A stretch of DNA of 63,069 nucleotides from Candidatus Omnitrophota bacterium (GTDB lineage: Bacteria; Omnitrophota; Gorgyraeia; Duberdicusellales; 4484-171): contig JAHISK010000098.1 of the NCBI GenBank assembly GCA_018818105.1, positions 1 through 63,069 of the forward strand, read 5' to 3'. How positions within the stretch are numbered: the stretch's first letter is position 1; each line of letters starts with the position of its first letter. Under the pieces are notes generated by a model. The model saw nothing but the letters and a program-made list of their open reading frames with translations. It made no database searches and had not been told where the DNA came from. The translations under genes and the position numbers were made by a program. This document shows positions 1-63,069 of this stretch, piece by piece.

Positions 1-23
1 GTATCCGGAAACCGGATCCATAA

Positions 24-48
24 GGGGGGACGCAAGCTGTCTCCCTAC
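24..48 (-). repeat. GTAG-headed GC-rich hairpin (REP-like)
   Basis: The reverse complement reads GTAGGGAGACAGCTTGCGTCCCCCC. Confidence 0.6.
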
Positions 49-143
49 TGTAAAAGAGCGTTTTATGGATTCAAGATATTTTAACATTAATAACTTCTTC
101 ATCCTATAATATATGTAGGGTGAAGATTATACCAGGGGGTGTA

Positions 144-866
144 ATGAGAAGGAGGATTTGGGATAAAATAAACATAAAAAGGTATTTTTCCGAGATAAAA
201 GTGGGTATTTTTTTTCTTTTTGCTTTTGCTTTATTATTTTATACTCTTTTTTCTATAAAAGAGGTAAGTCTTTTTAAAGGAACGTATGTTATAAAGGTAG
301 AATTTGATTTTGCTGAAGGGTTGAGGGCCGCATCCCCTATAAGATTTTGCGGGGTTGATGTGGGAGAGGTAAAGAAAGTTGAAGTTATAGAGCGTGACGG
401 GCGGCCCGGCGTGTTAGTTTTTGCTAAGATTCAGAAAGGGGTACTTATCCCGGAGGAATCTTACTTTTTTATTAATAGTTTAAGTTTGTTTGGTGAAAAG
501 TATTTAGAAATAGCGCCTTCGGAGAAAGTGAAGAACTATGTTCGGGAAGGTCAGATTGTGGAAGGAATTTCGCCTATTCCTCTTTTTAATGTTTTTGCGA
601 CGTTTACTAAGACAATGAAAGAAGTTAGTGAGTTTGTTAAAGAGGGGAAACTTAAGCAGTCTTTTGAAAATACTCTATATAATTTGGAACAAGCCAGTAT
701 TCAGGTGCGTAAAATTGCCGAAGATATTGGTAATAAAGAAGGTACAGTAGGAAGGTTCCTTTATGATGATTCTTTATATCGAAAGACAGAAGACTTTGTT
801 GAAGATATAAAAGCTCATCCGTGGAAACTGTTGCATAAACCAAAAGTAACGAAAAAAAGAAGGTGA
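144..866 (+). CDS. mlaD: MlaD/Mce-domain periplasmic lipid-transport protein
   Basis: Track ORF 120..866. N-terminal TM helix (VGIFFLFAFALLFYTLF), then Mce-like core GLRAASPIRFCGVDVGEVKKVEV. ATG 144 follows an AGGGGG RBS, so it is preferred to GTG 120. Confidence 0.75.
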   Translation: MRRRIWDKINIKRYFSEIKVGIFFLFAFALLFYTLFSIKEVSLFKGTYVIKVEFDFAEGLRAASPIRFCGVDVGEVKKVEVIERDGRPGVLVFAKIQKGVLIPEESYFFINSLSLFGEKYLEIAPSEKVKNYVREGQIVEGISPIPLFNVFATFTKTMKEVSEFVKEGKLKQSFENTLYNLEQASIQVRKIAEDIGNKEGTVGRFLYDDSLYRKTEDFVEDIKAHPWKLLHKPKVTKKRR

Positions 867-989
867 TTCTGATTGGGACCAAAGGCTGAGAAAGAAAAAC
901 AATTTTAAATTTATCTTTGGGGATAGAAATTTTATTATTGCAATTTAAAATGTTAAATTGAGGTCTTTGGTCTGTAGTCTAGGAGAGAT

Positions 990-2327
990 ATGTTTTGTTG
1001 TTCCAATTGTGGGTATAAATCAGTTAAATGGTTAGGTAAATGTCCTTTTTGTCAGGGGTGGGAAAGTTTTTGTGAGGAGGCAGAAATTTCAAGTAGCGTC
1101 GGCGTTGTTGTTACTAAAGAAAAAGCCGCGCCTCAGTTACTTAAAGATATAGTTCATACGGATTACAAACGGATTAATGTTGGGATTGACGAATTTGACC
1201 GTATTTTAGGCGGAGGATTAGTGACGGGAGAAATAATCCTTTTAGGTGGAGAGCCTGGCGTTGGTAAATCTACGCTGCTTCTTGAGATTAGTTCTAAGTT
1301 GTCGAAAGTAGGTAAGACTTTGTATGTAAGCGCGGAAGAATCAGCGCAGCAAGTTGGGCTGCGGGCGAAGCGTCTGGACGCTAATCTCAATAATCTTTAT
1401 GTTGTAGGCGAAGATAATTTACAGACTATTTTTGGGTATATTAAGGACGATGGTTTTAAGTTTATTATGGTTGATTCAATTCAGGTGGTTTATTGTCCTC
1501 TTTATGAAGGCGTAAAGGGTAGTGTTTCGCAAATTCGCGGCAGTGCTGATTATCTTACTCAGATTGCTAAGTTTCATGGCGTCGTTATTATTATCGTTGG
1601 ACATGTTACTAAAGATGGATCAATCGCCGGTCCCAAGCTTCTGGAACATATTGTTGATTGTGTGTTTTATTTTGAAGGTGAAAATCTGTCGAATTATAGA
1701 ATCTTACGCGCCATGAAAAATAGGTTTGGGCCGACTGGAGATATAGCCGTGTTTGAGATGAACTCAAAAGGATTAAAAGAAGTTAAGCGGACTACCGATC
1801 TTTTTCTTCCTCATAAAGAGGCAGCGGTTTCTGGGAGTTGTGTTGTTTGTGTTATTGAAGGTTTACGTCCAATACTTATAGAATTACAGTCTTTGGTGAG
1901 TAAAGCTAATTTTGGGACAGTGAGAAGGCGAAGTATTGGTTTTGATTTTAACAGGTCTTCTTTGCTTATCGCGATAATTGAGAAGCGGCTTAAAATATCG
2001 TTATCCAGCGAAGACGTTTTTTTAAATGTTGCTGGTGGTCTTCGTGTAGTAGATCCGGCCGCGGATTTAGGCGTGGTTATGGCTATTATTTCTAGCTGTA
2101 AAGATAAAGAATTGCCGGCTAGTAGTGTATTTATCGCCGAAGTTGGGTTAGCGGGAGAGTTGAGGAAGGTAAATAATATTAATTTACGATTGAAGTCGGT
2201 TGAGCGCGGCGGATTTAAGAATTGCTTTATTCCGGAAAGTAATTTGAAAGAAATAGACAGTAATTTTAAGTTTAATATTGTTGGGTTTTCTTCGTTGAAG
2301 GATGTGGTTGAGGATGTATTTAAATAG
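990..2327 (+). CDS. radA: DNA repair protein RadA/Sms
   Basis: Zn finger CSNCGYKSVKWLGKCPFCQGW, Walker A GGEPGVGKST, KNRFGP motif, Lon-protease-like C-terminal domain. Confidence 0.95.
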   Translation: MFCCSNCGYKSVKWLGKCPFCQGWESFCEEAEISSSVGVVVTKEKAAPQLLKDIVHTDYKRINVGIDEFDRILGGGLVTGEIILLGGEPGVGKSTLLLEISSKLSKVGKTLYVSAEESAQQVGLRAKRLDANLNNLYVVGEDNLQTIFGYIKDDGFKFIMVDSIQVVYCPLYEGVKGSVSQIRGSADYLTQIAKFHGVVIIIVGHVTKDGSIAGPKLLEHIVDCVFYFEGENLSNYRILRAMKNRFGPTGDIAVFEMNSKGLKEVKRTTDLFLPHKEAAVSGSCVVCVIEGLRPILIELQSLVSKANFGTVRRRSIGFDFNRSSLLIAIIEKRLKISLSSEDVFLNVAGGLRVVDPAADLGVVMAIISSCKDKELPASSVFIAEVGLAGELRKVNNINLRLKSVERGGFKNCFIPESNLKEIDSNFKFNIVGFSSLKDVVEDVFK

Positions 2328-2500
2328 GTATAAGTTTTAAGTTGTAGGGTATGGTTAGTGGCAGACATAGTCGAAAAATTTATATTTTTGAACATTAGAA
2401 CATTTGAGCATTTGACCGCATTGGAGTTTTCTTTCTAATATCTAATGCTCCAATGTTCCAATGCTCTATTTTTGCGGAGCAAAAATAAGGAGGTATTGTT

Positions 2501-3475
2501 ATGCTGAGTCTTAACATTTTACGGGGGTGTTTTATTCTTATATGTACAGCGACAGGATATTCTTTCGGAGGGCAGGATCCGTATTTTTTAACTGTTGTAG
2601 GTTTTGCTGTTAGTGTGAGTATGGTAGTTTTTGAAACTTTGGCGAGAAAAATTTCTTTAAAAGGGCTATCTTCTACTGTTTTTGGTGTAATTTTAGGATT
2701 GATTTTAGCAAAAATATTTAGTGACGCGTTAAAGTTGTTCTCTATTCCGGATAATATTACTTATACGGTGAGGACATTTGTTACTCTTATATTTGTGTAT
2801 TTAGGATTGACTCTTGGGTTGAAAGGTCGCAGTGAGTTTAATTTAGTGATTCCGTACGTTAAGTTTAAAAAACAGGAGATAAGAGAGGAAGAAGTTGTTG
2901 TTGATACAAGCTGTATTATTGACGGCAGAATTGTTGATATAGTTAAAACAGGATTTCTTGAAGCGAGGTTTATTGTTCCCCGGTTTGTGTTAAATGAACT
3001 TCATGCTTTAGCTGATTCAACTGACCATATGAAACGCCAAAAAGGAAAACGCGGGATAGAAATTTTACATTCTTTAAAAAAAGAACCTAATATTGAGGTG
3101 AAAATTTCTGATGAAGAAATATCAGTTGTAAAGAGTGTGGATGAGAAAATCGTAAAATTAGCGCAAGATATGGGCGCGGCGATTTTAACCACAGATTATA
3201 ACTTAAACCGTATCGCTCAATTGCAAGGAACGAAAGTTTTAAACATTAACGATCTTGTTAATGCTCTTAAACCTACGTTTGTCGCGGGAGAACGGTTTTC
3301 TATAAAGCTGATGAAAGAAGGTAAAGAGCAGAATCAGGCAATAGGGTATTTAGAGGATGGGACGATGGTTGTAGTTGAAAACGCGAAGTGGCAAATTGGT
3401 AAGATGGTGAATATAGAAGTTATTTCTGTTTTACAGAGTCCTAGCGGCCGGATTGTATTTACTAAATTAGTATGA
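2501..3475 (+). CDS. Membrane-anchored PIN/TRAM domain protein (YacL-like)
   Basis: N-terminal TM helices, PIN-like core (VVVDTSCIIDGRI), TRAM-like C-terminus. radA-yacL-ispD-ispF order as in Bacillus. Confidence 0.8.
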   Translation: MLSLNILRGCFILICTATGYSFGGQDPYFLTVVGFAVSVSMVVFETLARKISLKGLSSTVFGVILGLILAKIFSDALKLFSIPDNITYTVRTFVTLIFVYLGLTLGLKGRSEFNLVIPYVKFKKQEIREEEVVVDTSCIIDGRIVDIVKTGFLEARFIVPRFVLNELHALADSTDHMKRQKGKRGIEILHSLKKEPNIEVKISDEEISVVKSVDEKIVKLAQDMGAAILTTDYNLNRIAQLQGTKVLNINDLVNALKPTFVAGERFSIKLMKEGKEQNQAIGYLEDGTMVVVENAKWQIGKMVNIEVISVLQSPSGRIVFTKLV

Positions 3476-4185
3476 AAGCATCTGCGGTAATAGTATGCGC
3501 TGGTTATGGTCGGCGGTTAGGTAAGATTGATAAGGCGGTGTTAGAGTTAGAAGGAAAACCGCTTTTTTATTACGCTGTTAAAACTTTTGCCGGAATTGAT
3601 GAAATAAAGGAAATAGTTTTAGTTTTACGGAAAAAACATTTAAGGGCGGCTAGAGTTTTAATTCCGCATAGTTATCATAACAAAAAAGTTTTTTTTGTTG
3701 AGGGAGGGGCTCGCCGGCAGGATTCTGTGTGTAAAGGATTAGCCGCGGTAAGTTCATCAGTGGATAATGTGCTTATCCATGATGGGGCCAGACCGTTTAT
3801 CAGTAATAGAGTTATTAAAAATATTTTAAATAAGCTTAAGAAGAGTGAAGCGGTAATCTGTGGCGTTAAAGTTCCTGATACGGTAAAAATAGTAGAAAAA
3901 GGAATTGTTAAAAAAACCGTGGAGAGGGATAACTTATATCTTATCCAAACGCCCCAGGGGTTTAGGCGGCAACTTATTTTAACCGCATATGAACAATTTG
4001 GCGCTAGTAATGTTACTGATGATTCATCTATGTTAGAAAGTTTAGGCTATAAAGTAGAGGTAGTCAAGGGTGATGAGCTTAATATGAAAATAACCTATCC
4101 GCAAGATATTGCGTTAGCAGAGGCGATTATAAAACGGGTCAAGGGTCAGGGGTCAAGGGGCAAGAAAACATTAAATATTATGTAG
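3472..4185 (+). CDS. ispD: 2-C-methyl-D-erythritol 4-phosphate cytidylyltransferase
   Basis: VIVCAGYGRRLG, GGARRQDSV and IHDGARPF motifs. The C-terminal tail RVKGQGSRGKKTLNIM is read from a GGGTCAA repeat, and the TAG stop lies in a TGTAGGG head. Confidence 0.9.
   Translation: MKASAVIVCAGYGRRLGKIDKAVLELEGKPLFYYAVKTFAGIDEIKEIVLVLRKKHLRAARVLIPHSYHNKKVFFVEGGARRQDSVCKGLAAVSSSVDNVLIHDGARPFISNRVIKNILNKLKKSEAVICGVKVPDTVKIVEKGIVKKTVERDNLYLIQTPQGFRRQLILTAYEQFGASNVTDDSSMLESLGYKVEVVKGDELNMKITYPQDIALAEAIIKRVKGQGSRGKKTLNIM
4136..4164 (+). repeat. GGGTCAA-type heptad array (4 units) inside the ispD 3' end
   Basis: GGGTCAA GGGTCAG GGGTCAA GGGGCAA G. Confidence 0.9.
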
Positions 4186-4193
4186 GGGAGGGT

Positions 4194-4269
4194 AGAAATT
4201 TTAAATTTACCAATTAGCATTTATGTAAGAGAAACAATATTTAGTAATTTAAAATGGTAAATGGTGAAT
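4194..4269. repeat. AAATTTACCA / TGGTAAATTT palindromic element, copy 1
   Basis: AGAAATTTTAAATTTACCAATT ... TTATGTAAGAGAAACAATATTTAGTAATTTAAAATGGTAAATGGTGAAT. Homologous to 58367-58510. Confidence 0.8.
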
Positions 4270-4287
4270 GGTGAATGGTGAATTTGA

Positions 4288-4764
4288 ATGAAAAATTATA
4301 AAGTTGGATTAGGGTTTGATGTTCATAAGTTTAGCAAGAAGAAAAAGGAGTTGGTGTTAGGCGGGGCGATAATACCTTTAGCAAGAGGGTTGGAAGCTGT
4401 TTCTGATGGAGATGTTCTTCTTCATGCTGTAACAGACGCTTTATGTGGGGCCGCCGGATTAGGTGATATCGGTGATTATTTTCCTCCTTCAAATAAAGAG
4501 TTGAAAGGTATTGATAGTAAAAAAATAGCAAAGTTCATTTTTAAAAAAATAGTAAATAGATTTGAAATCATAAATATGGATATAACGATTATTGCTGATA
4601 AACCGCCGTTAGTTTTTCATAAAAAGGAAATCATGAAATCGTTGATAAACATATTCTATATATCAGCGATTAATTTAAAGATAAAGTCTAAAGAAGGATT
4701 GAATGTTTTAGGGGGCAAAGACGCTATTTCGTGTTTAGCCATGGTGTTGGTGAAACAAATATGA
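4288..4764 (+). CDS. ispF: 2-C-methyl-D-erythritol 2,4-cyclodiphosphate synthase
   Basis: GLGFDVHKF, SDGDVLLHA and GDIGDYFP motifs. Confidence 0.92.
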   Translation: MKNYKVGLGFDVHKFSKKKKELVLGGAIIPLARGLEAVSDGDVLLHAVTDALCGAAGLGDIGDYFPPSNKELKGIDSKKIAKFIFKKIVNRFEIINMDITIIADKPPLVFHKKEIMKSLINIFYISAINLKIKSKEGLNVLGGKDAISCLAMVLVKQI

Positions 4765-4799
4765 ATAGCGTATGGCGGATAGCGTTTAGCGTATAGAGA
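4765..4799 (+). repeat. ATAGCGT heptad array (5 units)
   Basis: ATAGCGT ATGGCGG ATAGCGT TTAGCGT ATAGAGA. Confidence 0.85.
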
Positions 4800-4820
4800 A
4801 AAAAACGAAATAATATTATT

Positions 4821-6272
4821 ATGTTGAAAATATATAATACATTAACTAGAAAAAAAGAAGAGTTTAAACCACAAGATCCGAAAGAAGTAAAAATGTATAC
4901 TTGCGGGGTTACGGTTTATGACGATTGTCATATCGGCCATGGTCGGTCATTATATATCTTTGAGGTTATGCGTAAGTACTTGAATTATAAAGGAAAGAAA
5001 GAAGGATATAAAGTTAAATTTGTAAGAAATATTACTGATGTTGACGATAAAATAATTAATAAGGCGCGTCAGTTCGCCGCGGAAAAATCTTTAGTGTTAA
5101 GGGATGCTTTTAATGAGATTAGAACAACATATATAGATAGATATTACCAGGACTTGAAGTTGCTGCAAATACCGCCTGCCGATTCTGAGCCGCTAGCTAC
5201 AGAAAACATAGATGATATGATTAAGTTTATCAGCGTTTTGATTGAAAAAGGGTTTGCCTATGAGGCATTAGGTAATGTTTATTTTACGGTAAGAAGACTT
5301 AAGTCGTACGGTAAATTATCGGGGAAAAAGATTGATGATTTGTTTGAATCGGTAAGGATTGATTCCGACCCTCTAAAAAAAGATCCTCTTGATTTTGCTC
5401 TTTGGAAAACGGCGAAAAACGATGAACCTTATTGGGAAAGTCCCTGGGGACGGGGGCGGCCCGGATGGCATATTGAATGCTCAGTTATGAGCCTGAAATA
5501 CTTAAATACGGATACTTTAGATATTCATGGAGGAGGAAGAGATTTGATTTTCCCTCATCATGAAAACGAAGTTGCTCAAGCGCAAGCTAAGACACAGAAA
5601 CCGTTCGCGAATTATTGGATACATCACGGATTAATAACTATAAATAGTCAAAAAATGGCTAAATCGTTAGGGAATTTTGTGACTTTGGTAGAGGTGTTGG
5701 GGAAATATCCTGCTGATGTTTTGAAGCTGTTTTATTTGCAGGCGCAATATGCAAGTTCTATAGACTTTTCCTGGGAGAAGATGGAGGAAGCTAAAAAAGC
5801 GTATGAGCGTATTGATATTTTAATAAATAAAGTGGAACGGGAACTTGCTTGCGGTAATTCTAAATTAAACGCGAAAGAATATGATGACATAAAAGAAAAT
5901 AAAGATAAGTTCATTGAAGTTATGGATGATGATTTTAATATGCCCAAAGGTTTAGCTGTATTATTTGATATCGTTGCTCAGTGTAATAAACTAATGGAAA
6001 GCAGTGATGAAGAGAAAGTTTTGAAGTTGAGTTATGCTGTCGGAATAATAAGTGAATTGGCCGCGATATTTGGGTTAACTTTTCATAGGGATGGCAGTAT
6101 TGATGATATTTCCGATGAACAGATTAAGGAGTTCATTGAGCAAAGAAATCAGGCTAGAAAAGCAAAGAATTATGCTGAGTCCGATAAAATTCGGAAAGGA
6201 TTAGAAGAAAAGGGTGTCATTTTAGAGGATGAAAAGGAGAAAACTGTATGGCGAAGAAAAATAGGGAGTTAA
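4821..6272 (+). CDS. cysS: Cysteine--tRNA ligase
   Basis: HIGH (CHIGHGRS), KMSKS variant (KMAKSLGN), GWHIECS. Confidence 0.97.
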   Translation: MLKIYNTLTRKKEEFKPQDPKEVKMYTCGVTVYDDCHIGHGRSLYIFEVMRKYLNYKGKKEGYKVKFVRNITDVDDKIINKARQFAAEKSLVLRDAFNEIRTTYIDRYYQDLKLLQIPPADSEPLATENIDDMIKFISVLIEKGFAYEALGNVYFTVRRLKSYGKLSGKKIDDLFESVRIDSDPLKKDPLDFALWKTAKNDEPYWESPWGRGRPGWHIECSVMSLKYLNTDTLDIHGGGRDLIFPHHENEVAQAQAKTQKPFANYWIHHGLITINSQKMAKSLGNFVTLVEVLGKYPADVLKLFYLQAQYASSIDFSWEKMEEAKKAYERIDILINKVERELACGNSKLNAKEYDDIKENKDKFIEVMDDDFNMPKGLAVLFDIVAQCNKLMESSDEEKVLKLSYAVGIISELAAIFGLTFHRDGSIDDISDEQIKEFIEQRNQARKAKNYAESDKIRKGLEEKGVILEDEKEKTVWRRKIGS

Positions 6273-6928
6273 TGATATCTGGTAGGGGACGGGCTTGCTC
6301 CGTCCCGTTAATAAAAATAAAGAAAAAAGCGGTTTTTATTACGGTTGAAGGATTGGAAGGCAGCGGTAAAAGTAGTGTTATTGAATTTATGGAAAAACTT
6401 TTTAAACAGAAAAAGTTGTCGGTTAAGGTGTTCCGTGAACCGGGATCAACGTCTGTGGGTGAAAAGATACGCCAGATTCTTTTAGATAATAAAAATAAAG
6501 AGTTATCGGTTCATACGGAATTGCTGTTGTATTTAGCGGCGAGAACTCAGCTTATTGAAGAGAAGCTAATAAAAGCGTTGGCTAAGTATGCCGTGGTTGT
6601 TTGCGACCGGTTTTTTGATTCTACTCTTGTGTATCAAGGGTTTGCTTTGGGTTTAGGTGAAATTGTTAATAAATCTGTGGAGATGTTTTCATTAGGCATT
6701 AAACCTGATTTTACTATATACTTAGACGTTGCGCCTAAACAAGGTTTAGCAAGAATAAAAAATAAGGACAGAATAGAAGAAAGATCTATTGTTTTTCATC
6801 AGCGGTTAAGGAAAGGATATTTACAGTTAGCCAAAAATAATCCTAAAAGAATAAACGTTATTAATGCCACAGTATCCTTAGATCAAATCTTTGATAATGT
6901 AGAGAAGATTATTGATGAAATTTTGTAG
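6272..6928 (+). CDS. tmk: Thymidylate kinase
   Basis: P-loop EGLEGSGKSS and DRFFDST. ATG 6272 overlaps the cysS stop (TAATG). Codons 4-12 (GRGRACSVP) are a GTAG hairpin repeat. The track start is 6248. Confidence 0.88.
   Translation: MISGRGRACSVPLIKIKKKAVFITVEGLEGSGKSSVIEFMEKLFKQKKLSVKVFREPGSTSVGEKIRQILLDNKNKELSVHTELLLYLAARTQLIEEKLIKALAKYAVVVCDRFFDSTLVYQGFALGLGEIVNKSVEMFSLGIKPDFTIYLDVAPKQGLARIKNKDRIEERSIVFHQRLRKGYLQLAKNNPKRINVINATVSLDQIFDNVEKIIDEIL
6282..6307 (+). repeat. GTAG-headed hairpin inside the tmk 5' coding region
   Basis: GTAGGGGACGGGCTTGCTCCGTCCCG, near-identical to 6925-6950. Confidence 0.85.
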
Positions 6929-6950
6929 GGGACGGGCTTGCCTCGTCCCG
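6925..6950 (+). repeat. GTAG-headed hairpin supplying the tmk TAG stop
   Basis: GTAGGGGACGGGCTTGCCTCGTCCCG. Confidence 0.85.
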
Positions 6951-7014
6951 TAATAATGTCTTTTCTTATTGTTTCGTCGGGGGGTAGGTTTGACCCTTGC
7001 CCCTATAGTTAATT

Positions 7015-7800
7015 ATGAACCAAAACAAAATCTTAGAATATTTTTCTCTTTTAATCAGTCATAATCTTTTGGGTTCTTCCTATCTATTTATTGGTAATAA
7101 TTCGACAATTGTTAAGGATGTTATAAAACTTATTAACTGTAAAGATAATGATTTGTATTGCGGTCAATGTTGGGATTGTAAAAAAATAGAAGATTTAAGT
7201 CATCCTGACATTTTCAACGTTAAACCCAGTCCGCTCTCAATAAAGATTGAAAGTATCCGGGAAAGTATACGGTTTCTTTCTTTAAAGAGTTTTTGCTTGC
7301 GGCGTAAGGTTATTCTTTTAGAAGAAGCAGAAAGCCTCAGTAGTGAAGCTTCCAGCGCTTTTCTTAAAACATTAGAAGAGCCTCCGGCTAATTCATTTAT
7401 TGCTATTTGTACGTCGAAATTGGAAGGAATGCTTCCAACGATAATCTCTCGGTGCAGGAAGATCTTTCTTCCGTTTTATGAGGGAGGTGTTAGTCAGGAT
7501 TATTTAATTCCGCAAATTCGCGATTTTTTAAGAGGGGTTAACGTGAAATTTAAGAATCGGCGTGAATTTGCCGGATTTTTATGGATTTTGATTGTTATTT
7601 TTAGAGATAAATTAGTTGCTCAAACTGCCCTGTCAAATAATCGGTTGCTTAAAAATAGAGAATATGAGATAATTCCTAAGCTGTATAATCCCGCGCAAAT
7701 TTACTATATTTTAAAGGATATTTTGAAGATTTATGGTGCTTATAACAGCGTTAATGAAAATTTAGCCCTAAATATGATAAGACTTAGTATGGAGAAGTAG
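7015..7800 (+). CDS. holB: DNA polymerase III delta' subunit
   Basis: Clamp-loader-like protein with Zn module CGQCWDCKK and an SRC-type ISRCRKI motif. tmk-holB-ricT synteny. Confidence 0.7.
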   Translation: MNQNKILEYFSLLISHNLLGSSYLFIGNNSTIVKDVIKLINCKDNDLYCGQCWDCKKIEDLSHPDIFNVKPSPLSIKIESIRESIRFLSLKSFCLRRKVILLEEAESLSSEASSAFLKTLEEPPANSFIAICTSKLEGMLPTIISRCRKIFLPFYEGGVSQDYLIPQIRDFLRGVNVKFKNRREFAGFLWILIVIFRDKLVAQTALSNNRLLKNREYEIIPKLYNPAQIYYILKDILKIYGAYNSVNENLALNMIRLSMEK

Positions 7801-7927
7801 ATAGATATTTATTGAAATTTATAGAGATTAGCTCACTACGTTCGCGAAATTTGTAGAGATTTATTGTGGCTAAATTAGTATAACGATTAATTTCTATAAG
7901 TTTCTATGAATTTCAATAAATATCTAT
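7801..7927. repeat. 127-bp palindromic element exactly filling the holB-ricT spacer
   Basis: Perfect 19-nt inverted termini ATAGATATTTATTGAAATT (7801-7819) / AATTTCAATAAATATCTAT (7909-7927). Confidence 0.8.
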
Positions 7928-7948
7928 ATTATTGGAGGTTAATATAAG

Positions 7949-8755
7949 ATGAAAATAGCATTAATAAGGTTAAGAGAAGCTGGCCAGCTTATGAGTTATA
8001 GAGGCGCTGATGATATTGAAGTTAATGACTACGTTATTGTGGAAGCGGATAGAGGAGTTGATTATGGTGAGGTTGTTGAGGTTGGTGAAACTGAAGCTAT
8101 CATTCAGGAGGATGAGTCTTGCCCTAAAGAGAAAAGTTCGTTAAAAAATATCCTGCGACGTGTTACGCCTCAGGATTCACAGCAAATAAAAGATAATCAA
8201 CGTCAGGCAAAAGACTCCTTGAAGCTGTGTTCGCGAAAAATTCGAGAATATAAGTTGGCTATGAAGCTGGTAGATGCTGAGTATTCCTTTGATAGAAAGA
8301 AGATTGTTTTTTATTTTACTTCTGACGGACGGATAGATTTTCGTGAAGTTGTTAAGGATTTAGCAAAGATATTTAAAATAAGAATAGAAATGCGCCAGAT
8401 TGGAGTAAGGGATGAAGCGCGGCTTTTTGGCGGCGTTGGGTCGTGCGGTCAACCGTTATGTTGTGTAAGGTTTCTTAAAAGCTTTGAACCGGTAAGTATG
8501 AAAATGGCTAAAACGCAGAGGTTGCCGTTAACTTCTGGGAAAATTTCAGGGATTTGCGGACGGCTTATGTGTTGCTTGTTTTATGAGTATAAGACATATC
8601 GTGATTTGGCAAAGGGTCTTCCTAAAGAAGGGCAAACCATAGAAACCCCGCAGGGAAAAGGTAAAGTTATTTCGGTTAATGTGTTGAAACGGACAGTTTG
8701 TGTTGATTTAGGAGATGGTAAGATTGAAAAGATTTCCTTTGATAAGCCTGAATAA
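7949..8755 (+). CDS. ricT: PSP1-domain protein (RicT/YaaT-like)
   Basis: PSP1-like core with Cys clusters GSCGQPLCCVRFL and GICGRLMCCL. Sits after holB, as in Bacillus. Confidence 0.85.
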   Translation: MKIALIRLREAGQLMSYRGADDIEVNDYVIVEADRGVDYGEVVEVGETEAIIQEDESCPKEKSSLKNILRRVTPQDSQQIKDNQRQAKDSLKLCSRKIREYKLAMKLVDAEYSFDRKKIVFYFTSDGRIDFREVVKDLAKIFKIRIEMRQIGVRDEARLFGGVGSCGQPLCCVRFLKSFEPVSMKMAKTQRLPLTSGKISGICGRLMCCLFYEYKTYRDLAKGLPKEGQTIETPQGKGKVISVNVLKRTVCVDLGDGKIEKISFDKPE

Positions 8756-8761
8756 TTAAAT

Positions 8762-8840
8762 AGATTGAAGATGGGAGATGACAGATGGCAGATGAAATAT
8801 TCTTTATCTCCAATCTCCAATCTGCAATCCGCAATCTATT
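8762..8840. repeat. Inverted pair of heptad arrays
   Basis: AGATTGA AGATGGG AGATGAC AGATGGC AGATGAA ... ATCTCCA ATCTCCA ATCTGCA ATCCGCA ATCTATT. Confidence 0.85.
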
Positions 8841-8843
8841 AAT

Positions 8844-10370
8844 ATGAATAAGTTTTATATTACTACGCCAATTTATTATGTTAATGCTAGCCCGCATATC
8901 GGTCATGCTTATACCAGCATAATTTGTGATTGTCTTGCCAGGTATAAACGAGCGGCAGGTGATCAAGTTTATTATCTTACCGGCACAGACGAACATGGAG
9001 AAAAGGTCGCTTCTGCCGCGGCTGGCGCCGGTCAAGAAATACAGGCTTTTGTTGATAACGTGAAGGGAAATTTCGATGATTTATGGCAAAAATTAAATAT
9101 TACGTATGATTTTTTTATTAGAACAACTCAAAGTGACCATAAAGAAGTGGTAAAGAAGGTAATCACTGCCCTTGGTGAAAAAGGGGATATTTATAAAACA
9201 AAGTATCAGGGGTTTTACTGTATGCCTTGTGAATCATTTTGGACGCCGACGCAAGTGAAAGAGGCCTGCGGGGTGTGTTCTTTATGTAAGAGAGAAGTTG
9301 GGCCGATAGAAGAGGAAAACTATTTTTTTAGATTATCTAAATACTCGCAGTGGCTTAAGAAATATTTAGAAGATAATCCATCGTTCATTCAGCCAAAGAT
9401 TCGGTATAATGAAGTCATGGGATTTTTAGATAATAATGTGTTAGCTGATTTGTGTATTTCCCGTCCGAAATCAAGAGTTAGCTGGGGCATAGAGTTTCCC
9501 TTGGATAGTGATTATGTTGTGTATGTATGGTTTGACGCTTTATTGAATTATATAAGCGCTGTAGGTTATGACGTCGATAGGGATAAGTTCAATCAATGGT
9601 GGCCGCCGGATATTCAGCTTATTGGTAAAGACATATTACGGCATCACGCTATTTTCTGGCCGATAATGCTGAAGGCGTTAGGGGTTAGTTTGCCAAAAGT
9701 TATTTTTGCCCATGGGTGGTGGAAAGTAGACGAAGAAAAGATGTCTAAATCTAAAGGTAATATCGTAAATCCGTATACGTTAATCGAAGATGTTGGTGTT
9801 GACGCGTTACGTTATTTTCTATTACGGGAGATTGCTCCTGGAGCTGACGGTAATTTTTCCCATCAAGCAGTAATTAATCGTCTAAACAGCGATTTAGCTA
9901 ATGATTTAGGTAATTTAGTTTATCGTACGCTTAATATGGCAGAAAAATATTTTGAAGGTAAAGTTTCATCGAAAGACGGTGTGATTCCTTTTGAGTTTAA
10001 AAATGCCTTTGACGTTTTAGGTAAGGGATACGCTGGCTGTATGGAAAAGTTAGATTTTGGCGGCGCGCTTGATTTTGTGTTTGATTGTATCAAAGTGATG
10101 AATAAATATATAGAGGATACAAAACCCTGGGGGTTATGGAAGGAAAAGAAAATTGATGAGTTAGGAGAGTTTCTTTACGCTCTTTTGGAAGGTATACGAA
10201 TTGTCGCGGGATATCTGTACTCTTTTATGCCCCAAACTTGCCACTCTGTATTTAGGCAGTTAGGAGTAGATAAAGAGGTAGTTAATTTTTCAGAGTGGAA
10301 ATGGTCGCGAAAAAAGGTTTATTCAGTAAAAAAAGAAAAGCCGTTGTTTCCTAGGATAGAAATAGAATAA
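8844..10370 (+). CDS. metG: Methionine--tRNA ligase
   Basis: HIGH (PHIGHAYT), KMSKS, Zn knuckle CMPCESFW...CSLCKRE. Confidence 0.97.
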   Translation: MNKFYITTPIYYVNASPHIGHAYTSIICDCLARYKRAAGDQVYYLTGTDEHGEKVASAAAGAGQEIQAFVDNVKGNFDDLWQKLNITYDFFIRTTQSDHKEVVKKVITALGEKGDIYKTKYQGFYCMPCESFWTPTQVKEACGVCSLCKREVGPIEEENYFFRLSKYSQWLKKYLEDNPSFIQPKIRYNEVMGFLDNNVLADLCISRPKSRVSWGIEFPLDSDYVVYVWFDALLNYISAVGYDVDRDKFNQWWPPDIQLIGKDILRHHAIFWPIMLKALGVSLPKVIFAHGWWKVDEEKMSKSKGNIVNPYTLIEDVGVDALRYFLLREIAPGADGNFSHQAVINRLNSDLANDLGNLVYRTLNMAEKYFEGKVSSKDGVIPFEFKNAFDVLGKGYAGCMEKLDFGGALDFVFDCIKVMNKYIEDTKPWGLWKEKKIDELGEFLYALLEGIRIVAGYLYSFMPQTCHSVFRQLGVDKEVVNFSEWKWSRKKVYSVKKEKPLFPRIEIE

Positions 10371-10389
10371 ATAATAGATAACAATAATT

Positions 10390-10513
10390 GTAGGGACGCC
10401 GCTTGTCTGCGCCCGATAGTTTTAATTCATAAATATGATTTGGCCTAATGATATGTTCATCCAATTGTTGATAATTTTATATTATTACGGGCGTAGACAA
10501 GCGACGCCCCTAC
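10390..10513 (-). mobile_element. MITE/BIME-like element, copy A (124 bp)
   Basis: 26-nt GC-rich inverted termini GTAGGGACGCCGCTTGTCTGCGCCCG / CGGGCGTAGACAAGCGACGCCCCTAC flank an AT-rich core. The core is the reverse complement of copies B and D. Confidence 0.85.
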
Positions 10514-10589
10514 GGAATTTTTTAAAACCGAATTCGTCATATCTTTAAAATGCAAAGGGTTATATCTATTATTAAATCTCTATATTCTT

Positions 10590-11339
10590 ATGTTAATAGA
10601 TTCTCACTGTCATATTAATTCATTATCAGCCAGCGATAGAGAAAGTGTAGTTTCTTCAAGCCTTTTAGATAATTTAATCTGTATAGATTCCGGCATTGAC
10701 TACAAAACTATTCAAGAATCTGTATCCCTTTCACAGAATCACCCATTTATATATACCGCGGCAGGGTTTCATCCATTTTCGGCGTCGAGTTTTTCCTCGG
10801 AGACAATTGATTCGTACAAAAAGATAATTGATCAAAATAAAAAAATTGTTGCTATTGGAGAGATAGGGCTAGATAGTAACGCTGATATTAGTCTGGATAT
10901 TCAGGAGAAAGCGCTGCGCGCTTTTATAAGTTTCGGCTGTGAAAAAAAATTACCGGTCATGCTTCATAACCGTATGTCCGATTTAAGAATGTTTAAAATC
11001 CTTGATGACTTCTTTCCATTATATGAAAAAGTGGTTTTTCATTGCTTTTCTTATGGGGTAGAAGTTTTAGATAAGATTTTGGATAAAGGGGGGATTGTTT
11101 CATTTTCGTTAAACGTTTTGCGTAATAAAAAGGATATTATCGCGTCTTTAAAAAAGTGTCCTCTCCAGAATTTGCTGTTTGAAACCGATTCTCCCTATAT
11201 GCGTATAAAGGGAGTTAGGTCAACGCCGTTAGATATTGAAAAGGTATACGAATTCGCGGCTAAGACTAAAGGAATTCCGCGGCAAGATTTAGAAACGGCA
11301 GTCTTTTCCAACACCCAAAGAATATTTCAAATATTGTAG
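10590..11339 (+). CDS. tatD: TatD-family metal-dependent hydrolase
   Basis: DSHCHI start, GEIGLD, FHCFS, ETDSPY. The TAG stop lies in a TGTAGGG head. Confidence 0.85.
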   Translation: MLIDSHCHINSLSASDRESVVSSSLLDNLICIDSGIDYKTIQESVSLSQNHPFIYTAAGFHPFSASSFSSETIDSYKKIIDQNKKIVAIGEIGLDSNADISLDIQEKALRAFISFGCEKKLPVMLHNRMSDLRMFKILDDFFPLYEKVVFHCFSYGVEVLDKILDKGGIVSFSLNVLRNKKDIIASLKKCPLQNLLFETDSPYMRIKGVRSTPLDIEKVYEFAAKTKGIPRQDLETAVFSNTQRIFQIL

Positions 11340-11360
11340 GGGCCGACGGCTGTTGGCTCG
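11336..11360 (+). repeat. GTAG-headed hairpin supplying the tatD TAG stop
   Basis: GTAGGGGCCGACGGCTGTTGGCTCG. Confidence 0.75.
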
Positions 11361-11365
11361 TTACT

Positions 11366-12580
11366 ATGTATGACCCGTTATATACCATGAAAAAAGTAGT
11401 CATCCTAAAAATCGATAGTTATGATGTTGACGTTATCAAGGATAAAGTTAAGAAGGCTATTTATGAGCATTTTTCTTTTGATTCCCTTTTTTCTCCCGGC
11501 GATAAAATTCTTCTTAAACCAAACTTGCTTATGCCATCTAATCCTGATGAAGCAATAATCACCCATCCGGTAGTGGTTTCAGCCGTCAGCAAAATTTTTA
11601 AAGAAGCAGGATTCGAGGTATGTCTTGGCGATGCTCCCGGCGTTTTTTGCGGTAATAAGGATTTAGATAGTGTGTATGATGCAACAGGTATTAAAAAAAT
11701 CGCTCAATCAGAGGGAATCCAGCTTTTGTATCCTAAAGAAAGTGTTGTGTGTTCTGATATCCCGTTATGTTGGTGGGCTTGTCCTGATGATTTACGAAGG
11801 GGGGATTCGAAGGAAGAAAAATTTAAAATGATAAACATGCCTAAGTTAAAAACGCATGAAATAATGGTTTTAACATTAGCGGTAAAAAACTTGTACGGAT
11901 GTATCAGCGGTCTTTATAAAAGCCGGCTGCATTGTCTTTATCCCACAACAGAAAAGTTTAGCGATGTTATAGTGAAATTGTATAAAATGATAAAACCATC
12001 TTTAAACATTGTTGACGGTATCGTCGCTTTAGAGGGTCAGGGCCCGGCTAAAAAAGGTACGCCTAGGAAAGTAGGTATTATTGTCATAGGTGATGATGCC
12101 TTATATGTTGATTATGTGATAGGTAACTTTCTTAATTTAGCACCGGGTCTAAATCCTTTGATAAAAAAAGCGCGGCAGTTAGGATTAATTAAAGAAGAAG
12201 AGTTAGAAGTCATATCAGAAATAGGTGATACTAAAGTTAGTGATTTTAAGTTTCCTAATACCTTCATTTTAAATCGTGTGCCGCCGTTTGTTTTAGTCGT
12301 GTTAAAATTACTTCTTAAGTTTAAGCCGGCAGTTAATTATAAAAAATGTAAAAATTGCCGGATGTGTGAGAAGGTATGTCCGGCGGCGGCAATAAGTATG
12401 GATACAGGTAAGGTTGTGATAGAGTACAAAAAGTGTATTATGTGTATGTGTTGCAGTGAGATGTGTCCCTTTGGGGCTATAGATGTAAAAAAGAGTTTTT
12501 TGTTAAGACTTTCGGATATGTTACATAAAAAAAGACATCCTGTAGATCAGGATGCCTTGATTCCAACGATTAAGAAATGA
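11366..12580 (+). CDS. DUF362-like protein with C-terminal 2x[4Fe-4S] ferredoxin domain
   Basis: Two CxxCxxCxxxCP motifs (CKNCRMCEKVCP, CIMCMCCSEMCP). An alternative start is ATG 11387. Confidence 0.7.
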   Translation: MYDPLYTMKKVVILKIDSYDVDVIKDKVKKAIYEHFSFDSLFSPGDKILLKPNLLMPSNPDEAIITHPVVVSAVSKIFKEAGFEVCLGDAPGVFCGNKDLDSVYDATGIKKIAQSEGIQLLYPKESVVCSDIPLCWWACPDDLRRGDSKEEKFKMINMPKLKTHEIMVLTLAVKNLYGCISGLYKSRLHCLYPTTEKFSDVIVKLYKMIKPSLNIVDGIVALEGQGPAKKGTPRKVGIIVIGDDALYVDYVIGNFLNLAPGLNPLIKKARQLGLIKEEELEVISEIGDTKVSDFKFPNTFILNRVPPFVLVVLKLLLKFKPAVNYKKCKNCRMCEKVCPAAAISMDTGKVVIEYKKCIMCMCCSEMCPFGAIDVKKSFLLRLSDMLHKKRHPVDQDALIPTIKK

Positions 12581-12618
12581 TTACAGAGATTATTGCCTTT
12601 TCATAGAGGCAATAGGGT

Positions 12619-12695
12619 AATCTGTGTAATCTAAAATAATCACTGTAATCAGGTATAATTTTTATAAAATTATACCCGGAGATTATACCAGGGGG
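12619..12695 (+). promoter_or_regulatory. Repeated promoter/5'-leader cassette, copy upstream of mtnA
   Basis: AATCTGTGTAATC...TGTAATCAGGTATAAT...ATTATACC...GATTATACCAGGGGG. About 80 nt are homologous to 43343-43421, and the 3' part also occurs at 125-139. Confidence 0.6.
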
Positions 12696-12702
12696 AAGAA
12701 TA

Positions 12703-13737
12703 ATGAAGGCTGTAGATGTAAAAAATAATCAGTTGTTTTATCTAGACCAGACTAAACTTCCTTTAAAAGAAGTTTGGCGGCAATGTAAAAATTTAAGAGA
12801 AGGGTTTGTTGCTATAAAACAGTTAAGGGTAAGAGGCGCGCCGTTAATCGGTGTGTTTGCCGCTTACTGTATGGCGCAATCTGCCAAAAAGTTTTCTCTT
12901 CAAAAAAGGCGGTTTTTGGCGCAGTTTAAGGAGGGGATAAACTATCTTAAAACTTCTCGACCCACGGCAGTTAATTTATCTTGGGCCTTAGATAGGATGG
13001 AAAGAGTAGTTTTTGATAATAGGGAAGAGTCTTTATCCAAAATAAAGAGTTCTCTCTTTAAGGAAGCTGTTGCTATACATAAAGAAGATATTGGGTTGTG
13101 CCGAAAAATGGCAGAGTTTGGGGTAAAGTTGATCAAAAAAGGAGATAGGATACTAACTCATTGTAATGCTGGGGCGTTAGCTACGGGGGGAGATGGTACA
13201 GCGGTCGCGGTTATTTATAAGGCGCATAAAGTTTATAAAGATATAAAAGTGTATGCTGATGAAACTAGACCTCTTTTACAGGGCGCGCGACTTACCGCCT
13301 GGGAACTTCAAAAAAACAATGTTCCTTGTACTTTAATTTGCGATAATATGGCAGCCTACCTTATGCAGAAAGGTACCATCGATAAAATTTTTGTCGGTGC
13401 TGATAGGATTGCTTCTAATGGTGACGCGGCAAATAAAATAGGTACCTATAGTTTAGCTGTTGTAGCTAAATATCATAAAGTGCCGTTTTATGTGGTTGCG
13501 CCGTTTAGCACGTTTGATTTGACGTTAAAAAACGGAAACCAAATTCCTATTGAAGAAAGAGCGGATGATGAAGTAAGGACAGTTTTGGGTAAGGTTGCTA
13601 TCGCGCCCAAAGACATTCCAACGGTTAATCCCGCGTTTGATGTTACTCCGAATAAGCTTATTACCGCTATAGTTACTGATAAGGGGATAATTTATCCGTC
13701 ATTTATAAAAAATATTAAGAAATTATTATGTGTATGA
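12703..13737 (+). CDS. mtnA: S-methyl-5-thioribose-1-phosphate isomerase (eIF-2B alpha/beta/delta family)
   Basis: RGAPLIG, THCNAGALAT, GADRIASNGDAANKIGT. It could equally be a ribose-1,5-bisphosphate isomerase. Confidence 0.8.
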   Translation: MKAVDVKNNQLFYLDQTKLPLKEVWRQCKNLREGFVAIKQLRVRGAPLIGVFAAYCMAQSAKKFSLQKRRFLAQFKEGINYLKTSRPTAVNLSWALDRMERVVFDNREESLSKIKSSLFKEAVAIHKEDIGLCRKMAEFGVKLIKKGDRILTHCNAGALATGGDGTAVAVIYKAHKVYKDIKVYADETRPLLQGARLTAWELQKNNVPCTLICDNMAAYLMQKGTIDKIFVGADRIASNGDAANKIGTYSLAVVAKYHKVPFYVVAPFSTFDLTLKNGNQIPIEERADDEVRTVLGKVAIAPKDIPTVNPAFDVTPNKLITAIVTDKGIIYPSFIKNIKKLLCV

Positions 13738-14594
13738 ATGAATTAGATTGGATAGATTTATTGAAGAAGAAAACAGGAAAGAGCAAAGATGTTCTTGTTG
13801 GTATAGGAGATGACTGCGCGCAGGTTAAAACCGGAAAAAATAAAGTTTTGTTAAAAAGCGATTTGTTTATGGAAGGAGTTCATTTTAAAAAGAATAAGAT
13901 TGATTACAAAACTTTAGGACAGCGGGCAGTGTGTCGTGTTCTTTCTGACTTTGCCGCTTGTGGAGGGCGTCCTAAATTCATTGGCGTTTCAGCGGGAATT
14001 CCTTCTTATGTAAAGAACCATGAGTTAGATCAAATACTTGCTGGTATTCTTTTTTGTGGTAAAAAATATAAGTTTTCGTTAGTTGGTGGTGATACGGCAA
14101 AATCTTTGAAGTTGTTTTTAGATATATGGGGCGTAGGCGAAACCGATAAGTTTATTTCAAGAAAGCAAGCGAAAGTTGGTGACTATATTTTTGTGACCGG
14201 GCCGTTAGGTCAGCGGGCTTTTGATTGTGTTTTTGAACCGAGAATAAAAGAAGCTCAAGGGTTAGTTAAGAATTTTAAAGTGAATTCAATGATTGATATT
14301 TCCGACGGATTTATTATTGACCTTTACCGCGTTTTGAAAGATAGTGGGAAGGGGGCTTGTATTGAGCGCGATAAATTACCGTTAACTAAAGGGGAATCAG
14401 ATCTTTATCGCGGGGAAGATTATGAGTTGATTTTTACTGTAGATAAGAGTGAGAAAAAGATAAGTTACTTAAGTAAAAAATTCCACTTTATCGGCAGGAT
14501 TAAGAGTGATAATTTTGGGTATAAAATGCGGATAGCGAATGAATGCAGAAATATCAGTATTAAGGGATATACTCATCAATTGGGAAGTAAGTAG
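13728..14594 (+). CDS. thiL: Thiamine-monophosphate kinase
   Basis: GIGDDCA, AIR-synthase-like fold, DISDG. Confidence 0.85.
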   Translation: MCMNELDWIDLLKKKTGKSKDVLVGIGDDCAQVKTGKNKVLLKSDLFMEGVHFKKNKIDYKTLGQRAVCRVLSDFAACGGRPKFIGVSAGIPSYVKNHELDQILAGILFCGKKYKFSLVGGDTAKSLKLFLDIWGVGETDKFISRKQAKVGDYIFVTGPLGQRAFDCVFEPRIKEAQGLVKNFKVNSMIDISDGFIIDLYRVLKDSGKGACIERDKLPLTKGESDLYRGEDYELIFTVDKSEKKISYLSKKFHFIGRIKSDNFGYKMRIANECRNISIKGYTHQLGSK

Positions 14595-14644
14595 CTTGTT
14601 GAATAAGTTTAAAGATTAGAAATGAAAATAGGTGATAAGAAAGT

Positions 14645-15094
14645 ATGGTAGTAATGTCGCAATCTTCATCGGAAACAATTTTATTAGGTAAGCGGTTTTC
14701 TAAACTCATTACTGGCGGGGATATTATTCTTCTTGAAGGTGATTTGGGGGGAGGAAAAACTACGTTTGTAAGTGGGGTGCTAGAAGGATTTGGTTATAGA
14801 AAAAAAACTCAAAGTCCGTCATTTACGCTGGTGCGACAATATAAAGTTAGAAAGTTGGATATTTACCATATAGATTTGTACCGGCTTATGAAAGGGGATG
14901 ATATATTTAATTTAGGAGTAGAGGAGTACATGTATAAATTTGGCTATTGTTTTTTAATTGAGTGGGGCGAAAAGATTGAAGATAGCTTACCGCGGTATTT
15001 AAAATTAAAGTTTTCTTTTGTTAAAGAAAACAGCCGTAAAATAGTCATATCGTCTAAGGGGTATGATAAAAGTAGATTGAAAGTATTAGGGTAG
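14645..15094 (+). CDS. tsaE: tRNA t6A biosynthesis ATPase TsaE
   Basis: P-loop GDLGGGKTTF and YHIDLYRL. Confidence 0.85.
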   Translation: MVVMSQSSSETILLGKRFSKLITGGDIILLEGDLGGGKTTFVSGVLEGFGYRKKTQSPSFTLVRQYKVRKLDIYHIDLYRLMKGDDIFNLGVEEYMYKFGYCFLIEWGEKIEDSLPRYLKLKFSFVKENSRKIVISSKGYDKSRLKVLG

Positions 15095-15247
15095 GTATAT
15101 GGTTTTTTAGGTTAAGTAGTTTGATAAAGGTCAAGAGGCCGGTAGGGTAGTTGGGTAAGGGTTAAGTGTATAATCATTAACTACCTGACTGTTAAACTAA
15201 ATCGGTATATTGACCCAAGCCCAATAACTTTTGACAAGGGGTTATAC

Positions 15248-15922
15248 ATGAATTTATTAGCAATTGATACTACTACCGATAATGTTTCCTTAAGTATAAT
15301 GAAGGAAGATAAAATTATCGTGGATTTTAACCGCAGGATTAGATTTGGTGCTTCTAAGGTTATGCCGTTAATAGAAAAACTTATTAAAAAAGCGTCATTA
15401 GATTTAAAAAAGATTGATGCTTTTGTTATTGGCGCGGGGCCTGGGTCTTTTACGGGGTTACGGATTTCTTTTAGTATTGTTAAGGGGTTTGGCTTGGCGT
15501 TGAACAAACCCATAATCAAGATAGGTAGTTTTTATTCGTTGGCGTATCCTTTTATTGGGGGCAAGCATAGGAATATAGCTGTTGTTTCTGATGCTCGGCG
15601 TCAGTTGATATACACAGCGTCTTTTAAAATAAACAAAAATAGTTTTAAAATGGAAGGCAAAGAGAAATTGATAAAATTAGAAGATTTTGTTAAGGGTAAG
15701 AAAGACTGCCTTTTTATTACCCATGATAAAGAGTTAAGAACGAAAGTGTTAAGTTTATATCCAGATATATCTTTCTATAATAAAGATGTTTGGCCCAAAT
15801 CGGCGTATTTACTGGAATTAGCAAAGAGTTATTATATTAAGGAGAAATTCACTTCCGTAAATAAGCTGGAGCCGTTATATTTACATCCTAAGACGTGCCA
15901 GATAAGAATGAATAGTGTTTAG
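15248..15922 (+). CDS. tsaB: tRNA t6A biosynthesis protein TsaB
   Basis: LAIDTTTD and GPGSFTGLRI. Adjacent to tsaE. Confidence 0.8.
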   Translation: MNLLAIDTTTDNVSLSIMKEDKIIVDFNRRIRFGASKVMPLIEKLIKKASLDLKKIDAFVIGAGPGSFTGLRISFSIVKGFGLALNKPIIKIGSFYSLAYPFIGGKHRNIAVVSDARRQLIYTASFKINKNSFKMEGKEKLIKLEDFVKGKKDCLFITHDKELRTKVLSLYPDISFYNKDVWPKSAYLLELAKSYYIKEKFTSVNKLEPLYLHPKTCQIRMNSV

Positions 15923-16017
15923 TTGTTAGTATATAGTATTTAGTGGAGAGGATATAGAAAAAATTTATTTGAAAATTTAAAATGGTAATTGGTAAATGGT
16001 AAATTTAAAATGGAAAA
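15913..16017 (+). repeat. 15 phase-locked heptads spanning the tsaB stop to the alr start
   Basis: TAGTGTT TAGTTGT TAGTATA TAGTATT TAGTGGA ... TGGTAAT TGGTAAA TGGTAAA TTTAAAA TGGAAAA. Confidence 0.85.
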
Positions 16018-17128
16018 GATGTATAGACCATTATTTATTGAAGTAGATTTAGGGGCGTTGAAGCGAAACGCTCGTAAGGTTAAGAATTACCTTGGCGCGG
16101 ATACGGGAATGATTGCCGTTATTAAGCAGGCTGCTTACGGCCATGGGTTAGTACCTGTTGCGCAAGCTCTATCTGATGAAGGCGTTGATTTTTTTGGCGT
16201 TGGCAGTATTGAGGAAGCGGTTGAGTTAAGAAATAATGGTATTAAGAATTCTATTTTTGTTCTTACGACGGTATTGCCTGAGTTTGCTGACTTATTTATT
16301 GAACATAACATAGTTCCTACAATTACGGATATTTCCTTTGCTAAAAAATTAAGTAAGGCGGCAGTAAAGCGAAATGTTAAAGTTAGCGCGCATATTAAGA
16401 TTGATACGGGAATGGGGCGGCTGGGTGCTTATTCCAAAGACGCCTATAAATTTATTGATGGAGTAAAAAGGTTGGATAATCTTTGTTTAGATGGGTTATA
16501 TACTCATTTTCCTGTTGCTGATAGTGATCCTGAGTTTACGCGCAAGCAGATAGATATTTTTAATAAGGTCATAACCCAGTTAAAAAATGATAATATTAGG
16601 TTTAATTATTATCATTGCGCTAACAGCGCGGCGATAGCTAATTATAAAGACTCTCATTTTAATATGGCTAGGCCCGGGATTATTCTTTATGGGATAAACC
16701 CGTCGGTAAATAAAGATTTAGACGTTGAGCCGGTGTTATCGTTAAAATCCAAAGTTGTTTTTGTTAAAAAAATTGATAAAGGGATGAGCGTTAGTTATGG
16801 CCGTACCTTTACCGCTGATAAATCTACCTACATAGCTACTGTGGCTGTCGGATACGCTGATGGCTACCCTTTAGCGTTATCTAATAACGCTAAAGTCATC
16901 ATAAAAGGAGAAGCTTTTAAGTTGGTGGGTAGAGTTTGTATGGATCATATTATGGTGGATATTGGTGATAGAAATGATATTAGTATAGGGGATGAGGTTA
17001 CTTTAATCGGCAAAGAAGCTGATAGTAGTGTTAGCGCTGTTGATTTAGCTGACTGGGCCAAAACCATTCCCTACGAAATCTTAAGCCGCCTTTCTCTAAA
17101 AATCCCTAGAATGTATATGATAAAATAA
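15989..17128 (+). CDS. alr: Alanine racemase
   Basis: PLP-Lys motif AVIKQAAYGHG, YTHF, VCMDHIMVD. The real start is probably ATG 16010 or 16019, because TTG 15989 lies inside a heptad array. Confidence 0.93.
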   Translation: MVNGKFKMEKMYRPLFIEVDLGALKRNARKVKNYLGADTGMIAVIKQAAYGHGLVPVAQALSDEGVDFFGVGSIEEAVELRNNGIKNSIFVLTTVLPEFADLFIEHNIVPTITDISFAKKLSKAAVKRNVKVSAHIKIDTGMGRLGAYSKDAYKFIDGVKRLDNLCLDGLYTHFPVADSDPEFTRKQIDIFNKVITQLKNDNIRFNYYHCANSAAIANYKDSHFNMARPGIILYGINPSVNKDLDVEPVLSLKSKVVFVKKIDKGMSVSYGRTFTADKSTYIATVAVGYADGYPLALSNNAKVIIKGEAFKLVGRVCMDHIMVDIGDRNDISIGDEVTLIGKEADSSVSAVDLADWAKTIPYEILSRLSLKIPRMYMIK

Positions 17129-17179
17129 TCATATTCTGAGGTATATAAGGTTATGTTAACTCAGATTGTCTAAAACAAG

Positions 17180-17208
17180 TTACAAAGTTTAGGATAATTT
17201 GATATAAT
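17180..17208 (+). promoter_or_regulatory. Candidate sigma70 promoter of fic
   Basis: TTACAA - 17 nt - TATAAT, 21 nt upstream of the ATG. Confidence 0.5.
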
Positions 17209-17229
17209 ACTTTTCAGGAGGAAAATACG

Positions 17230-18261
17230 ATGAATTCGTTTAAACGGGATAATGTAGAGTTGCCTTTAAGTTCGATATGGCTTATGAATTCTATAGCCGA
17301 ATATAAAGGAAAACAAGAACTTTATATAAAACAGTCGCCGCAGGTTCTAAAGACACTTTTAGAAGCGGCGCTTATTGAAAGCGTGGAATCATCAAATCGT
17401 ATTGAAGGTGTTACGGTTGATAAGACGCGTCTTAAGCCTCTTGTATTTGGTCACAGTAAGCCGCGTGATCGTTCAGAAGAAGAAGTAGCCGGATACAGAA
17501 AAGCGCTTGAATTTATTCATAAGAAGCATCAAAGTTTAAAGATTAATCTAGAAACGATTAAAGAGCTTCATCGTTTGTGTAGAGGAGAATTATGGGACGC
17601 GGGAAAATGGAAAGAAAAAAATAATGATATTATCCGAAAGTATCCTGATGGCAGGGTTGAGGTGATATTTAAACCAGTAAAAGCAAAAGATGTTTCGGAT
17701 ATGATGAATCAGCTTTGTCTTATTTATGAAAACAGCATTAATCAATTTAAATATCCGGGGCTCTACGCGGTTGCTTGTTTTGTGCTGGATTTTTTAAGTA
17801 TACATCCATTTCGTGATGGGAATGGAAGGGTATCGCGGGTGCTTACCCTTCTTGCTTTATATCAACATGGATTTATATTTGGAAAGTATATAAGTCTTGA
17901 GCGGATTGTTGAACAATCAAAAGAAACTTATTATGAGACACTTAATAAAAGCTCTCAAAAGTGGCATGAGGCTAATCATGATATTATTCCGTGGTTTAAT
18001 TATTTTCTTGGGACAGTACTGGCAGCTTATAAGGAATTTGAGGAACGCTCGGGAAATATAATCCCCGCGCGTGGAGCAAAAACCGAGATTATTATTAAAG
18101 CGATAGAAAAGCAATTAGGAGAATTTACTCTAGGGGATATTGAAAGGGAATGTCCTTCAGTTAGCCGGGACATGATAAAAGTAATCTTTAAAAAATTAAA
18201 GAAAAGAAAAAAGATTAAATGTTTAGGTAAGGGGAAAAGCGCTAAATGGAAAAAAACTTAA
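17230..18261 (+). CDS. fic: Fic-family protein (AMPylase-type motif)
   Basis: Canonical HPFRDGNGRVSR motif, upstream inhibitory-helix-like SNRIEG ((S/T)xxxE(G/N)), basic wHTH-like C-terminus. Confidence 0.9.
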   Translation: MNSFKRDNVELPLSSIWLMNSIAEYKGKQELYIKQSPQVLKTLLEAALIESVESSNRIEGVTVDKTRLKPLVFGHSKPRDRSEEEVAGYRKALEFIHKKHQSLKINLETIKELHRLCRGELWDAGKWKEKNNDIIRKYPDGRVEVIFKPVKAKDVSDMMNQLCLIYENSINQFKYPGLYAVACFVLDFLSIHPFRDGNGRVSRVLTLLALYQHGFIFGKYISLERIVEQSKETYYETLNKSSQKWHEANHDIIPWFNYFLGTVLAAYKEFEERSGNIIPARGAKTEIIIKAIEKQLGEFTLGDIERECPSVSRDMIKVIFKKLKKRKKIKCLGKGKSAKWKKT

Positions 18262-18324
18262 TAAGGTATTAACTCTATTAATAGGGTAATTAATAGGGTA
18301 ATTAAGGATATTGGTGATATCTGT

Positions 18325-18390
18325 ATCTTATTCTACGAAATCGTAAGCCGCTCCTCCTCAAGAATCCCTCGGATTTACGGTCACAGATTT
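18325..18390 (+). pseudogene. Relic 3' end of an alanine racemase gene
   Basis: 18333-18378 matches alr 17071-17116 at 34/46 nt. It translates YEIVSRSSSRIPRIY versus YEILSRLSLKIPRMY. Confidence 0.7.
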
Positions 18391-18580
18391 TTTCAATTTT
18401 TTTTTCAAAATTCTTGGCAATTTTCGCGAAAATATGGTATTATTATTTTAACTTATAAATTCCTCAACGGTGGTTTTTTGTAAGTCTTTTATTATCAATA
18501 ACTTATATATTTAGGGTGTAAAGATATAATATTTATAGGAGAAATTTATAGTAAATTCGAGCTATTTTAGGAGGGCGAAA

Positions 18581-21211
18581 ATGAGAAAATTAGTCAGTTT
18601 AGTAGTATTGGGATTGGTTTTAATTGCGGGTTTTAGTGTTTCCGCGGCGGATGAGGGGCCGGCTGATGTGTATGTGGATAGAAGTACGAATGTTCTTATG
18701 GTAAAAAAGTCAGGCGAGATTAAATATAGTCCTTTTATTATAAAAGGAGTAAATTGGTCGCCGGCAACAAAAGCGCCTAAATATGGAGCGAAATTAGACG
18801 GATCGGGATATTATAGAGGCGATAAGTTTATTCCGTTTGAAACAGAATATGGGTTTTTTGGAGGAATAGAAGGAAAAGAGCTTTTGAATGGTTGGTTAAG
18901 AAATGAACTTTTTCAGCATTATAAAGATAGCCAGGATAAAGAGGGTATTAAAAAAGGAGATATTACTTTAATAAAAGAGATGAATACAACAGCAGTAAGA
19001 ATATCTGCTAATTTGGGAAGTAATTTAGATAAATATGAAGATTATGAAAATAAAATAAAAGAAGTTTTGGATGAATTTTATGCCAAAGATATTATGGTTA
19101 TTCTTACTGTGGCTTTAGATGAGGAAGATATAAGTCATCAAAAATACAAGAAAATTGTAAATTCCTATAAAGATCATCCAGCTATTCTTATGTGGGTAAT
19201 AGGAGATGAATGGAATTTTAATAAATTTAATTCTAGTTCTTGGGATTTAGAAAAAAGTATTAAAGTTGTTAATACTATCGCTGGTGAGATTCAAGCAATT
19301 GACACTCATCATCCTGTTTGTTCAGTTTTGGCGTCATATAGTGAAGCAAAAGATGTCCATTATAATTCTGCCATTGCGGCTGAACGTTTAGGAGGTAGTA
19401 CTATAGACGATATCTCGGCTATTTTGAAAGCGTGTTCTAATATTGATGTCTGGGGTGTTAGTATTTATAATGGAGATAATTTTGGTGATCTTTTTGAACA
19501 ATGGGGGGATCAATGGAACAGGTGTGGACAAATAGTTAAGCCATTTTTTATTAGTGCGTTTGGTGTGGATAGTTTTTGTACGAATGCCTTTAAGCTATAT
19601 GGTGGAAGAAATAATCATTTAGGAGTAAAATTGGCTGATCAAATTCGTGGACAAGAAGATCAGGAAACCCAAGCTATGGTTAATGCTAAACTTTGGCGTG
19701 AGATTGTGGCACATTTAGCGACAGATACATATGGCGAACAATGTTTAGGAGGGTTAGTTAGTAATTTTAATGATGAATTATGGCGTGTTGGTAATAAGTA
19801 CGCGGGGATAGATTTAAAAAAGTTGGATTCATATAAGTATATTCGATGGAATAAGGATACTGCTACCAGTTACGATGATTATAATTATGAAGGTTTTGTT
19901 TTGCAAAGAATTAGTCCTGATAGTAATAATCCCGATAAAAGTTATATTATTCAAAATGTAGAGTGGCTGGGTGTTGTTACTGCTGATAGAGTTCCAAAAT
20001 TGACGTATACAAGAATGCAGGAAGAGTGGATGGATAATGCCGTGGTTCTTACTACCCCGGTAGTTACGGATACGGGAGAATATACAGATAACAGTAGAAA
20101 ACTTTCCGCGTCATGGACAATCCCTCAGGGCGCGAAAGAGTTTAAATATAGAATTACCGAAGGAGGGATAGATAGATATTCTCGAATAGTTGTGGATTGG
20201 AAATCTGTTGGAGAGAGTAATTCTGTTGATGTTGATAATTTGAATTTAGTTAATGGAGTTAAGTATTATTTTAGCGTTAAAGCTATAAATGAAGCAGGCT
20301 CGGAGCAAATTGGATATTCCGATGGTATAACAATAGATACTACACCGATAATTACTAAGTTTAACAAACAGTGGGTTGTTCCTGGTTCTTATTTTATTAT
20401 TCGAGGCAACGATTTTGGTAAATATAATTCATCTGTAAGTGTTAGATTTATAGGAAATAGTGATGCTGCTAACGCTGAGATCCGTGTATGGAGAGATGAT
20501 TATATTTTTTGTGTAGTACCTAAAATTGAAACGGGAGAATATACAGTAACAATTACTAATAGTACGGGGAAAAAAATAGAAGGTAAAGAAAAAAAGGTTA
20601 ATGTATCAAAAAATGTTTATGTAACTGGTTTAAATCCTTCATTTGGAAAAACCGGAGAAGAGATGAAAGTTCAGGGTAGTAATTTTGGAGTGAAAGACGG
20701 TGATAGTAAAGTATATATCTATGATAGGGCTATGCAAAAAGTTGAATGTGAAATAAATTCTTGGTGTGATTGGATGATTAACATTGTTATACCAAAGGAT
20801 ATAAGTAAAAGTGATTACTATAGAATTAGAGTAGAAACAAAAGATGGTAAAAGTTATTTGAGGTGGTTCTATATTTATAAAAAAGATATTAGGATATACT
20901 CGATGAGTCCTTCTTCAGGGGTAATAGGTCAATACGTGACATTATATGGCATGAATTTTGGAAACAAAGATGATAATAGTAAAGTTTATCTATATGACTC
21001 AACAAATAATAAAATTGAGGGTAATATTGTTGAGTGGAAGTGGAGTAATTATTCAATTGTGTTTAAAATACCAGAGGTAGATAAATTTGGTATTTATAAA
21101 GTAAAAGTAGAAACTAAAAACGGAATGAGTAATTTAATGAACTTAACCGTTCGAGATAATTCAACTAGCCGATATTCATCATGGTTAAGAAGGTTTATGG
21201 GCCGTTTTTAA
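18581..21211 (+). CDS. Secreted multidomain protein: clan GH-A-like TIM barrel + FN3-like domain + 3 IPT/TIG repeats
   Basis: Signal peptide (LVLIAGFSVSAA). HPAILMWVIGDEWNF resembles the GH 'NE' acid/base strand. Three repeats of the type LNPSFGKTGEEMKVQGSNFG. Confidence 0.55.
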   Translation: MRKLVSLVVLGLVLIAGFSVSAADEGPADVYVDRSTNVLMVKKSGEIKYSPFIIKGVNWSPATKAPKYGAKLDGSGYYRGDKFIPFETEYGFFGGIEGKELLNGWLRNELFQHYKDSQDKEGIKKGDITLIKEMNTTAVRISANLGSNLDKYEDYENKIKEVLDEFYAKDIMVILTVALDEEDISHQKYKKIVNSYKDHPAILMWVIGDEWNFNKFNSSSWDLEKSIKVVNTIAGEIQAIDTHHPVCSVLASYSEAKDVHYNSAIAAERLGGSTIDDISAILKACSNIDVWGVSIYNGDNFGDLFEQWGDQWNRCGQIVKPFFISAFGVDSFCTNAFKLYGGRNNHLGVKLADQIRGQEDQETQAMVNAKLWREIVAHLATDTYGEQCLGGLVSNFNDELWRVGNKYAGIDLKKLDSYKYIRWNKDTATSYDDYNYEGFVLQRISPDSNNPDKSYIIQNVEWLGVVTADRVPKLTYTRMQEEWMDNAVVLTTPVVTDTGEYTDNSRKLSASWTIPQGAKEFKYRITEGGIDRYSRIVVDWKSVGESNSVDVDNLNLVNGVKYYFSVKAINEAGSEQIGYSDGITIDTTPIITKFNKQWVVPGSYFIIRGNDFGKYNSSVSVRFIGNSDAANAEIRVWRDDYIFCVVPKIETGEYTVTITNSTGKKIEGKEKKVNVSKNVYVTGLNPSFGKTGEEMKVQGSNFGVKDGDSKVYIYDRAMQKVECEINSWCDWMINIVIPKDISKSDYYRIRVETKDGKSYLRWFYIYKKDIRIYSMSPSSGVIGQYVTLYGMNFGNKDDNSKVYLYDSTNNKIEGNIVEWKWSNYSIVFKIPEVDKFGIYKVKVETKNGMSNLMNLTVRDNSTSRYSSWLRRFMGRF

Positions 21212-21227
21212 GGTTAAAGAAATTGAA

Positions 21228-21749
21228 ATGAAATCTAAAACCAAAATGATCAGTTTAGCATTGGTCGTTTTAGGATGCTTGATTTTTAGCGGATGCGCCA
21301 GAACTATTATGTATGGCGCGCAGCAGATTCCGTCTTCTGTTGGACAGATTCGTAAAGGCTGGTCAACGAAAGAGGATGTTATCACCATGCTAGGAAATCC
21401 CGCTCAAGTTACGCGTTCCGATTTGGGCGAAGAAGTTTTAGTTTATGAGGCGGTAACCGAGAGGCCGCGGGCTTCCATTTGGTCGGTGATTTTTTTTGAT
21501 ATTGGGTCTAAACCGGGAATGAAAAAACAGACGACCAGGTTAACGGTTACCCTTGATTCCATCCAGGTAGTACGGGACTACAAAGTAGATGAATTATATA
21601 CTGAGTATTTAGTTCCTGCTTATGGAGATAATAACGCCGCCGCCCATAATGCCGCAATCGGTCACGCTAATATTCAACGGCAGCATAATATATCAAGGCA
21701 GCATCAGGCTAGTGTTCAACAGCGTTATAATATGCCGGGGCGGTATTAA
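21228..21749 (+). CDS. Lipoprotein with BamE/SmpA_OmlA-like domain
   Basis: Lipobox LIFSGC, GWSTKEDVITMLGNPAQV, Q/H-rich C-terminal tail. Lies 16 nt after the preceding ORF. Confidence 0.55.
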   Translation: MKSKTKMISLALVVLGCLIFSGCARTIMYGAQQIPSSVGQIRKGWSTKEDVITMLGNPAQVTRSDLGEEVLVYEAVTERPRASIWSVIFFDIGSKPGMKKQTTRLTVTLDSIQVVRDYKVDELYTEYLVPAYGDNNAAAHNAAIGHANIQRQHNISRQHQASVQQRYNMPGRY

Positions 21750-21771
21750 TCAATTTAAACTTATCAATGAC

Positions 21772-21808
21772 ATCGTTCACAAAAAAGCCTGGCTTTTTTG
21801 TGAACGAT
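21772..21808 (+). terminator. Intrinsic-terminator-like hairpin after the lipoprotein gene
   Basis: ATCGTTCACAAAAAAGCC-TG-GCTTTTTTGTGAACGAT (17-bp stem) followed by an A/T-rich tract. Confidence 0.7.
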
Positions 21809-21856
21809 ATTATATTATTTAGAGAATAACTTTGTATAGATTTTTATTCCCTCCGG

Positions 21857-21865
21857 TGCTATAAT
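21857..21865 (+). promoter_or_regulatory. Extended -10 (TGCTATAAT) upstream of gspE
   Basis: Lies about 40 nt upstream of ATG 21905, just after a strong terminator hairpin. Confidence 0.4.
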
Positions 21866-21904
21866 TTTTATAGTTCAATTTTATCACCCGTTAAAATTTA
21901 TCTT

Positions 21905-23599
21905 ATGAATCAAGATTATCAAAAAAGTAAATTGATAGGAGAAATTCTACTTGCTGAAGGAGTAATTACTTCTAATCAGTTAGCTGACGCTTTAGAGTTT
22001 CAACAGAAAAACGGCGGTTTTTTTTGTTCTATTATCGTGAAAATGGGATTTTCTCAGCCTCAGGATGTGTTTAAGGTCTTAGCTGGACAGTTAGGCGTTG
22101 ATTATGTTGACCTAAAAAAAGAAAAGATTGAGCCTAAAGCTGTTTCCAAGGTGCCCGTTAAATTAGCCCTTCATTATGAAATGATGCCGTATAGGTTCGA
22201 TAAGCAAACGCTGGTCATAGCGTTATCAGACCCTTTAGATATTCATAAACTGGATGATTTAAAATTATTACTGGATATAGATATAAGGGCTGTTTTAAGT
22301 TATGAAAAAGACGTTTTAGAAACTATTCAGAAGTATTATGGTGTAGGCGCTGATATTTTGGAAGATATGATGAGCCAGTCGGACGTTGAAGATAAGATAA
22401 GAGTGAGAGCTTCCACTGTTGAGGATATAGAAACCGCGGTCGAAGACGCCTCCATTATTAAATTTGTGAATCATATTTTTACTCAAGGCATAGAAGAAAG
22501 AGCGACGGATATTCATTTAGAACCTTACGAAAACGAGTTAAGAGTTAGGTTTCGTATAGACGGTTTTTTATATGAAGTGCCTATCCCTGAATCTATAAAA
22601 CTGTTTCATCAGGCGATTGTTTCCCGCGTGAAAATCATGGCAGCGTTAGATATTGCCGAACATCGTCTTCCTCAGGACGGGCGTATAAAGATAAAAATAA
22701 AAGGAAGTGAATTGGATTTGCGTGTTTCAATCTTGCCGTCGGCGTATGGAGAGTCAGTTCAAGTAAGAATATTAAGTCCCGCGTCTTTTATGCGATTAGA
22801 TAATTTAGGCTTAATGAAAGATGATTTAAAGAAAATTGAAGGCCTGATAAATAAGCCTTATGGCATAGTTTTTGTTACTGGGCCTACGGGCAGCGGTAAA
22901 TCCACCACGCTTTACGCCGCCTTAAGTGAAAAAAATGTTGCCGGCAATAAGATTATCACGACCGAGGATCCTATAGAGTATCAGCTTAGGGGAATAACTC
23001 AGATTCAGGTTCTTCCTAAGATAGGGTTAACTTTCGCTGAAGGATTGCGCAGTATTTTAAGGCATGACCCTGACATCATAATGGTTGGTGAGGTAAGAGA
23101 CGCTGAGACTGCTGAGATAACTATTCGTTCGGCAATGACAGGGCATCTTGTTTTTTCCACGCTGCATACTAATGACGCGGCAAGCGCTCCTACGCGCCTT
23201 ATTGATATGGGTATTGAACCTTTTTTGGTGGCGTCGTCGCTAGAAGGCATCATTGCTCAGCGGTTAGTTCGAGTAATATGCTCTAAATGTAAGAAGAAAG
23301 TATCTGTTTCTACCGAAATTCTTAAGAAGTCCGGCATAGATTTAAAAGAAAAAAGTATAGAAGTTTTCGAAGGTAAAGGCTGTCAAAGTTGTCGCCAGAC
23401 AGGATTTAAGGGGAGAACCGCTATTTTTGAAGTGTTAATGATGACTGACGAGATTAGGGAATTAATATTTAAGCGGGTTACCAGTCAGGTTATTAAAGAA
23501 CAGGCGTTAATTCAAGGGATGCACACTTTAAGACAGGACGGTTTGAGGAAGGTTTTATCAGGAGTAACTACCTTAGGCGAAGTTATGAGAGTTACATAA
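21905..23599 (+). CDS. gspE: Type II secretion / type IV pilus assembly ATPase
   Basis: T2SSE_N-like N-terminus, Walker A GPTGSGKSTT, MVGEVRD, tetracysteine CSKC...CQSC. Confidence 0.93.
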   Translation: MNQDYQKSKLIGEILLAEGVITSNQLADALEFQQKNGGFFCSIIVKMGFSQPQDVFKVLAGQLGVDYVDLKKEKIEPKAVSKVPVKLALHYEMMPYRFDKQTLVIALSDPLDIHKLDDLKLLLDIDIRAVLSYEKDVLETIQKYYGVGADILEDMMSQSDVEDKIRVRASTVEDIETAVEDASIIKFVNHIFTQGIEERATDIHLEPYENELRVRFRIDGFLYEVPIPESIKLFHQAIVSRVKIMAALDIAEHRLPQDGRIKIKIKGSELDLRVSILPSAYGESVQVRILSPASFMRLDNLGLMKDDLKKIEGLINKPYGIVFVTGPTGSGKSTTLYAALSEKNVAGNKIITTEDPIEYQLRGITQIQVLPKIGLTFAEGLRSILRHDPDIIMVGEVRDAETAEITIRSAMTGHLVFSTLHTNDAASAPTRLIDMGIEPFLVASSLEGIIAQRLVRVICSKCKKKVSVSTEILKKSGIDLKEKSIEVFEGKGCQSCRQTGFKGRTAIFEVLMMTDEIRELIFKRVTSQVIKEQALIQGMHTLRQDGLRKVLSGVTTLGEVMRVT

Positions 23600-23600
23600 A

Positions 23601-23635
23601 TAGTATTTAGTCGTTAGTATATAGTATTTAGTGAA
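23601..23635 (+). repeat. TAGTNNN heptad array (5 units) after gspE
   Basis: TAGTATT TAGTCGT TAGTATA TAGTATT TAGTGAA. Same word as at 15913 and 40961. Confidence 0.85.
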
Positions 23636-23653
23636 GATAATTCCGAACTCAAT

Positions 23654-24844
23654 ATGTCTATATTTTTGTATAAAGCAAAGAAAGGGCCGTCTGAGATTGT
23701 CGAAGGCCAAATAGAAGCGCAGAGTAATCAGGAAGCGGTATCAAAACTAGACGCCTTAGACCTTTTTCCTCTAGTAATAAAAGAAAAAAAAGTTTCCTTT
23801 GGACGTAAATCAAAAGTCGCGTTAAAGGATTTAGTAGAATTTACCCATCAGCTTGCTACTTTAATTAATTCGGGATCAACGCTTATATCAAGTCTTAGTA
23901 CGTTAGCGTCTGCGACTGATCAGTCAAATCTTAAACCAGTAGTTTTAGATGTAATTGCTCAAGTTAAAGAAGGTGTGCATTTTTCTCAGGCGTTGGAGAA
24001 ATATCCTTATATTTTTTCTCAATTATACATTTCTTTAGTTAAGACCGGTGAAGCTTCCGGTACTTTAGGGCAAAACTTATCACGTATCGCTCAGTTTTTA
24101 GAAGAAGAATTAGATTTCTACACTAACATAATTTCAATTTTAACTTACCCTTTTATAATCGTTGGAGTGGGAATATTGACTATTTTTGCTTTACTGAAAT
24201 TTGTTATTCCGAAATTAGTGGGTATTTTTGATGATATTGGCCAGGCGCTTCCTTTACCGACATTAATATTAAAAAATATTTCTGATGTGTTTTCACGGTA
24301 TTGGATTATTATCTTAGGCGCAGGTATTCTTTGCGTCTTTATTGTAAAGAGGTATTTTCTAATTCCTAAAAATAGGATCTGGTGGGATGAAGTTAAATTG
24401 AAGATGCCGTTGGTAGGCGTGTTGCTTAAGAAAATTGAAATAGCGAGGTTTTCCAGAACATTATCGATTCTTCTTAAAAACGGGGTTACTATTGATTCAT
24501 CGTTGAGGGTTGTTACAAAAACTATTTCGAATGTTTTTTTTCAACGCCAGGTAGAACGGGTAGAAAAACAAATTAAAGAAGGGATGTCTTTAAATGAGGC
24601 ATTGAAGTCAATTAATGTTTTCCCGGCTACTTTTATCAATGTTGTTACAGTCGGCGAGGAGTCAGGTTCTTTAGATAATGTTTTAGAGAACTTATCCGTT
24701 GATTACAATAAAGAAATTCACCGGAAAATGAAAGCGGTGTTAGGTATTTTAGAGCCTATGCTGATTTTAGGCGTGGGCGTAATAGTGGGATTTGTTGTTT
24801 TAGCGATGCTGTTGCCTATTTTTCAGATAGATTTTAATTTTTGA
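23654..24844 (+). CDS. gspF: Type II secretion platform protein
   Basis: Two GspF/PilC repeats separated by TM helices. Directly downstream of gspE. Confidence 0.9.
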   Translation: MSIFLYKAKKGPSEIVEGQIEAQSNQEAVSKLDALDLFPLVIKEKKVSFGRKSKVALKDLVEFTHQLATLINSGSTLISSLSTLASATDQSNLKPVVLDVIAQVKEGVHFSQALEKYPYIFSQLYISLVKTGEASGTLGQNLSRIAQFLEEELDFYTNIISILTYPFIIVGVGILTIFALLKFVIPKLVGIFDDIGQALPLPTLILKNISDVFSRYWIIILGAGILCVFIVKRYFLIPKNRIWWDEVKLKMPLVGVLLKKIEIARFSRTLSILLKNGVTIDSSLRVVTKTISNVFFQRQVERVEKQIKEGMSLNEALKSINVFPATFINVVTVGEESGSLDNVLENLSVDYNKEIHRKMKAVLGILEPMLILGVGVIVGFVVLAMLLPIFQIDFNF

Positions 24845-24872
24845 GAGCGTTGATATGTGTTTGCAGTGCGTT

Positions 24873-25020
24873 AAGAATCAAAAACGAATTTTTTCGGGAA
24901 CGCAAAAATTCCCTGCGAGAATTTTTACTGGCGCTTCACCCTTAAAAATCCTTCCTTTCAGGAAGGATACCATGCTTTTAAAGGTTCAGAGCCTCCCTCT
25001 TAAAATTGTTTTTGATTCTT
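24873..25020. other. 148-nt nested-hairpin element in the gspF-gspG spacer (structured leader or MITE)
   Basis: Outer IR AAGAATCAAAAACGAATTTT / AAAATTGTTTTTGATTCTT. Inner CCTTAAAA-ATCCTTCC-TTTC-AGGAAGGAT-ACCATGC-TTTTAAAGG. Confidence 0.6.
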
Positions 25021-25131
25021 TCCATAATTTGTAAACTTTAATCGTTGAAAGTATACATGATAATTTTTTTAAATTTTTAGAATAAAGTTAAGAGTTTAAT
25101 AATATGCGTGGGTAGAGAGGAGGAATTGAAA

Positions 25132-25521
25132 ATGAAAAAGGGGTTTACTTTAATTGAATTAATGTTGGTTGTAATTATTATTGGTATTTTAGCCGGTGTA
25201 GTTGCTCCACGATTAGCTGGTCGGGCCGAAAAAGCTAAGCAGGAAGTTGCTCGGGCGGCTGTTACGGCAAGTCTTCCCGCGGCAATAGACCTTTATGAGT
25301 TAGACGTTGGCAGTTATCCTCAAAGTTTAGATGATTTAGCGACTCAGCCTTCAGACGCCCAAAGTTGGGATGGTCCATATTTAAAAAAAGCGGCGCGTGA
25401 TCCATGGGGAAGAGATTATCATTATAGTTATCCTTCAGAACACGGCGGTGATTTTGATGTTGCTTCAGAGGGTCGTGATGGTATTTTAGGAAGTGAGGAT
25501 GACATTGTTAGTTGGGAGTAG
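25132..25521 (+). CDS. gspG: Major pseudopilin GspG
   Basis: Prepilin leader MKKG/FTLIELM with Glu+5. GspG-like C-terminus DGPYL...DPWGRDYHY. GAGGAGG RBS before ATG 25132 (track start 25108). Confidence 0.9.
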   Translation: MKKGFTLIELMLVVIIIGILAGVVAPRLAGRAEKAKQEVARAAVTASLPAAIDLYELDVGSYPQSLDDLATQPSDAQSWDGPYLKKAARDPWGRDYHYSYPSEHGGDFDVASEGRDGILGSEDDIVSWE

Positions 25522-25529
25522 TAGAGAAA

Positions 25530-25551
25530 GGGTCAAGGGTCAAGGGTCAAG
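25530..25551 (+). repeat. GGGTCAA heptad array (3 units)
   Basis: GGGTCAA x3, followed 14 nt later by a GTAG hairpin. Confidence 0.9.
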
Positions 25552-25565
25552 AAAATTTAAAATAT

Positions 25566-25591
25566 GTAGGGGAGGGTTTGTAACCCTCCCG
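25566..25591 (+). repeat. GTAG-headed hairpin
   Basis: GTAGGGGAGGGTTTGTAACCCTCCCG, identical to 47727-47752. Confidence 0.85.
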
Positions 25592-25641
25592 TTATAAAGA
25601 TTATGGGGGGGTATTGCGTTCCGCGATACGATATAAAGAGA

Positions 25642-26088
25642 ATGTATCGTTTTAAAAAGAGAAGAGGATTTACGTTAATAGAATTGCTTCTGGTTATCAC
25701 GATTATTTCTGTTTTAGCAGGAGTTAGTTTTCCTTTCATAAAAAATACTATTCAATCTACGCGGTTTAAATCTTTTTCCAATAAAACGTATCTGTTTTTA
25801 GATTACGCTAAAACACAAGCTATTCTTAGAAGTATAGTTTTAAAAGTTAGAATAGATTTAGATAACGCGATAATGGTTATAATAGAAACAGATGATGAGC
25901 TGGTAGAGTCGGTTGTGTATAAAATCAATATTCCTGAGAAAGTAAGTATAGAATCAGAAAACGAAGAAATCTTTTTCTATCCCGACGGAACACTGCAGCC
26001 GATTCAAATAACAATTTCTGATGATAAAGGACGAAGCATCTTGGTTACGAGTAAGGGAATAGATGGAAAAATTGTGACAGGGCAATAA
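25642..26088 (+). CDS. gspH: Minor pseudopilin (GspH-like)
   Basis: MYRFKKRRG/FTLIELLLV prepilin signal. Track start is 25603. Confidence 0.6.
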   Translation: MYRFKKRRGFTLIELLLVITIISVLAGVSFPFIKNTIQSTRFKSFSNKTYLFLDYAKTQAILRSIVLKVRIDLDNAIMVIIETDDELVESVVYKINIPEKVSIESENEEIFFYPDGTLQPIQITISDDKGRSILVTSKGIDGKIVTGQ

Positions 26089-26101
26089 ATAATATGATAT
26101 A

Positions 26102-26122
26102 TGTAGGGGCCGACCCCCTACA
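26102..26122. repeat. Palindromic GTAG hairpin
   Basis: TGTAGGGG-CCGAC-CCCCTACA. Confidence 0.8.
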
Positions 26123-26145
26123 ATATTTGTAATTCTATTTGAAAA

Positions 26146-26520
26146 ATGAAATCTAATAAAGGAATATTACTGTTTGAAGTCGCGTTTGTTGTTCTTTTGG
26201 TATCTATCATTTCGCTGTTTTTATTTAGAGGGTTTGGTGTTTTTTTAAAAGCGGGAAGAAAGAGCCTAGATTATCTTAAGTTGAGCAGCTTGGTAGAGGA
26301 AAAATTTTGGGATTTAGAAATGATTGAGGCAAAAGATGGATTTTTGTCTAAGGATGTAGCGTCGAGGGGTGAGTTTGAGCGGATACCTTTTAAATGGAAT
26401 ATGAATCTTGTGACGGTTGACGATAGTAGTTTGAATAAATGTATTTTAAAAATAGAACGCCAGGGTAATCGAAAATTATCTTTAGACGCGATTATCTTTG
26501 TATCGGTGAAAGAGGAATGA
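26146..26520 (+). CDS. Minor pseudopilin (GspI-like, degenerate leader)
   Basis: MKSNKG/ILLFEV with Glu+5, hydrophobic helix, small size, operon position. Confidence 0.45.
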   Translation: MKSNKGILLFEVAFVVLLVSIISLFLFRGFGVFLKAGRKSLDYLKLSSLVEEKFWDLEMIEAKDGFLSKDVASRGEFERIPFKWNMNLVTVDDSSLNKCILKIERQGNRKLSLDAIIFVSVKEE

Positions 26521-27089
26521 AGAAAGGATTAACTTTAATTGAGGTAATGGTGGCGGCGCTGATTTTTTCATTTATATCAGTTGCCTTATACATGTTGTTG
26601 AGTACAGGGATATCTGTGCGTAAAAAGGTAGAGGCAAAACAGGGAACCTATCAGACCATTAATTTAAATCTGGAAAACATTGCTCTTTCGTTGCGTAACG
26701 TTGTGTTTTTTAGTAATGTTAGTGCTGGATTTAACGGCACTATAGAAGATGATATTCCAAGGTTAGAGTTTTATACGCAGAATTTTGATTACGCGCGGGG
26801 GTATCCTAAAGTTTCACTGGTTAAGTATAGGTTTGAAAGTGGTTTTTTGTATAAGGAAATTAAAAGTCCTTTTGATGAAAATGAAGAAACAACCGAGGTG
26901 GGAATCATTGATGATTTAGAGAATTTTGAAATATTTTATTCTGACACGCAAGGCACAGAAACTAAAACGTGGCAGGATGTTACACAAATACCCAAAGGTG
27001 TAAGGATTAGTTTAGAGTATAAAGATGAAAAGGGACAGTCCCAATTCATGAAAAAACATGTTTTAATATACAGGGATAATGAGCTGTAG
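26517..27089 (+). CDS. Minor pseudopilin (GspJ-like)
   Basis: MKKG/LTLIEVMVAAL. 4-nt overlap with the preceding ORF. The TAG stop lies inside the TIR of a MITE-like element. Confidence 0.55.
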   Translation: MKKGLTLIEVMVAALIFSFISVALYMLLSTGISVRKKVEAKQGTYQTINLNLENIALSLRNVVFFSNVSAGFNGTIEDDIPRLEFYTQNFDYARGYPKVSLVKYRFESGFLYKEIKSPFDENEETTEVGIIDDLENFEIFYSDTQGTETKTWQDVTQIPKGVRISLEYKDEKGQSQFMKKHVLIYRDNEL

Positions 27090-27211
27090 GGGCGCCGCTT
27101 GTCTACGCCCGTAATAATATAAAATTATCAATGATTAAATGAATATATCATTATGCCGAATTATATTAATTGTATAATTAATAATCGGGCGCAGACAAGC
27201 GACGCCCCTAC
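27086..27211 (+). mobile_element. MITE/BIME-like element, copy B (126 bp)
   Basis: Same termini and core (TAATAATATAAAATTAT...AATTAATAAT). Lies inside the T2SS operon and provides the TAG stop of the gspJ-like gene. Confidence 0.85.
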
Positions 27212-27232
27212 GATATTTTTATATTTACTATT

Positions 27233-28147
27233 ATGCGAAAAGGGTTTTTTCTTGTTTTTTCTTTAGGGATATTGGTCGTGCTTTCTTTATTTTGTCTGGG
27301 ATTGGGGTTTCGTACCTATATTCAAACCCGTAAAACTAAGTTCTACCTAAACAAACAGCGCGCTTTTTATTTAGCTGTTTCCGGGGTTAAAATTGCTCAG
27401 CAAATGTTAGAGCAGGATATGCAAAAAGATAAAGAAGCAGATACGTATGTTGACCACTTAGGTGAGGATTGGTCCCAGCCGATAGAAAAAGAAGTTGCCT
27501 TTTCTTATCCCGGAAAGACAGGCAAAATATCAGTAGAAATTGAAGATGAAACCAGCCGGATTAATATAAATACTATGCAGATAAAGATGTTGAAGAAGCT
27601 GTTAACTGAAAAAGAGGTAGAAAATCCTAATAATAAGGCCGACTATATTATTGATTATATTGACGCTAATACTGATACTCAAGCGGGAGAACCAGAGGTT
27701 GAAGGTAGGTATAAGAACGCGGCGTTGAGTGTTTTATCGGAGTTATTATTAATAGAGGACATATCTGTTGACGATTATAATAAAATTAAATATTTTGTTA
27801 GTGTTGTTGGCGATGGAAAGGTTAATATAAATACAGTATTGAGAGAAACACTGGACTTTTTGATAGAATGCTTTTTTACTGGTAAAACAGAAATAGTAAA
27901 TAAATTGTTTGGTCAACCCGATGGAGAGAGGGGATATTATTCCGCGCTAGATTGGCAGAATGTTATGAGTGAAGAAATTAGTAGTGACCCCGATCCTGTT
28001 TTGTATATTAAAGATATATTTTGTATTAATTCTAAGTATTATCGTATAACAAGCGAAGGTGAAGTAGACGGGGTTAAGAAAAAAATCATTTGTGTGTTGA
28101 ATAGGGAGGCAGAAAGCGGTAAAATTTTATATTGGCATGAAAATTAA
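27233..28147 (+). CDS. gspK: Minor pseudopilin GspK-like
   Basis: Leader without Glu+5 (MRKGFFLVFSL) and IEDETSRININT, typical of GspK. Confidence 0.65.
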   Translation: MRKGFFLVFSLGILVVLSLFCLGLGFRTYIQTRKTKFYLNKQRAFYLAVSGVKIAQQMLEQDMQKDKEADTYVDHLGEDWSQPIEKEVAFSYPGKTGKISVEIEDETSRININTMQIKMLKKLLTEKEVENPNNKADYIIDYIDANTDTQAGEPEVEGRYKNAALSVLSELLLIEDISVDDYNKIKYFVSVVGDGKVNINTVLRETLDFLIECFFTGKTEIVNKLFGQPDGERGYYSALDWQNVMSEEISSDPDPVLYIKDIFCINSKYYRITSEGEVDGVKKKIICVLNREAESGKILYWHEN

Positions 28148-28207
28148 ATCACGAAACCCACTTACCACCTACGAGGTGGAAAGTGGTTTAGGTAGAGGAT
28201 AGATAGT

Positions 28208-29590
28208 ATGGGAGCTAAAAAGATAGTAATTTTAGAGATACAGGATAAGTCTATAAAAGGGTACTGTACTGTTTCCGGTAAGAAAAAATGTAAGATAGAG
28301 GCATTAGATAGTTCCTGCTATCCGCATCAAGTATCAGCTCAGGATATATCTGATTTTTTTAAGAAGCTTATAAATAAGTTTAAGTATGATAAAGTTATCA
28401 TTTCGTTTACCCGCCGGTTTTTTCTTATCCGCTTTCTTTCGCTGCCTTCTCAGAATTGGAGTGAAGTAAGAAGGATGTTGCCGTTTCAAATGGCTAAAGG
28501 CATTATTCAGCCGTTAGAAGATGTTGTTTATGATTATTCTCTAGCGGTTAGCGAAAAAGGTCATTCCAAAATGCTTATATATATTACTCAAAAAAAGAAA
28601 ATTTCTAATGTGTTAGAGTTTATCGAAGCAGGTAAGGTATTGCCTTTTAGCATTACGAACAGTAGCTGGGGCTTATATCAGTGGTATATGTTTAGGAGCG
28701 GTTTTTTTAAACAAAAGCCGATAGGATCAAATGCGGTTATTGATGTTGGCAGTAATGATTCTGAGTTTTTAATTGCTAGCGAAGACGGTATCCTTTTTTC
28801 ACGGTCATTTCATTGTTTAAGTGATGATGATTTGCTGGAAGGGATAAACCAGTCGTTAAGGATATTTGAGAAAGAATATGGGGCTAGAAGTTTTAATAAG
28901 GCAATCTTTACGGGGGTTCGAAAGGATAAGGTTATCGAATCAATTACTTGGGCCCAATGTGTTTTCCTCGATCAGCTGGATAATTTCTTTTTCAGTAAAG
29001 GGGTTAGAGAAAAAATAAATGACAGTGGAACTTCTTTTGCTTCCGGGTTGGGGTTAGCTGTTACTAAAAACTATGGGTTTGACTTTTCTCCGCCAGTTTT
29101 AAAAGAGCGAAAACAAAGTTTAAAGAAAAGAAAGAGAAATGTTCAGCTTGTTATTTTAGTTGTAGAAATTATGGTTATTTTAAGTCTATTTTTTGGGAAG
29201 TATGTATTTAACCGGTATGTTTATCTGGACTTTCTGAATTCTAAATTACAAAAGGTAAATATTGAGGTGAAAGAATTAGGGACGGTAACTGAGAAACTAA
29301 AGGTTCTTGATAAAGAGTTGGATAAATCGGTAAGTTTTTCGCGAGTGCTTTATAATGTTGTTTCGTCAGTTCCTTTGAACGTGCAATTATCTTTGGTCGA
29401 TTTTAGGGAGAAAGGCGATTTTTCTATTAAGGGGTATGCCCAGAATAATGAGGATGTATTCGCTATAAAAAAATTGTTGGGAGAGTCAGGTTTATTTAGC
29501 AGTGTAGGCGTAAAATATGTTGCTAAAGTAAAAGGGCGTAAGGGGCAAGAGGGGTTTGAGTTTTACATGGAAGGTAAAGTTATACAATGA
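28208..29590 (+). CDS. GspL-like assembly protein (PilM-like actin-fold N-domain + TM + PilN-like C-domain)
   Basis: Cytoplasmic N-domain, single TM helix (LVILVVEIMVILSLFF), coiled periplasmic part, operon position. Confidence 0.5.
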   Translation: MGAKKIVILEIQDKSIKGYCTVSGKKKCKIEALDSSCYPHQVSAQDISDFFKKLINKFKYDKVIISFTRRFFLIRFLSLPSQNWSEVRRMLPFQMAKGIIQPLEDVVYDYSLAVSEKGHSKMLIYITQKKKISNVLEFIEAGKVLPFSITNSSWGLYQWYMFRSGFFKQKPIGSNAVIDVGSNDSEFLIASEDGILFSRSFHCLSDDDLLEGINQSLRIFEKEYGARSFNKAIFTGVRKDKVIESITWAQCVFLDQLDNFFFSKGVREKINDSGTSFASGLGLAVTKNYGFDFSPPVLKERKQSLKKRKRNVQLVILVVEIMVILSLFFGKYVFNRYVYLDFLNSKLQKVNIEVKELGTVTEKLKVLDKELDKSVSFSRVLYNVVSSVPLNVQLSLVDFREKGDFSIKGYAQNNEDVFAIKKLLGESGLFSSVGVKYVAKVKGRKGQEGFEFYMEGKVIQ

Positions 29591-30117
29591 AAAAAAGGCG
29601 TCTTTCAAAACGGGAAAAACTAATTATAAGTATTACCCTAGGGATTTTTATTGGTAGTTTGGCCGTTAATGGGGTTATGCTAGGGCGTAATCGATTAATT
29701 TCTTTGAATCAGGAGATTGCTAATAAATCCTCTCTTTTGCGCCGGCATTTTCTTTTGGTAGAAAGAGGAGGGGATATTCGGTCAGTATATGAGAGTTATA
29801 AAAAAATTCTTGAAATAGAAGGTAGCGGGCAGGAATTAGACGCTGATTTATTTAATGAAGTAAAAAGGTTAACCGAGAAACTTAATTTGTCTATTGATAG
29901 GATTAAACCGTTGCCGGTAGAATCTAAAGCTAATTACGCTCAAGTTTTATTAGAAGTGGAGATAGGGGGCGATTTTAAGTCTATTTTTGAGTTTATTAAT
30001 GGGTTGGAAAATTCGCCGTCTTTTATTAGAGTTTTAAATCTACGCCTATATCCTCAGTCAGGAAGTTCCGCGCCATTACGTTGTAAATGTCTCATTTCGA
30101 GGTTATTTTTTTCATAA
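29587..30117 (+). CDS. GspM/PilO-like assembly protein
   Basis: N-terminal TM helix, C-terminal GDFKSIFEFINGLENSPSFIRVLNLRL. 4-nt overlap with the preceding ORF. Confidence 0.55.
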   Translation: MKKRRLSKREKLIISITLGIFIGSLAVNGVMLGRNRLISLNQEIANKSSLLRRHFLLVERGGDIRSVYESYKKILEIEGSGQELDADLFNEVKRLTEKLNLSIDRIKPLPVESKANYAQVLLEVEIGGDFKSIFEFINGLENSPSFIRVLNLRLYPQSGSSAPLRCKCLISRLFFS

Positions 30118-30262
30118 TACTTATAACGCGAAGGGGATAGTAAAAGAAATCTATTGATTCAATGTATATATTCTATTAAAATGAATATATAAATATATGT
30201 ACCTTAAAAATAAGTAGTTCTTTTAGAAGAAATAAGTTAATTTTTTTAATTTAGTTGGAGCG

Positions 30263-30787
30263 ATGGCGGTAGTAACGAAAAGTTTATCCAAAGATTCCTT
30301 AGCAGTTGGTAGTGTTATACTTAGCTTGTCAGTAAAGCTTTTTTTTGTGGGAGTTGTTTTTTCTTTAGCTTTTGTAATTCACTCTGTTTTATTGAAAGAA
30401 GCGAAATTTCTTAAAAAAGAAAGTGTGCAAGGGATTTCTGCTGTGTTGGAAAAAGTGCCGTCGGTTATTGACCGCGAACGGCAGGATTATTCGCAGTTTC
30501 TGCGGCAGATTCAAAGTAGAGATATTTTTACTGCTGTTGTCGTGGAAAAGGGAGTTTCTGCTTCTGGTGCCCAACTAGATAAAATTAAGAAGATTATTGA
30601 AGGATTAAGATTAGTGGGGATAAAATCAGGAGCGGTGTCTAAAGTGATAATTGAAGATACTGGCGCCGGTAAAACTTCTTATTTGAAAGAGGGTGATAGC
30701 TTTTCCGAAGGTATTGTGGTAGAAGCGATTGGGAAAGATTCGGTTATACTAAACGGTGGGGGGGAAAGTTTTGAGTTGTATCTTTAG
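30263..30787 (+). CDS. GspC/PilP-like secretin-interacting protein
   Basis: TM helix, then a beta-rich C-domain LRLVGIKSG...KEGDSFSEGIVVEAIGKDSVIL. Confidence 0.45.
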   Translation: MAVVTKSLSKDSLAVGSVILSLSVKLFFVGVVFSLAFVIHSVLLKEAKFLKKESVQGISAVLEKVPSVIDRERQDYSQFLRQIQSRDIFTAVVVEKGVSASGAQLDKIKKIIEGLRLVGIKSGAVSKVIIEDTGAGKTSYLKEGDSFSEGIVVEAIGKDSVILNGGGESFELYL

Positions 30788-32765
30788 AAAGGGTCAAGGA
30801 AGAATTGTCTTCCAAATAATAATTGTCTGTTTTTTTCTGCTAGGATTAGTGCTTCCTCTAGGAGGTCTAGTTGCTGGGCAGCAGGTGTCGAGTCAATCCA
30901 TAAGCAGTTTCGCTAAAATTTCATTAGATGTTAAGGGGATGGATATTATTGATGTGTTAAAGATTTTGTCTGATGAAGGAGGGTTTAATCTTTCTATCGG
31001 AGGAAATGTCAGTGGGCGGGTAACATTGTTTTTAAAAGATATCGATGTCTGGGATGCTTTAGAAATTGTTTTGGTTTCCGGTAACCTCGCGTATGAGAAA
31101 AAGGGTCAAATTATTTATATAATGACTGAACGCGATTATGAGTTGAAGAATGGTGAAAAGTATTGGGATAAACGTAAAGTTGAAATTTTTAATTTAAAAT
31201 ACGCCCAGGCTGGCAGAGTTAAGGAATTATTGGCTCAAGTTGCTTCCAATATAGGTAAGGTTATAATGGATGCGCCTACCAATACCGTGGTTGTTACTGA
31301 TACTTCCGAAAAATTAAACCAAATGAGGGAACTTGTTAAAAAAATAGATACAGCGTTAGATACGCAAGTTTTTGAATTGAACTATTTAGCTGCTGAAGAC
31401 TTGAGTCAAAAACTGACAGATGTTTTAACTTCTGAAGTTGGGAATGTAAGGTTTGATGTGGCTAGTAATAAAGTAGTTATTACCGATTATCCTGATAAAA
31501 TGGCAGAAATAAGAAATGTGATAAAGGCTTTTGATGTAAAGCCGCTGCAGGTATTAATTGACGCTAAAATTATAGAATTAAATCCGTCTAAAAACTTTTA
31601 TGCGGGAATTAACTGGGAATATTGGATACAAAAGTATTTTAAAACTACGGGCACGTTCAATTTTCCTTATACAACTACTACGGATAAAGTGACTTTTTCT
31701 TCTCACGATACGATAACTACTTCAGCTCCGGGAGATTACAGCGCGATAATAGATTTTCTAAGCACATTCGGAAATACCAAAGTGCTTTCGACCCCCAGGA
31801 TATTAGTTTTAAATAATCAGGAAGCAAAGATATTGGTGGGAACAAAAGAGGCATATATTACTTCGACAACATCAGAGGTAGGGGATACAGCGGTAACTTC
31901 TCAATCGGTTAATTTTGTTGACGTCGGTGTAAAACTTTATGTTACGCCTACAATAAATAGAGACGGCTACGTTACTTTAAAAATAAGGCCGGAAATTAGT
32001 TCTGCGGAAAGCTCTCAGATTACCAGTGAAGATCAGAAGACAGATATTCCTATAGTAACGACGTCTGAAGCAGAAACGACGATGATTGTTAAAGAAGGAG
32101 TAAGTGTTCTTTTGGGAGGATTGCGTAAAATTACCCATGATAAACAGCATAAGCAAATTCCTATTTTAGGCAATATCCCAATTATCGGAAATATCTTTAA
32201 AAGCAGTAAGGATGAGTGGACTAAAGATGAATTAGTTATTGTGTTGACGCCTAGGATTGTATCGGGAGACCGGTCAATAGAAGAAGAAATTCATGATAAA
32301 TTAGCAGGAGAAATATGGGAAAAAGAAGCTATTTCTGAATTTGAGAAAGAAGAAAAAAATATGCCTAAGCAGTTGAGAGAGATGGATGCGGATACATCTA
32401 AGATAGTTAAGAAAGAAATAAGAGTTGATGGTTCGCGAGAAGTTAATATAAGTAAAAAGGTAAGCTCGCGAGATAGGCTGTTGTCTGAAGGAGAAACAAA
32501 AGTTAAGTTGAGTAAGGATGGAATAGAAGATTTAAATAGGCAGTTGAGTGAGTTAGATGATAAGTTGCGTCGAATCACGCGGGAAGAAGCAATTATTGAA
32601 CTCAAAATAGATGAGGCTAGTGTTGATTTCTCGCAAAATATAGATGTCCAGAGTCAGGGCATAGAAGATGAAATGGTAGCGCGTCAAGGTTTTATAGAAG
32701 AAGCTCCACTTTCGGTGTCTGAGGGTGAAGCCCAGGTAAAAAAAAAGCCCCAAGCAGTGAAATAG
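30756..32765 (+). CDS. gspD: Secretin (GspD/PilQ family) with long charged C-terminal extension
   Basis: N0/N1-like domains, secretin core STPRILVLNNQEAKILVG ... IPILGNIPIIGNIFKS, about 150 aa of E/K-rich tail. Ends 19 nt after the A9 tract. Confidence 0.9.
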   Translation: MGGKVLSCIFRKGQGRIVFQIIIVCFFLLGLVLPLGGLVAGQQVSSQSISSFAKISLDVKGMDIIDVLKILSDEGGFNLSIGGNVSGRVTLFLKDIDVWDALEIVLVSGNLAYEKKGQIIYIMTERDYELKNGEKYWDKRKVEIFNLKYAQAGRVKELLAQVASNIGKVIMDAPTNTVVVTDTSEKLNQMRELVKKIDTALDTQVFELNYLAAEDLSQKLTDVLTSEVGNVRFDVASNKVVITDYPDKMAEIRNVIKAFDVKPLQVLIDAKIIELNPSKNFYAGINWEYWIQKYFKTTGTFNFPYTTTTDKVTFSSHDTITTSAPGDYSAIIDFLSTFGNTKVLSTPRILVLNNQEAKILVGTKEAYITSTTSEVGDTAVTSQSVNFVDVGVKLYVTPTINRDGYVTLKIRPEISSAESSQITSEDQKTDIPIVTTSEAETTMIVKEGVSVLLGGLRKITHDKQHKQIPILGNIPIIGNIFKSSKDEWTKDELVIVLTPRIVSGDRSIEEEIHDKLAGEIWEKEAISEFEKEEKNMPKQLREMDADTSKIVKKEIRVDGSREVNISKKVSSRDRLLSEGETKVKLSKDGIEDLNRQLSELDDKLRRITREEAIIELKIDEASVDFSQNIDVQSQGIEDEMVARQGFIEEAPLSVSEGEAQVKKKPQAVK

Positions 32766-32815
32766 ACCCCGGTGTCTATCAGTATTATCTGCAAATAGTT
32801 GAAAAAATAAAAGAT

Positions 32816-33067
32816 ATGTCTTTATCTGTAACTTCTGGATGGATGGGGATATCAAAATCTAAGACAGAAGGTAGAAAGGTAACGTTGCAGTTTGTTCTTT
32901 CCCGTAAGGGGGATTTAATTGGTGATCCAAAGATTATTTCTCCGCAAGGTGATGATGTAGTAGAGGGTGTTGCTAAAGATATAATAAGAAAATCTTCTCC
33001 GTTCCTGCCGTTTCCTGAAACCAAAGAAGCAGAAAATGAAACTTACGAAATCTCCCTATATTTCTAA
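32816..33067 (+). CDS. TonB_C/TolA_C-like domain; the frame is open from 32729 with no start codon before 32816
   Basis: GRKVTLQFVLSRKGDLIGDPKIISPQGDDVVEGVAKDIIRKSSPFLPFPE. The upstream in-frame codons (YQYYLQIVEKIKD) also belong to the domain. Probably the -1 frame continuation of gspD. Confidence 0.55.
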   Translation: MSLSVTSGWMGISKSKTEGRKVTLQFVLSRKGDLIGDPKIISPQGDDVVEGVAKDIIRKSSPFLPFPETKEAENETYEISLYF

Positions 33068-33116
33068 ATTAGCAGGGTTTCTGTAATATCAGTATAAAAG
33101 ATGTTTTTTTCTTAAT

Positions 33117-33240
33117 GTAGGGGCGCCGTTTGTCTACGCCCGTAAAATATTAAATTAAATGAATCTATACCCTAATATCAAATAATATTCATGACATTAT
33201 TGTTATCAATAAACGGGCGCAGGCAAGCGGCGGCCCCTAC
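33117..33240 (+). mobile_element. MITE/BIME-like element, copy C (124 bp, diverged core)
   Basis: Same termini. Lies between the convergent TonB_C-like ORF and lptG. Confidence 0.8.
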
Positions 33241-33249
33241 GTCAGCCGA

Positions 33250-34362
33250 TTATTTCATCAGGAACAGGCCGGTTAATCCTACAGTGAGAAAAAATAGAGG
33301 AGCAAGCCAGGCGCTGAATATGGGAAGAAGAATACCGGCTTTACCTAAAGCAATGCTGAAGGAACCAAAAACATAGTAAATAAAACCGAAGATAAATCCT
33401 ACTCCTAATGAAGAAAGGGCGGCTTTCCGTTTCTTAATTTCTAAAGCGAGAGGAAGAATTCCTATGATAAGAAAAAAGTGGGATAACGGATCAGCCAGTT
33501 TTCTATTGTATTCTATAATTAGGTTGGCTAACAGATTATGCGCTTTTATTTTCTTGAAACGTATCATTTGTTTTTTTATGCTTTTTAAAGGGGCGAAATC
33601 AGCAAAGATGCTTTTTTTGAAGAGTATGTCTCTGGGATTTTCGTCCAAAGGAATTTCCAGGCGCGATAGTTGATGGGGTTTTCCTAATATTCCGCCTTCT
33701 CCATCAATGTCATATTGCATGATATTTTGTCCTATCCATGTGCCGTCTTCGTAAACTATGGTTTTACAGATTGTTTTTTTCTCGATGTCTCTGTTTTCAT
33801 TTTCTTCAAAAATCACGACGTTTTTCATTATTTTGTTTTTAGGTAGAAAAGAACCGACGAAAAAAATCATGTTTTTTGAGGCAAAGGCGATATTTCTTTC
33901 CTCAGTAATAAGAGAAAAGCTTTTTTTTATGAAGCGTGTTTTAATTTCTTCTACTCTTTTTTGTGAAACTGCGAGGATCTTTTCTTGAATAAAAAGGGAA
34001 GCAAAGGATAGGAATACCGCGAAAAGCAGAATAGGAAGAGCTATTCGTAAACGGCTTATTCCCGAAGCCCGCATGCTTAAAACTTCATTGTTTTTGTTGA
34101 ATTCTCCCAGAGTATATAAAACACTTATAAGGATTGAAAGAGGACTTACTCTTAAAAATATCAAGGGGATCATGGAAATATAGTATTCAACAATTAAGTT
34201 GAAAGGAGTTTTAGCTTCAAAAATATCAGAAAGAGTGGAGAAAATGTCACCAATAAAATATATGCCGATAAACACGAGGCAAATAAAAGCGTATGTTTTC
34301 AGAATGGTTTTAAAGATGTATCTATCTAAAATGCGCATTTTTTTTAAGTAGAATGAGGCCAA
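33250..34362 (-). CDS. lptG: LPS export ABC permease LptG (YjgP/YjgQ family)
   Basis: Six TM helices with a large periplasmic loop. Second gene of a tandem overlapping pair. Confidence 0.75.
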   Translation of the reverse strand: MASFYLKKMRILDRYIFKTILKTYAFICLVFIGIYFIGDIFSTLSDIFEAKTPFNLIVEYYISMIPLIFLRVSPLSILISVLYTLGEFNKNNEVLSMRASGISRLRIALPILLFAVFLSFASLFIQEKILAVSQKRVEEIKTRFIKKSFSLITEERNIAFASKNMIFFVGSFLPKNKIMKNVVIFEENENRDIEKKTICKTIVYEDGTWIGQNIMQYDIDGEGGILGKPHQLSRLEIPLDENPRDILFKKSIFADFAPLKSIKKQMIRFKKIKAHNLLANLIIEYNRKLADPLSHFFLIIGILPLALEIKKRKAALSSLGVGFIFGFIYYVFGSFSIALGKAGILLPIFSAWLAPLFFLTVGLTGLFLMK

Positions 34363-35404
34363 TGCCGCAGATAATTATATTAGGAAGCCACATTCCTATG
34401 GCTGGTGCCAGTAACCTATGTTCCACAAAAGCTTTACTGACGATAAACAGCAGGTAGTAACTAAGTCCTCCAAGAAAGGCGATGCCGAAATTTATCGATT
34501 TTTCTCTGTGTCTTACGACTAAAGATATGCTGAATCCTAGAATGATAAAGGCGATAATAGAAAGAGAAAAACTTATTCTTTCATGGAATTCTCCTACCAT
34601 ATCCGCGGGGGGGCTTTTCAGACTTTTTATTTTGTTCCTGAGTTCATTGAATCCCATGTCGCAGTTTTTTTTAGCTACTTTTACTTCTTGTTTTTGTTCG
34701 ATTGGTAGGTCTTTGAAAAATATTTTAAAATTAAGCCGTTGAAATCCTTTGCTTTTATTGATATCAGCTTCATCTCTAAATCCATTTTCTAGCTTCATTT
34801 TTAAAATATTTCCTTCAGTAATGAATTCCGCGGTTTTAGCGAAAATGACTTTATTTGTGTTTTTTTTATCGTCTATTTCATAGATATAAACGTTTTTTAG
34901 TTTGTTTTCATTTTTATCGGAAGCGTAAAGAAGGTAGCCGGGGAAATTGTCAAGGGGTACTCCCGGTTCAATAATCGCGGAAACATTTTTAGTGAAAATG
35001 TTTTTCATCAGAGTTCGGTAATTATAGTGGAAGTTAGGTATTACTGTAGCATTAAGGATAAAGAGAATTAATGAAAAAATAATACCGATAAGTAAAAAAA
35101 TATGCAGAATTTTTGTGGTAGATATTCCGGCCATTCTTATCGGCACCAGTTCGTTATCAGTAATAAGGCGCCCCATAGATATAAGTACGCCTAAGAGAAA
35201 AGATAAGGGAATAGTGAATTTAGATAGATAAAGCATTGAAAAGGAGAATAGTCTTATCGCATCGGTAACACTTACTCCTTTACGTATAATCATGTCGGAT
35301 ATTTTGACCATATTCCCAAGGAACATAACCGTGCTTAAAAGTAGGAGTCCGAAGATGAACGCGGATAAGAAATCTTTTAGAATATAATTTCGTATGATTT
35401 TCAT
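34322..35404 (-). CDS. lptF: LPS export ABC permease LptF (YjgP/YjgQ family)
   Basis: Same architecture as lptG. First gene of the pair. Confidence 0.75.
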   Translation of the reverse strand: MKIIRNYILKDFLSAFIFGLLLLSTVMFLGNMVKISDMIIRKGVSVTDAIRLFSFSMLYLSKFTIPLSFLLGVLISMGRLITDNELVPIRMAGISTTKILHIFLLIGIIFSLILFILNATVIPNFHYNYRTLMKNIFTKNVSAIIEPGVPLDNFPGYLLYASDKNENKLKNVYIYEIDDKKNTNKVIFAKTAEFITEGNILKMKLENGFRDEADINKSKGFQRLNFKIFFKDLPIEQKQEVKVAKKNCDMGFNELRNKIKSLKSPPADMVGEFHERISFSLSIIAFIILGFSISLVVRHREKSINFGIAFLGGLSYYLLFIVSKAFVEHRLLAPAIGMWLPNIIICGIGLILLKKNAHFR

Positions 35405-36111
35405 TGTGCTTTAGATAAGGTTATAACCGTAATACGCGCTGCTCCTTTTTCTTTTAGGGCTTGGCAGCAGCTTTGCGCGGTTGATCCAGTTGTAAACATA
35501 TCATCGACAACTATTATTTTTTTCGCGGTTAGATTTTCTTTAGCCCAAAACATCGCGGTTGTATTTTTTATCCTTTCTTCTTTTTTGAGTTTAGTTTGAG
35601 AATCCCGTAATTTAGTTTCATAAATTATACCATTTTTTAAGGGTTTTTTGAAGTAATTTGCTAGCGCGTGTGCCAGAAGCGCTGATTGGTTGTATCCTCG
35701 TTCTTTAAGTTTTGCCGGGTGCATGGGAACAGCTGTAATGAAATCGTAATCTTCCGCGGTAAATGCTATGTTTGATAAATAGGTTGTTAATATTGAGGAG
35801 AAGAGTTTAATAAGGTAGTCGCAGTGTTTATATTTAAAAAGATGAATTAATTTTTGCATGGTAGAGGTATAAAGAGTGGCGCATATAACTTTATTATAGG
35901 GATAATATGAATTTAAACAATTTTTACATAAATTTGTTTTGTTATTTTTGATAGGAGTCGAACACAATTTACAAATGGGGGGCAGTAAGAATTTTATCTG
36001 GTTTCTACATTTATCACATATGTATTGAGAAGTTGATAGTTTTGTTTCACAGCAAAAACATAGGGCAGGAAAGAAAATATTTTTTGCTGCCCGGATGGAA
36101 GTTCTTAACAT
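35401..36111 (-). CDS. comF: ComF-family phosphoribosyltransferase-like protein
   Basis: N-terminal Cys4 (CFCC...CDKC...CKLC...CKNC) and PRTase motif IIVVDDMFTTGST. Confidence 0.8.
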   Translation of the reverse strand: MLRTSIRAAKNIFFPALCFCCETKLSTSQYICDKCRNQIKFLLPPICKLCSTPIKNNKTNLCKNCLNSYYPYNKVICATLYTSTMQKLIHLFKYKHCDYLIKLFSSILTTYLSNIAFTAEDYDFITAVPMHPAKLKERGYNQSALLAHALANYFKKPLKNGIIYETKLRDSQTKLKKEERIKNTTAMFWAKENLTAKKIIVVDDMFTTGSTAQSCCQALKEKGAARITVITLSKAQ

Positions 36112-36232
36112 ATTAAAAGTATTGTACCTATTATCCCTTTGTTTGTAAATGTATTTGTCAGCCTCTTCAGCTTAGATAATAGCACTATTTCGCGGAAGGA
36201 TTATAGCTGAAAACGGATGCCTTTTAAAGTAT

Positions 36233-36260
36233 TTGACAATCTCTGTATCTTTTCTATAAT
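36233..36260 (+). promoter_or_regulatory. Candidate consensus promoter of nifS
   Basis: TTGACA - 16 nt - TATAAT, in the comF/nifS divergent spacer. Confidence 0.55.
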
Positions 36261-36272
36261 AATTTACCCAAT

Positions 36273-37418
36273 ATGATATACCTTGATTATAATGCTACAA
36301 CTCCTTTAGATGGACGTGTATTAGATAAGATGATGCCATATTTACGGGATTATTATGGTAATCCGTCCGCTATATATAAGATTGCTAAAAAACCAAAAGA
36401 AGCTATTGCTTGGGCTTGTGATAATATCGCGGAGTTAATCTCTTCAAGTCCCGCGGAATTGATTTTTACTTCCGGCGGAACAGAATCAAATAATACCGCG
36501 CTTTTTGGTGTTGCTTTTTCTCATAAGGATAAAGGCAAGCATATTATTATTTCTAAGATAGAACATTCCGCTATTCTAGAACCAGCTAAGTTTTTAGAAG
36601 AATTGGGATTTAAGGTTACCTATATAGATGTAGATAATTATGGGGTCATAGAATTAAATCGGTTGCGGGATAGTATATGCGAAGATACAGTGTTGGTTTC
36701 GGTTATGTACGCTAATAATGAAGTGGGGACAGTTCAGCCCATAAAGGAAATTTCTGATATTTGCCGCCAGCATGGAGTATATTTTCATGTTGACGCTGTT
36801 GCTGCTGTAGGCAAACTTGATATAAACGTTAAAGAGTTAGGTATTGATTTGCTTTCTATTTCCGCTCATAAATTTTATGGGCCAAAAGGGGTAGGTGTTT
36901 TGTATGTCGGTGAGGCAGTGGCTTTAAGTTCTTTTATTCGCGGCGGGCATCAGCAGGATGGGAGGCGCGCGGGAACAGAAAATGTTGCCGGTATTGTAGG
37001 TTTGGGTCAGGCGGCAAAAATTGCATTAGAAGAATCGGCGCGGGATAGTAAGAGGATAGTTGGTTTAAGAGATAAATTAGAAGAGGGGATAAAGAAAAAA
37101 ATTAGCGATGTAAAAGTTAATGGACATCCGCTAAAACGGTTGTATAATACCTGCAATATTTATATAAATCATGTTGAAAGTGAAAGCGTTTTGATGAATT
37201 TGGATTTAGAAGAAATATGTGCTTCCGCGGGATCAGCGTGTGCTACGGGAAATACTAATCCTTCGCATGTTCTTTTAGCTATGGGTATTTCGTCTGTTGC
37301 CGCGAGGGGAAGTATAAGGTTTAGTTTAGGTAAATTCACAAAAGATCAGGATATAGATAGGGTGTTGGATGTGTTGCCGGGAATAGTTAAAAAATTGCGG
37401 CAAATGTCGCCATTATAG
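36273..37418 (+). CDS. nifS: Cysteine desulfurase (NifS/IscS class)
   Basis: PLP-Lys SISAHKFYGPKG and active-site loop SAGSACA. Confidence 0.92.
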   Translation: MIYLDYNATTPLDGRVLDKMMPYLRDYYGNPSAIYKIAKKPKEAIAWACDNIAELISSSPAELIFTSGGTESNNTALFGVAFSHKDKGKHIIISKIEHSAILEPAKFLEELGFKVTYIDVDNYGVIELNRLRDSICEDTVLVSVMYANNEVGTVQPIKEISDICRQHGVYFHVDAVAAVGKLDINVKELGIDLLSISAHKFYGPKGVGVLYVGEAVALSSFIRGGHQQDGRRAGTENVAGIVGLGQAAKIALEESARDSKRIVGLRDKLEEGIKKKISDVKVNGHPLKRLYNTCNIYINHVESESVLMNLDLEEICASAGSACATGNTNPSHVLLAMGISSVAARGSIRFSLGKFTKDQDIDRVLDVLPGIVKKLRQMSPL

Positions 37419-37480
37419 GGATGTTGATTTTGGTAATGTCAAAACTTTTATGGGAAGAAGTAAGCGAAAGCATTGATTTT

Positions 37481-37660
37481 AAAATTACAATAAACAACAT
37501 CCAAATTACAAATAAATCACAATAGACAATATACAAATGGAGAAAATAGATAAAGAGAAAGAATAATATATATTTGATAAATCGAGATTAATTTTGTTTT
37601 CGTTTGTATATTTGGAATTGTGTATTGTTTGTAATTTGTTTATTGGCTATTGTTTATTTT
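37481..37660. repeat. 180-nt imperfect palindrome built of A/C-rich heptads and their complement
   Basis: The left arm has CAA every 7 nt (AAATTAC AATAAAC AACATCC AAATTAC...). The right arm is ATTGTGT ATTGTTT GTAATTT GTTTATT GGCTATT GTTTATT. Confidence 0.8.
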
Positions 37661-37690
37661 TGACAGACCGGTTAAATTAGTGAGGAGATT

Positions 37691-38611
37691 ATGGATAAAA
37701 GTAATGTAGCTGTGTTGAAAGAGAAAATATTAAAATTGAAGAGTGAGAAAGACGTGGTTATTTTAGCTCATAACTATCAAATTCCTCAAATTCAGGAGAT
37801 AGCTGATTATTTAGGAGATTCTTTAGAGTTAGCTAGAATTTCAAAGGAAGTTGAAAGTAAGGTTATTGTTTTCTGCGGAGTTAAATTTATGGCAGAAACG
37901 GCTAAGATTCTTTCTCCTTTGAAACAAGTTCTTTTACCGGTAATAGACGCGGGGTGTCCGCTGGCGGATACGATTAATACTGAACAACTTCTAGAATTGA
38001 AAAAAAAGCATCCCGGCGCCTGGGTAGTGAGTTATGTGAATAGTTCCGCTGGAATTAAGGCTTTAAGCGACGTGTGTTGCACTTCCGCTAACGCTGTTAG
38101 AGTGGTTAAAAATATTCCCGTGGATAAAGTTATTTTTGTTCCCGATAAGAATTTAGGGTGGTGGGTGCAAAAGAACGTTTCTAATAAAGAGGTAGTTGTG
38201 TGGCAGGGTTTTTGTGACGCGCATGAAAAGTTCACTTTAGAAGATTTAGATAAAACAAAAAAACTATATCCCGATGCTTGTGTTATGGTGCATCCGGAAT
38301 GTAGAAAAGAAATCTTACAAAAAGCGGATTTTGTGCTTTCTACTTCAGGTATGTTAAGCAGGGCGGCGCAAGTTGAGGATAAACGGTTTATTATCGGCAC
38401 AGAAGAAGGTATCATTCACCGTTTGAAGAGAGAAAATCCTGATAAAGAGTTTTATTCTTTAGGAAAAGAAAAAATTTGCCAAACTATGAAAAAAACAACT
38501 TTGGTAGAGTTGTATGAGTCTTTAGCGAAAGGAATTTATTCAATAGAGTTAAGTGAAGAGGTCATAGCGAAAGCTAAGACAGCAATAGAAAGGATGATTA
38601 GTTATGTCTAA
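37691..38611 (+). CDS. nadA: Quinolinate synthase
   Basis: ILAHNYQ, VKFMAETAKIL, HPECR. Conserved Cys residues for a [4Fe-4S] cluster. Confidence 0.92.
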   Translation: MDKSNVAVLKEKILKLKSEKDVVILAHNYQIPQIQEIADYLGDSLELARISKEVESKVIVFCGVKFMAETAKILSPLKQVLLPVIDAGCPLADTINTEQLLELKKKHPGAWVVSYVNSSAGIKALSDVCCTSANAVRVVKNIPVDKVIFVPDKNLGWWVQKNVSNKEVVVWQGFCDAHEKFTLEDLDKTKKLYPDACVMVHPECRKEILQKADFVLSTSGMLSRAAQVEDKRFIIGTEEGIIHRLKRENPDKEFYSLGKEKICQTMKKTTLVELYESLAKGIYSIELSEEVIAKAKTAIERMISYV

Positions 38612-38990
38612 TACCTACACAGATCAAGTTTTAGAACATTTTAAAAATCCCCGTAATTTAGGGAAGATGCAAGACCCCGACGGTGTTGGTAAGATTGGAA
38701 GTCCTGAATGTGGTGATGTTGTTTGGGTGTATATAAAAGTAGTTGATAATGTTATTGTCGATTGTAAGTTTCAAACTTTAGGGTGCGCGGCGGCAATTGC
38801 TAGTTCTTCCATGTTAACTGAGATAGTAAAAGGTAAAACTATAGAAGAAGCGTTAGCCGTTACCAACAATGATGTGGTTAAAGAATTGGGCGGTTTGCCG
38901 AATAAAAAAATGCATTGTTCGCTGTTAGCCGAAGATGGTATAAAAGAGGCAATTAAGGACTATCGCATTCGACACAACAAAAATATGTAG
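38604..38990 (+). CDS. nifU: Fe-S cluster scaffold (IscU/NifU N-terminal type)
   Basis: GSPECGDV, TLGCAAAIASSS, KMHCSLLA. 8-nt overlap with nadA. The TAG stop lies in a TGTAGGG head. Confidence 0.9.
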   Translation: MSNTYTDQVLEHFKNPRNLGKMQDPDGVGKIGSPECGDVVWVYIKVVDNVIVDCKFQTLGCAAAIASSSMLTEIVKGKTIEEALAVTNNDVVKELGGLPNKKMHCSLLAEDGIKEAIKDYRIRHNKNM

Positions 38991-39013
38991 GGACAGGCCC
39001 CTGTGCCTGTCTG
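38987..39013 (+). repeat. GTAG-headed hairpin supplying the nifU TAG stop
   Basis: GTAGGGACAGGCCCCTGTGCCTGTCTG. Confidence 0.8.
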
Positions 39014-39044
39014 TTGAAATATAAAAAACAGGAGGACAAAAATA

Positions 39045-39872
39045 ATGAATACCCCATGTAATTTTACTGAAAAAGATATAACCAGAGCAATTGCTGAATC
39101 TTTTTTTAAATCATTTAACGATTGTATCGAAAGCGACTGTATTATTGTTGGCGGAGGTCCTTCCGGCCTTATCGCGGCAAGAGATTTGGCGTTAGCCGGT
39201 AAGAAAATTGTAATTATTGAACGCAATAACTATTTGGGCGGAGGATTTTGGAGCGGCGGGTATTTAATGAATAAGATTACCATTAAAGAGCCGGCACAGG
39301 AAATTTTTGAGGAGTTAAAAATACCGTTTACTGAATACAAACAAGGATTATATGTGGCAGACGCGCCTCTAGCTTGTTCTACATTGATAAGTGAGACGGC
39401 GAAAGCGGGCGCAAAAATTTTAAATATGACTAGCTTTGATGATGTAGTCCTTCGGGATAAAAAAATAAGCGGAGTTGTAATAAACTGGACAGCTATAAGT
39501 CATTTACCGCGGTCGATTGCCGCTCTGGACCCTATCGCGTTAGAATCTAAAATTATAATTGACGCGACAGGCCATGATGCTAAAGTTTGCGGCCGGTTAG
39601 CAGAGCAGGGAATAATAAAGATGAAAGGCATGGGAACGATGTGGGTTGAGGAATCAGAAAAAGTTATTGTTGAATATACTGACGAAATTTATCCCGGACT
39701 GGTTATTTGCGGTATGGCGGTGTCTACTGTTTTTGGGCTGCCTAGAATGGGACCGATATTTTCTTCTATGCTTCTTTCGGGGAAAAAAGCCGCGGGGATT
39801 ATTTTGGATAAAGTAACAAAGGATGAGATACGAGACACGAAGGATGAAAATATAAAATCGTCCATTGTCTAA
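39045..39872 (+). CDS. thi4: Thi4-type thiazole synthase
   Basis: FAD/NAD fold VGGGPSGL, VINWT, IDATGHDA, GMAV...PRMGPIFSSMLLSG. Confidence 0.85.
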   Translation: MNTPCNFTEKDITRAIAESFFKSFNDCIESDCIIVGGGPSGLIAARDLALAGKKIVIIERNNYLGGGFWSGGYLMNKITIKEPAQEIFEELKIPFTEYKQGLYVADAPLACSTLISETAKAGAKILNMTSFDDVVLRDKKISGVVINWTAISHLPRSIAALDPIALESKIIIDATGHDAKVCGRLAEQGIIKMKGMGTMWVEESEKVIVEYTDEIYPGLVICGMAVSTVFGLPRMGPIFSSMLLSGKKAAGIILDKVTKDEIRDTKDENIKSSIV

Positions 39873-39905
39873 GTGAATGAACGGGTATCCTTTATCTAGC
39901 GTTCA

Positions 39906-40970
39906 ATGGTTAATAAAAATAAGATAAATGAAAAAGTTGCTGTCGCCTTAAGCGGCGGAGTGGATTCAAGTTTTGCGGCTTATCTTTTAAAAAAGAAAGG
40001 ATATCAGGTTGAAGGGTTTACTTTTTTGCTTTGTTCCCAAGATGGGAGATGTTTAGGTGATCAAGGGTTGATTCAAGCGCAAAAGGTATGTGATAAATTA
40101 AAAATTCCCCACCATATTTTAGATTTTAAAAAACTATTCAGGAAGCAAATCATAGATGATTTTTTGCGGCATTATTCGGTAGGGTTAACGCCTAATCCTT
40201 GTGTTCTTTGTAATGCTTTGATTAAGTTTGGGTATTTTTTTGAGCATATTGATTCCCGTGGTTTTAAATATCTAGCTACAGGGCATTATGTAGGATTAAA
40301 AAGGATAAAAGGAAAAATTTTTCTCAAAGTAGCTAAAGACGAGAAGAAATCTCAGGAGTATTTTCTTTCTTTAATCTCTCCGTCAATTTTAAACCGTCTG
40401 ATATTCCCACTCGCTAATTATACAAAAGACCAAGTGCTGGCAGAAGTTGTTAAACTCGATATTCTTTTTCATGATAGAGGGGAAAGCCAGGATATTTGTT
40501 TTATAAACGGTCAGGCGTATTCTCAATTTATTAAAGAGAACGTTTTTTCTCCCGAGAAGTATAAAGGGAATATATGTCATGTTAACGGTAAAATTTTAGG
40601 CACGCATGAAGGAATTTATAATTTTACTTACGGACAGCGTTCAGGGTTGGGCGTTGCCTGGAGGCAACCCCTTTATGTTATCTCTATTGAGGAGGAAACT
40701 AAGACGGTATTTGTGGGGGAGAAGGAATATTTATATAAAAAAGAGTTTACGGTTAATGACCTTAATTGGTTTGATGAGATTACAAAATATAAGAAAATAG
40801 AAGTAAAGATAAGATATAATACGCCATCGTTAAAATGCAAGGTCCAAGTAATGGGCAAAGAAGTTAAAGTTTCGCTTGATGATAAAGTTCAGGCAATAAC
40901 TCCTGGTCAGATTGCTGCCTTTTACAGCGGCGATATTTTGTTGGGAGGGGGAATAATAAATAGTTGCTAG
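39906..40970 (+). CDS. mnmA: tRNA-specific 2-thiouridylase
   Basis: PP-loop ALSGGVDSS, PNPCVLCN, ATGHY. The TAG stop is heptad 2 of a repeat array. Confidence 0.92.
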   Translation: MVNKNKINEKVAVALSGGVDSSFAAYLLKKKGYQVEGFTFLLCSQDGRCLGDQGLIQAQKVCDKLKIPHHILDFKKLFRKQIIDDFLRHYSVGLTPNPCVLCNALIKFGYFFEHIDSRGFKYLATGHYVGLKRIKGKIFLKVAKDEKKSQEYFLSLISPSILNRLIFPLANYTKDQVLAEVVKLDILFHDRGESQDICFINGQAYSQFIKENVFSPEKYKGNICHVNGKILGTHEGIYNFTYGQRSGLGVAWRQPLYVISIEEETKTVFVGEKEYLYKKEFTVNDLNWFDEITKYKKIEVKIRYNTPSLKCKVQVMGKEVKVSLDDKVQAITPGQIAAFYSGDILLGGGIINSC

Positions 40971-41107
40971 TCGTTAGTGAATAGTATTTAGTCGTTAGTA
41001 TATAGTATTTAGTAAGAAGATAGAAGACGGAAGATTGGAGAAGGAACATGGGTCAAGGGTCAGGGGGCAAGGGGCAAGGAAGAATAAGAATAAAGAATTA
41101 TGTAGGG
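40961..41107 (+). repeat. 21 consecutive phase-locked heptads (TAGTNNN x8, AAGANNG-type, GTCAAGG/GGCAAGG x4, AAGAATA x3, TGTAGGG)
   Basis: Parsed by hand with no indel. See findings. Confidence 0.9.
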
Positions 41108-41126
41108 ACAGGTCGTGACCTGTCCG
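41102..41126 (+). repeat. GTAG-headed hairpin
   Basis: GTAGGGACAGGTCGTGACCTGTCCG. Confidence 0.8.
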
Positions 41127-41143
41127 TTGAAAGATAAAAAAAT

Positions 41144-41935
41144 ATGAAAAAATTCAATCAATTAAAAAAGTTCCTCGCTAATTTAGAAAGCGCGGTTGTC
41201 GCGTTTTCCGGAGGCGTTGATAGTGGCCTTCTCATAAAGGCGGCTTATGATGTTTTAGGTAAAAAGGCTGTTGCTGTTACAGCTTCATCGATAATCCATT
41301 CTCGTCAGGATTTAGAGGCAGCTAAGGTTATTTGTAAAAATATCGGTATAAAGCATATAGTAACTCAAACCGATGAGTTGAGTAATCTTAAGTTTAGACG
41401 GAATTGTTGTGATAGGTGTTATTGGTGTAAGCGTAATCTGATTTTGAAATTAAAAGATATCGCTGACAAGACTCAGATTAAATATATTTTAGACGGAACA
41501 AATTATGATGATAAAAATGATGTGCGTCCCGGTATTAGGGCTAATAAAGAATTGGGCGTGATTAGTCCATTATCCCAATGTAGATTCGGCAAGGAAGATA
41601 TTATTGAACTAGCGAAATATTTGCGGTTATCTTTTTGGGATAAACCTAAAGGGACATGTTTTTCTTCTCGAATACCTTTTGGAGAGGAAATAACTATTGA
41701 TAGAATCAAGAGGGTTATTAGTGCTGAAGATATTTTGAAGGATATTTTAGGTGGAGGCTGTATCGTTCGGGCAAGGGACCATAATGATATCTTGCGTATT
41801 GAATTAGGAAATAGGGAAGGGACTAAACTAAAAAAATCTGATATAAATAGAGTAATGTTTAAACTTAAAAAATTAGGATATAAATACATAACGGTTGATT
41901 TAGAAGGATATGTTTCTGCGGGGGAGGTTAGATAA
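41144..41935 (+). CDS. larE: LarE-like PP-loop ATP-dependent sulfur transferase
   Basis: PP-loop AFSGGVDSG, GTCFSSRIPFG, extra Cys cluster NCCDRCYWC. Confidence 0.7.
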   Translation: MKKFNQLKKFLANLESAVVAFSGGVDSGLLIKAAYDVLGKKAVAVTASSIIHSRQDLEAAKVICKNIGIKHIVTQTDELSNLKFRRNCCDRCYWCKRNLILKLKDIADKTQIKYILDGTNYDDKNDVRPGIRANKELGVISPLSQCRFGKEDIIELAKYLRLSFWDKPKGTCFSSRIPFGEEITIDRIKRVISAEDILKDILGGGCIVRARDHNDILRIELGNREGTKLKKSDINRVMFKLKKLGYKYITVDLEGYVSAGEVR

Positions 41936-41989
41936 TATACAACATATAAGTTGTAAAGCGCTTGACAATACAACTTATATGTTGTATAT
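41935..41989 (+). promoter_or_regulatory. Perfect 21-bp inverted repeat embedding a promoter (operator/terminator) upstream of the AbiEii-like gene
   Basis: ATATACAACATATAAGTTGTA - 13 nt - TACAACTTATATGTTGTATAT. TTGACA (41962-41967) is in the loop, TATATA (41985-41990) follows 17 nt later, and the ATG is at 41997. Confidence 0.6.
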
Positions 41990-41996
41990 ATAAGGT

Positions 41997-42716
41997 ATGA
42001 AAGCTATTCCGATTCGAGAGTATCAAAATACAGTTTTAAAAGCGCTTTCGGGGAAAATAAGTGATTTTTATCTTGCCGGAGGGACTGCTCTTTCACTGTT
42101 TTATTTCCAGCATAGGGAGTCGATAGATTTAGACTTTTTTTCTCCGAGTTTTTCCTACAATAGAGTAGTTGAAATTACTAATAATTTGCATGAGGTTTTA
42201 AAAAAAACTGTAAAGCTTATTGCTCAGAGTTGGGAAGATAATAAATCTAATATAATGGTTTATAATGTGTGTTTTACCGAAAATGGTGTATTGAAACTTG
42301 ATTTTGTGCAAGATGTATTTCCTTTAATAAAGGAAACAAAAAATGTGGAAGGAATAAAAGTTCTTTCTTTAGAAGATATTTATATAAGAAAGATTTATGC
42401 TATTATTGGTATATTGCCTGCTTTAGATATGATAGGACGTAAGTCTTTTTTGGGGGGAAGAGCGGAAGCTAAAGATTTTTATGATCTTTACTTTTTATCA
42501 CATACATTTATGCCGCTTTCTGTGTTTGTTGAAAAATATTCTGATTTATCCGTGAAGGAAGGATTGATTAACTGGTTTCGAAAATATGATAGGATGAATA
42601 TAATGGATGGGGTATTACGTATGAAAGTAAATAAAAAAATGAATTATAAAAATATGGAAAATCATTTTTTGAATGAAATTAATAAAATTGTTGAAAAAGA
42701 AATAGAAGGGATATGA
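41997..42716 (+). CDS. AbiEii/AbiGii-family nucleotidyltransferase (type IV toxin-like)
   Basis: YLAGGTALSLFYFQHRESIDLDFF NTase signature, about 240 aa. Confidence 0.7.
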   Translation: MKAIPIREYQNTVLKALSGKISDFYLAGGTALSLFYFQHRESIDLDFFSPSFSYNRVVEITNNLHEVLKKTVKLIAQSWEDNKSNIMVYNVCFTENGVLKLDFVQDVFPLIKETKNVEGIKVLSLEDIYIRKIYAIIGILPALDMIGRKSFLGGRAEAKDFYDLYFLSHTFMPLSVFVEKYSDLSVKEGLINWFRKYDRMNIMDGVLRMKVNKKMNYKNMENHFLNEINKIVEKEIEGI

Positions 42717-43291
42717 ATAAAAATTGGTTGTGGGATGTGGAATTAACAGAATCTAGAGCAAAAAAAATATTAAAAGATACAAAGCATAAGGATTTTTTTG
42801 TTGTTGTTTCATTGCTTTTATCTCGGAATAATCAGGCTAAAGATATATTTAAGGAATATTTAGATCCTTTAATATTTTGTAATTATTGGGCGCGAATTAA
42901 GAAACGAATGCGTCAGGATAGATGGAATACCTCTAGAATTAATTTTTGGCAGACAATATTTGATAAATTAAAAGATAGATATCACTCGCGAGGAATTATT
43001 TTAAGAAAAACAGAAAAAATAAGTAGAGATAAGTTATGTAGGGATGTAGGCGATAAAATACGGAGCTTACGGCAGGAAAAAAATTTTTCTCAGAAAGAAT
43101 TTGCTGATAAATTAGGTATTTCACAGCAGCTAATTTCTAGGATTGAAAAAGGTCAGGAAAATGTTTCTTTGGTTACGTTAAAAAATCTTGTAAGGGCGTT
43201 AGGTAGAAAGGTAAGTATTAATTTTTTAAAGACATCCTATAAAGATCAGGATGTCTTGATTTCACAGATTGGGGATAGATTACATAGATGA
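42713..43291 (+). CDS. XRE-family HTH protein with unknown N-terminal domain
   Basis: C-terminal FSQKEFADKLGISQQLISRIEKGQENVSLVTLKNL. ATGA overlap with the upstream gene. Confidence 0.75.
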   Translation: MNKNWLWDVELTESRAKKILKDTKHKDFFVVVSLLLSRNNQAKDIFKEYLDPLIFCNYWARIKKRMRQDRWNTSRINFWQTIFDKLKDRYHSRGIILRKTEKISRDKLCRDVGDKIRSLRQEKNFSQKEFADKLGISQQLISRIEKGQENVSLVTLKNLVRALGRKVSINFLKTSYKDQDVLISQIGDRLHR

Positions 43292-43342
43292 AAAAGACAA
43301 ATTATCTAGTCGGAAAGGTAATAATATCACGAATTGTATTTT

Positions 43343-43421
43343 AATCTGTGTAATCGTGTTTTAATCGTTGTAATCAGGTATAATCTTATAAAGTTATACC
43401 AAAAATTATACCAGGAGGGGG
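43343..43421 (+). promoter_or_regulatory. Repeated promoter/5'-leader cassette, copy upstream of lipoprotein gene 43423
   Basis: Same blocks as 12619-12695, ending ATTATACCAGGAGGGGG immediately before the ATG. Confidence 0.6.
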
Positions 43422-43422
43422 T

Positions 43423-44034
43423 ATGAAGAAGTTAGGTATTTTATTAGCAGGGTTAGGTGTATTTGTATTTATCGGTTGTTCTGTGCCGCCGCTGGATGTT
43501 TTGCTTGATAGTTTTGAAGGCGCGATTAATGCTGAAACTGTGGATTATGGTACTGGCCAAGGGTCTTCTTTAAAGGTATCCGCGGATAAGTCGTTAAAGA
43601 TATGTGGCGAACAGTCTATAAGGCTGGAGTATTTTTTAAAGCCTTCCAGTTATATGTGGACCGCACGGGGATATAATTTAGACGTTAAGGGCGCGGCAAA
43701 GTGGTTGGTTAAACCTGAGGAAATTAAATGGAAAAAATATAACGCGGTTAGCATGTTTATGTATGGTCGTAATACCGGGGCGGTTATTGCTTTTGATGTG
43801 AAAGATGCCGGAGGCGAATATTGGAGGGTGATAATAGATGATGATTTCCAGTATTGGAAAGAAATGGTTTTTCCTTTCTCTCACTTCTTTCCGCGGCGTG
43901 ATTGGCAGCCGGAAACTGCGCAAAGGAATGAAGTAATGGATTTTCCTCTAATGAGTTTTCAGATTGAACCGCATATGCCGGGAAACGGCGTGTGTAATTT
44001 TGATTGCGTAAAAATTATAAAAGTAAAGAAATAG
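43423..44034 (+). CDS. Lipoprotein with CBM11/CIA30-like beta-sandwich
   Basis: Lipobox VFIGCS and LDSFEG start, typical of CIA30/CBM11-like domains. Confidence 0.45.
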   Translation: MKKLGILLAGLGVFVFIGCSVPPLDVLLDSFEGAINAETVDYGTGQGSSLKVSADKSLKICGEQSIRLEYFLKPSSYMWTARGYNLDVKGAAKWLVKPEEIKWKKYNAVSMFMYGRNTGAVIAFDVKDAGGEYWRVIIDDDFQYWKEMVFPFSHFFPRRDWQPETAQRNEVMDFPLMSFQIEPHMPGNGVCNFDCVKIIKVKK

Positions 44035-44065
44035 AGGGGCAAGGGATAGGAATTTTAAATTTCAA

Positions 44066-45100
44066 ATGATTATGGGGCAAGAGGTAATGCATATAGATTT
44101 AGCGAATATTACAGAGGAAGAGTTACTTAATGTAAAAGTATGTAACCTCCCGGTGAAAATTGAAGGCACCTGGGTTTGGGACTGTATCGCTGAGCTTTAT
44201 AAAGAACTTTTGATTAAAGAGTTAAAGTTTAAGCCCCAGTGTTATTTGGCCGATGAATGGCTTACTCCTGATGGTGAGCCTATAGTAGGGGTTCCTTTTT
44301 TTATTGCTCATCCTACCCTTATGAAATTAGAGAGGAAAATGATGTTTGATGTAGAAGGAGGGACGAAACAATCATGTTTGAAATTACTGCGGCATGAGAC
44401 GGGGCACGCGATAAATTATGCCTATAAGTTATATAAACGAAGAAAGTGGCAGAAGATATTTGGGAAGTTTTCTACGGAATATAAAGATTTTTATAGATTT
44501 AGGCCTTACAGTAAAAATTTTGTTATACATTTAGATGATTATTACGCTCAGTATCATCCCGACGAAGATTTTGCTGAAACTTTTTCTGTTTGGCTTACTC
44601 TGGGGTTGGACTGGCATAATCAGTATAAAGGGTGGGGGGCGCTTAGGAAACTAAAGTATGTAGATGAGTTAATGAATGAAATTAAAGTGAAAGAACCGGT
44701 AGTTCCTAACGGCAATAAATACTGGCAGGCGAAAAACTTAAGGGTAACATTAAAAAACTATTATAAGAAGAGGAAACATTCTTCAGCTGAAGATTTTCCC
44801 GATTTTCATGATCTTAATTTAAAAAAGATGTTTGTTTGTGAAGACAAAAAAACAAAATTACCTTTGGCGGCGGAGGTTATAAAAAGGTATAATAAAGATA
44901 TTGTCAATAATGTTTACAGTTGGACACGAGAAAAAAAACATATTATCAACGATCTCCTAAAGACAATAATTGCTAGATGTAAAGAGCTTAAACTTATTAC
45001 TTCTGACTCAGAAACAATAGTTGTGTTGAAAACGTCTACATATATTACAACACTAATTATGAATTATAGGTATACAGGAAAATTCAGGGGGAAGAAATGA
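44066..45100 (+). CDS. Putative zinc metallopeptidase (HExxH)
   Basis: LLRHETGHAINY, downstream HPDEDFAETF, no signal peptide. An alternative start is ATG 44087. Confidence 0.6.
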   Translation: MIMGQEVMHIDLANITEEELLNVKVCNLPVKIEGTWVWDCIAELYKELLIKELKFKPQCYLADEWLTPDGEPIVGVPFFIAHPTLMKLERKMMFDVEGGTKQSCLKLLRHETGHAINYAYKLYKRRKWQKIFGKFSTEYKDFYRFRPYSKNFVIHLDDYYAQYHPDEDFAETFSVWLTLGLDWHNQYKGWGALRKLKYVDELMNEIKVKEPVVPNGNKYWQAKNLRVTLKNYYKKRKHSSAEDFPDFHDLNLKKMFVCEDKKTKLPLAAEVIKRYNKDIVNNVYSWTREKKHIINDLLKTIIARCKELKLITSDSETIVVLKTSTYITTLIMNYRYTGKFRGKK

Positions 45101-46116
45101 GTAAAAACTTAAAAGTTCTTTTAGTTTTTGATAGTCCTTATTTTGTGCCGAGAGGTTATGATTTTAAAGAAGAATTTAAAGAGGAGGATTGGGGTACTGA
45201 GTGCCAAGTTTATAAAGCTCTTTGTGATATCGGGTATCAGGTGACTATGTTGGGGTTATATAATGATATAACTATTCTTTTCCAAGAGGTTAAGGAAAGT
45301 AAGCCGGATGTTGTGTTTAATTTAGCAGAAGTGTTTACTCAAAAATCACATTTTGATAAAAATATAGCGTGGTTGTTGGAAATGCTAGGAATTCCTTATA
45401 CTGGAGGTACTCCGGCAAGCCTTCTTATCTGTAATAATAAAGCTATAAGTAAGGAGATATTAAGTTATCATCGAATAAAGGTTCCGCGGTTTCATACTTT
45501 TTATAGAGATCATCGTATATGGCTTCCTAAACGCCTTCGCTTGCCGCTTATTATAAAACCTTTATGTGAGGAAGCTTCCCGTGGTATATCGCAGGCGTCA
45601 GTTGTTGATAATGAAGACGCTTTTAATGAAAGAGTAAAATTTATCCACCAAAGTATGAATTCCGATGCCATAGCGGAAGAATATATAGAAGGAAGAGAAT
45701 TGTATGTAAGTATTTTAGGTAATAAACGTCTTAAAATTTTCCCGCTAAGAGAGATGAAGTTTGGCGGATTTGGGGAAGATGAACCGCGAGTTGCTACTTA
45801 CAAAGCTAAATGGGATTATGATTATCGTGAAAAATGGGAAATAAAAAATGTTTTTGCCGGGCGGTTGGCCGAGGGGTTAGATAGAACAATCGAAGATATT
45901 TGTAAACGGGCATACCGTGTTTTAAATATGAGCAGTTATGGGCGGTTGGATATAAGAGTTAGTCCTGAAGGGCAAGTATATATTCTAGAAGCAAATGCTA
46001 ATCCATGTTTAGAGATTGATGATGAGTTCGCGATTTCGGCGGAGAAAGGCGGCTTGCCTTATAAAAAGTTGGTTCGCAAATTGATAAAACTTGCCTTTGA
46101 TAAGGAGTATATCTAA
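45097..46116 (+). CDS. ATP-grasp ligase (D-Ala-D-Ala ligase-like family)
   Basis: Ddl-like fold: LPLIIKPLCEEASRGIS, EEYIEGRELYV, YILEANANP. ATGA overlap with the HExxH gene. Confidence 0.75.
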   Translation: MSKNLKVLLVFDSPYFVPRGYDFKEEFKEEDWGTECQVYKALCDIGYQVTMLGLYNDITILFQEVKESKPDVVFNLAEVFTQKSHFDKNIAWLLEMLGIPYTGGTPASLLICNNKAISKEILSYHRIKVPRFHTFYRDHRIWLPKRLRLPLIIKPLCEEASRGISQASVVDNEDAFNERVKFIHQSMNSDAIAEEYIEGRELYVSILGNKRLKIFPLREMKFGGFGEDEPRVATYKAKWDYDYREKWEIKNVFAGRLAEGLDRTIEDICKRAYRVLNMSSYGRLDIRVSPEGQVYILEANANPCLEIDDEFAISAEKGGLPYKKLVRKLIKLAFDKEYI

Positions 46117-46479
46117 TCCTCTTTCTGAGTCAATTTGAGCTACTTTAGGAATTAATTAATAAAATTAAATGAGAGCGTTTTCAACATTTTTTTGTAAGTA
46201 GCTTCATATCAGTATGTTATGAGTTATATTTTTTTCCGTGATTACCTTGTTTCCTTTAGGGGTTATATGGTATATATTAACTTCTATAGAGCCCGGTAGT
46301 TTGGGTTGGGAATTGAGTGGTCCGTGGTGAGATACCATTCGTAAGGATAAGGCAGATTGTGTGGGAGGCGCCAATCTTTTGCAGAGTCAAATAAACCTTA
46401 TTCTTTTCTTCTGGATTCCATTTCTAAAAATAGTTTTAACGGTGACGCAATAATTTATATTTTCTTAAGAGGTATAGCG

Positions 46480-46881
46480 ATGAAGAGATTATTAGGTATA
46501 GGTCTATTAACAGCGATATTTATTTTTAGCAGTTTAGTTTGTATTGAAAACTCTTCTGCCATTGGAGATAGTATGTCCGGATTAGCGTCTTGGTATTGCC
46601 GGCGTGATAGGGGGATACGTAAAACTACTGCGAACATGGAACGGTTTGATGACACAAAACTTACCTGCGCGATGTGGGGCGTTCCTTTTAACACAATACT
46701 TCAAGTTACAAATTTAGATAACGGTAAATCTGTAACTGTTAGAGTTAATGATCGCGGTCCGGCAAAAAGATTGGTACGGCGCGGAAGAATAATTGACCTT
46801 ACCAAAGAAGCCTTCTCAAAAATATCCCATCCCAAAAAAGGCCTGATATCAGTAAGCGTGACAGTTTTGTCACAATCTTGA
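46480..46881 (+). CDS. rlpA: RlpA-like DPBB lytic transglycosylase
   Basis: Signal peptide MKRLLGIGLL, then GLASWY...TANMERFD...VTVRVNDRGP. The track start (46357) is an unlikely extension. Confidence 0.85.
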   Translation: MKRLLGIGLLTAIFIFSSLVCIENSSAIGDSMSGLASWYCRRDRGIRKTTANMERFDDTKLTCAMWGVPFNTILQVTNLDNGKSVTVRVNDRGPAKRLVRRGRIIDLTKEAFSKISHPKKGLISVSVTVLSQS

Positions 46882-47058
46882 ATATAATTCAATAAAATAG
46901 TTTCTAATTGTTTTGCCGAATTAAGACGAGGCGATTTTTATTTATTATTTTTTTCTTCTATATTTTTATTTGCCAAATCCTTCCGAAAATCATACAATAT
47001 TATCCGAAACCTAAAGCAGGGTTTGTTTTATGCTCACGATTTAGGACGGATATAATAT

Positions 47059-47712
47059 ATGAATAATTTAATTGTATTTGATTCAATACCGATTTCTGTG
47101 CCAAAGGATAGAGTGTATAAGCGGCTGGGGTATCAGCGGGATAAAACGCGTCTTTCTTCTCGACAAAGAATTGAAATTGAACAGTATATTCAAGATTCGC
47201 TTAAGTTTATTGATTTGAAAGGAGTCGCGAAAAGGATCGTTATAAAAGAAAAGAATAATTTTGAAATTATTTTTGCCCAAGACAGTACTTTTGAAAGTAA
47301 GCATTTAGCGGCATTACTTAAAGACTGCTGTGAAGTTATTTTTATGGGAGTTACTGCGAGCAAGGAGATTGTTCAGCAGATACAAATGAATTCTTCCCAG
47401 GGTGATTTGACTAAAGCGGTAGTTTTTGACGCTGTGGCTAGTGAGATGACAGACGTATCTTTAGATTGGATTATGAATTATATGAATCAGCAGCTATGTC
47501 GGGAAAATAAAACGATTACAAGACGAAGATTTTCTCCCGGATATAGCGACTTCATTTTAGAAAATCAGAGAGTATTGTATAGCGCTCTTAAATTAGATAA
47601 GTTAGGAGTTACGATAACTAGCGATTGTATTCTTGTTCCTGAGAAATCAGTTATTGCGGTGGCGGGAATACTCGAAAGAGTCAAGGGTCAAGGAACAAGG
47701 GTCAAGGAATAG
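47059..47712 (+). CDS. Stand-alone methionine synthase reactivation (AdoMet-binding) domain protein
   Basis: RRFSPGYSDF...LVPEKSVIAVAGI resembles the MetH activation domain. The tail RVKGQGTRVKE is read from a GGGTCAA repeat. Confidence 0.7.
   Translation: MNNLIVFDSIPISVPKDRVYKRLGYQRDKTRLSSRQRIEIEQYIQDSLKFIDLKGVAKRIVIKEKNNFEIIFAQDSTFESKHLAALLKDCCEVIFMGVTASKEIVQQIQMNSSQGDLTKAVVFDAVASEMTDVSLDWIMNYMNQQLCRENKTITRRRFSPGYSDFILENQRVLYSALKLDKLGVTITSDCILVPEKSVIAVAGILERVKGQGTRVKE
47680..47707 (+). repeat. GTCAAGG-type heptad array inside the 3' end of ORF 47059..47712
   Basis: GTCAAGG GTCAAGG AACAAGG GTCAAGG. Confidence 0.9.
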
Positions 47713-47726
47713 AATATATAAATTTT

Positions 47727-47752
47727 GTAGGGGAGGGTTTGTAACCCTCCCG
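47727..47752 (+). repeat. GTAG-headed hairpin
   Basis: GTAGGGGAGGGTTTGTAACCCTCCCG. Confidence 0.85.
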
Positions 47753-47767
47753 GGTCAATAAATAATT

Positions 47768-50152
47768 ATGCGAGATAAGATAAAAAAACTTCTTCAACAA
47801 AAAATCCTCGTTCTGGACGGTGCTACGGGGACGCAGTTGCAGAAAAGGGGTATGCCTCAAGGAGTTTGTCCTGAAGCATGGTGTTTAGAAAATCCGAGTG
47901 TTTTAGAAGCGGTGCATGTTGATTACGCGCAAGCGGGAGCAGATATTGTTTATTCTTGTACTTTTGGCGCTAACCGGTTTAAGTTAGAAGAGTATAACAT
48001 TACTAATGTTAGTCAGATGAATGAATATCTTGTTCGGTTAGCTAAAAGAGTTGTCGCTGGAAAAGCTTTAGTTGCCGGTGATATCGCGCCTACGGGGAGA
48101 TTTGTTAAGCCGTTTGGAGAGTTGGATTTTGAAGCCGCAGTTGAGGTGTATAAAGAACAAGTAAAAGGGTTATTAGCCGGAGGCGTTGATCTGTTTGTAA
48201 TTGAAACAATGATCGATATTCAGGAAACAAGAGCGGCGCTTATTGCCATAAGAGAGATTACCGATAAGTTTGTAATGGTTACAATGACTTTTGATGGGGT
48301 AAGGACGCTTAATGGAACAGATCCTGTTACCGCGGTAGTTACGCTGCAAAGCCTTGGCGCTGACGCTATCGGATGTAATTGTTCAAGTGGTCCGCGGGAT
48401 ATGTTAAAGATAGTATCCGCCATGAAACCTTATGCCACTGTTCCTATTATAGCAAAACCAAACGCAGGAATTCCTAAGTTGGTTGGAAGTGAATCGATTT
48501 TTGATATGGAACCGCTTGAATTTGCTTCTTTTGCTCCCGAGTTTGTTAAAGCCGGTGTTCGTATGTTGGGAGGATGTTGTGGTACAACTCCCGCGCATAT
48601 AGCAGCGGTATCAGAAAAGTTAAAAGGGACTCAGCCGGTTATGCCGGTTTGTCAGTCAGTTAGCGCTGTAAGTTCAGTTAGAAAGACGGTTGTCTTGAAT
48701 AAAGATTCTTTCTCAATTATTGGAGAACGTATTAACCCTACCGGTAAGAAAGTGTTGAAAGAAAAGTTAAAACAAGGGGATTTATCAGTTGTCCGTACGA
48801 TGGCCGCGCAACAAAAGGAAGATGGCGCCCATTTATTGGATGTTAATGTGGGCATGGCCGGTATTGATGAAGCCAAGACAATGGTTTCGGTTATTGAGTT
48901 GCTTTCGGTTATAACTGATTTACCTTTAGTTATTGATTCTTCTAATGTGGAGATCATAGAAAAAGCTTTACGCCTTTATCCCGGCAGGGCGTTAATTAAT
49001 TCAATTTCTGCCGAAGAAGATAAATTTAATAAACTGTTGCCGTTAGCGGCTAAATATGGGGCAATGTTTGTTTTGCTTCCATTAAGCAGTAAAGAGATTC
49101 CTGTTACCGCTGATAAACGTAAAAAAATTATAGAAGGGTTGGTTAAGGAAGCGGCGAAATACGGGTTTACTAAAGATGATATTATTGTAGACGCGATGGC
49201 TATGTCGGTATCGGCGGACTCAGGGGCGGCGGTAGAAACGCTAAAGACAATAGAGTGGTGTTGTAGTGATTTAGGCTGTCATACAGTTGTGGGTCTTTCT
49301 AATGTATCTTTTGGTTTGCCGGCGCGTAAATGGATAAATGCCGCGTTTTTAGCGTTAGCAAAAGAGAAAGGATTGACTCTTGCCATTATGAATCCGGCGC
49401 AGGCGGGGGCCGAAGTTGATCAAAAGGCTGTGGATGTATTGCTTGGTAAAGATAGAAACGCCGCTGAATATATCGCTAATTTTGCTAGCATTAAAAATAA
49501 AGAAAAAGAAATAGTGGCAGTTTCTGAATCCTTGGCTCAGGATAAAGTTTTTAAAGCGATTCTGGAAGGAAATAGAGAAGAGATAAAAAGTATTATTGAA
49601 GAAGCGAGAGCTTTAGGGGTCGCTCCTTCATTACTCATATACGATACGATGATTCCCGCGATAACTAAAGTGGGCGAGCGCTTTGATAGAAAAGAGTATT
49701 TTTTACCGCAGCTTATTGCTAGTGCCCAGACAATGAAATTAGGATTTGAGTGTTTAAGGAAATATATTAAAGAAGGATCGCTGGATGGAGAAAAAATTAT
49801 TCTGCTTGCCACAGTAAAAGGCGATATCCACGATATAGGTAAAAACATTGTGGCTTTAATGCTTTCTAACCATGGGTTTAAAGTTATTGATTTAGGTAAA
49901 GACGTTTCTGCCGAAAAAATCGTTAGTGAAATAAAAAAGTATAAACCAGCGGTTGTCGGTCTTTCGGCGTTGATGACAACTACAATGGTTAATATGAAAC
50001 CGGTTATTGATTTGGCTAAGAAAGAAGGGCTGTCGGTAAAATTTATCGTGGGGGGAGCGGTTGTTACTAAAAGCTACGCTGAGTCCATAGACGCTGGGTA
50101 CGCTAAGGATGGGGTAGACGCTGTTAGGGTTGTGAACAGTCTATGTCAGTGA
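47768..50152 (+). CDS. metH: Cobalamin-dependent methionine synthase lacking the activation domain
   Basis: Hcy-binding (GCNCSSGP, GGCCGTTP), pterin-binding and B12-binding (GDIHDIGKNIV) modules. Confidence 0.93.
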   Translation: MRDKIKKLLQQKILVLDGATGTQLQKRGMPQGVCPEAWCLENPSVLEAVHVDYAQAGADIVYSCTFGANRFKLEEYNITNVSQMNEYLVRLAKRVVAGKALVAGDIAPTGRFVKPFGELDFEAAVEVYKEQVKGLLAGGVDLFVIETMIDIQETRAALIAIREITDKFVMVTMTFDGVRTLNGTDPVTAVVTLQSLGADAIGCNCSSGPRDMLKIVSAMKPYATVPIIAKPNAGIPKLVGSESIFDMEPLEFASFAPEFVKAGVRMLGGCCGTTPAHIAAVSEKLKGTQPVMPVCQSVSAVSSVRKTVVLNKDSFSIIGERINPTGKKVLKEKLKQGDLSVVRTMAAQQKEDGAHLLDVNVGMAGIDEAKTMVSVIELLSVITDLPLVIDSSNVEIIEKALRLYPGRALINSISAEEDKFNKLLPLAAKYGAMFVLLPLSSKEIPVTADKRKKIIEGLVKEAAKYGFTKDDIIVDAMAMSVSADSGAAVETLKTIEWCCSDLGCHTVVGLSNVSFGLPARKWINAAFLALAKEKGLTLAIMNPAQAGAEVDQKAVDVLLGKDRNAAEYIANFASIKNKEKEIVAVSESLAQDKVFKAILEGNREEIKSIIEEARALGVAPSLLIYDTMIPAITKVGERFDRKEYFLPQLIASAQTMKLGFECLRKYIKEGSLDGEKIILLATVKGDIHDIGKNIVALMLSNHGFKVIDLGKDVSAEKIVSEIKKYKPAVVGLSALMTTTMVNMKPVIDLAKKEGLSVKFIVGGAVVTKSYAESIDAGYAKDGVDAVRVVNSLCQ

Positions 50153-50181
50153 TGATAGAAATATTTGTTGTATCATCACTG
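50147..50181 (+). terminator. Hairpin overlapping the metH stop codon
   Basis: CAGTGATGATA - 13 nt - TATCATCACTG, then TAAAATTTT. Confidence 0.55.
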
Positions 50182-50210
50182 TAAAATTTTCTGTATAGCT
50201 TTAAAATAAA

Positions 50211-50219
50211 TGGTATAAT
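50211..50219 (+). promoter_or_regulatory. Extended -10 (TGGTATAAT) 6 nt upstream of the DUF4258-like ATG
   Basis: TGnTATAAT ends at 50219 and the ATG is at 50226, which would give a leaderless mRNA. Confidence 0.45.
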
Positions 50220-50225
50220 GACGAT

Positions 50226-50468
50226 ATGCGGCAATATAATTCAACGCAGTACTTTGAGAAAGAAGTGTTGAAAAAGCGTCCTTATTTAACAAAAGAAATG
50301 TGTATTAAGGTTATCGAGGATCCTTTAAAGATAGAAAAACAAGAAAATAATCGTTTTCGTTTTTGGAGTAAAATTGAAGAATTAGATGGTAAAGTATTAC
50401 GTGTTGTGACATTAACGGATAAAGTTACTATTCATAACGCGTTTTTAGACAGGAGGGTTAGACTATGA
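50226..50468 (+). CDS. DUF4258-like small toxin candidate
   Basis: 80 aa, 4-nt overlap with a DUF2283-like partner. Family call is by eye only. Confidence 0.5.
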   Translation: MRQYNSTQYFEKEVLKKRPYLTKEMCIKVIEDPLKIEKQENNRFRFWSKIEELDGKVLRVVTLTDKVTIHNAFLDRRVRL

Positions 50469-50680
50469 TTTTGAATTATTATTCAGAAACAGATTCTTTG
50501 TATATTAATTTTTCCTCTAGAACAAGTGTTGAAACTCAGGAGATTTCACCAGGGATTAATCTTGATTATGATAGTAAAGGTGAATTGATCGGTATAGATA
50601 TTGATAATGCTAGCAAGAAACTTGATTTGAAAGATTTAACACTTAATCATATCCCCGCTAAAGTTCATATTCTCGCATAG
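50465..50680 (+). CDS. DUF2283-like small protein (antitoxin candidate)
   Basis: YYSETDSLYINF...DYDSKGELIGIDIDNASK pattern. Confidence 0.6.
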   Translation: MILNYYSETDSLYINFSSRTSVETQEISPGINLDYDSKGELIGIDIDNASKKLDLKDLTLNHIPAKVHILA

Positions 50681-50706
50681 TAAAATAGCAGATGGAATAA
50701 TAAAGG

Positions 50707-50844
50707 ATGTATCAAAGATTAGAAAACGAAGAACGAAAAGAATTGTCTGAGGTATCTGGTTTTTTGGATAGAGACGCTGTTTTGAGGAAGATATGGGATA
50801 ATGATAAAGATTCAGCATACGAAGAAGAATGGGAGAGGAGGTAA
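50707..50844 (+). CDS. Unlisted 45-aa ORF (MYQRLENEERKELSEVSGFLDRDAVLRKIWDNDKDSAYEEEWERR)
   Basis: Too short for the ORF track. Its stop lies 3 nt before GTG 50847, and GGAGAGGAGG within its last codons would serve as RBS for the next ORF. Confidence 0.35.
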   Translation: MYQRLENEERKELSEVSGFLDRDAVLRKIWDNDKDSAYEEEWERR

Positions 50845-50846
50845 AC

Positions 50847-51116
50847 GTGAAAAAAAAGGGAATTGCTAAATTGGTCAGTAACATAGCAAAAGTGTTTACT
50901 AAAAAGAAATGTGAAAGCAAAAGTAGTGAAGGCAAATATAAGTGTAATATTTGCGGACGCATGATTAGCGAACGTAAAGCGTTGATTCACGTTAAAGCTG
51001 AAGAGTATATCATGAACCTTATCAAAAAAGACCATCCTCAGTGGAATAGCGATGATCCTTCCTGCCACGTGTGTATTGACTATTACCGTAAATTAGTAAA
51101 AGACGGAAAGATTTGA
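50847..51116 (+). CDS. Small Zn-ribbon-like protein
   Basis: CNIC...CHVC pairs. GTG 50847 sits 6 nt after GGAGAGGAGG. The track start is ATG 50829. Confidence 0.45.
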   Translation: MKKKGIAKLVSNIAKVFTKKKCESKSSEGKYKCNICGRMISERKALIHVKAEEYIMNLIKKDHPQWNSDDPSCHVCIDYYRKLVKDGKI

Positions 51117-51118
51117 TT

Positions 51119-51176
51119 GTAGGGACAGGGCTTGTGACCGAAGGGAATTCCGAGTATGTTCGAGGGGTCCTGTCCG
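51119..51176 (+). repeat. GTAG-headed hairpin with enlarged loop
   Basis: GTAGGGACAGG ... about 35 nt ... CCTGTCCG. Confidence 0.65.
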
Positions 51177-51316
51177 TTTGGAGAATGTAAAAAAAATTAT
51201 TTGACAAAATGGCGCTGTCTTTTTTCTGCTAGCCGTAAAATTTCATCAATAATAAAACTACAAAAACTAGAAAAACTCTTTATTCAAAAGGAGGAGTGAG
51301 GTATAATATCAAACTT

Positions 51317-53197
51317 ATGATAAACATAACCAACCTTTCCAAAAGTCATGGCGCGCGGGTTCTTCTTGATAATATTTCTTTGCAAATAAATCGAGGGGAA
51401 AAGATAGGGCTTATCGGTCCTAATGGAGCGGGTAAGTCTACGCTTTTTTTTTTAATCCTAGGTAAAACTGAAAGCTCCGGGGGAAATATTCAGATTATTA
51501 AAAATATCCGTATTGGGTATCTTGCTCAAGAATCAAGTTTTGCCTCTGATCGTACGGTTTTGTTAGAAGTAATTGAAGGGGATGAAGAGATTGTCCAACT
51601 TAAGAAGGAAAAGGATTCCTTAGAAGAAAAACATCAAACAGAGTCTAATCGTTACGGAGATGTTCTTCATAAGTTAGAGGTTCTGGAATATTTCCAATTA
51701 GAGTATAAGGCCAAGAAAATTTTAAGCGGGTTAGGTTTTAAAGTGAGCGATTTTAGTCGGCCGATAAACGAGCTTAGCGGCGGATGGCAGATGAGGGTGT
51801 TATTGGCTAAACTGCTTACTTATCATTATGACGTTTTGCTCTTGGATGAGCCGACAAACTATCTTGACTTAAATGCCGCTATTTGGTTTAAAAATTATTT
51901 AGCTAAGTTTGAAGGGACGTTTGTGCTGATTTCTCATGACCGCTCGTTTTTAGATGAGGTTGCTAAGTATACGTTGGTTTTAGAAGGTGGCGTGGTCGTT
52001 AAAGTGAAAGGTAACTACCAGCAGTATCTTAAAATAAGAGAAGAGCAACGTGTTCATGCCATAAAACATTTTAAAGAACAGGAGAAGAAAAAAGATCAGC
52101 TTAAGCAGTTTGTCAGCCGGTTTCACGCTCAACCTAATAAAGCCGCTCAAGTTCGTTCTAAACGCAGATTTTTAGAAAGGATGGAAGAAGTAACTGTCCC
52201 CGAAGATCGCCGTGAGAGTATAAGAAAATTCCATTTTCCCGCGACTAAACAGAGCGGTTGGCGGGTGATGACGTTAGATAAAATATCCAAGTCTTATGGA
52301 GATATTAAAGTCTATAAAGATTTTGATTTTGAAATAGAAAAAGATGAAAAGGCGGTGTTAGTGGGAGATAACGGCGCGGGTAAGTCTACCCTTCTTAAGA
52401 TTCTGGCGGGAGTGGTAGATATAGACAGCGGCAGCCGGCGCGTTGGTCATAACGTTGATGTGGGTTATTTTTCTCAAACACGGATGGATGTGTTAATGCC
52501 GTATAATACGGTTTTAGAAGAAGCTTACGCAGTCGCGGGGTCTAATATGACGACAGAAAGTTTGAGGACAATTTTAGGGGCGTTTTTGTTTCGTGGAGAT
52601 GATGTTGAGAAGCGCGTGAAGGTTTTATCAGGGGGGGAGAAGAGTCGTCTTATCCTAGCGAAGCTATTGATCAATCCGCCTAACTTTCTTCTTCTTGATG
52701 AGCCGACAACGCATCTTGATGTGGACGCGGTAGAGGCGTTAATTAAGGCATTAAAAGAATTCCAAGGAACGCTTGTTTTTATTAGCCACGATATACATTT
52801 TGTCCGCTCTGTGGCTAATACTGTTTATGAAGTTAAGGGTGGAGTAAGGAAATTTCCTGGTACTTTTGATTATTATTTTGATAAAAAAGATACAGAACCT
52901 CGAGTTATGAAAGAACACAAGCTCGCAAAATCAAAAGAAGATAAAAAGGAGGATGTCAAACCTCTTTCTAAAGAAGATAAAGAAAATTATAATGATGAAG
53001 TTGCCGCTAAAATAAGGAAGTTAAGAGCAAGAATAGAAAAATTAAAAAACGAAAAGTATGCTACCGCGAGAGTGCTATCTAATCCAAGGCATAGTAGAGA
53101 GACAGTTAAAGAGTATGAAAAGAAGCTTGAAAAGCTGGATAATAAGGTAAAGACAACAGAGAATAAAATTAAGGAATTAAAAGATAGGTTTGTGTGA
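51317..53197 (+). CDS. ABC-F family ATPase
   Basis: Two ABC cassettes (GPNGAGKST, GDNGAGKST; LSGGWQ, LSGGEK), no TM domain, K/E-rich coiled C-terminus. Start is MINITNLSK. Confidence 0.9.
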   Translation: MINITNLSKSHGARVLLDNISLQINRGEKIGLIGPNGAGKSTLFFLILGKTESSGGNIQIIKNIRIGYLAQESSFASDRTVLLEVIEGDEEIVQLKKEKDSLEEKHQTESNRYGDVLHKLEVLEYFQLEYKAKKILSGLGFKVSDFSRPINELSGGWQMRVLLAKLLTYHYDVLLLDEPTNYLDLNAAIWFKNYLAKFEGTFVLISHDRSFLDEVAKYTLVLEGGVVVKVKGNYQQYLKIREEQRVHAIKHFKEQEKKKDQLKQFVSRFHAQPNKAAQVRSKRRFLERMEEVTVPEDRRESIRKFHFPATKQSGWRVMTLDKISKSYGDIKVYKDFDFEIEKDEKAVLVGDNGAGKSTLLKILAGVVDIDSGSRRVGHNVDVGYFSQTRMDVLMPYNTVLEEAYAVAGSNMTTESLRTILGAFLFRGDDVEKRVKVLSGGEKSRLILAKLLINPPNFLLLDEPTTHLDVDAVEALIKALKEFQGTLVFISHDIHFVRSVANTVYEVKGGVRKFPGTFDYYFDKKDTEPRVMKEHKLAKSKEDKKEDVKPLSKEDKENYNDEVAAKIRKLRARIEKLKNEKYATARVLSNPRHSRETVKEYEKKLEKLDNKVKTTENKIKELKDRFV

Positions 53198-53207
53198 TAT
53201 GCTAGTT

Positions 53208-53331
53208 GTAGGGGGCGTCGCTTGCCTACGCCCGTAATAATATAAAATTATTAACAATTGGTTGAATATCCTTATGACGAATCATATTCATAGTAAATTA
53301 ATAATCGGGCGCAGGCAAGCGACGCCCCTAC
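53208..53331 (+). mobile_element. MITE/BIME-like element, copy D (124 bp)
   Basis: Same termini, and the core is collinear with copy B. Confidence 0.85.
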
Positions 53332-53360
53332 GATAAATTACGTTAACGATAGGAGGTAAC

Positions 53361-53816
53361 ATGAAAGTAAAAGATATAATGACTAAAGAGGTGATTACGG
53401 TAAAGCCTTCGATGGATTTACACAAGTTAGCTAAATTACTTATTAAAAAGAATATTAGCGGCGCTCCTGTTGTGGATGCTGACGGAAAATTTTTAGGAGT
53501 GGTGTTGGAGGAAGGGCTTATTTTTCAGGATAAGAAAGTTCAAATACCCGCGTTTATTACTCTTTCTATGGGGTTTTTTACTTTGGGTATGCCTAAGTTT
53601 AAAGAGGAAATGCGTAAAATCGCGGCTACTACGGTAAAAGATATTATGGAAAAAGATGTTGTTAAGGTATCATCTCAAGCAACGGTTGAAGATGTCGCGA
53701 CGATTATGGTGGATAAAAAATCTTATTATTGTCCTGTCGTAGAGGGCGGATCTGTTGTTGGTATTATTACAAAAAAAGATATAGTCCGTGCTATTGTTAA
53801 TGGCGATATATGGTGA
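53361..53816 (+). CDS. CBS-pair domain protein
   Basis: Two CBS motifs (VKDIMTKEVITV, VKDIMEKDVVKV). Confidence 0.85.
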   Translation: MKVKDIMTKEVITVKPSMDLHKLAKLLIKKNISGAPVVDADGKFLGVVLEEGLIFQDKKVQIPAFITLSMGFFTLGMPKFKEEMRKIAATTVKDIMEKDVVKVSSQATVEDVATIMVDKKSYYCPVVEGGSVVGIITKKDIVRAIVNGDIW

Positions 53817-53825
53817 AATAATAAA

Positions 53826-54027
53826 CTCGAAATACGAATATCGAAATTCGAAACAACATTAAAATTATAATGACAGAAATTATAAACATAGACTAAATAA
53901 TTTTTTTTATAATTATAATTTTGATCATTCGAACAAGACTGAAGATTATAAACATATTTCTTCGTATTTCGACATTTGATATTCGAATTTTCTTAGTTTG
54001 TTTCGTATTTCGGATTTCGTGCTTCGG
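53826..54027. repeat. Inverted heptad arrays CGAAATA-type / TATTTCG-type
   Basis: CGAAATA CGAATAT CGAAATT CGAAACA versus TTCGTAT TTCGACA TTTGATA TTCGAAT and TGTTTCG TATTTCG GATTTCG TGCTTCG. Confidence 0.85.
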
Positions 54028-54048
54028 ATTTATATTAGGGGAGGAGAT

Positions 54049-56526
54049 ATGTCAGACGGTTCAGATAATAAGGTATGGCGGCCGATTTATAAAGGTATGT
54101 CAAAAGAGGCGCTTAAGACGTCATTTCGTAATAATTTACAATACGCCCTCGCTAAAGATGAATATACCGCGACCGATCATGATAATTTTATGGCAATGGC
54201 TATTGCCATACGTAATCGGATTGTTGAGCGGTGGATTGCTACCCAGCAAAAATATCATAAAGAAAACGTAAAAAGAGTTTATTATTTATCGATGGAGTTT
54301 CTTATCGGTAGGCTGTTGGGAAATAATATTCTAAATCTTGGTCTTTGGAGAGAGACAAAAAGTGCTTTGAAAGAGTTAGGCCTTGATTTAGATGAAATCA
54401 GAGGACAGGAACAGGATGCCGGGTTAGGTAATGGCGGATTAGGCCGCTTGGCGGCTTGTTTTCTTGATTCAATGGCTACTTTAGGTATTCCCGGTCAAGG
54501 ATATGGAATACGGTATGATTACGGTATTTTTCGACAGAAGATTGTTAATGGATATCAAGTGGAGTCTCCTGATGAGTGGTTGAAGTTAGGTAATCCTTGG
54601 GAGATTGCCAGGCCAGAGTATAGCGTGACAGTAAAGTTCTATGGTAAGGTAGCAATGTTTAATGATGAGGGTGGCCGCCTGCGCGTTGAATGGAAAGAGA
54701 CAGAAGACGTATTAGCTATGCCTTACGATATTCCTGTATCGGGGTATAAAAATGATGTCGTTAATACTTTGAGATTATGGTCGGCAAAAAGTACTGAGGA
54801 GTTTGATTTTAAAGATTTCAATAAGGGTGATTATGAAGGGGCGGTATATAGTAAAGTATATTCAGAAAGTATTTCTAAAGTGCTTTATCCCAGCGATATC
54901 AGTACTCAAGGAAAAGAGCTGCGCTTAAAGCAGGAATATTTTTTTACCGCAGCCGCTATATCAGATATTATCCGCCGATTTAAAGTTCACAATAAAGATT
55001 TTAAAGATTTTCCTAATAAAGTGGCTATTCAGCTTAATGATACGCATCCGGCGATTGCTATTGTTGAGTTTATGCGCATATTGATAGATGAAGAGTTCCT
55101 AATTTGGGATAAAGCTTGGGATATTACTGTTAATACCTTTGCTTATACTAATCATACTATTATGCCGGAGGCGTTAGAGAGTTGGCCGGTTTCTCTTTTA
55201 GAAAATATGTTACCAAGACATATGCAAATTATTTATGAAATAAACTCCCGTTTTTTAAAGGAGGTGGCTGATAAGTTTGGCGGAGATAGCGAGCGGCTAT
55301 GTAGAATGTCAATTATTGATGAGTCTAAACCTAGAAGAGTTAAGATGGCATTTCTGTCTATTGTAGGGAGTCATTCCGTTAACGGGGTTTCTAAATTACA
55401 TTCGCGGCTTATTGCCACACAGTTATTTAGAGATTTTTATGATTTTTGTCCTCAAAAGTTTAATAATAAAACAAATGGAATTACGCAGAGAAGGTGGCTA
55501 AATAAGGCAAACATGAAACTTGCGAGGTTAATAACAGAAGCCATTGGCGATAAATGGTTAATTGATTCTTCTCAGTTAAAGAAATTATTGTTGTTTAAGA
55601 ATGATAAAAGTTTCAGGGAAAAATGGCAGAGAATTAAATTAGATAATAAGAAGAGCCTGGCAACTTATATTTATAATACACAGGGTATTTCTGTGGATCC
55701 TAATTCATTGTTTGATGTTCAGGTTAAACGTATTCATGAGTATAAGCGCCAGATGTTATTCGCTTTATATATTATTTCTCAATATTTAGAGTTAAAAGAT
55801 AATCCCACGTCAAAATGTGTGCCTAGGACATTTCTTGTTGGAGGAAAAGCCGCCCCTGGTTATTTTATGGCTAAGCTAATTATTAAGTTTATAAACAGTG
55901 TCGCGCGGGTAGTTAATAATGATAAGGATATTAGAGGTAAACTAAAGATTGTATTTCTTGATAATTATAGGGTGTCATTGGCGGAAAAAGTGTTTCCCGC
56001 AAGCGACTTGTCTGAGCAGATATCTACTGCCGGAATGGAAGCTTCCGGAACGGGATGCATGAAGTTTATGCTTAATGGTGCTTTAACTATAGGTACTTTA
56101 GACGGCGCTAATATTGAAATAGCAGAGGCTGTTGGTAAAGAAAATATATTTACTTTTGGGTTAGATGCTGATGGAATCCAGCAGTTAAGGGTCAAGGGAT
56201 ATAAACCTGGCGATTATATAAGAAAATTGCCGGTTTTACGTAAGATTGTTTCTTTAATTAAGGAGAACTTTTTTTCGTCAAAGGAACCAGGGATTTTTGA
56301 TTCTATTATTAGAAATTTAACTGAAGGTGATCCCTTTTTTATTTGTGCTGATTTTCAGTCTTATTGTGAAACACAAAGGCAAGTGGGGGAGGCGTTTTTA
56401 AATAGGGAAAAGTGGCTGGATAAGGCAATTATTAATGTGGCCGAGGCAGGAAGGTTTTCCAGTGATAGGACAATTGTTGAGTATGCTAGAGATATATGGG
56501 ATATTGATGTGAGACGATCTGAGTGA
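54049..56526 (+). CDS. glgP: Glycogen/alpha-glucan phosphorylase
   Basis: LGNGGLGRLAAC, EASGTGCMKFMLNGALTIGTLDGANIEI (PLP site). ATG 54049 follows GGGGAGGAG, and the track start TTG 53998 lies in a repeat. Confidence 0.95.
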   Translation: MSDGSDNKVWRPIYKGMSKEALKTSFRNNLQYALAKDEYTATDHDNFMAMAIAIRNRIVERWIATQQKYHKENVKRVYYLSMEFLIGRLLGNNILNLGLWRETKSALKELGLDLDEIRGQEQDAGLGNGGLGRLAACFLDSMATLGIPGQGYGIRYDYGIFRQKIVNGYQVESPDEWLKLGNPWEIARPEYSVTVKFYGKVAMFNDEGGRLRVEWKETEDVLAMPYDIPVSGYKNDVVNTLRLWSAKSTEEFDFKDFNKGDYEGAVYSKVYSESISKVLYPSDISTQGKELRLKQEYFFTAAAISDIIRRFKVHNKDFKDFPNKVAIQLNDTHPAIAIVEFMRILIDEEFLIWDKAWDITVNTFAYTNHTIMPEALESWPVSLLENMLPRHMQIIYEINSRFLKEVADKFGGDSERLCRMSIIDESKPRRVKMAFLSIVGSHSVNGVSKLHSRLIATQLFRDFYDFCPQKFNNKTNGITQRRWLNKANMKLARLITEAIGDKWLIDSSQLKKLLLFKNDKSFREKWQRIKLDNKKSLATYIYNTQGISVDPNSLFDVQVKRIHEYKRQMLFALYIISQYLELKDNPTSKCVPRTFLVGGKAAPGYFMAKLIIKFINSVARVVNNDKDIRGKLKIVFLDNYRVSLAEKVFPASDLSEQISTAGMEASGTGCMKFMLNGALTIGTLDGANIEIAEAVGKENIFTFGLDADGIQQLRVKGYKPGDYIRKLPVLRKIVSLIKENFFSSKEPGIFDSIIRNLTEGDPFFICADFQSYCETQRQVGEAFLNREKWLDKAIINVAEAGRFSSDRTIVEYARDIWDIDVRRSE

Positions 56527-56528
56527 AG

Positions 56529-56708
56529 AAACTCTAAACACTAAATCCTAAACACTAAATAAACCCAAATTATAAAAGCACAAAATATAAAACAATATAA
56601 TTTAATAAAAAAATCCATGTTTAATCGAACTTTGTTTTGGTTCTGGGTGAGTTTGGAGTTTGATATTTTAGATTTATTTAGAGTTTAGTGTTTAGGATTT
56701 AGGGTTTT
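56529..56708. repeat. Inverted heptad arrays AAACACT-type / AGTGTTT-type
   Basis: AAACTCT AAACACT AAATCCT AAACACT AAATAAA versus GAGTTTA GTGTTTA GGATTTA GGGTTTT. The arms share a 19-nt complementary core. Confidence 0.85.
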
Positions 56709-56759
56709 AAAGAGCAAGAAGCTTTTGACAATAATAATTTGAAGAGGAGGAAATGAGGT

Positions 56760-57413
56760 ATGGAAGTGGTAAAGTCATCATCGTTACGTAAAATTGAAGA
56801 GAGAATGGAAAATATGGATAAAAATTCAGTAAGGTATCATGTTTTACAAAAGGCAAAGGACTTTAAGTCTTCATGGATTGAGTTAGGTCGGGCTCTTTAC
56901 TCAGTTTATAACGATAAGACGTATAAAGAGTGGGGGTATCAGGCGTTTGAAACTTATACCGTTAAAGAGGTAGGTGTGAAAAAACAAACTGCCATGAGAT
57001 TGCTTAATTCGTATTATTTTCTTGAGAAGGAAGAACCGATATGTTTACAGCGGAGTTGTGATGAATCTTCAGAAGCTAAGAGTGTTCCCAGTTATGAGGC
57101 GGTTGATGTGTTGCGTTTAGCAAAGAGGAATAAAGAGTTAGATGAATCCGATTACGATGATTTAAAAAAAGGCGCGTTTGAAGATGGCAGGGACGCTAAA
57201 CAGTTGAAAAAGGACGTAACTTTGTTACTTAAGAAAAGAAAGGATATAGACCCTGAAGAAGAAAGAATAAGGAATAATAAAGTGATTATAAAACGTTGCG
57301 TGGCTACTTTGAAAACAATAAAAAAAGATATTGAGGTCTTAGGTGTACTTCCTCAAGATATTGCCATAGAAATAGGTAAGTTGCTACAGAAGATAGAAGC
57401 CCAGATTTTGTAG
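56760..57413 (+). CDS. Hypothetical protein with possible HTH
   Basis: TVKEVGVKKQTAMRLLN is HTH-like. No family recognised. The TAG stop lies in a TGTAGGG head. Confidence 0.4.
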   Translation: MEVVKSSSLRKIEERMENMDKNSVRYHVLQKAKDFKSSWIELGRALYSVYNDKTYKEWGYQAFETYTVKEVGVKKQTAMRLLNSYYFLEKEEPICLQRSCDESSEAKSVPSYEAVDVLRLAKRNKELDESDYDDLKKGAFEDGRDAKQLKKDVTLLLKKRKDIDPEEERIRNNKVIIKRCVATLKTIKKDIEVLGVLPQDIAIEIGKLLQKIEAQIL

Positions 57414-57439
57414 GGGCGGGTTCTAAACCTGCCCCTACA
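57409..57439. terminator. Palindromic GTAG hairpin between convergent genes (candidate bidirectional terminator)
   Basis: TGTAGGGGCGGGT-TCTAA-ACCTGCCCCTACA. Contains the TAG stop of ORF 56760..57413. Confidence 0.7.
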
Positions 57440-57455
57440 GCATTTCTTGATTTTT

Positions 57456-57881
57456 TTACGGTTTGGATACGGGTTTCCGGAGTTGTTTCTTTTCTGCTTG
57501 TATTTTTTTTAGTTTAAGCATTTTTTCTTTTGATCGTTTTGAGCGTTTACGTTTTTGGCGGCGTATTTTTTCGATACGCTTTTTTTCTTCACTATTTCTT
57601 CCTAAGATAATATTTTCTATTTTCGTAACAAGTATTCTACGGGCAAAAAATCGGTTTAAACTTTGTGATCGTTCTTTTTGGCATTTAACTTCAATTCCCG
57701 TCGGCAGATGTTTTAAGTATACACAACTGGATGTTTTATTTAATTTCTGCCCGCCGTGACCGCTTCCTCGTATAAACTTTTCTTGAATATCAGGCTCTTT
57801 AATGTCTAATTTTTCCATTTTTTCTTGAAGCGTTTTTTCTTTTTTGAGGGTTACACCGTATTTTGAGCTTTTTTGGTTCAT
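57456..57881 (-). CDS. Stand-alone GGQ-domain peptidyl-tRNA hydrolase (ArfB/ICT1-like)
   Basis: SGHGGQKLNKTSSCVYLKHLPTGIEVKCQKERSQSLNR, followed by a very basic C-terminal tail. Confidence 0.75.
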   Translation of the reverse strand: MNQKSSKYGVTLKKEKTLQEKMEKLDIKEPDIQEKFIRGSGHGGQKLNKTSSCVYLKHLPTGIEVKCQKERSQSLNRFFARRILVTKIENIILGRNSEEKKRIEKIRRQKRKRSKRSKEKMLKLKKIQAEKKQLRKPVSKP

Positions 57882-57893
57882 GCGATTAATATT

Positions 57894-58025
57894 GTAGGGG
57901 CGTCGCTTGCCTGCGCCCGATTATTAATTATAAATATATCATGAATATAATTTGGCATAATGGTATATTCAACCATATATTAATAATTTTATATTATTAC
58001 GGGCGTAGGCAAGCGACGCCCCTAC
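57894..58025 (-). mobile_element. MITE/BIME-like element, copy E (132 bp)
   Basis: Same termini, with the core in the orientation of copy A. Lies between divergent genes. Confidence 0.85.
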
Positions 58026-58128
58026 GATATTCTATCATATTTCCATATATTTTAGAGAATAAAATAGCTGCTGTGGTGGGTGTGAAATCTCTTATCAACG
58101 GTAGCGCTTTCTGTTATAATTAATACTT

Positions 58129-58341
58129 ATGAGAATAATATCATTTTTAATTACAATATGGTTTATTTATGTGGTATACCGTGTGTTTGTTCGGCCTCTG
58201 GTTCGAGTTTTCTTGACGGTTTGGGGGAGGCAGCGTGCTGCGCATAAACGGTCCAATCAAAGCGATAATTCTTACCAGCAAAAGCAATCTCCCTATGATA
58301 ATACTAAAATAGTAGATGCTGAGTTTGAGGAAATAGAATAA
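58129..58341 (+). CDS. Small membrane protein
   Basis: One TM helix (IISFLITIWFIYVVY), basic stretch, acidic end DAEFEEIE. Confidence 0.45.
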   Translation: MRIISFLITIWFIYVVYRVFVRPLVRVFLTVWGRQRAAHKRSNQSDNSYQQKQSPYDNTKIVDAEFEEIE

Positions 58342-58366
58342 TAAATATATATAGGGTCAAGGGACA

Positions 58367-58510
58367 GAAATTTTAAATTTACCATTACAAATTTACCATT
58401 TTGAATTGAGGGATAAAAGAAAAGAATCAAATAAAACATGTTAAAATTATTTCTTATGTAAGAGAAACAATATCTAACAATTTAAAATGGTAAATGGTAA
58501 ATTTAAAATG
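58367..58510. repeat. AAATTTACCA / TGGTAAATTT palindromic element, copy 2 (with about 55-nt internal insertion)
   Basis: AGAAATTTTAAATTTACCATT ... TTATGTAAGAGAAACAATATCTAACAATTTAAAATGGTAAATGGTAAAT. Confidence 0.8.
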
Positions 58511-58515
58511 ATAAT

Positions 58516-59715
58516 ATGAGTAGTGAACGGTATATTGTTCACGTTGATATGGACGCGTTTTTTGCTGCTGTTGAACAACGCGATAACCCCAATCTATGTG
58601 GTAAGCCGGTTGTTATAGGTGCCGATCCCAAGGGAGGAAGCGGCCGAGGGGTTGTTTCTACCTGTTCTTATGAAGCAAGAAAGTTTGGCATCCGCTCTGC
58701 TATGCCGATTTCAGTTGCCTACCGAAAGTGTCCCCACGCTGTATATCTGCCGCCGGATATGAACAAGTATCTTTATGTGTCTAGAGAGATTTTTAATATT
58801 TTATACGGGTTTACACCTTGGATTGAACCTATAAGTATCGATGAGGCTTTTCTCGATATAACGGGAAGTGTTCATCTTTTTGGGACGGCGCCGGAGATTG
58901 GTTTATTAATAAAATCAAAAATAAAAAAGGAAACAGGGTTGACGGCATCTGTTGGGCTTGCTCCCATAATGATGGCAGCTAAGATTGCTTCAGATTTGGA
59001 AAAGCCCGATGGATTTGTTGTTGTGACCGCGAAGGATTTGCTGAATTTCTTATGGCCGTTGGATGTAAGCAAAATTTGGGGGTTAGGCAATAAAAGTGTG
59101 GCGCTTTTAAGAAGCTTAGGTGTTAATACTATTGGGGATTTAGCTAGGAGTCCTCAGGAGCATATCTTTCAGTTTTTAGGTAATATGGGGTTACGTTTTT
59201 GGCAGCTGTCAAACGGTATTGATGATAGAAGTGTAAGTCCCCTTCAGAAATCTAAATCTATTAGTCATGAATTGACCTTTGAAGAAGATGTTTCTAGTAA
59301 AGAAAAGATTGAAAGCTCCTTGATGGTATTATGTGAAAAAGTTTCTGGGCGCATGCGCCAAGCAGGCGTAAAAGCCAAGACGATAGGATTGAAAATACGC
59401 TTGGATGATTTTAAAACATATACTAGGGCAATAACATTAAGTCGGCCGACTAATTTTGTTAGTATCATTTTTAAAATAATATCTGAGCTGTTTAATGAAT
59501 TTGATACTCGGAATAAAAGAGTAAGATTAATAGGTGTTAAGGGGTGTAATTTTTCTGGGAATTGCTTTCAGAGGACTTTATTTTATGATAAAATTGATGA
59601 GAAACAAAATCAAATTCATAACGCTATTGATAAAATTAAAAATAAATTTGGTCAAGATTCTATATGTAGAGCATCTGGCGGAATAAAAAAATATTTTAGA
59701 TTAAAGAAAGTATGA
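58516..59715 (+). CDS. dinB: DNA polymerase IV
   Basis: VHVDMDAFFAAVEQRDNP and SIDEAFLDIT Y-family motifs. Confidence 0.93.
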   Translation: MSSERYIVHVDMDAFFAAVEQRDNPNLCGKPVVIGADPKGGSGRGVVSTCSYEARKFGIRSAMPISVAYRKCPHAVYLPPDMNKYLYVSREIFNILYGFTPWIEPISIDEAFLDITGSVHLFGTAPEIGLLIKSKIKKETGLTASVGLAPIMMAAKIASDLEKPDGFVVVTAKDLLNFLWPLDVSKIWGLGNKSVALLRSLGVNTIGDLARSPQEHIFQFLGNMGLRFWQLSNGIDDRSVSPLQKSKSISHELTFEEDVSSKEKIESSLMVLCEKVSGRMRQAGVKAKTIGLKIRLDDFKTYTRAITLSRPTNFVSIIFKIISELFNEFDTRNKRVRLIGVKGCNFSGNCFQRTLFYDKIDEKQNQIHNAIDKIKNKFGQDSICRASGGIKKYFRLKKV

Positions 59716-60269
59716 AACGAATATTTTTGTTGTGTTTGATATTAATTATGTCTGGATGTGGAAGGGTTACTGTTGAAAAATATTTAGAATATTTATCTGA
59801 AGAAAATACTACCATTCAAGTAGAAAACAATAGTAGTTCAACGGATTGGTGGGGGCCGGTAAAATTAAAGCTGCGCGACCAAATAATAGAGGGAATGAAA
59901 GAGAATTTTAGAAGGTCGCCGTTATATCTTGTTAAGAAAAACGCCGATATTACTGTTGTTCTGCAGGATATCTCGACAGTTGGAGGCGCCGATAGCATTC
60001 AAGTTGAGGAAGTAACTCTTATAATAAGGGGTAGAAAAAAAGAAATTCTTAAGATTAGGTATAAACAGACTGCTACAATTTTTCCTGATGATTGGTATAG
60101 AATTTGGAGGTACGCCAAAGACGCGCAGTGGATTGCTCAGATATTAGCTGATAGAGTTGTTCAGGAGTTAGGGGTAAGAAGAGTGTTAATGCGTCAGGAG
60201 GTAGCCGCCGATAAACGTCGTCCAGCCAAGAGAGGATTTATTATTTATCAGCCTCAGAATAGAGATTAA
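59712..60269 (+). CDS. Lipoprotein of unknown function
   Basis: Lipobox IMSGCG. ATGA overlap with dinB. Confidence 0.45.
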   Translation: MKRIFLLCLILIMSGCGRVTVEKYLEYLSEENTTIQVENNSSSTDWWGPVKLKLRDQIIEGMKENFRRSPLYLVKKNADITVVLQDISTVGGADSIQVEEVTLIIRGRKKEILKIRYKQTATIFPDDWYRIWRYAKDAQWIAQILADRVVQELGVRRVLMRQEVAADKRRPAKRGFIIYQPQNRD

Positions 60270-60335
60270 GGGTATTATAATTTTTTAGTGGTTATGAAGT
60301 TATGCCGGGCGTATGCGATTTAAAAGACAAGATGG

Positions 60336-60461
60336 CACTGTTGCGAAATACCCCAAAAGTGTCATCCCTGCGAAAGCGGGGATCCAAAACATTAATGGAA
60401 TCAATGGATTCTGGATTCCCGCTTTCGCGGGAATGATAGAAAACGTTATTTCGCAACAGCG
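60336..60461. mobile_element. MITE with 15-nt TIRs and 8-bp direct flanking repeat
   Basis: TIRs are CACTGTTGCGAAATA / TATTTCGCAACAGCG. Internal inverted pair is GTCATCCCTGCGAAAGCGGGGATCC / GGATTCCCGCTTTCGCGGGAATGA. CAAGATGG occurs at 60328-60335 and 60463-60470. Confidence 0.8.
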
Positions 60462-60531
60462 CCAAGATGGATATTACCGTTACTATGGGCAGTTATTCTC
60501 AGGGTAAAGAAGGTTGGTAAAAGAGGGAACT

Positions 60532-60906
60532 TTAGGAATTAGTTTTATTATGTGCTATGGATGAGATGAATTCTTTAAGCTTTTCAAAATCTTCAGATAG
60601 AATTTGTTGAAATTCTATTCCCGTATCAAAAAGAAGCCGTCTTTGTAGAGAGTCGTTTTTTCTTACTCCTACCCAGATAATGCGTCCTTGACAAATTAGA
60701 GGTTCTTTTTTTATTCCGTATATAGTAAGAGTAATTAAGGTATTAGGTTTTAAAGCTTCAGAAATAGCGATTCTTAAGCCGCTGGCGCTGATATCTTCTG
60801 TATAGGTGGGAAATATTAAGTTTTGGAACGTACGTACAGATACCTCACATGAAAAGGTCACTCTTACGAATTTTCTTCGTTCTGAGGCATTCCAGATCAT
60901 TTTCAT
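60532..60906 (-). CDS. PilZ-domain protein
   Basis: ERRKFVRV ... TEDISASGLRI (RxxxR / DxSxxG). Confidence 0.8.
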   Translation of the reverse strand: MKMIWNASERRKFVRVTFSCEVSVRTFQNLIFPTYTEDISASGLRIAISEALKPNTLITLTIYGIKKEPLICQGRIIWVGVRKNDSLQRRLLFDTGIEFQQILSEDFEKLKEFISSIAHNKTNS

Positions 60907-61032
60907 CTCCCCTTGTATGTAACTTTACACTTAAATTGTAACATATAAATAAGGACTTTTCAACATTTTAATTTATAACATATTGTTACGTATGTATTTA
61001 TGAATAAACTTGTTTAGCCATGAAGTCTCTTT

Positions 61033-61081
61033 TTTCTGCTTTTCGTTTTTTGCTGAAAGCTGATAGTAGATAGCGGACAGC
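61033..61081 (+). repeat. NNNNNGC heptad array (7 units)
   Basis: TTTCTGC TTTTCGT TTTTTGC TGAAAGC TGATAGT AGATAGC GGACAGC. Confidence 0.8.
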
Positions 61082-61182
61082 TTTATTTAAGGTTTACCCA
61101 GTTGACCAATAAATAAGTGTTACCTAAGAAGATACTCAAAAATAGATTTAAGAATATATCTTTTTATGGTATTATAATTTTT

Positions 61183-62694
61183 ATGAAAGTACATTTAGCT
61201 GGTTATAACGTTGATACGGAAGTGTTAGATGAGATAGAGCAGAAATGTGGTAAGCGCAGCGATCTAACTCCTGAAGTAATTTCGGCGGCCTACGCGCGTA
61301 TAAGCAGGGATCCGCGGCCTATTAGTGAAATACGAAGAGATGCGCGGTCTGAGGTTGAGCGATCTAGAAAATCTAACTCAACGATTATATTTAAAATGGG
61401 GCATCATTCTGTCGCCGAACATGCGGTGTTTAACTTAGATATTTTGGGTGTTTCGCGGTTTGTAATAGAGGAGCTTGAGAAGTTTCGGTTGTGCTCTTAC
61501 ACAGAGAAATCTCAAAGATACATTACTCTCGATAAAGATTTTGTCATTCCAGAGGAAATTAAAGGGACAAGTTTACAGGGGTTGTTCCTAGATATGATTG
61601 GCCGTCAGAATGAAGCCTATTTTAAACTTTATGATAAGTTAAGAGATTATGTTTTTACCAAATATCATGAGCTTGCCCAAAATCCAAAAAAGCATAATCT
61701 TCTGGAAGGGTGGGCTAAGGAAGATGCCCGCTATGTTACTTCTTTAGCTACAGAATCACAAGTTGGTCAGACAATTAACGCCCGTAATTTAGAACTTCTG
61801 TTAAGACGGTTTGCTTCTCATCCTTTAACGGAAGTGAAAGAATTGGGCCGGGCGATTTATGCGCAGATAGCCTGCGTTGCGCCGTCGATAGTTCTTTTTA
61901 ATCAGGCTAATGATCGGGATATTAAGACGTATCCGGCGTTAAAAAAACTTGCCGCCGAATTTATAGAAAAAGATGAAGGTGTTTTTTTAAATAAGGATAA
62001 AGATATAGAGTTGGTTGAATACACCGAAGATGGGGATGATGTTATTTGCGCCGCATTATTACATACGTCTTCCAATTTACCTTATAAACAATGTATAGCG
62101 ATTATTAAGAAAATGCCTCATCGGGAGAAGATACGATTTTTTAACGCCACTTGGCAGAATATGCAGTTTTATGATTCTATGCTGCGTGAGTTTGAGTATG
62201 CTAACCTTACTTTTAGTGTTGTGTTGTCATCTGCAGCTTTTGGTCAGTTGAAACGGCACCGTATGTCAACTATTACCGCCCAGGAGTATCATCCTCGATT
62301 AGGAGTGACTATTCCTCAATCTATAAAAGAAATTGGTATGGATGATTATTTTATGGAAATAGTTAAAGCTACCAACGAAGTTTATCATAAAATTAATGAA
62401 GAAATCCCTCAGGTTGCTCCTTATGTTTTAACAAACGCTCATCGTAAACGTGTGTTGATACGCCTTAACGCCAGAGAACTTTACCATATATCACGGTTAA
62501 GAGAAGACGCTCACGCTCAATGGGATATTTCTAACATTTCTCGCGCCATGGTAGAAGAAGCCAAACAGGTTATGCCTTTAACATTCGCCTTAATTGGTGG
62601 AAAAGATAAATATAACGAAATCTACAAAAGTATCTACGGTCAGCCGCCGAAAGTAACAGAGGCTGTTTTACCCGGCGCGCGTAATATAAAGTAA
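61183..62694 (+). CDS. thyX: FAD-dependent thymidylate synthase, tandem double-domain form
   Basis: Two ThyX-like halves. The N-half has ...SYTEKSQRY and the C-half has KRHRMST. Start is MKVHLAGY (track start GTG 61117). Confidence 0.8.
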   Translation: MKVHLAGYNVDTEVLDEIEQKCGKRSDLTPEVISAAYARISRDPRPISEIRRDARSEVERSRKSNSTIIFKMGHHSVAEHAVFNLDILGVSRFVIEELEKFRLCSYTEKSQRYITLDKDFVIPEEIKGTSLQGLFLDMIGRQNEAYFKLYDKLRDYVFTKYHELAQNPKKHNLLEGWAKEDARYVTSLATESQVGQTINARNLELLLRRFASHPLTEVKELGRAIYAQIACVAPSIVLFNQANDRDIKTYPALKKLAAEFIEKDEGVFLNKDKDIELVEYTEDGDDVICAALLHTSSNLPYKQCIAIIKKMPHREKIRFFNATWQNMQFYDSMLREFEYANLTFSVVLSSAAFGQLKRHRMSTITAQEYHPRLGVTIPQSIKEIGMDDYFMEIVKATNEVYHKINEEIPQVAPYVLTNAHRKRVLIRLNARELYHISRLREDAHAQWDISNISRAMVEEAKQVMPLTFALIGGKDKYNEIYKSIYGQPPKVTEAVLPGARNIK

Positions 62695-63003
62695 AGGCAT
62701 GACTTATAATGCTTTTATCTTAGAGGTAAGTTCTCTCTTTCCTTTTTAAAAAATATCTTCCAGAGTTTTTATTTGCGCTTGATTTTAATATGGGTTTGAT
62801 ATAATGATATAATGAATTTGAGATAGTTTATTGTTCTGTGTAATCGAAAAATAAGGACAGTTTTTATTGATTTTTTTGATGATAGTTTTATAGGAGGAAG
62901 GGAAGGTGTAGTTAAGAGGAGTCTTAAATTTTTTTCTATTGGAAGACCAAAGAAAATATGAAAAAATGGTCGCTGTTCCTAATTTGCCTAAAAGGAGGCA
63001 TTC

Positions 63004-63069
63004 ATGGCTAAATTTATTAAAAAATTTTCTAAAACAATAGGTCTTGTTCCCGGAACTCTAGTCAGTGTA
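63004..63069 (+). CDS. corA: Probable CorA Mg2+ transporter, 5' fragment running off the window
   Basis: AAGGAGG RBS. MAKFIKKFSKTIGLVPGTLVSV resembles CorA N-termini (GLPPGTLVY). Only 22 codons are visible. Confidence 0.4.
   Translation, partial: MAKFIKKFSKTIGLVPGTLVSV

Follow-up and report, generated by a model that had tools for sequence, protein, structure and literature searches.

Period-7 signal in spacer DNA

Gene junctions in an Omnitrophota-type metagenome contig from an uncultured bacterium carry degenerate tandem arrays with units of about seven nucleotides. The window, that is, the whole stretch of 63,069 nucleotides analysed here, was examined by lag autocorrelation. The lag-7 match in spacer DNA was found to be 0.343 vs 0.292 (z = 9.4), with further signals at lag 14 (z = 5.4) and lag 21 (z = 2.9), and coding DNA showed period 3 only. 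A strict detector found nine period-7 arrays in the whole window, compared with 0.1 in block dinucleotide shuffles and with 0–3 arrays for each of the other periods from 4 to 21. A relaxed detector found 16 against ~0.6 in shuffles, and 14 of these were inside the non-coding 10.5% of the window. The motif (TAG-N4)3 occurred 17 times when 0.69 occurrences were expected. The period-7 arrays listed in the initial annotation, and their excess over shuffling controls, were thus borne out: every listed interval had P < 0.01 with the annotated period as its best one, the individual arrays matched at that lag at 0.54–1.00 against a background of ~0.29, and TRF independently recovered most of the sites. 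The lag-7 match was raised at 15150–15180 and 61033–61081 as well, but both sites were weak and not significant in the per-spacer test. Three long spans (37481–37660, 53826–54027 and 56529–56708), with a match of 0.44–0.51 including their cores against the same background, were periodic in their two arms and largely non-periodic in the core, the sole exception being the arms at 56529, which extend inward.

The description of heptad arrays as the default building block of intergenic DNA proved too broad. The per-spacer test gave P < 0.01 in 8 spacers and P < 0.02 in ~14, and arrays were present in ~16 of 53 spacers, occupying ~950 of 6,652 spacer nucleotides (roughly 14%; a tally over TRF, relaxed-detector and per-site lag results). 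The GTAG-headed palindromic elements make up about as much spacer DNA. Conservation of the period, also claimed, holds in so far as period 7 dominates throughout, but units of 8 nt (2387–2466), 10 nt (7801–7928), 14 nt and 21 nt exist too.

Table 1. Arrays, arms and associated elements in the window
Feature	Position	Strand	Evidence
Left arm, 8-nt units (TTTGAACA type)	2387..2415	+	TRF period 8, 3.6 copies; 85% complementary to 2441–2466
Right arm, 8-nt units (AATGCTCC type), complement of 2390–2415	2441..2466	+	Lag-8 match 0.87; TRF
G module GGGTCAA x4; IspD ORF C-terminal tail; canonical G4 motif	4136..4164	+	TRF, strict detector
A module left arm (AAATTTTAAATTTACC...)	4194..4223	+	19 nt 100% identical to 58366–58384; pairs with 4258–4285; spacer fold z = −4.4
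A module right arm AATGGTR x5, abuts ATG at 4288	4252..4287	+	4221–4265 93% identical to 58454–58498; TRF
TAGCGTA-type array, begins at the base adjoining the ispF stop codon	4765..4799	+	91% identical over 32 nt to L023:405–436; TRF
Hairpin, arms of ~10-nt period (AATTTCTATA)	7801..7928	+	TRF period 10; arms 96% complementary; fold z = −6.5
Left arm AGATGNN x5, 4 nt past PSP1 stop codon	8759..8796	+	Against 8803–8840: 74% complementary over 38 nt, 79–89% in 24-/18-nt registers
Right arm ATCTCCA/CCAATCT x5, ends 4 nt ahead of metG ATG	8803..8840	+	Arm complementarity; strict detector
Weak period-7 stretch	15150..15180	+	Lag-7 match 0.54, P = 0.008; per-spacer test not significant
T module (TAGTNNN, 21-nt superunit), includes tsaB stop codon	15909..15957	+	TRF period 21; 94% identical to other two T copies; (TAG-N4)3 matches
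A-type array (AAATGGT), enters alr start codon at 16010	15971..16017	+	TRF, lag match
T module, directly after T2SSE stop codon	23599..23635	+	34 nt 100% identical to 40980–41013; TRF; (TAG-N4)3
G module: GGGTCAA x3, AT spacer and GTAG-headed hairpin GGGAGGGTTTGTAACCCTCCC	25528..25591	+	25565–25591 100% identical to 47726–47752
Left arm (ACAAWNN-type heptads)	37487..37546	+	60-nt arms 73% complementary; lag-7 match 0.57; spacer fold z = −4.4
Right arm (TTGTNNN-type heptads)	37594..37660	+	37604–37645 95% identical to L054:559–600, other gene context there
T module, 2.7 copies of 21-nt superunit, includes mnmA stop codon	40957..41014	+	TRF; (TAG-N4)3
Purine-rich 14-nt repeat, G module (GGGTCAA/GGGGCAA x4, G4 motif) and GTAG-headed hairpin GGACAGGTCGTGACCTGTCC	41016..41126	+	TRF
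Short G and A-left-arm remnant (GGGGCAAGGGATAGGAATTTTAAATTT), upstream of ATG at 44066	44035..44062	+	89% identical to 58353–58380
G module, then GTAG hairpin; array = last ~12 residues of ORF 47059–47712	47676..47752	+	TRF
Left arm (TCGAAAT-type heptads), 5 nt past CBS-gene stop codon	53821..53856	+	36-nt arms 78% complementary; 91% identical to L054:7928–7962
Right arm (ATTTCGN-type), ends 4 nt upstream of glgP Shine-Dalgarno sequence	53998..54033	+	89% identical to L054:8049–8085
Left arm (AAACACT-type), 3 nt past glgP stop codon	56529..56584	+	24 nt pair at 96%, register shifted 7 nt
Right arm (TTTAGNG-type)	56652..56707	+	Arm pairing; (TAG-N4)3; spacer fold z = −3.7
Two G units and A-module left arm (ATTTTAAATTTACC x2.7, 14-nt units)	58353..58407	+	TRF, lag match
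A-module right arm (AAATGGT), ends at dinB-like ATG at 58516	58479..58514	+	Spacer fold z = −6.0; TRF; arm pairing
Weak degenerate period-7 stretch (GCTGAWA type)	61033..61081	+	Lag-7 match 0.64; per-spacer test not significant

Module families, hairpin arms and gene junctions

Comparison among the sites assigned the window arrays, as modules, to several dispersed families (Table 1). Family T contains the 21-mer TAGTATT-TAGTCGT-TAGTATA at three sites, with identity extending up to 34 nt. Family G consists of (GGGTCAA)n, usually with a GTAG hairpin after it, at 5–6 sites, and the hairpins following two of these arrays share 27 identical nt. Family A has ATTTACC and AATGGTR arms, and the stretch common to its two elements spans 45 nt at 93% identity. 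AATGGTR recurs at three sites and TAGTNNN at three, the variant units being in identical order, so the earlier view that each spacer uses its own word did not hold. The modules are mosaic, as they are joined to one another and to GTAG-headed GC-rich palindromes. Four independent assemblies of the window's population were 100% identical over the arrays covered; identical modules are therefore unlikely to be assembly artefacts, and the same agreement shows that, over short timescales, the arrays are not hypervariable.

The 146 arrays of the window, the related locus L004 and 31 further related loci gave 70 canonical words. Their TAGCG, GCGTA and TAGTA cores were strongly over-represented, and thus the words are not arbitrary. 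The dominance of period 7 over so many words fits a shared generating bias. This agrees with the common mechanism proposed in the initial annotation, as does the finding that there is no single dispersed family; the contrast drawn there between a mechanism and dispersed repeats fails because both apply, modules of several families being copied with their variant units in order. In the 8-nt arrays, variation was focused on two positions beyond uniform decay (P = 1e-4), which hints at a constraint on the core motif. Position-specific variation in the 7-nt arrays, matched for ascertainment, was not significant (P = 0.1).

Many arrays are predicted to form complementary hairpin arms, beyond the single case of 8-nt units with a complementary partner annotated at 2390–2466, which was confirmed with arms 85% complementary. 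At least seven spacers have inverted arm pairs (71–96% complementary) around a non-periodic, mostly AT-rich core, and complementary words were found in 13 of 150 neighbouring array pairs, including T/T' in L024, L027, L044 and L050. The hairpin at 7801–7928 has this two-arm architecture too, with units that are not heptads. For spacers 50 nt or longer (n = 43), fold z averaged −2.7, with z < −2 in 24 and z < −3 in 17. The window contains two canonical G4 motifs, both of which are G arrays with four G tracts each, on the sense strand and at or within ~80 nt of the upstream ORF end; four G3 tracts are retained in only two of six G copies.

The arrays also reach into genes. The tsaB and mnmA stop codons lie inside T arrays, and G arrays encode an extra C-terminal tail of IspD and the tail of ORF 47059–47712. 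The IspD homology to most relatives stops at residue 221–224 of 237. T arms in sense orientation come after stop codons, and those in antisense orientation stand ahead of Shine-Dalgarno sites. At 8759–8840, 53821–54033 and 58370–58510, the stop codon is 3–5 nt away from the hairpin base and the start codon or Shine-Dalgarno sequence 0–4 nt away, and the same gene pairs in relatives overlap or are 1–40 nt apart.

Distribution in relatives and metagenome loci

Gene order was identical across nine Omnitrophota-type relatives, and the presence of arrays is lineage-specific. Sixteen shared junctions amount to 1,400 nt in the window vs ~74 nt in L003, the closest complete relative (MetG identity 74%), where no period-7 arrays were found in the 21.5 kb covered. 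L004 (67% identity) contains nine arrays over its 19.7 kb, where 0.3 would be expected, with TAGCGTA-type words and in spacers other than those of the window; array conservation at orthologous junctions was not found in the relatives compared. A 24-mer of the T module matched 38 metagenome stretches (GC 0.30–0.47), and the only other DNA that these share with the window by megablast is one 133-nt palindromic element in L037. The 31 non-redundant T-matching loci contained 121 period-7 arrays vs 4.3 expected and 43 of period 8 vs 3.7; in these loci, as in L004, arrays thus occur beyond the window. The TAGCGTA-type word of 4765–4799 was present also in L004 and L005, and the CCAATC word of 8803–8840 in L026 and L057–L059. 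A breakpoint between L057 and L058 falls within an array, and an assembly chimera is possible there.

Contig Ga0180007_10000956, which comprises L037 and L054, has the T module, the GTAG palindromic element and two arm pairs in common with the window at 83–100% identity. These stand beside different genes, and the proteins are only 32–53% identical. When the window is compared with L054, conservation is seen in the arms and the cores have diverged. Inside arrays with nearly identical flanks, the close strains L022 and L046 show length differences of ~8 and ~15 nt, these gaps coming from one pairwise alignment and not being exact multiples of 7.

Proposed origin and possible roles of the arrays

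We consider it rather likely that the arrays are repetitive modules of small non-coding dispersed families, which have colonised gene junctions of this Omnitrophota-lineage genome by slippage combined with copy-paste. A module consists of 3–8 degenerate units of 7 nt, sometimes of 8, 10, 14 or 21 nt. The solo form overlaps or adjoins a stop codon, or immediately precedes a start codon, and in the paired form complementary arms around a non-periodic, mostly AT-rich core of 6–150 nt let the entire spacer fold as one long, imperfect hairpin. The arrays may be built and resized, one unit at a time, by slipped-strand mispairing or unequal exchange, the heptamer-biased process that others have suggested for long simple sequence repeats of bacteria, and entire modules with variant units in fixed order may then be copied to new junctions, both inside one genome and across genomes. 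Slippage would be the generator and transposition or recombination the spreader. We infer that the arrays are mostly selfish or neutral, and they may be tolerated since they are folded, or carry a stop codon in every frame, beside translation signals. Support comes from the spacer-bound periodicity, the module copies inside the window and in other genomes, the inverted arms and folding spacers, the lineage-specific gain, the length changes between L022 and L046, the stop codons and ORF tails inside arrays, and the literature on the repeat class. The agreement of the four assemblies, the possible chimera at the L057/L058 breakpoint, the inexact gap sizes of L022 and L046 and the two-position pattern of the 8-nt arrays weigh against it. 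The unannotated ORFs of the window had no transposase Pfam match; 135 related-locus ORFs matched 200 families, and the 25 commonest of these included no transposase family, a single transposase outside these 25 escaping notice. The analysis yielded neither a target-site duplication nor an empty-vs-filled pair of sites. Purifying selection on function, instead of recent transfer, could also explain why modules are nearly identical in protein-divergent genomes.

If, as in a literal reading of the initial annotation, each spacer had grown its own array by local slippage, with no copying between sites and a period set by polymerase geometry, the dominance of period 7 over 70 words, the gaps of about one and two units by which arrays of close strains differ in length, and the heptamer bias of bacterial long simple sequence repeats in the literature would be accounted for. 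This is nevertheless very improbable, since degenerate arrays have the same variant-unit order at three to six sites in 63 kb and are found again, 89–100% identical, beside unrelated genes of other genomes, and simple slippage makes no complementary arm pairs. Purely independent slippage is contradicted by these ordered module copies within the window and across genomes. Proteins with footprints of this kind exist: ribbon-helix-helix proteins, for example the omega repressor/centromere protein of pSM19035, bind heptad runs in direct or inverted orientation, MetJ and ParG use 8-bp units, HutP binds RNA (UAG-N4)3, and cold-shock and S1 domains have ~7-nt RNA sites. That the arrays are cis-acting sites, in dsDNA or RNA, for an oligomeric protein with a footprint of 7–8 nt per subunit is suggested by the excess of (TAG-N4)3 and of TAGCG and TAGTA cores, by the alternation of a conserved core with two hypervariable positions in 8-nt arrays, by arms far more conserved than cores and neighbouring proteins, and by arrays abutting stop codons and Shine-Dalgarno/start sites with T-sense and T-antisense placement. 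We regard it as unlikely, however, as 70 words are too many for one reader, the arrays are not conserved at orthologous junctions, 21.5 kb of the closest relative has none, and the position signal of 7-nt arrays did not reach significance. A Pfam search of the window's unannotated ORFs and the 25 commonest families of the related-locus ORFs yielded no candidate reader.

Selection for structure appears unlikely too. The G arrays would act as G-quadruplexes at transcript 3' ends, and the arm pairs as hairpins that terminate, process or stabilise transcripts or appose stop and start codons and so keep translational coupling. The sense-strand G4 motifs near upstream ORF ends, features also seen in the GGGNATC class (PMC4692102), are consistent with such roles, as are the 24 spacers folding at z < −2, the hairpin bases close to translation signals and the tight spacing of the same gene pairs in relatives. 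Against this, most G copies lack four G3 tracts, no T-run followed the hairpins in the copies inspected by eye, and no clear compensatory changes were seen in the alignment of window and L054 arms, which has few differences; solo arrays have no partner arm, and an element that fills the entire spacer would trivially bring hairpin and gene close together.

Besides being read as dispersed modules spread by slippage and copying, the window arrays belong to a known intergenic heptamer repeat class (LSSR/STRR, TAACTGA, GGGNATC), and similar intergenic repeats occur in cyanobacteria and sulfur bacteria. Heptanucleotide-biased generation of bacterial repeats was proposed by Mrazek (2007), according to the summaries given in PMC4679880 and PMC4692102. 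The same class has mixed heptamer assemblages and 7-nt indels, the spacers of close relatives are short and repeat-free, contigs break at the repeats, and candidate RNA-binding readers have been discussed (PMC4679880). The two window G arrays with a canonical G4 motif resemble the GGGNATC class in that motif, its sense-strand orientation and its position near the upstream ORF end (PMC4692102).

Period-7 arrays and recurring modules in the spacers

The period-7 signal was measured with two detectors, a strict one that required lag matches of at least 80% over 21 nt and a relaxed one, with block dinucleotide shuffles as control. The strict detector found 9 period-7 arrays against 0.1 in the shuffles and 0–3 arrays at each of the other periods between 4 and 21, and the relaxed detector found 16 against 0.6. 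When all 53 spacers were taken together, the lag-7 match was 0.343 against 0.292 (z = 9.4), lags 14 and 21 appearing as harmonics, and the coding DNA showed period 3 only. By the detectors, with which the TRF rows concurred, head-to-tail 7-nt repeats exceeded chance and other periods stayed at or near background. The signal proposed in the initial annotation thus survived shuffling, and every interval listed there as periodic showed a raised match at its proposed period, weakly at 15150–15180 and 61033–61081. AT-rich low complexity as the source of the period was ruled out by mono- and dinucleotide shuffles and by the comparison with other periods.

Fourteen of 16 arrays lay in spacer or gene-end DNA, which makes up 10.5% of the window. 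In a tally over the detector, TRF, per-spacer and per-site tests, only ~16 of the 53 spacers and ~950 of the 6,652 spacer nt carried an array, so the heptad arrays are one major building block of the spacers and not the default one that had been claimed. The GTAG-headed palindromes together with their 125–130-nt inverted doublets are a second block of similar size. For the 43 spacers that measure 50 nt or more, the mean fold z was −2.7, and 17 of them were below −3. The supposed conservation of the period across spacers was contradicted by arms with units of 8, 10, 14 and 21 nt in the window and by the enrichment of period 8 in the related metagenome loci (43 against 3.7). In three long spans (37481–37660, 53826–54027 and 56529–56708), periodicity was confined to two arms each, and period 7 was absent from the cores between them except for an inward extension of the 56529 arms.

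A spacer-versus-spacer comparison showed that the arrays are recurring modules rather than one-off words; the T, G and A modules recur among spacers, and the idea that each spacer has its own word was given up. Two of the T copies have 34 identical nt in common and the third is 94% identical, and the A element occurs in 2–4 copies at non-orthologous sites of the window. The G array is followed by an AT spacer and then a GTAG hairpin at four of its six sites, and this hairpin is identical at 27/27 positions between two sites. A canonical G4 motif (four consecutive G3 tracts, loops of at most 7 nt) was found in the G arrays at 4136–4160 and 41050–41074 only, and the copies at 25528, 47676, 58355 and 44035 were without it. 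That G arrays are G4 motifs as a rule was rejected, as just two of six qualify.

The array words are not arbitrary. The 146 arrays of the window, the relative L004 and 31 related metagenome loci reduced to 70 canonical words, and TAGCG, GCGTA, TAGTA and ATAC cores were several-fold over-represented among them. The 8-nt arrays consist of a conserved CCARTT-type core in alternation with two hypervariable positions, a pattern that exceeded uniform decay simulated through the same detector (P = 1e-4); for the 7-nt arrays, the core-plus-variable excess was not significant against the same simulation (P = 0.1).

Positions of modules, hairpin elements and contig breaks (window coordinates unless stated)
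Feature	Positions	Detail
T module	15909–15957, 23599–23635, 40957–41014	21-nt superunit TAGTATT-TAGTCGT-TAGTATA underlying TAGTNNN
G module	4136, 25528, 41047, 47676; short copies 58355, 44035	GGGTCAA
A module	4252, 15971, 58479	AATGGTR; right arm of an element with left arm AAATTTTAAATTTACC; interior TTATGTAAGAGAAACAATAT common too
Complementary arm pairs	2387/2441, 4194/4258, 8759/8803, 37487/37594, 53821/53998, 56529/56652, 58368/58479	at least 7 spacers
REPIN-/MITE-like doublets	10389–10515, 27085–27212, 33118–33243, 53207–53332, 57894–58025; 6963–7101 of metagenome stretch L054	~125–130 nt
Solo GTAG-headed REP-type hairpins	6925–6960, 25563–25591, 41100–41126, 47724–47752, 4181–4193	GC-rich; e.g. 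GTAGGGGAGGGTTTGTAACCCTCCC
Contig breaks at arrays	L015 starts at 23608; L020 starts at 56673; L017 ends at 47737; L002 starts at 4186	

Hairpin elements and their position at gene junctions

The paired arms measured 26–60 nt, were 71–96% complementary and lay in elements of 80–215 nt. Their periodicity lets the arms pair in several registers, and the 56529 pair reached 96% complementarity on a one-unit shift; a "unit-wise complement in preserved order" considered for this pair was dismissed, as the 7-nt register shift accounts for the pattern. The heptad elements have the form of MITEs, being short (<300 nt), non-coding and provided with terminal inverted repeats, and they are multi-copy at non-orthologous sites, as seen with the A element and with the arms of 53821–54033 and 37487–37660, which recur in L054. 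On inspection, no consistent flank or target-site duplication was found around the T-module contexts or the window copies.

A GTAG-type head is a criterion of REP sequences, and the GTAG palindromes match the REP/REPIN form in being GC-rich, imperfect, headed by GTAG and present both singly and as inverted doublets. The doublet ends are near-invariant 28-nt GC-rich inverted sequences (GTAGGGGCGyCGCTTGyCTrCGCCCG) with an AT-rich core between them, and each arm is itself a small hairpin. The five doublets of the window and the one of L054 align at 79% mean column identity, and the spacers holding doublets have fold z of −4.5 to −8.6. Several solo hairpins come after G arrays, and at 4183–4185 and 6926–6928 the upstream gene ends on the TAG of the GTAG head as its stop codon.

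The modules take regular positions relative to genes. The T and TAGCGTA arrays begin at or over stop codons, those of tsaB and mnmA falling within T arrays, and G arrays encode the last 12–16 residues of IspD and of ORF 47059–47712; IspD homology ends before this tail in most relatives. The A arrays and right arms finish 0–4 nt upstream of a start codon or Shine-Dalgarno site. The pattern (TAG-N4)3, which puts a stop codon in all three frames, occurred 17 times against 0.69 expected, with 15 of the 17 on the sense strand. The T module occurs in both orientations relative to flanking genes with no simple strand rule, the pattern being that stop codons are followed by a sense arm and starts are preceded by an antisense arm. 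A strand-specific orientation of T, at the RNA level or linked to replication, was rejected, the module agreeing in direction with the local GC skew in 16 loci and opposing it in 15.

Several further features of these spacers were recorded. The AATGGTR arrays at 4252–4287, 15971–16017 and 58479–58514 present GGTGA/GGTAA every 7 nt, then AAATTTNAA, directly before ATG; we take this motif to be a Shine-Dalgarno-like complement of the 16S 3' end. The three genes that follow are without the canonical GGAGG site that other window genes have. A perfect 12-nt tandem repeat (ATTAATAGGGTA x2.4) lies at 18277–18305, in the 319-nt spacer upstream of a gene for an 876-aa TIG-domain protein. A perfect palindrome of ~21–22 bp at 41935–41990 (ATATACAACATATAAGTTGTA … TACAACTTATATGTTGTATAT; fold z = −5.7) stands directly upstream of an AbiEii-family gene, after which an HTH gene follows, and is probably the operator of this toxin-antitoxin-like pair.

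A palindromic element of 133 nt (60332–60464), containing GTCATCCCTGCGAAAGCGGGGATCC and GGATTCCCGCTTTCGCGGGAATGA, is 97% identical to positions 4131–4263 of L037, a groundwater contig unrelated to the window apart from shared repeat elements. Its sole Rfam match was a sub-threshold miRNA-precursor, and the 64-aa ORF called over it (60313–60507) is probably spurious. In the window as a whole there were no known RNAs at Rfam gathering thresholds, a permissive run giving three sub-threshold miRNA-precursor matches on long hairpins, and no tRNAs. The public gene set includes small ORFs at 41048–41137 (29 aa) and 24855–25034 (59 aa); the former passes straight through a G array and hairpin and, judged by this course, is likely spurious. 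Small-ORF calls in the MAG are inflated by the repeat modules.

Arrays in relatives and in unrelated genomes

The window is a single entire metagenome contig (ENA ERZ27247128, k141_1502180) of ~36% GC and strong G>C skew, with housekeeping genes nearly all on the + strand. The same DNA was 100% identical in the NCBI MAG GCA_043811225.1 and two Logan run assemblies, and therefore the sequence is not an assembly artefact; JGI contigs carry the same modules. The four assemblies being identical, there was no array-length variation within the population of the window for the arrays covered by those contigs. Short-read contigs of this population start or stop inside heptad arrays or at most ~30 nt from them, which suggests that the genome has multiple copies of the arrays and that assemblies break at them. 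In the window and most of the metagenome stretches carrying T, one strand holds nearly all genes and the G>C skew, +0.15 to +0.37 per 2 kb, follows gene orientation; the skew sign tracked the coding strand in the related metagenome loci (r = 0.76).

The MetG relatives are Candidatus Omnitrophota MAGs, some of them deposited as "uncultured Planctomycetia", and the nearest is the complete chromosome CP070797.1 (L003) at 74% identity, the remaining relatives being at 61–67%. Nine relatives share the gene order of the window from mlaD to alr. The 16 shared junctions (window 867–16009) measure 1,400 nt in the window as against ~74 nt in L003; they measure ~292 nt in the relative L004 (14 of the junctions) and ~364 nt in the relative L005. 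In L003 many of these genes overlap, and no arrays were found in the 21.5 kb compared; the junctions of a close relative are 0–40 nt, with one of 115 nt. L004 contained 9 arrays in 19.7 kb against 0.3 expected, with the words TAGCGTA, TAGCTCT, ATCTAGT and CGCTATN, in spacers other than the array spacers of the window; one of them is common with L005 at the orthologous site. Therefore, the arrays were gained and lost on a genus timescale, in a lineage-specific manner, and not inherited with the operon. Repeats have expanded the spacers in the genome of the window generally.

The arrays are not confined to the window and its relatives. The T-module 24-mer AGTYGTTAGTATATAGTATTTAGT matched 38 stretches in the JGI metagenome collection, of which 31 (196 kb) are non-redundant; their GC is 0.30–0.47, and Megablast found no further similarity between these and the window except for the 133-nt palindromic element. 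Genes that occur on both sides are distant: IspF is 34–36% identical to that of the window as against 55–76% for Omnitrophota relatives, and the IF-2B-family protein 49% as against 58–82%. These loci held 121 period-7 arrays against 4.3 expected, 111 of them outside ORFs. The T module is accompanied there by CCAGTYN, CCAATCN, TAGTCGA and ATACAAG arrays and GTAG hairpins, often with a complementary T' arm 100–240 nt away. A phage origin of T was discarded, as its 24-mer had 0 matches in IMG/VR.

Contig Ga0180007_10000956 (L037 and L054) has in common with the window the T module, the GTAG doublet (83–97%), the 53821/53998 arm pair (89–100%), the 37594 arm (95%) and the 133-nt element (97%). These elements adjoin different genes in the two genomes, whose T2SS proteins are just 32–53% identical. 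In both arm pairs the arms were conserved, and the cores differed in sequence and length. In one pairwise alignment of the near-identical strains L022 and L046, differences of ~8 and ~15 nt, roughly one and two units, lay inside arrays. A further pair of loci was compared: L057 and L058/L059 are ~99% identical rightwards from a CCAATCNN array, through the T module and at least ~400 nt past it, and unrelated to the left of the array. This break is either the boundary of a rearrangement or mobile segment at the array, or a metagenome assembly chimera.

Origin of the arrays and likeness to known repeats

We consider it reasonably probable that these are dispersed modular repeat families in which unit-step slippage forms and resizes the arrays, and entire modules are copied to further gene junctions. 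Slippage is taken here from the literature on heptamer LSSRs, and the manner of copying is our supposition. Quasipalindrome template switching may carry changes from one arm to the other and so keep the arms complementary. The elements would be selfish or neutral and filtered by tolerance, as they could fold away between stop and start or end translation in any frame. Purely local slippage, spacer by spacer, is contradicted by modules common to different sites. The arrays might also be read by a protein with 7–8-nt units. As precedents, heptads are bound by omega-type RHH proteins, 8-bp units by MetJ and ParG, and (UAG-N4)3 by HutP, and Csp or S1 domains are a further example. Module conservation and the (TAG-N4)3 pattern agree with such a reader, but it would have dozens of words to cope with and the arrays are absent from the closest relative; we regard it as improbable. 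Equally doubtful is that selected structures, as possible secondary effects, account for the arrays, be they G4s or hairpins for 3'-end protection or stop-start proximity; a canonical G4 motif in just two of six G arrays speaks against the former.

An undescribed mobile or protein-read element, made of heptad-armed hairpins and solo modules, with the 7-/8-nt period as subunit footprint and the words as co-evolving specificities, is unlikely, though conceivable. It would spread among Omnitrophota and other sediment and groundwater bacteria, and such horizontal spread would explain the identity or near-identity of 24–42-nt modules between genomes with proteins 32–53% identical. Transposases were sought by Pfam and gave no match in the unknown ORFs of the window, nor among the 25 commonest of the 200 families matched by 135 ORFs near T in the related loci, where the gene contexts of T are housekeeping genes; no reader protein was identified in these two sets, and the 63-kb window has no RAYT (Y1 transposase) gene. 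The 217-aa proteins adjoining arrays, considered as paralogous mobilisers, were mutually unrelated and without Pfam match.

Intergenic heptamer repeats have been noted for decades in cyanobacteria, Xanthomonas, Burkholderia and Beggiatoaceae, and to our knowledge they have no accepted mechanism or function. The present arrays, as dispersed modular families, belong to this known, unexplained class. New are the host lineage, the resolution of arrays into fixed-order modules common to several genomes, and the frequent role of heptad arrays as paired, complementary arms in MITE/REPIN-like hairpins that form mosaics with GTAG palindromes. The lineage is an unusually clean case, with a compact background, many short arrays sortable into modules, arms conserved while cores drift, and modules shared between genomes that have no other DNA in common except one palindromic element; selfish copy-paste DNA and protein-read signals thereby become testable against each other. 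For MAGs, annotation and assembly are affected through spurious ORFs, C-terminal extensions and contig breaks at or within ~30 nt of arrays.

The omega RHH protein of pSM19035 binds heptad operator/centromere arrays, and MetJ and ParG bind 8-bp arrays. The present arrays are like these in their 7-/8-bp units, direct and inverted, near gene starts, with conserved core and variable flanks. The known systems have a single word, a plasmid or one regulon and a known protein, whereas dozens of words are spread over a chromosome here, and the likeness would be one of resemblance only. REP and BIME elements and MITEs such as Correia elements are short non-coding hairpin-formers at gene junctions. Like these and the REPINs (PMC3116915), the present elements are dispersed at junctions, combined in mosaics and different between close relatives, and GTAG-headed GC-rich palindromes with a 125–130-nt doublet co-occur with the arrays. 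Unlike these, the heptad elements have arms made up of tandem 7-nt repeats in place of a unique palindrome, and neither a RAYT, another transposase nor a target-site duplication was found in the sets described above.

The heptamers of heterocystous cyanobacteria go by the name STRR, and their words are CCCCAGT, TTGGTCA and CAACAGT. The 40 most frequent of the 70 canonical words include none of these three. Such heptamers are cited for Calothrix (reference 39 of PMC4692102), and slippage is the proposed generator of bacterial heptanucleotide LSSRs (Mrazek et al, 2007, as cited in PMC4679880 and PMC4692102). As in these LSSR/STRR repeats, 7-nt units dominate here, are strongly intergenic, use several words per genome and are very patchy even among close relatives. 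The present arrays differ in being short (3–8 units), degenerate, ordered in fixed modules and often paired as hairpin arms, in their words (TAGTNNN, TAGCGTA, GGGTCAA and AATGGTR, not CCCCAGT and the like) and in their Omnitrophota-type host; nothing on such repeats was found in the full-text literature on Omnitrophota/Omnitrophica.

The quadruplex-forming heptamers GGGNATC and GGGGAYT of Xanthomonas and Nostoc occur as four-unit G3N4 repeats after stop codons on the sense strand, "within 50 bp" (Rehm, 2015; PMC4692102). The G module shares the G3N4 form, the four-unit preference and the sense strand, and most copies lie at or within ~10 nt of the upstream stop codon, the 41047 copy lying ~80 nt downstream. 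It differs in its word GGGTCAA, in the canonical G4 motif being present in two of six copies, and in the GTAG-headed hairpin that follows four of the six arrays.

The TAACTGA direct repeats of marine Beggiatoaceae, cyanobacteria and Bacteroidetes were described with different heptamers mixed in one spacer, relatives with short repeat-free spacers, 7-nt indels, contigs breaking at repeats and a patchy cross-phylum distribution suggesting horizontal spread with no known vehicle (MacGregor, 2015; PMC4679880). TAACTGA was not observed as an array word in this analysis; one word dominates there and many occur here, and a single indirect repeat is on record there, against the frequent inverted arm pairs here. 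The two agree in having 2–6 heptamer copies within a few nt of start codons, in both orientations and mixed with other heptamers of the same spacer, and in the repeat-free short spacers of relatives, the contig breaks at repeats and a distribution that suggests horizontal spread; the 7-nt indels there may have a counterpart in the differences of roughly one and two units between L022 and L046.

Follow-up and report, generated by a model that had tools for sequence, protein, structure and literature searches.

The secretin gene of a Candidatus Omnitrophota bacterium is laid out in two reading frames, 0 and -1, that meet at a run of nine adenines, and the -1 frame encodes a TonB/TolA C-terminal-like domain whose only ATG lies inside the domain itself. 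We regard as slightly better than an even prospect that this tract is a site of programmed recoding, by RNA-polymerase slippage or by -1 ribosomal frameshifting, from which a short and a long isoform would be made. The window, which is the whole stretch of DNA that was analysed, comprises 63,069 nucleotides of contig JAHISK010000098.1; a tRNA scan of it found 0 tRNA genes, and so none for tRNA-Lys, the repertoire of which affects how readily AAG slips. The secretin is the final gene of an operon resembling those for type II secretion systems (T2SS) and type IV pili (T4P), whose features are the following.

21905-30787, plus strand: type II secretion/type IV pilus-like operon 5' of the secretin (Pfam matches, N_methyl among them; gene calls)
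21905-23599, plus strand: GspE-like ATPase (Pfam T2SSE)
23654-24844, plus strand: GspF (Pfam T2SSF)
25108-25521, plus strand: GspG pseudopilin (Pfam T2SSG)
25603-27089, plus strand: minor pseudopilins (Pfam T2SSJ)
27233-28147, plus strand: GspK-like (Pfam T2SSK_1st)
28208-29590, plus strand: PilM/N-like (Pfam PilN)
29587-30117, plus strand: PilO-like (PilO match in the gene calls of the same contig)
30263-30787, plus strand: PilP/T2SSB-like (T2SSB match in the gene calls of the same contig)
30756-32765, plus strand: secretin open reading frame, zero frame, 669 aa from the GTG at 30756 (Pfam matches)

The secretin ORF scores far above the Pfam gathering cut-offs, with 153.9 bits for PF00263 (Secretin; cut-off 27.5) and 91.9 bits for PF03958 (Secretin_N; cut-off 28.2), and these scores together with its location in a T2SS/T4P operon place it in the GspD/PilQ family. 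It begins with a signal-like hydrophobic segment, followed by Secretin_N domains and by the Secretin domain at residues 335-502; other gene callers place the start later, which gives proteins of 638-664 aa. The 3' end of the gene, where the two frames meet, contains the following elements.

32268-32737, plus strand: E/K-rich linker of about 155 residues, from the secretin core to the A-tract (translation)
32721-32727, plus strand: Shine-Dalgarno (SD)-like GAGGGTG, 13 nt 5' of the heptamer
32738-32746, plus strand: A9 homopolymer, exactly nine A
32741-32747, plus strand: zero-frame heptamer A_AAA_AAG, at which a ribosome might slip by -1 (sequence)
32747-33067, plus strand: -1-frame segment, TonB/TolA C-terminal-like domain, 106 aa plus stop (translation, profiles, model)
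32763-32765, plus strand: zero-frame stop TAG, five sense codons past the heptamer (sequence)
32816-32818, plus strand: sole ATG of the -1 frame, which would give an 83-aa ORF (sequence)

In the zero frame the gene ends with GTA AAA AAA AAG CCC CAA GCA GTG AAA TAG, and the predicted C-terminus of the short isoform is ...VKKKPQAVK. Upstream, the -1 frame is bounded by a TGA (32726-32728); no further stop interrupts it between 32729 and the TAA that occupies 33065-33067, and its codons between 32729 and 32815 include no ATG, GTG or TTG. The addition of a single A to the A9, in the DNA or in the mRNA, joins both frames, and the predicted junction after a slip is ...AQVKKK followed by APSSEID.... 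The preliminary description, made from the sequence alone, had reported the A9, the zero-frame heptamer, the stops, the open -1 frame and the missing early start codon, and each of these statements was correct when rechecked. By our base-composition estimate, the chance of a 106-codon open frame in DNA of 36% G+C is about 5e-4; this value, together with the conservation of the encoded protein in another species, makes chance a poor explanation for the open -1 frame.

The domain in the -1 frame was recognized through profiles and a structural model. The window's own sequence scores below the Pfam gathering thresholds, with 19.5-19.7 bits for TonB_C (gathering score 24.6) and 19.0-19.2 bits for TonB_2 (gathering score 22), the latter match beginning 5' of the ATG. 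Among the aligned orthologous domains, TonB_2 is matched by all 14 (E<=0.01, best 4e-8) and TonB_C by 10 of the 14. A profile of the domain searched against PDB sequences reached HasB and TonB at E values of 0.03-0.06 only. The AlphaFold2 model of the domain (pLDDT 84.9, pTM 0.75) has as its best Foldseek matches in the PDB the C-terminal domain (CTD) of TonB in entry 6sly (E 5e-4, TM 0.64), TolA-CTD, FusB and HasB. As modeled, the domain has the TonB/TolA CTD fold: it shares the predicted alpha-beta-beta-alpha-beta arrangement with the H. pylori TonB-CTD of 6sly, TolA domain III, FusB and HasB, and its N-terminal helix resembles the one in the long TonB-CTD construct.

Unlike TonB, the domain has neither an N-terminal membrane anchor nor a proline-rich spacer and instead trails the secretin and its E/K-rich linker, and no ExbB/ExbD or TolQ/TolR was found among the gene calls adjoining the secretin. 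Since it is tethered to the C-terminal end of a secretin in the outer membrane, energy transduction at the inner membrane as performed by TonB is impossible for it. The domain is TonB-like only, and not a TonB protein proper.

Comparison with other secretins indicates how the two frames belong together. The TonB_C-like domain is fused in frame at the extreme C-terminus of 98 of the 120 best secretin homologues, all of which bear Omnitrophota names wherever the source gives a name, and it is absent from the remaining 22; the in-frame fusions imply that the secretin ORF and the -1-frame ORF are parts of one gene. With A10, the window gene would encode 770 aa, and the alignment of this hypothetical protein with the in-frame fusions covers 96-97% of its length. 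Window and in-frame fusions (for example P0010, P0118, P0005-P0009 and P0016) share the position at the end of a pilM/N-pilO-pilP-secretin block, the lptF/lptG genes on the opposite strand next to the secretin, the domain order Secretin_N, Secretin, charged linker and TonB_C-like domain, and the motifs YYLxIVEKIK ... SPFPPFP ... TFEIxLxF. The domain alignment opens with the conserved YYLxIVEKIK helix, which in the window is encoded upstream of the ATG at 32816; this ATG corresponds to residue 24 of the 106-aa segment and falls within predicted helix 1 (residues 8-31). The proposal that the domain starts 5' of its only ATG is therefore borne out by a conserved first helix with an invariant Tyr upstream of that codon.

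The in-frame fusions are encoded in a single frame, whereas in the window and in the second split gene described below an A9 precedes the last domain, which is in the -1 frame. In two in-frame relatives, P0007 and P0009, the homologous Lys-run is AAG AAA AAA AAG AAA, that is, an A8 interrupted by G, equally distant from the YYL helix; the uninterrupted A9 occurs only in the two split genes. In the closest relative, P0003 (69% identity), the domain has been lost altogether, so it is dispensable in this clade. It had been suggested that no secretin with a C-terminal TonB_C domain has been described: our literature search likewise found no paper describing the secretin-TonB_C architecture, but the fusion is already present at NCBI, where P0010 and P0118 are named 'TonB C-terminal domain-containing protein'.

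The second split gene is found in the closed Omnitrophota genome CP070797.1 (1.5 Mb), and the secretins of this genome and of the window share 64% protein identity. In CP070797 the secretin ends with CCA GAG GTA AAA AAA AAG ... TAA, the TAA standing four sense codons past the heptamer, with the domain once more in the -1 frame; among the homologues, no secretin besides these two stops directly after VKKK. The 14-mer AGGTAAAAAAAAAG is identical in both genes, with the context AGGTA9G and the same frame offset, whereas the flanking linker has diverged with indels (41% identity, dN/dS 0.22) and synonymous sites are saturated (pS about 0.7). The bias toward AAA codons for VKKK in an A+T-rich genome makes part of this nucleotide identity less surprising. 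Between the two species, the -1-frame domain has a dN/dS of 0.16-0.21, near the value for the linker, and carries 0 stops in either lineage. Judged from this ratio of about 0.2, the domain is under purifying selection, and the ratio together with the absence of stops in both lineages indicates that it is still translated. The family fusions, the helix 5' of the ATG and the CP070797 gene all support the initial suggestion that the secretin continues across the A9 into a start-less TonB_C-like domain. The comparison of orthologous secretins that had been proposed as a check gave both of the anticipated outcomes, the in-frame fusions and the same A9 and heptamer in CP070797.

The split arrangement is known from these two lineages. 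A scan of genome contigs with the fused protein recovered CP070797 alone and no further close relatives, and a scan of metagenome contigs with a four-sequence domain alignment gave seven distant loci (31-42% identity), none of them from the close clade. Word-indexed protein searches that used the domain by itself, or its profile, as the query recovered little besides the ORF of the window; the index has low sensitivity, and this result does not speak against the existence of homologues. A profile search of 1.84 billion proteins yielded three candidates for additional split genes that were rejected: in P0149 (locus L007) the domain is interrupted by an inserted Y1-transposase-like ORF, and P0137 and P0263 are incomplete, each lying at the end of a contig. 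P0027 stops after KKK and has no TonB_C downstream in any frame, and P0015 is a secretin with a different gene order and without TonB_C; neither was retained.

According to the recoding model, one gene would be kept in two frames joined at GTA AAA AAA AAG. Standard decoding would produce the short secretin, with its stop six codons past the tract, while a fraction of expression events would enter the -1 frame and produce the 770-aa secretin-TonB_C protein. This could happen by two routes: one is slippage of RNA polymerase on the A9 template, known from Thermus thermophilus dnaX and Shigella mxiE, which would generate mRNA with A10; the other is a -1 slip of the ribosome at A_AAA_AAG, the mechanism of E. 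coli dnaX. The junction, ...VKKK-APSSEID..., would be the same by either. The TonB-like domain would reach the periplasm only as part of the secretin, which bears the signal peptide, and the number of TonB-like domains per secretin multimer would be set by the proportion of long and short subunits. The frame layout and its recurrence in a second species, the selection on the domain, its fold and the commonness of in-frame fusions are shown by the analysis; that slippage takes place at the A9, by which of the two routes it would do so, and what the domain would do are inferred. For its function, our guess is peptidoglycan anchoring, or docking by beta-strand augmentation.

In E. coli dnaX, the -1 frameshift takes place at A_AAA_AAG between an SD on the 5' side and a stem-loop on the 3' side, and yields the shorter product. 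The window has the same heptamer in the zero frame and would likewise give two isoforms differing by a C-terminal domain, but here the frameshift would lead to the longer product. As a dnaX-type stimulator we considered an SD located 10-14 nt upstream and a stem-loop or pseudoknot downstream. The window's SD-like GAGGGTG, noted upstream of the slip site in the preliminary description, has no conserved counterpart in CP070797, which makes it probably not a dedicated stimulator of slippage. No conserved stem-loop was found downstream, the predicted folds being weak (z -2.0 and -0.6) and different between the window and CP070797, and no Rfam frameshift element matched; there were only sub-threshold miRNA-like matches on a neighbouring hairpin. 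The suggestion of dnaX-type -1 frameshifting retains the heptamer, the start-less -1 ORF and the preservation of the site in CP070797, but the conserved stimulators that would accompany it were not found. Because neither the SD-like motif nor a stem-loop is conserved, a dnaX-like ribosomal route is no better supported than slippage of RNA polymerase.

For transcriptional slippage, runs of 9 A or T have been reported as the threshold for efficient slippage in bacteria (PMC1088944). The window, a second assembly of the same strain and CP070797 all have an uninterrupted A9, and the insertion of one nucleotide restores a long conserved ORF. Slippage at A9 or T9 runs occurs in Thermus thermophilus dnaX and in Shigella flexneri mxiE, spa13, mxiA and spa33, and the window likewise has an uninterrupted A9 within a coding region. 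Passages in two papers describe how a one-nucleotide insertion joins two ORFs in Shigella mxiE, and the Shigella cases treated there also concern components of a secretion apparatus (PMC1088944; PMC3711429). The likeness to mxiE is that one non-templated nucleotide would join two overlapping ORFs into a longer protein. Unlike the Thermus and Shigella cases, the present one involves a T2SS/T4P-type secretin from the phylum Omnitrophota, its tract also contains a ribosomal slip heptamer, and it is known from sequence alone.

The main rival to recoding is phase variation at the DNA level, which we consider unlikely. Replication would alter the length of the tract, with A10 as the ON state producing the fusion and A9 as the OFF state producing the short secretin, and both genomes would have been caught at A9. 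Long homopolymers in surface and secretion genes are a classical setting for phase variation, as passages in PMC3711429 and PMC1088944 indicate. In-frame fusions predominate in the family, the domain is dispensable in the close relative P0003, and selection on the downstream frame suits phase variation as well as recoding. All copies examined are nevertheless A9, neither the window strain's assemblies nor CP070797 having an A10, a weak argument since consensus assemblies give the majority allele only. In addition, two species diverged to synonymous saturation would share both the OFF state and the run length.

An assembly artefact, in which one or both genomes truly have A10 and an ordinary in-frame fusion, is improbable, and among the three options of the preliminary description (programmed frameshifting, phase variation and a homopolymer undercall) it is the least likely. 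Homopolymers are prone to error, CP070797, as a closed metagenome-assembled genome, probably derives from long reads, and A10 would exactly restore the common in-frame architecture. Yet the contig name, with its k141_ prefix, points to a MEGAHIT short-read assembly for the window, and A9 also occurs in the second assembly of the window strain, which is 99.98% identical with one base different in 5.7 kb; the truncated secretin is called on the NCBI, JGI/IMG and Logan/ENA records of this strain. On the same contig, a T10 tract in an ABC-F ATPase gene is in frame, and in the 10-kb neighbourhood of the CP070797 gene the seven genes compared are each in a single frame despite A8 tracts. This in-frame T10 and the intact CP070797 neighbours make an undercall in both genomes unlikely, and the artefact would require an identical error at the same site in two independent projects.

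Decay of the domain is less probable still. Under this explanation the frameshift would be an inactivating mutation at a hot spot, recent and independent in each lineage, and the TonB_C remnant would no longer be made and would be heading for deletion as in the lineage of P0003. The absence of the domain from that closest relative and from the 22 homologues without it, together with its disruption by a transposase insertion at L007, fits such a course, and relaxed selection combined with a mutational hot spot could yield the same picture as recoding. However, both lineages retain an intact downstream frame, its dN/dS being about 0.2, two species agree exactly in tract length and frame offset, and two independent, recent and identical events would be required.

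Least probable of all is separate production of the TonB_C-like domain by re-initiation or coupling, from a GTG in CP070797 and from the ATG at 32816 or a non-canonical codon in the window: CP070797 does have a -1-frame GTG 12 nt past its secretin stop, exactly at the start of the domain, and NCBI annotates a 97-aa 'TonB C-terminal domain-containing protein' there, but the window has GTC at that position and no ATG, GTG or TTG before domain residue 24, a product from the ATG at 32816 would lack the conserved helix, the 25 nt 5' of this ATG contain no GGAG, GAGG or AGGA, a promoter scan found no plus-strand promoter ahead of the 83-aa ORF, neither this ORF nor the 97-aa ORF of CP070797 has a signal peptide, so that a separate product would presumably be cytoplasmic and apart from the secretin, and the three short matches traced to DNA are not stand-alone genes (two have their start at the edge of a contig, and the third is disrupted by a transposase insertion). 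In a crude and noisy survey of the window, an SD-like motif preceded the first start codon in 14 of 41 long ORFs.

Returning to recoding, we consider it about evenly balanced whether some Omnitrophota keep a programmed site (A9/A_AAA_AAG) in their T2SS/T4P secretin gene that would produce a fixed mix of bare subunits and subunits bearing the TonB/TolA-like domain, and would thereby tune the number of domains per channel; P0007 and P0009, with A_AAA_AAG kept in their Lys-run, could then make both isoforms in the opposite direction, as occurs among dnaX genes. We know of no earlier description of recoding in a secretin gene, and such a site would be the first. The current pipeline annotation, a truncated 'GspD' and a small orphan ORF, is probably wrong.

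As far as we know, programmed frameshifting and transcriptional slippage are familiar phenomena with few documented cases in cellular genes, and Omnitrophota is a phylum with almost no experimental genetics. If real, this case would extend recoding beyond mobile elements and dnaX to a structural protein of a secretion or pilus apparatus, and relatives would reach the same two-isoform outcome, with and without a C-terminal domain, by different genetic arrangements. A function for the undescribed secretin-TonB_C architecture would be indicated as well. Most secretins of this family carry the C-terminal TonB/TolA-like domain on a long charged linker, an architecture that suggests anchoring or docking of secretins without a pilotin.

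The secretin ORF of the window, whose G+C content is 36%, terminates as GTA AAA AAA AAG CCC CAA GCA GTG AAA TAG, and the -1 frame is open across and well beyond this stop. The features of the region are the following:

30756-32765, + strand: secretin ORF, zero frame
32738-32746: run of exactly nine A (A9)
32741-32747: A_AAA_AAG heptamer in the zero frame
32726-32728: TGA closing the -1 frame, which is open from here on
33065-33067: TAA ending the open -1 frame

In the window, ATG, GTG and TTG are absent from the first 29 codons of the open -1 frame, whose first start, the ATG at 32816, opens an ORF of 83 aa. The preliminary description had given the frames, the A9, the heptamer, the stops and the start-less stretch accurately in every detail. 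The secretin gene closes a type II secretion / type IV pilus-like operon (GspE-like ATPase, GspF, GspG pseudopilin, minor pseudopilins, GspK-like, PilM/N-like, PilO-like and PilP/T2SSB-like products), and it is followed on the opposite strand by convergent lptF/lptG-family permease genes.

Homologues were searched with the hypothetical 770-aa fusion that an A10 tract or a -1 shift would produce. The downstream domain is fused in frame in 98 of the 120 best homologues, ending within ~2 residues of the C-terminus, and several of them (P0007, P0009 and P0016) cover 96-97% of the fused query; the closest named ones are from Candidatus Omnitrophota. Some are already named "TonB C-terminal domain-containing protein" by NCBI. 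Given these homologues, predicted proteins with a secretin-TonB_C architecture are common in sequence databases. The suggestion that no such secretin had been described thus holds for papers, none being found in full-text literature searches, and fails for databases. When 1.84 billion cluster representatives were searched with a profile of the domain, 1450 proteins matched at E≤1e-3, including many of 500-850 aa, some of which are secretin fusions from the homologue search.

The domain is missing from the other 22 homologues, and only two of these end just after VKKK: the window secretin and P0004 (64% identity), the secretin of CP070797.1, a closed 1.5-Mb Omnitrophota genome. The P0004 gene reads CCA GAG GTA AAA AAA AAG TCT CCT CCA CGA AAG TAA, sharing the A9 and the zero-frame heptamer with the window, with a stop five codons later and a TonB_C-like domain in the -1 frame after the tract (VYDYYLQLVEKIKD...TYEIMLTF). 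At the DNA level the two genomes align without a difference over the 14-mer AGGTAAAAAAAAAG, while the surrounding linker has diverged and contains indels. Orthologues thus supply both in-frame fusions and the same slippery site, which supports the earlier proposal that the secretin continues into a TonB_C-like domain across the A9; given the in-frame fusions in most homologues, the secretin ORF and the small downstream ORF are to be regarded as one gene.

In a codon-based comparison of the window and CP070797, dN/dS was 0.09 for the secretin core, 0.22 for the linker and 0.16-0.21 for the -1-frame TonB_C-like domain, with synonymous differences near saturation (pS 0.65-0.73). These values indicate that the downstream domain has been kept under protein-level selection in both lineages, in the "wrong" frame and after the same tract. 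Such a pattern would be expected where a recoding or contingency site is maintained, not after a random inactivating frameshift. Its best explanation, and a reasonably probable one, is programmed recoding at the A9 yielding two isoforms: standard decoding would give the short secretin, and one additional A in the mRNA or a -1 slip the long secretin-TonB_C form. An A added in DNA or mRNA and a -1 ribosomal slip on A_AAA_AAG lead to a common junction, ...AQVKKK-APSSEID...

The main rival, which we consider unlikely, is DNA-level phase variation at the tract, which would leave an indistinguishable sequence pattern. Surface and secretion genes are its typical setting (PMC3711429). The only argument against it is that all copies seen in the two species are A9, and this argument is weak, since an assembly shows the majority allele alone. 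A homopolymer undercall, another option of the preliminary description, is improbable. To judge from its name (ENA ERZ27247128 k141_1502180), the contig comes from a MEGAHIT short-read assembly; the A9 recurs in a second assembly (NCBI JBDRNH010000151.1), with a one-base difference over 5.7 kb, and the secretin is truncated in the gene calls of the NCBI, JGI/IMG and Logan/ENA records of the strain, assemblies that may share a sample. As an internal control of homopolymer accuracy we used a T10 tract (51444-51453), a slippage-prone run of unusual length that immediately follows the Walker A motif (GPNGAGKSTLFFLILG) in a conserved ABC-F-type ATPase gene; it reads through in frame, so a homopolymer of 10 nt is resolved correctly in this assembly. 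Each of the seven neighbouring CP070797 genes that were compared aligns to its window protein without a change of frame, in a stretch containing A8 tracts, and an identical undercall at an identical site in two independent projects would be a rare coincidence. Decay of the domain is very improbable given its selection in both lineages. Least probable is separate translation of the small ORF, because the window has neither a start codon nor an SD-like motif before the domain, and neither the 83-aa product nor the 97-aa product of CP070797 has a signal peptide, so that a stand-alone domain would presumably stay cytoplasmic, the export signal being on the secretin.

Relatives without the split are informative about the tract. 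In P0007 (locus L005) and P0009 (locus L019), both in-frame fusions, the homologous Lys-run lies at an equal distance from the YYL helix and is encoded by GGG AAG AAA AAA AAG AAA, a G-interrupted A8 in frame; a zero-frame A_AAA_AAG is present in this stretch as well. To judge from these codons, a -1 slip would bring translation to a stop a few codons on and so shorten the protein; speculatively, these genes could make both isoforms, with default and slipped products swapped relative to the window.

With respect to the mechanism of the proposed recoding, transcriptional slippage can work without a stimulator. Of the elements of dnaX-type ribosomal frameshifting, the window has the heptamer and the SD-like GAGGGTG of the preliminary description, the latter 13 nt upstream of the heptamer, but the stimulators are not conserved: GAGGGTG has no counterpart in CP070797, the predicted downstream folds are weak and differ between the two genomes (z -2.0 and -0.6), and an Rfam scan gave no match to a frameshift element. 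Since both split genes have an uninterrupted A9 and the in-frame relatives an interrupted A8, we lean slightly towards transcriptional slippage; both processes may contribute. Slippage is efficient from a run of nine A's onwards, and many bacteria show selection against it at this length; an A9 is likewise used by Thermus thermophilus dnaX (PMC1088944). In Shigella mxiE, a one-nucleotide insertion fuses two ORFs as proposed here, at a run of T instead of A (PMC1088944; see also PMC3711429).

No part of the TonB_C-like domain is left in the closest relative, P0003 (69% identity), in which 10 nt separate the secretin stop from the convergent lptF/G gene (locus L004, Logan SRR22388255_87359, 4851-4862), so at least one lineage can do without the domain. 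A related metagenome contig (L007, JGI Ga0212121_10049843, 516-989 and 600-700) has a domain gene that is truncated and interrupted by a transposase-like ORF; this ORF, upstream of the domain remnant, resembles a Y1 (IS200/RAYT-like) transposase. At a third locus (L016, JGI Ga0366835_1002869, ~4250-5000), the gene calls leave 830 nt uncovered downstream of a TonB_C-less secretin, and this gap is filled by a repetitive array in whose three-frame translations motifs such as LRTPDYGL recur.

The window also carries a dispersed G+C-rich palindromic element with arms GTAGGGGCG[CT]CG[CT]TTG:

10390-10513, 27086-27211, 33117-33236, 53316-53331, 57894-58025: palindromic element

The hairpins are ~125 nt with an A+T-rich loop, and eight arm matches were observed where 0.14 would be expected by chance. 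The convergent genes have one copy between them, immediately 3' of the TonB_C-like ORF, and another lies between the gspJ-like and gspK-like genes. The element looks REP- or MITE-like and accounts for sub-threshold miRNA-like Rfam matches at that place. The transposase-like ORF of L007 contains repeated GTAGGGGCTGGGCTTGCCCC units similar to these arms, and its Y1-like enzyme may be the mobiliser of this repeat family.

Taken alone, the window -1-frame translation scores just below the Pfam thresholds of TonB_C (19.5-19.7 bits; 24.6) and TonB_2 (19.0-19.2 bits; 22), while the aligned orthologous domains match TonB_2 in 14 of 14 cases (best E 4e-8) and TonB_C in 10 of 14. An AlphaFold2 model built from the orthologue alignment is confident (pLDDT 84.9; H8-31, E44-52, E57-65, H70-83, E97-105), with H. 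pylori TonB-CTD (6sly, E 5e-4, TM 0.64) as its best Protein Data Bank match and TolA domain III, FusB and HasB among the further top matches. The TonB_2 match starts at residue 12-18, upstream of the ATG at 32816, which is residue 24 of the 106-aa segment; initiation at this codon would remove most of helix 1, with the conserved YYLxIVEKIK and an invariant Tyr, from the product.

The domain is not a TonB: unlike TonB proper, it has no membrane anchor or Pro-rich spacer, and there are no ExbB/D genes among the gene calls adjacent to the window secretin. Secretins have their C-terminus on the periplasmic side, close to the outer membrane, and TonB and TolA domains dock onto partners by beta-strand augmentation. 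We conjecture that, on its ~155-residue charged linker, the domain may bind peptidoglycan or dock a partner by such augmentation. The putative recoding site, present in two lineages, would bring an established type of mechanism to a gene family new to it.

What the first reader, a model, noticed from the sequence alone, without database searches (positions are those of the whole stretch)
40961..41107. A 147-nt stretch (last codons of mnmA plus most of the mnmA-larE spacer) parses as 21 consecutive heptads in one unbroken 7-nt register
Starting in the last codons of mnmA, the sequence reads with no indel as follows.
- TAGTTGC TAGTCGT TAGTGAA TAGTATT TAGTCGT TAGTATA TAGTATT TAGTAAG
- AAGATAG AAGACGG AAGATTG GAGAAGG AACATGG
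- GTCAAGG GTCAGGG GGCAAGG GGCAAGG
- AAGAATA AGAATAA AGAATTA
- TGTAGGG

Four different words follow each other and stay in phase. Chance registration of independent arrays would be roughly (1/7)^3. The mnmA TAG stop is the start of heptad 2, and the last heptad is the head of a GTAG hairpin.

This looks like a spacer generated by 7-nt slippage or duplication followed by drift, or a sequence constrained by something that reads a 7-nt period. I know of no described element with this organisation apart from the loose analogy to cyanobacterial STRR heptamer repeats.
Basis: seen in the sequence. Interest (0 to 1): 0.8.

Follow-up and report, generated by a model that had tools for sequence, protein, structure and literature searches.

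The report
Seven-base repeat tract between two genes
This is a real run of seven-base tandem repeats that has expanded between two genes which abut in related bacteria; it belongs to a repeat class already described in other bacteria, is seen here in an uncultured Omnitrophota genome, and its function is still unknown.

Summary
The 7-nt periodicity is real. Lag-7 identity is 0.64 against 0.30±0.04 in dinucleotide shuffles (z 9.2), and the sequence is identical in independent assemblies.

Only about 17 heptads (40961-41079) hold one register. The AAGAAT block slips by 1 nt, and the "(1/7)^3" argument is unsound because different words have no intrinsic phase.

The tract is not unique:
- The window (Omnitrophota, 36% GC) holds 15-20 period-7 arrays, against 0-5 for other periods. 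Almost all lie in spacers, directly after stop codons or before start codons.
- Each word of this spacer recurs elsewhere in the window: TAGTNNN, AAGATGG, and GGGTCAA followed by a GTAG-headed hairpin.

In syntenic relatives mnmA and larE overlap or lie 7 nt apart, yet two of them carry 4-6 heptads exactly at that junction (TAG-type in one, G-rich in the other). The spacer is therefore a lineage-specific expansion of an old junction repeat.

GGGTCAA arrays occur in at least 120 metagenome contigs, including Patescibacteria.

Heptanucleotide intergenic repeats are already described: STRR, Mrázek 2007, Rehm 2015 (G-quadruplex heptamers after stop codons) and MacGregor 2015. Verdict: a new member of a known kind, with function unresolved.

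The parts
39906..40970 (+). mnmA (tRNA 2-thiouridine(34) synthase). The last codons (AGT TGC TAG) are supplied by the first heptads.
   Evidence: NCBIfam NF001138 scores 371 bits against a cut-off of 284, and the model ends at residue 351 of 354. Pfam hits. C-terminal comparison with relatives.
40961..41016 (+). Block A: eight TAGTNNN heptads. TAGT is invariant and NNN varies. It contains a duplicated 21-nt block, and 40981-41013 is identical to 23600-23632.
   Evidence: period 21, 2.7 copies; 33-nt exact repeat, expected 0; TAGTN3TAGTN3TAGT at three loci only, all on the + strand, expected 0.
41017..41051 (+). Block B: five purine-rich heptads with consensus AAGATGG. The same word forms the array at 8761-8797. 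It contains Shine-Dalgarno-like GGAG/AAGGA just before the ATG at 41048.
   Evidence: (columns 2 and 4 are A in 11 of 11 units across both loci).
41052..41079 (+). Block C: four G-tract heptads (GTCAAGG GTCAGGG GGCAAGG GGCAAGG). 41050-41074 is a canonical G3+N1-7 x4 quadruplex motif.
   Evidence: only 2 such motifs in 63 kb, both in GGGTCAA arrays, 0.15 expected; the minimum-energy fold with the quadruplex term places a G4 here. (family D4).
41080..41100 (+). Block D: A-rich AAGAAT(A) x3 linker with period 6/7; the register slips by 1 nt. It corresponds to the A-rich linker in the three sister modules.
   Evidence: period 6, 2.9 copies, with an indel; rotation 0 ranks 5th of 7; alignment of the four modules.
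41102..41127 (+). GTAG-headed GC hairpin (stem 41106-41113 / 41118-41125, loop CGUG). It is a REP-like element with no U-tract after it.
   Evidence: -13.8 kcal/mol, z -3.1; about 20 GTAGGG hairpins in the window; not called as an intrinsic terminator.
41048..41137 (+). A 29-codon ORF (MGQGSGGKGQG...VER*) in the same frame as larE, ending 6 nt before the larE ATG. Its ATG aligns with the larE start codon of relative L009. It is most likely a relic of an older larE start, or possibly a relay ORF.
   Evidence: Called as a gene in the ENA record. Junction sequences. The frame relation (96 nt = 32 codons) is read from the sequence.
41144..41935 (+). larE (ATP-dependent sacrificial sulfur transferase).
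   Evidence: NCBIfam TIGR00268 scores 259.7 bits against a cut-off of 150.
15913..15947 (+). Sister TAGTNNN array (5 units). Its second TAG is the stop codon of the tsaB-like gene, and it continues into AATGGTA heptads up to the alr start.
   Evidence: (D3).
23601..23635 (+). Sister TAGTNNN array (5 units) starting 2 nt after the stop codon of the T2SS E-type ATPase gene. It shares the 33-nt exact segment with block A.
   Evidence: (D3).
4132..4193 (+). Sister module: four GGGTCAA-type units, an A-rich linker and TGTAGGG. It is translated as the C-terminal tail of IspD, and the TAG of the GTAG head is the stop codon.
   Evidence: (D4, D17).
25522..25592 (+). Sister module: GGGTCAA x3, an A-rich linker and a GTAG hairpin, starting 1 nt after a stop codon.
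   Evidence: (D4, D15).
47676..47752 (+). Sister module: GGGTCAA-type x4 (encoding the C-terminal tail RVKGQGTRVKE*), an A-rich linker and a GTAG hairpin. The relative L008 has only 3 nt at this junction.

Best explanation
The tract is an intercistronic heptanucleotide simple-sequence-repeat array. It is STRR-like and belongs to the known class of over-represented 7-nt repeats in bacterial spacers. In this Omnitrophota lineage it has expanded at the mnmA stop / larE start junction.

Shown:
- Relatives have the two genes overlapping or 7 nt apart.
- Two relatives already carry 4-6 heptads across the stop and start codons: TAG-N4 units in one, G-rich AAGGGGC-type units in the other.
- This genome has both kinds, enlarged to about 17 units, followed by an A-rich linker and a GTAG-headed REP-like hairpin.
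- The genome as sampled is full of such arrays, drawn from a small vocabulary of words that recur at many gene junctions.

Inferred origin: the array grew by slipped-strand duplication of 7-, 14- and 21-nt blocks seeded on the stop-codon and Shine-Dalgarno/start-codon sequences. It has exchanged sequence with sister arrays by recombination or gene conversion, as the 33-nt identical segment indicates. The hairpin insertion moved the larE start 96 nt downstream.

Inferred function: the spacer is transcribed with the operon and acts, if at all, as RNA.
- The UAGU heptads close all three reading frames behind mnmA.
- The purine/G-tract part stays open or folds into a G-quadruplex.
- The hairpin acts as a REP-type 3' stabiliser or barrier.
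- The net effect is that the tight translational coupling seen in relatives is broken.

A 4-nt core is held constant in each word while the other 3 nt vary, so some constraint acts on the units. What imposes it is unknown.
For: - Periodicity is real and specific to lag 7: region z 9.2; all spacers z 7.6; z 6.9 without this spacer; coding z -2.4.
- There are 15 stringent lag-7 arrays against 0-2 at lags 5-11. Most start 1-17 nt after a stop codon or end within 14 nt of a start codon.
- Higher-order periods of 14 and 21 nt are present.
- Synteny nadA-thi4-mnmA-larE-CBM11 is conserved. The mnmA-larE gap is 7 nt in L008 and a 4-nt overlap in L009, and several other spacers are also longer here: 55 vs 3, 177 vs 79 and 240 vs 116 nt.
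- Orthologous junction arrays are TAGTCGT TAGATGT TAGGGGT TAGTGGA in L008 and AAAGGTC AAGGGGC ATGAGGC AGGGGGC AAGGGAT in L009. These are two of only three lag-7 arrays detected in 90 kb of relatives (the third lies elsewhere, in L134). Short repeats of period 6-8 also sit at this junction in L134, L132 and L259.
- Word families are dispersed: D3, D4, D15, D17; the 33-nt exact copy; and four modules with the same order of parts.
- Arrays are read as C-terminal tails of IspD and of the 47059 ORF.
- Core constraint: TAGT is invariant in 18 units comprising 9 distinct words. That means at least 8 substitutions, all in 3 of 7 columns, and (3/7)^8 is about 0.001 (my calculation).
- The class is documented. 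Heptamers are the most abundant long simple sequence repeats in many bacteria, and polymerase slippage was proposed as the cause (Mrázek 2007, as summarised in PMC4679880). [quoted passage not shown]
- GGGTCAA arrays occur in at least 120 metagenome contigs. In 102 non-telomere-like contigs there are 68 further lag-7 arrays of other words against 2-16 at other lags, and one such contig is Patescibacteria.
Against: - There is no expression, read-level or strain-variation data. The arrays are identical in the few assemblies available, so ongoing slippage is not demonstrated.
- The arrays are imperfect (64% lag-7 identity), which makes them poor slippage substrates today.
- Slippage alone explains neither the invariant 4-nt cores nor the reuse of the same words at many loci and in other phyla.
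- Relatives sampled over 90 kb show no preference for period 7. A universal polymerase property therefore cannot be the sole cause.
- Every functional statement (frame closure, G4, hairpin role, uncoupling) is inference. Only 2 of the 4 GGGTCAA modules keep four G-tracts.
- About 44% of random heptads at this base composition would contain a stop triplet, so three-frame closure is not in itself significant.
Confidence: 0.65

Rival explanations
1. The heptads are a binding platform. An oligomeric single-strand RNA- or DNA-binding protein with a 7-nt footprint per subunit lines up along the arrays and sets the period. Candidates are a cold-shock-domain protein, or a HutP-like ring that reads UAG triplets spaced by 4 nt. 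The conserved 4-nt cores (TAGT, nAnA..G, GGG.CAA) would be the contacts. The arrays would then form a post-transcriptional code at operon junctions.
For: - Each word has an invariant core and a variable remainder.
- The same few words are reused at many junctions, on the sense strand only.
- The heptad tract is only weakly structured as RNA (z -2.0).
- CspB binds heptamer repeats with one protein per heptamer, as reviewed in PMC4679880.
- HutP recognises UAG-N4-UAG-N4-UAG (my own knowledge, not tested here).
- Relatives lack the period-7 preference, which suits a lineage-specific reader better than a universal polymerase property.
Against: - No candidate protein was identified. Nothing of the kind appears among the window proteins that were scanned, and the rest of the genome could not be searched.
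- At least eight different words would need either several readers or a very tolerant one.
- Nearly all genes in the window are on one strand, so sense-strand bias cannot be separated from replication-strand bias.
Confidence: 0.15
2. The functional core is the G-quadruplex. Block C, with four G-tracts, folds into a G4 in the mRNA or in the non-template DNA strand behind mnmA and modulates termination, RNA stability or larE translation. The other heptads are by-products.
For: - 41050-41074 is one of only two canonical G4 motifs in 63 kb, where 0.15 are expected.
- The fold with the quadruplex energy term uses it.
- Rehm 2015 showed that GGGNATC-type heptamers form G4s in vitro, prefer four units and sit after stop codons on the sense strand.
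- In metagenome GGGTCAA arrays the commonest G-tract count is 4: 38 arrays, against 33 with 3 and 21 with 5.
Against: - The sister modules at 25528 and 47678 have only 3 and 2 G3 tracts and do not fold as G4.
- Most heptad words in this genome are not G-rich (TAGTATT, AATGGTA, CTAAACA), so G4 cannot explain the period.
- Rehm et al. themselves found no regulatory role.
Confidence: 0.1
3. The spacer is an inserted composite mobile element. On this reading a REP/MITE-like unit ([TAG heptads]-[G-rich heptads]-A-rich linker-GTAG hairpin) is copied between gene junctions, and its internal heptads are merely part of the element.
For: - Four modules have the same order of parts.
- A 33-nt exact copy lies 17 kb away.
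- There are about 20 GTAG-headed hairpins, some forming REPIN-like inverted doublets.
- The spacer is absent from relatives.
Against: - The modules have no terminal inverted repeats, no target-site duplications and no constant ends, and unit numbers differ in every copy.
- No RAYT or transposase was found among the window proteins scanned.
- The orthologous junctions of two relatives already contain the same kinds of heptads without the hairpin, which favours growth in place.
- Only 5 of 120 metagenome GGGTCAA arrays are followed by a GTAG hairpin.
Confidence: 0.15
4. The spacer works as a relay ORF. The 29-codon ORF at 41048-41137 has a Shine-Dalgarno-like GGAG/AAGGA in block B, reads through the G-tracts and the hairpin, and stops 6 nt before the larE ATG. 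Translating it would melt the structure and hand ribosomes to the weakly Shine-Dalgarno-preceded larE start by termination-reinitiation.
For: - The ORF was called by the gene finder in the public record.
- Its ATG aligns with the larE start of relative L009.
- It is in the same frame as larE, its stop is 6 nt before the larE ATG, and no AGGAGG-type Shine-Dalgarno sequence precedes larE, whereas relatives have a clear one before other genes.
Against: - There is no conservation test, because only one species has this ORF.
- The three sister modules have no equivalent ORF.
- Being in frame has a 1 in 3 chance.
- The ORF is explained equally well as a dead relic of the old larE N-terminus.
Confidence: 0.08
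5. The pattern is a chance resemblance or an assembly artefact.
For: Nothing beyond the general tendency of short-read assemblers to mishandle repeats. The Logan contig does break inside the array.
Against: - z is 9.2 against shuffles, and none of 5000 shuffles reaches 0.48.
- The sequence is identical in an independent assembly (NCBI GCA_043811225.1), and the Logan contig agrees over the part it covers.
- Other arrays are identical in a second assembly.
- The Logan break is what a repeated segment would be expected to cause (the assembler's behaviour is my assumption, not tested).
Confidence: 0.01

Closest known systems
Cyanobacterial STRR (short tandemly repeated repetitive sequences; Calothrix, Nostoc, Anabaena)
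   Same: Both have heptanucleotide units in tandem, several word families per genome, many dispersed copies in non-coding spacers, and no known function.
   Different: The phylum differs (Omnitrophota). The words differ: TAGTNNN, AAGATGG, GGGTCAA and AATGGTA rather than CCCCAGT, TTGGTCA and CAACAGT (the STRR words are from my own knowledge). The arrays here are short (3-8 units), degenerate (a 4-nt core plus 3 variable bases), chained into mosaics, and placed at stop and start codons.
Over-represented heptanucleotide long simple sequence repeats in prokaryotes (Mrázek, Guo & Shah 2007, as summarised in PMC4679880 and PMC4692102)
   Same: The period is specifically 7. The excess lies in intergenic DNA. 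The distribution is sporadic and lineage-specific, even among close relatives. Slippage is the proposed origin.
   Different: That class was defined on near-perfect repeats, mostly in large, high-GC genomes. Here the genome is 36% GC, the units are imperfect, and the same words recur at many loci.
G-quadruplex-forming GGGNATC / GGGGA(C/T)T heptamer repeats of Xanthomonas and Nostoc (Rehm et al. 2015, PMC4692102)
   Same: Block C is a GGGNCAA heptamer with four G-tracts, on the sense strand, downstream of a stop codon, between co-oriented ORFs. Inverted array pairs also occur in this genome.
   Different: The word differs. Block C starts 80 nt after the stop codon rather than within 50 bp. It is only one block of a longer mixed array. 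Two of the four sister arrays lack four G-tracts. G4 formation was not tested.
TAACTGA direct repeats of marine Beggiatoaceae, cyanobacteria and Bacteroidetes (MacGregor 2015, PMC4679880)
   Same: Both are heptamer direct repeats of 2-6 copies at gene junctions, in one orientation relative to genes. The same word is shared by unrelated phyla. An RNA-binding reader (Csp, S1 or CsrA) was proposed but never found.
   Different: That is one dominant word lying directly upstream of start codons. Here there are many words, and this tract begins at a stop codon. The AATGGTR arrays of this genome are the closer positional analogue.
REP / REPIN elements (GTAG-headed extragenic palindromes mobilised by RAYT transposases)
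   Same: The hairpin at 41102-41127 has the GTAG head and a GC-rich stem. About 20 copies lie in 63 kb, some as inverted doublets, sited just after genes.
   Different: This applies only to the hairpin, not to the heptads. No RAYT gene was seen in the window. In six genes the TAG of the GTAG head is the stop codon itself.
HutP antiterminator binding site of Bacillus subtilis (UAG-N4-UAG-N4-UAG)
   Same: Block A is exactly UAG-N4 repeated eight times.
   Different: The HutP site lies in a 5' leader next to a terminator and has two sets of three UAG. Here the array follows a stop codon and recurs at several unrelated genes. No HutP homologue was sought or found. This is a resemblance recalled from memory, not a tested relation.

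Membership tests
STRR (cyanobacterial heptanucleotide repeats) | Tandem repetition of a 7-nt unit | tested here: met
   Lag-7 identity 0.64, z 9.2; TRF reports period 7.
STRR (cyanobacterial heptanucleotide repeats) | Many dispersed arrays of a few word families in non-coding DNA of the same genome | tested here: met
   There are 15-20 lag-7 arrays in 63 kb against 0-5 for other lags, almost all in spacers, with recurrent words. Only one 63-kb contig of the genome was available.
STRR (cyanobacterial heptanucleotide repeats) | Cyanobacterial host and the canonical STRR consensus words | tested here: not met
   The host is Omnitrophota by the best named MnmA homologues. The words are TAGTNNN, AAGATGG and GGGTCAA.
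Heptanucleotide long simple sequence repeats (Mrázek 2007) | Unit of 5-11 nt repeated for longer than expected from the composition of the genome | tested here: met
   None of 5000 shuffles reaches the observed lag-7 identity. TAGTN3TAGTN3TAGT gives 12 matches where 0 are expected.
Heptanucleotide long simple sequence repeats (Mrázek 2007) | Perfect or near-perfect copies | tested here: not met
   The units share a 4-nt core only; TRF reports 76-86% matches and block A has 6 different NNN in 8 units.
G4-forming heptamer repeats (Rehm 2015) | A G3+ tract in each unit, with four consecutive units preferred | tested here: met
   41050-41074 reads GGG-TCAA-GGG-TCA-GGGGG-CAA-GGGG. This holds for block C only.
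G4-forming heptamer repeats (Rehm 2015) | [quoted passage not shown] | tested here: inconclusive
   Block C is on the sense strand between co-oriented genes, but 80 nt after the stop codon and 70 nt before the next start. The sister arrays at 25528, 4136 and 47676 lie at or within gene ends.
G4-forming heptamer repeats (Rehm 2015) | Demonstrated quadruplex formation (K+-dependent CD signature) | not testable with these tools
   There is only an energy-model prediction.
TAACTGA-type start-proximal heptamer repeats (MacGregor 2015) | The unit TAACTGA | tested here: not met
   That word is absent from the tract.
TAACTGA-type start-proximal heptamer repeats (MacGregor 2015) | The array lies within a few nucleotides upstream of the start codon, replacing the ribosome-binding site | tested here: not met
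   The heptads end 44-65 nt before the larE ATG, and a hairpin intervenes.
REP / REPIN | A GTAG head followed by an imperfect GC-rich palindrome, in many copies per genome | tested here: met
   This applies to 41102-41127 only; about 20 such hairpins are in the window.
REP / REPIN | A cognate RAYT (Y1 transposase) gene in the genome | not testable with these tools
   None was found among the window ORFs scanned.
HutP-type RNA site | At least 3 UAG triplets separated by 4-nt spacers | tested here: met
   There are eight consecutive UAG-N4 units.
HutP-type RNA site | A HutP-family protein encoded by the organism, and the site located in a 5' leader overlapping a terminator | not tested
   No protein search was made. 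The position here is after a stop codon, which does not fit.
Phase-variable contingency locus (simple sequence repeat) | Unit number varies between strains or reads, and the repeat lies in a promoter or in 5' coding sequence | tested here: not met
   The arrays are identical in the two or three assemblies available. The flanking genes are housekeeping genes. Sampling is thin.

The most novel reading that the evidence does not exclude
The 7-nt period is imposed by a reader, not by the polymerase. On this reading a lineage-specific single-strand nucleic-acid-binding protein with a heptad footprint polymerises along intercistronic RNA, using the invariant 4-nt cores (UAGU, GGG.CAA, AnA..G) as register marks. 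The arrays would then form a modular post-transcriptional code at operon junctions. Part of its vocabulary, such as GGGTCAA, would be shared by Omnitrophota, Patescibacteria and other uncultured phyla.
Probability: 0.12. Interest if true: 0.75.

Novelty: new member of a known kind. Interest (0 to 1): 0.4.

Why it matters
Heptanucleotide repeats have been known in bacteria since 1990 and were shown in 2007 to be the commonest long simple repeat, yet neither the reason for the number seven nor any function has been established.

This locus offers three things:
- A clean natural series at one orthologous gene junction: no repeat, 4-6 units, and about 17 units plus a hairpin.
- Units whose 4-nt core is constrained while 3 nt are free.
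- A vocabulary partly shared with unrelated uncultured phyla.

Together these make it possible to ask concretely whether slippage alone or a heptad-reading factor shapes such spacers.

On the practical side, the arrays extend or truncate annotated proteins (IspD, MnmA, LarE starts) and break short-read assemblies. Annotators of Omnitrophota and CPR genomes should be aware of them.

Tried and rejected
- Known RNA families: Rfam found nothing at gathering threshold in the whole window. At E<=1 in the region there was only a 0.79 chance hit. No tRNA or tmRNA was found.
- Similar DNA in plasmids: none.
- GTDB representative genomes: only MnmA relatives at 44% identity turned up, with no period-7 signal, so they were uninformative.
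- Phase coherence between blocks: tested by rotating the column profiles and rejected as a general property.
- Three-frame stop closure as a selected property: any heptad containing a stop triplet closes all frames after 3 units, and about 44% of random heptads at this composition contain one. The 27:0 sense-strand bias of GGGTCAA arrays inside ORFs is forced for the same reason, because TTGACCC contains TGA. This is not evidence of function.
- RAYT or transposase near the hairpins: none found. The REP-flanked ORF at 57456-57881 is an RF-1-domain (ArfB-like) protein.
- Copy-number variation between assemblies: none seen.
- Same-species contigs among the metagenome hits: none. A tblastn of the window proteins did not place those contigs taxonomically.
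- Strong RNA structure in the heptad tract: weak only (z -2.0).
- The Mrázek 2007 paper itself is not held in the library, so it is cited through two papers that summarise it.
Full report
**What is there**

That ORF is MnmA (NCBIfam NF001138, 371 bits) and the next gene, 41144-41935, is LarE (TIGR00268, 260 bits).

Identity at lag 7 is 0.643 (lag 14: 0.60; lag 21: 0.52), while the other lags give 0.20-0.38. In 5000 dinucleotide-preserving shuffles the mean is 0.30, the sd 0.037 and the maximum 0.47, so z = 9.2. TRF independently reports arrays of period 7, 14 and 21.

The window is ENA contig ERZ27247128 k141_1502180. The same spacer is base-for-base identical in NCBI GCA_043811225.1, and in the Logan assembly of SRR6514274 as far as that contig reaches. 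The Logan contig stops inside the array, within a segment that occurs twice in the genome. That is where a short-k-mer assembler would be expected to break (my inference). Chance and assembly artefact are excluded.

**Limits of the observation**

The register is not unbroken for 21 units. Block D is AAGAAT-AAGAATA-AAGAATT (TRF: period 6 with an indel), so the phase slips by one base at 41080. 'TGTAGGG' is the head of a hairpin, not a repeat unit. About 17 units (40961-41079) share one register.

The '(1/7)^3' argument fails because two different words have no defined relative phase. I compared the column profiles of adjacent blocks at all seven rotations:

| Block pair | Rank of rotation 0 (of 7) |
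|---|---|
| A-B | 2nd |
| B-C | 1st |
| C-D | 5th |
| A-C | worst |

What the sequence does show is gradual change from unit to neighbouring unit. TAGTAAG>AAGATAG and AACATGG>GTCAAGG each share 4 of 7 bases, and there are higher-order duplications. For example, TAGTCGT-TAGTGAA-TAGTATT is followed by TAGTCGT-TAGTATA-TAGTATT, identical at 19 of 21 positions.

**It is a feature of the whole window**

The window has 36% GC, a strong GC skew (+0.27) and nearly all genes on the + strand. The best named MnmA homologues are all Candidatus Omnitrophota.

- 42-nt windows with at least 60% identity: 272 at lag 7, against 0-82 at lags 3-15; the next highest, 82, is at lag 14, the first multiple of 7.
- Stringent census: 15 arrays at lag 7 against 0-2 at lags 5-11.
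- Looser census: 20 arrays against 0-5.
- Spacers as a set exceed shuffles (z 7.6), and still do without the focal spacer (z 6.9). Coding DNA does not (z -2.4).

Most arrays begin 1-17 nt after a stop codon or end within 14 nt of a start codon.

The words recur:

| Word | Positions in the window | Notes |
|---|---|---|
| TAGTNNN | 15913, 23601, 40961 | + strand only, 0 expected; a related TAGCGTN array sits at 4766 |
| AAGATGG | 8761, 41017 | columns 2 and 4 invariant |
| GGGTCAA | 4136, 25528, 41050, 47676 | each followed by an A-rich linker and a TGTAGGG-headed hairpin, in the same order |

A 33-nt segment of block A (40981-41013) is repeated exactly at 23600-23632, so arrays exchange sequence between loci.

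In 18 TAGTNNN units (9 distinct words) TAGT never varies while NNN does. That requires at least 8 substitutions, all in three of seven columns, which by my calculation has probability (3/7)^8, about 0.001. Some constraint therefore acts on the core.

**Comparison with relatives**

Gene order nadA-(nifU)-thi4-mnmA-larE-CBM11 gene is conserved in Omnitrophota contigs whose MnmA is 53-68% identical.

| Relative | MnmA identity | mnmA-larE junction |
|---|---|---|
| L009 (and L010) | 68% | genes overlap by 4 nt |
| L008 (CP070797.1) | 64% | genes 7 nt apart |

Several other spacers are also much shorter in L008 than in the window: 3 vs 55, 79 vs 177 and 116 vs 240 nt.

In 90 kb of relatives there is no preference for period 7: three arrays at lag 7, against eight at lag 8 and six at lag 9. 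Two of those three lag-7 arrays lie exactly at the mnmA-larE junction; the third lies elsewhere, in L134:
- L008 has TAGTCGT TAGATGT TAGGGGT TAGTGGA. It contains the mnmA stop and the larE ATG.
- L009 has AAAGGTC AAGGGGC ATGAGGC AGGGGGC AAGGGAT. It contains the TGA/ATG overlap and shares CAGGGGGCAAGGG with block C.

Other relatives at this junction:
- L134 has CATTGTTA x4 (period 8).
- L132 has a 163-nt spacer with 7-8-nt repeats.
- L259 has a G-rich period-6 repeat.
- L258 and L133 have no repeat there.
- L131 lacks larE at this position.

The junction is thus an old hot spot for short tandem repeats. The window carries both the TAG-type and the G-rich type, greatly enlarged. In the relatives the repeats encode the first 6-8 residues of LarE. 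In the window the ATG that aligns with the L009 start (41048) now opens a 29-codon ORF. That ORF is in the larE frame and stops 6 nt before the present larE ATG. This fits a later insertion of the A-rich linker and hairpin into the old N-terminal region.

Arrays also supply the C-terminal tails of IspD (…RVKGQGSRGKKTLNIM*) and of the 47059 ORF (…RVKGQGTRVKE*).

**Structure**

The only robust RNA structure in the spacer is the hairpin 41106-41125 (-13.8 kcal/mol, z -3.1). It belongs to a family of about 20 GTAGGG-headed GC hairpins. Their stems differ by paired changes and some occur as inverted doublets, which is REP/REPIN-like. No U-tract follows the hairpin, and the terminator scan does not call it.

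The heptad tract itself folds weakly (z -2.0).

Block C is one of only two canonical G-quadruplex motifs in 63 kb, where 0.15 are expected. With the quadruplex energy term the minimum-energy fold uses it. Two of the four sister arrays lack four G-tracts, however.

**Beyond this genome**

None is the same species. Some are TTTAGGG telomere-like contigs, presumably eukaryotic.

In the 102 other contigs (542 kb) there are 68 further period-7 arrays of other words, against 2-16 arrays at periods 5-10. Heptad richness is therefore a property of whole genomes.

One such contig (L110, five different arrays) is Patescibacteria/Microgenomates by its GlyA.

About half of the GGGTCAA arrays in low-GC contigs lie inside sense-strand ORFs as in-frame insertions. 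The complete absence of antisense cases is forced, because TTGACCC brings TGA into every frame.

Only 5 of 120 arrays are followed by a GTAG hairpin, so the array-plus-hairpin module is particular to this lineage.

TAGTNNN x5 arrays are likewise common in IMG/VR contigs.

**Literature**

- Heptanucleotide repeats are the most abundant long simple repeats in many prokaryotes, and a link to the DNA segment held by the polymerase was proposed (Mrázek 2007, summarised in PMC4679880 and PMC4692102).
- Rehm et al. 2015 described GGGNATC-type heptamers in Xanthomonas and Nostoc. They prefer four units, form G4s in vitro, lie within 50 bp after stop codons on the sense strand between co-oriented ORFs, are transcribed, and have no demonstrated role.
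- MacGregor 2015 described TAACTGA repeats before start codons in Beggiatoaceae, cyanobacteria and Bacteroidetes, and proposed Csp, S1 or CsrA readers. CspB binds one heptamer per molecule.
- I found no paper that links such repeats to Omnitrophota or Patescibacteria.

**Conclusion**

The finding is real but not a new kind of element. It is an unusually long, mosaic example of intergenic heptanucleotide repeats, grown in place at a gene junction that carries short repeats in related lineages, and fused to a REP-like hairpin.

Origin by slipped-strand duplication plus exchange between arrays is reasonably supported. Any function is inferred and untested: closing the reading frames, a G-quadruplex, a hairpin barrier, uncoupling of larE from mnmA, or a platform for a heptad-reading protein.

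Three things remain unexplained and keep the finding moderately interesting:
- the invariant 4-nt cores;
- the reuse of a small vocabulary of words;
- the absence of a period-7 preference in relatives.

Noticed in passing
window 4183, 6925, 11336, 27086, 38987, 57410 (and about 14 further sites, e.g. 10390, 25566, 33117, 47727, 53208, 57894): There are about 20 GTAGGG-headed GC hairpins (REP-like) whose stems differ by paired changes. In six genes the TAG of the GTAG head is itself the stop codon, so the hairpin starts at the last codon.
   Followed up: partly
window 10390/10486, 27086/27187, 33117/33215, 53208/53307, 57894/57998: The same hairpin family occurs as inverted doublets about 100 nt apart (REPIN-like), with 88-96% complementary arms. 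No RAYT gene was seen in the window.
   Followed up: partly
window 37487-37546/37594-37653; 56529-56584/56652-56707; 8759-8796/8803-8840; 58368-58393/58479-58504: Heptad arrays come in inverted pairs (e.g. CTAAACA... with TTTAGTG..., AGATGGN... with CCAATCT...). These could form long imperfect hairpins upstream of genes; one pair fills the whole 88-nt spacer 8756-8843.
   Followed up: no
window 4212-4289, 15956-16018, 58445-58515: AATGGTR/AAATTTA heptads lie directly before the start codons of ispF, alr and the gene at 58516. At two of these loci they are preceded by a conserved TTATGTAAGAGAAACAATAT (families D7 and D9).
   Followed up: no
window 4132-4185 and 47676-47712: GGGTCAA arrays are translated as C-terminal tails: IspD ends RVKGQGSRGKKTLNIM* and the 47059 ORF ends RVKGQGTRVKE*, whereas the L008 orthologue of the latter ends differently.
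   Followed up: partly
window 41997-43291: An AbiEii toxin plus HTH antitoxin-like pair lies between larE and the CBM11-domain gene. These two genes are adjacent in relatives L008, L009 and L133.
   Followed up: no
L132 8544-10004 and L134 3664-5190: In two relatives the NifU gene next to nadA carries an intein with a LAGLIDADG domain (Pfam PF14890, PF14528). The window's NifU (128 aa) does not.
   Followed up: no
L018, L026, L043 (and L048/L110, L054, L119): In metagenome contigs GGGTCAA arrays sit as in-frame insertions about 800-890 nt into ORFs of roughly 320-590 codons, about 400 in L018, L026 and L043. In L018 and L026 this is next to a ...DFR...KIKK motif that looks like CoaBC. That would suggest a recurrent insertion site in a loop.
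   Followed up: no
L028, L034, L041, L045, L051, L076, L113, L118 and others: About 14 of the contigs hit by the GGGTCAA pattern are dominated by TTTAGGG/CCCTAAA arrays (telomere-like, presumably eukaryotic) in which GGGTCAA appears as a variant unit.
   Followed up: no
window 50153-51295: This is a 1.1-kb stretch with no long + strand ORF. The three short ORFs tested have no Pfam match, and the stretch has no Rfam match.
   Followed up: no
window 57456-57881 (- strand): A lone minus-strand RF-1-domain protein (ArfB-like, a peptidyl-tRNA hydrolase type) is flanked on both sides by GTAG hairpins.
   Followed up: no
window, whole: There is no tRNA, tmRNA or Rfam family in 63 kb. GC skew is +0.15 to +0.37 throughout, and all but a handful of genes are on one strand.
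   Followed up: no
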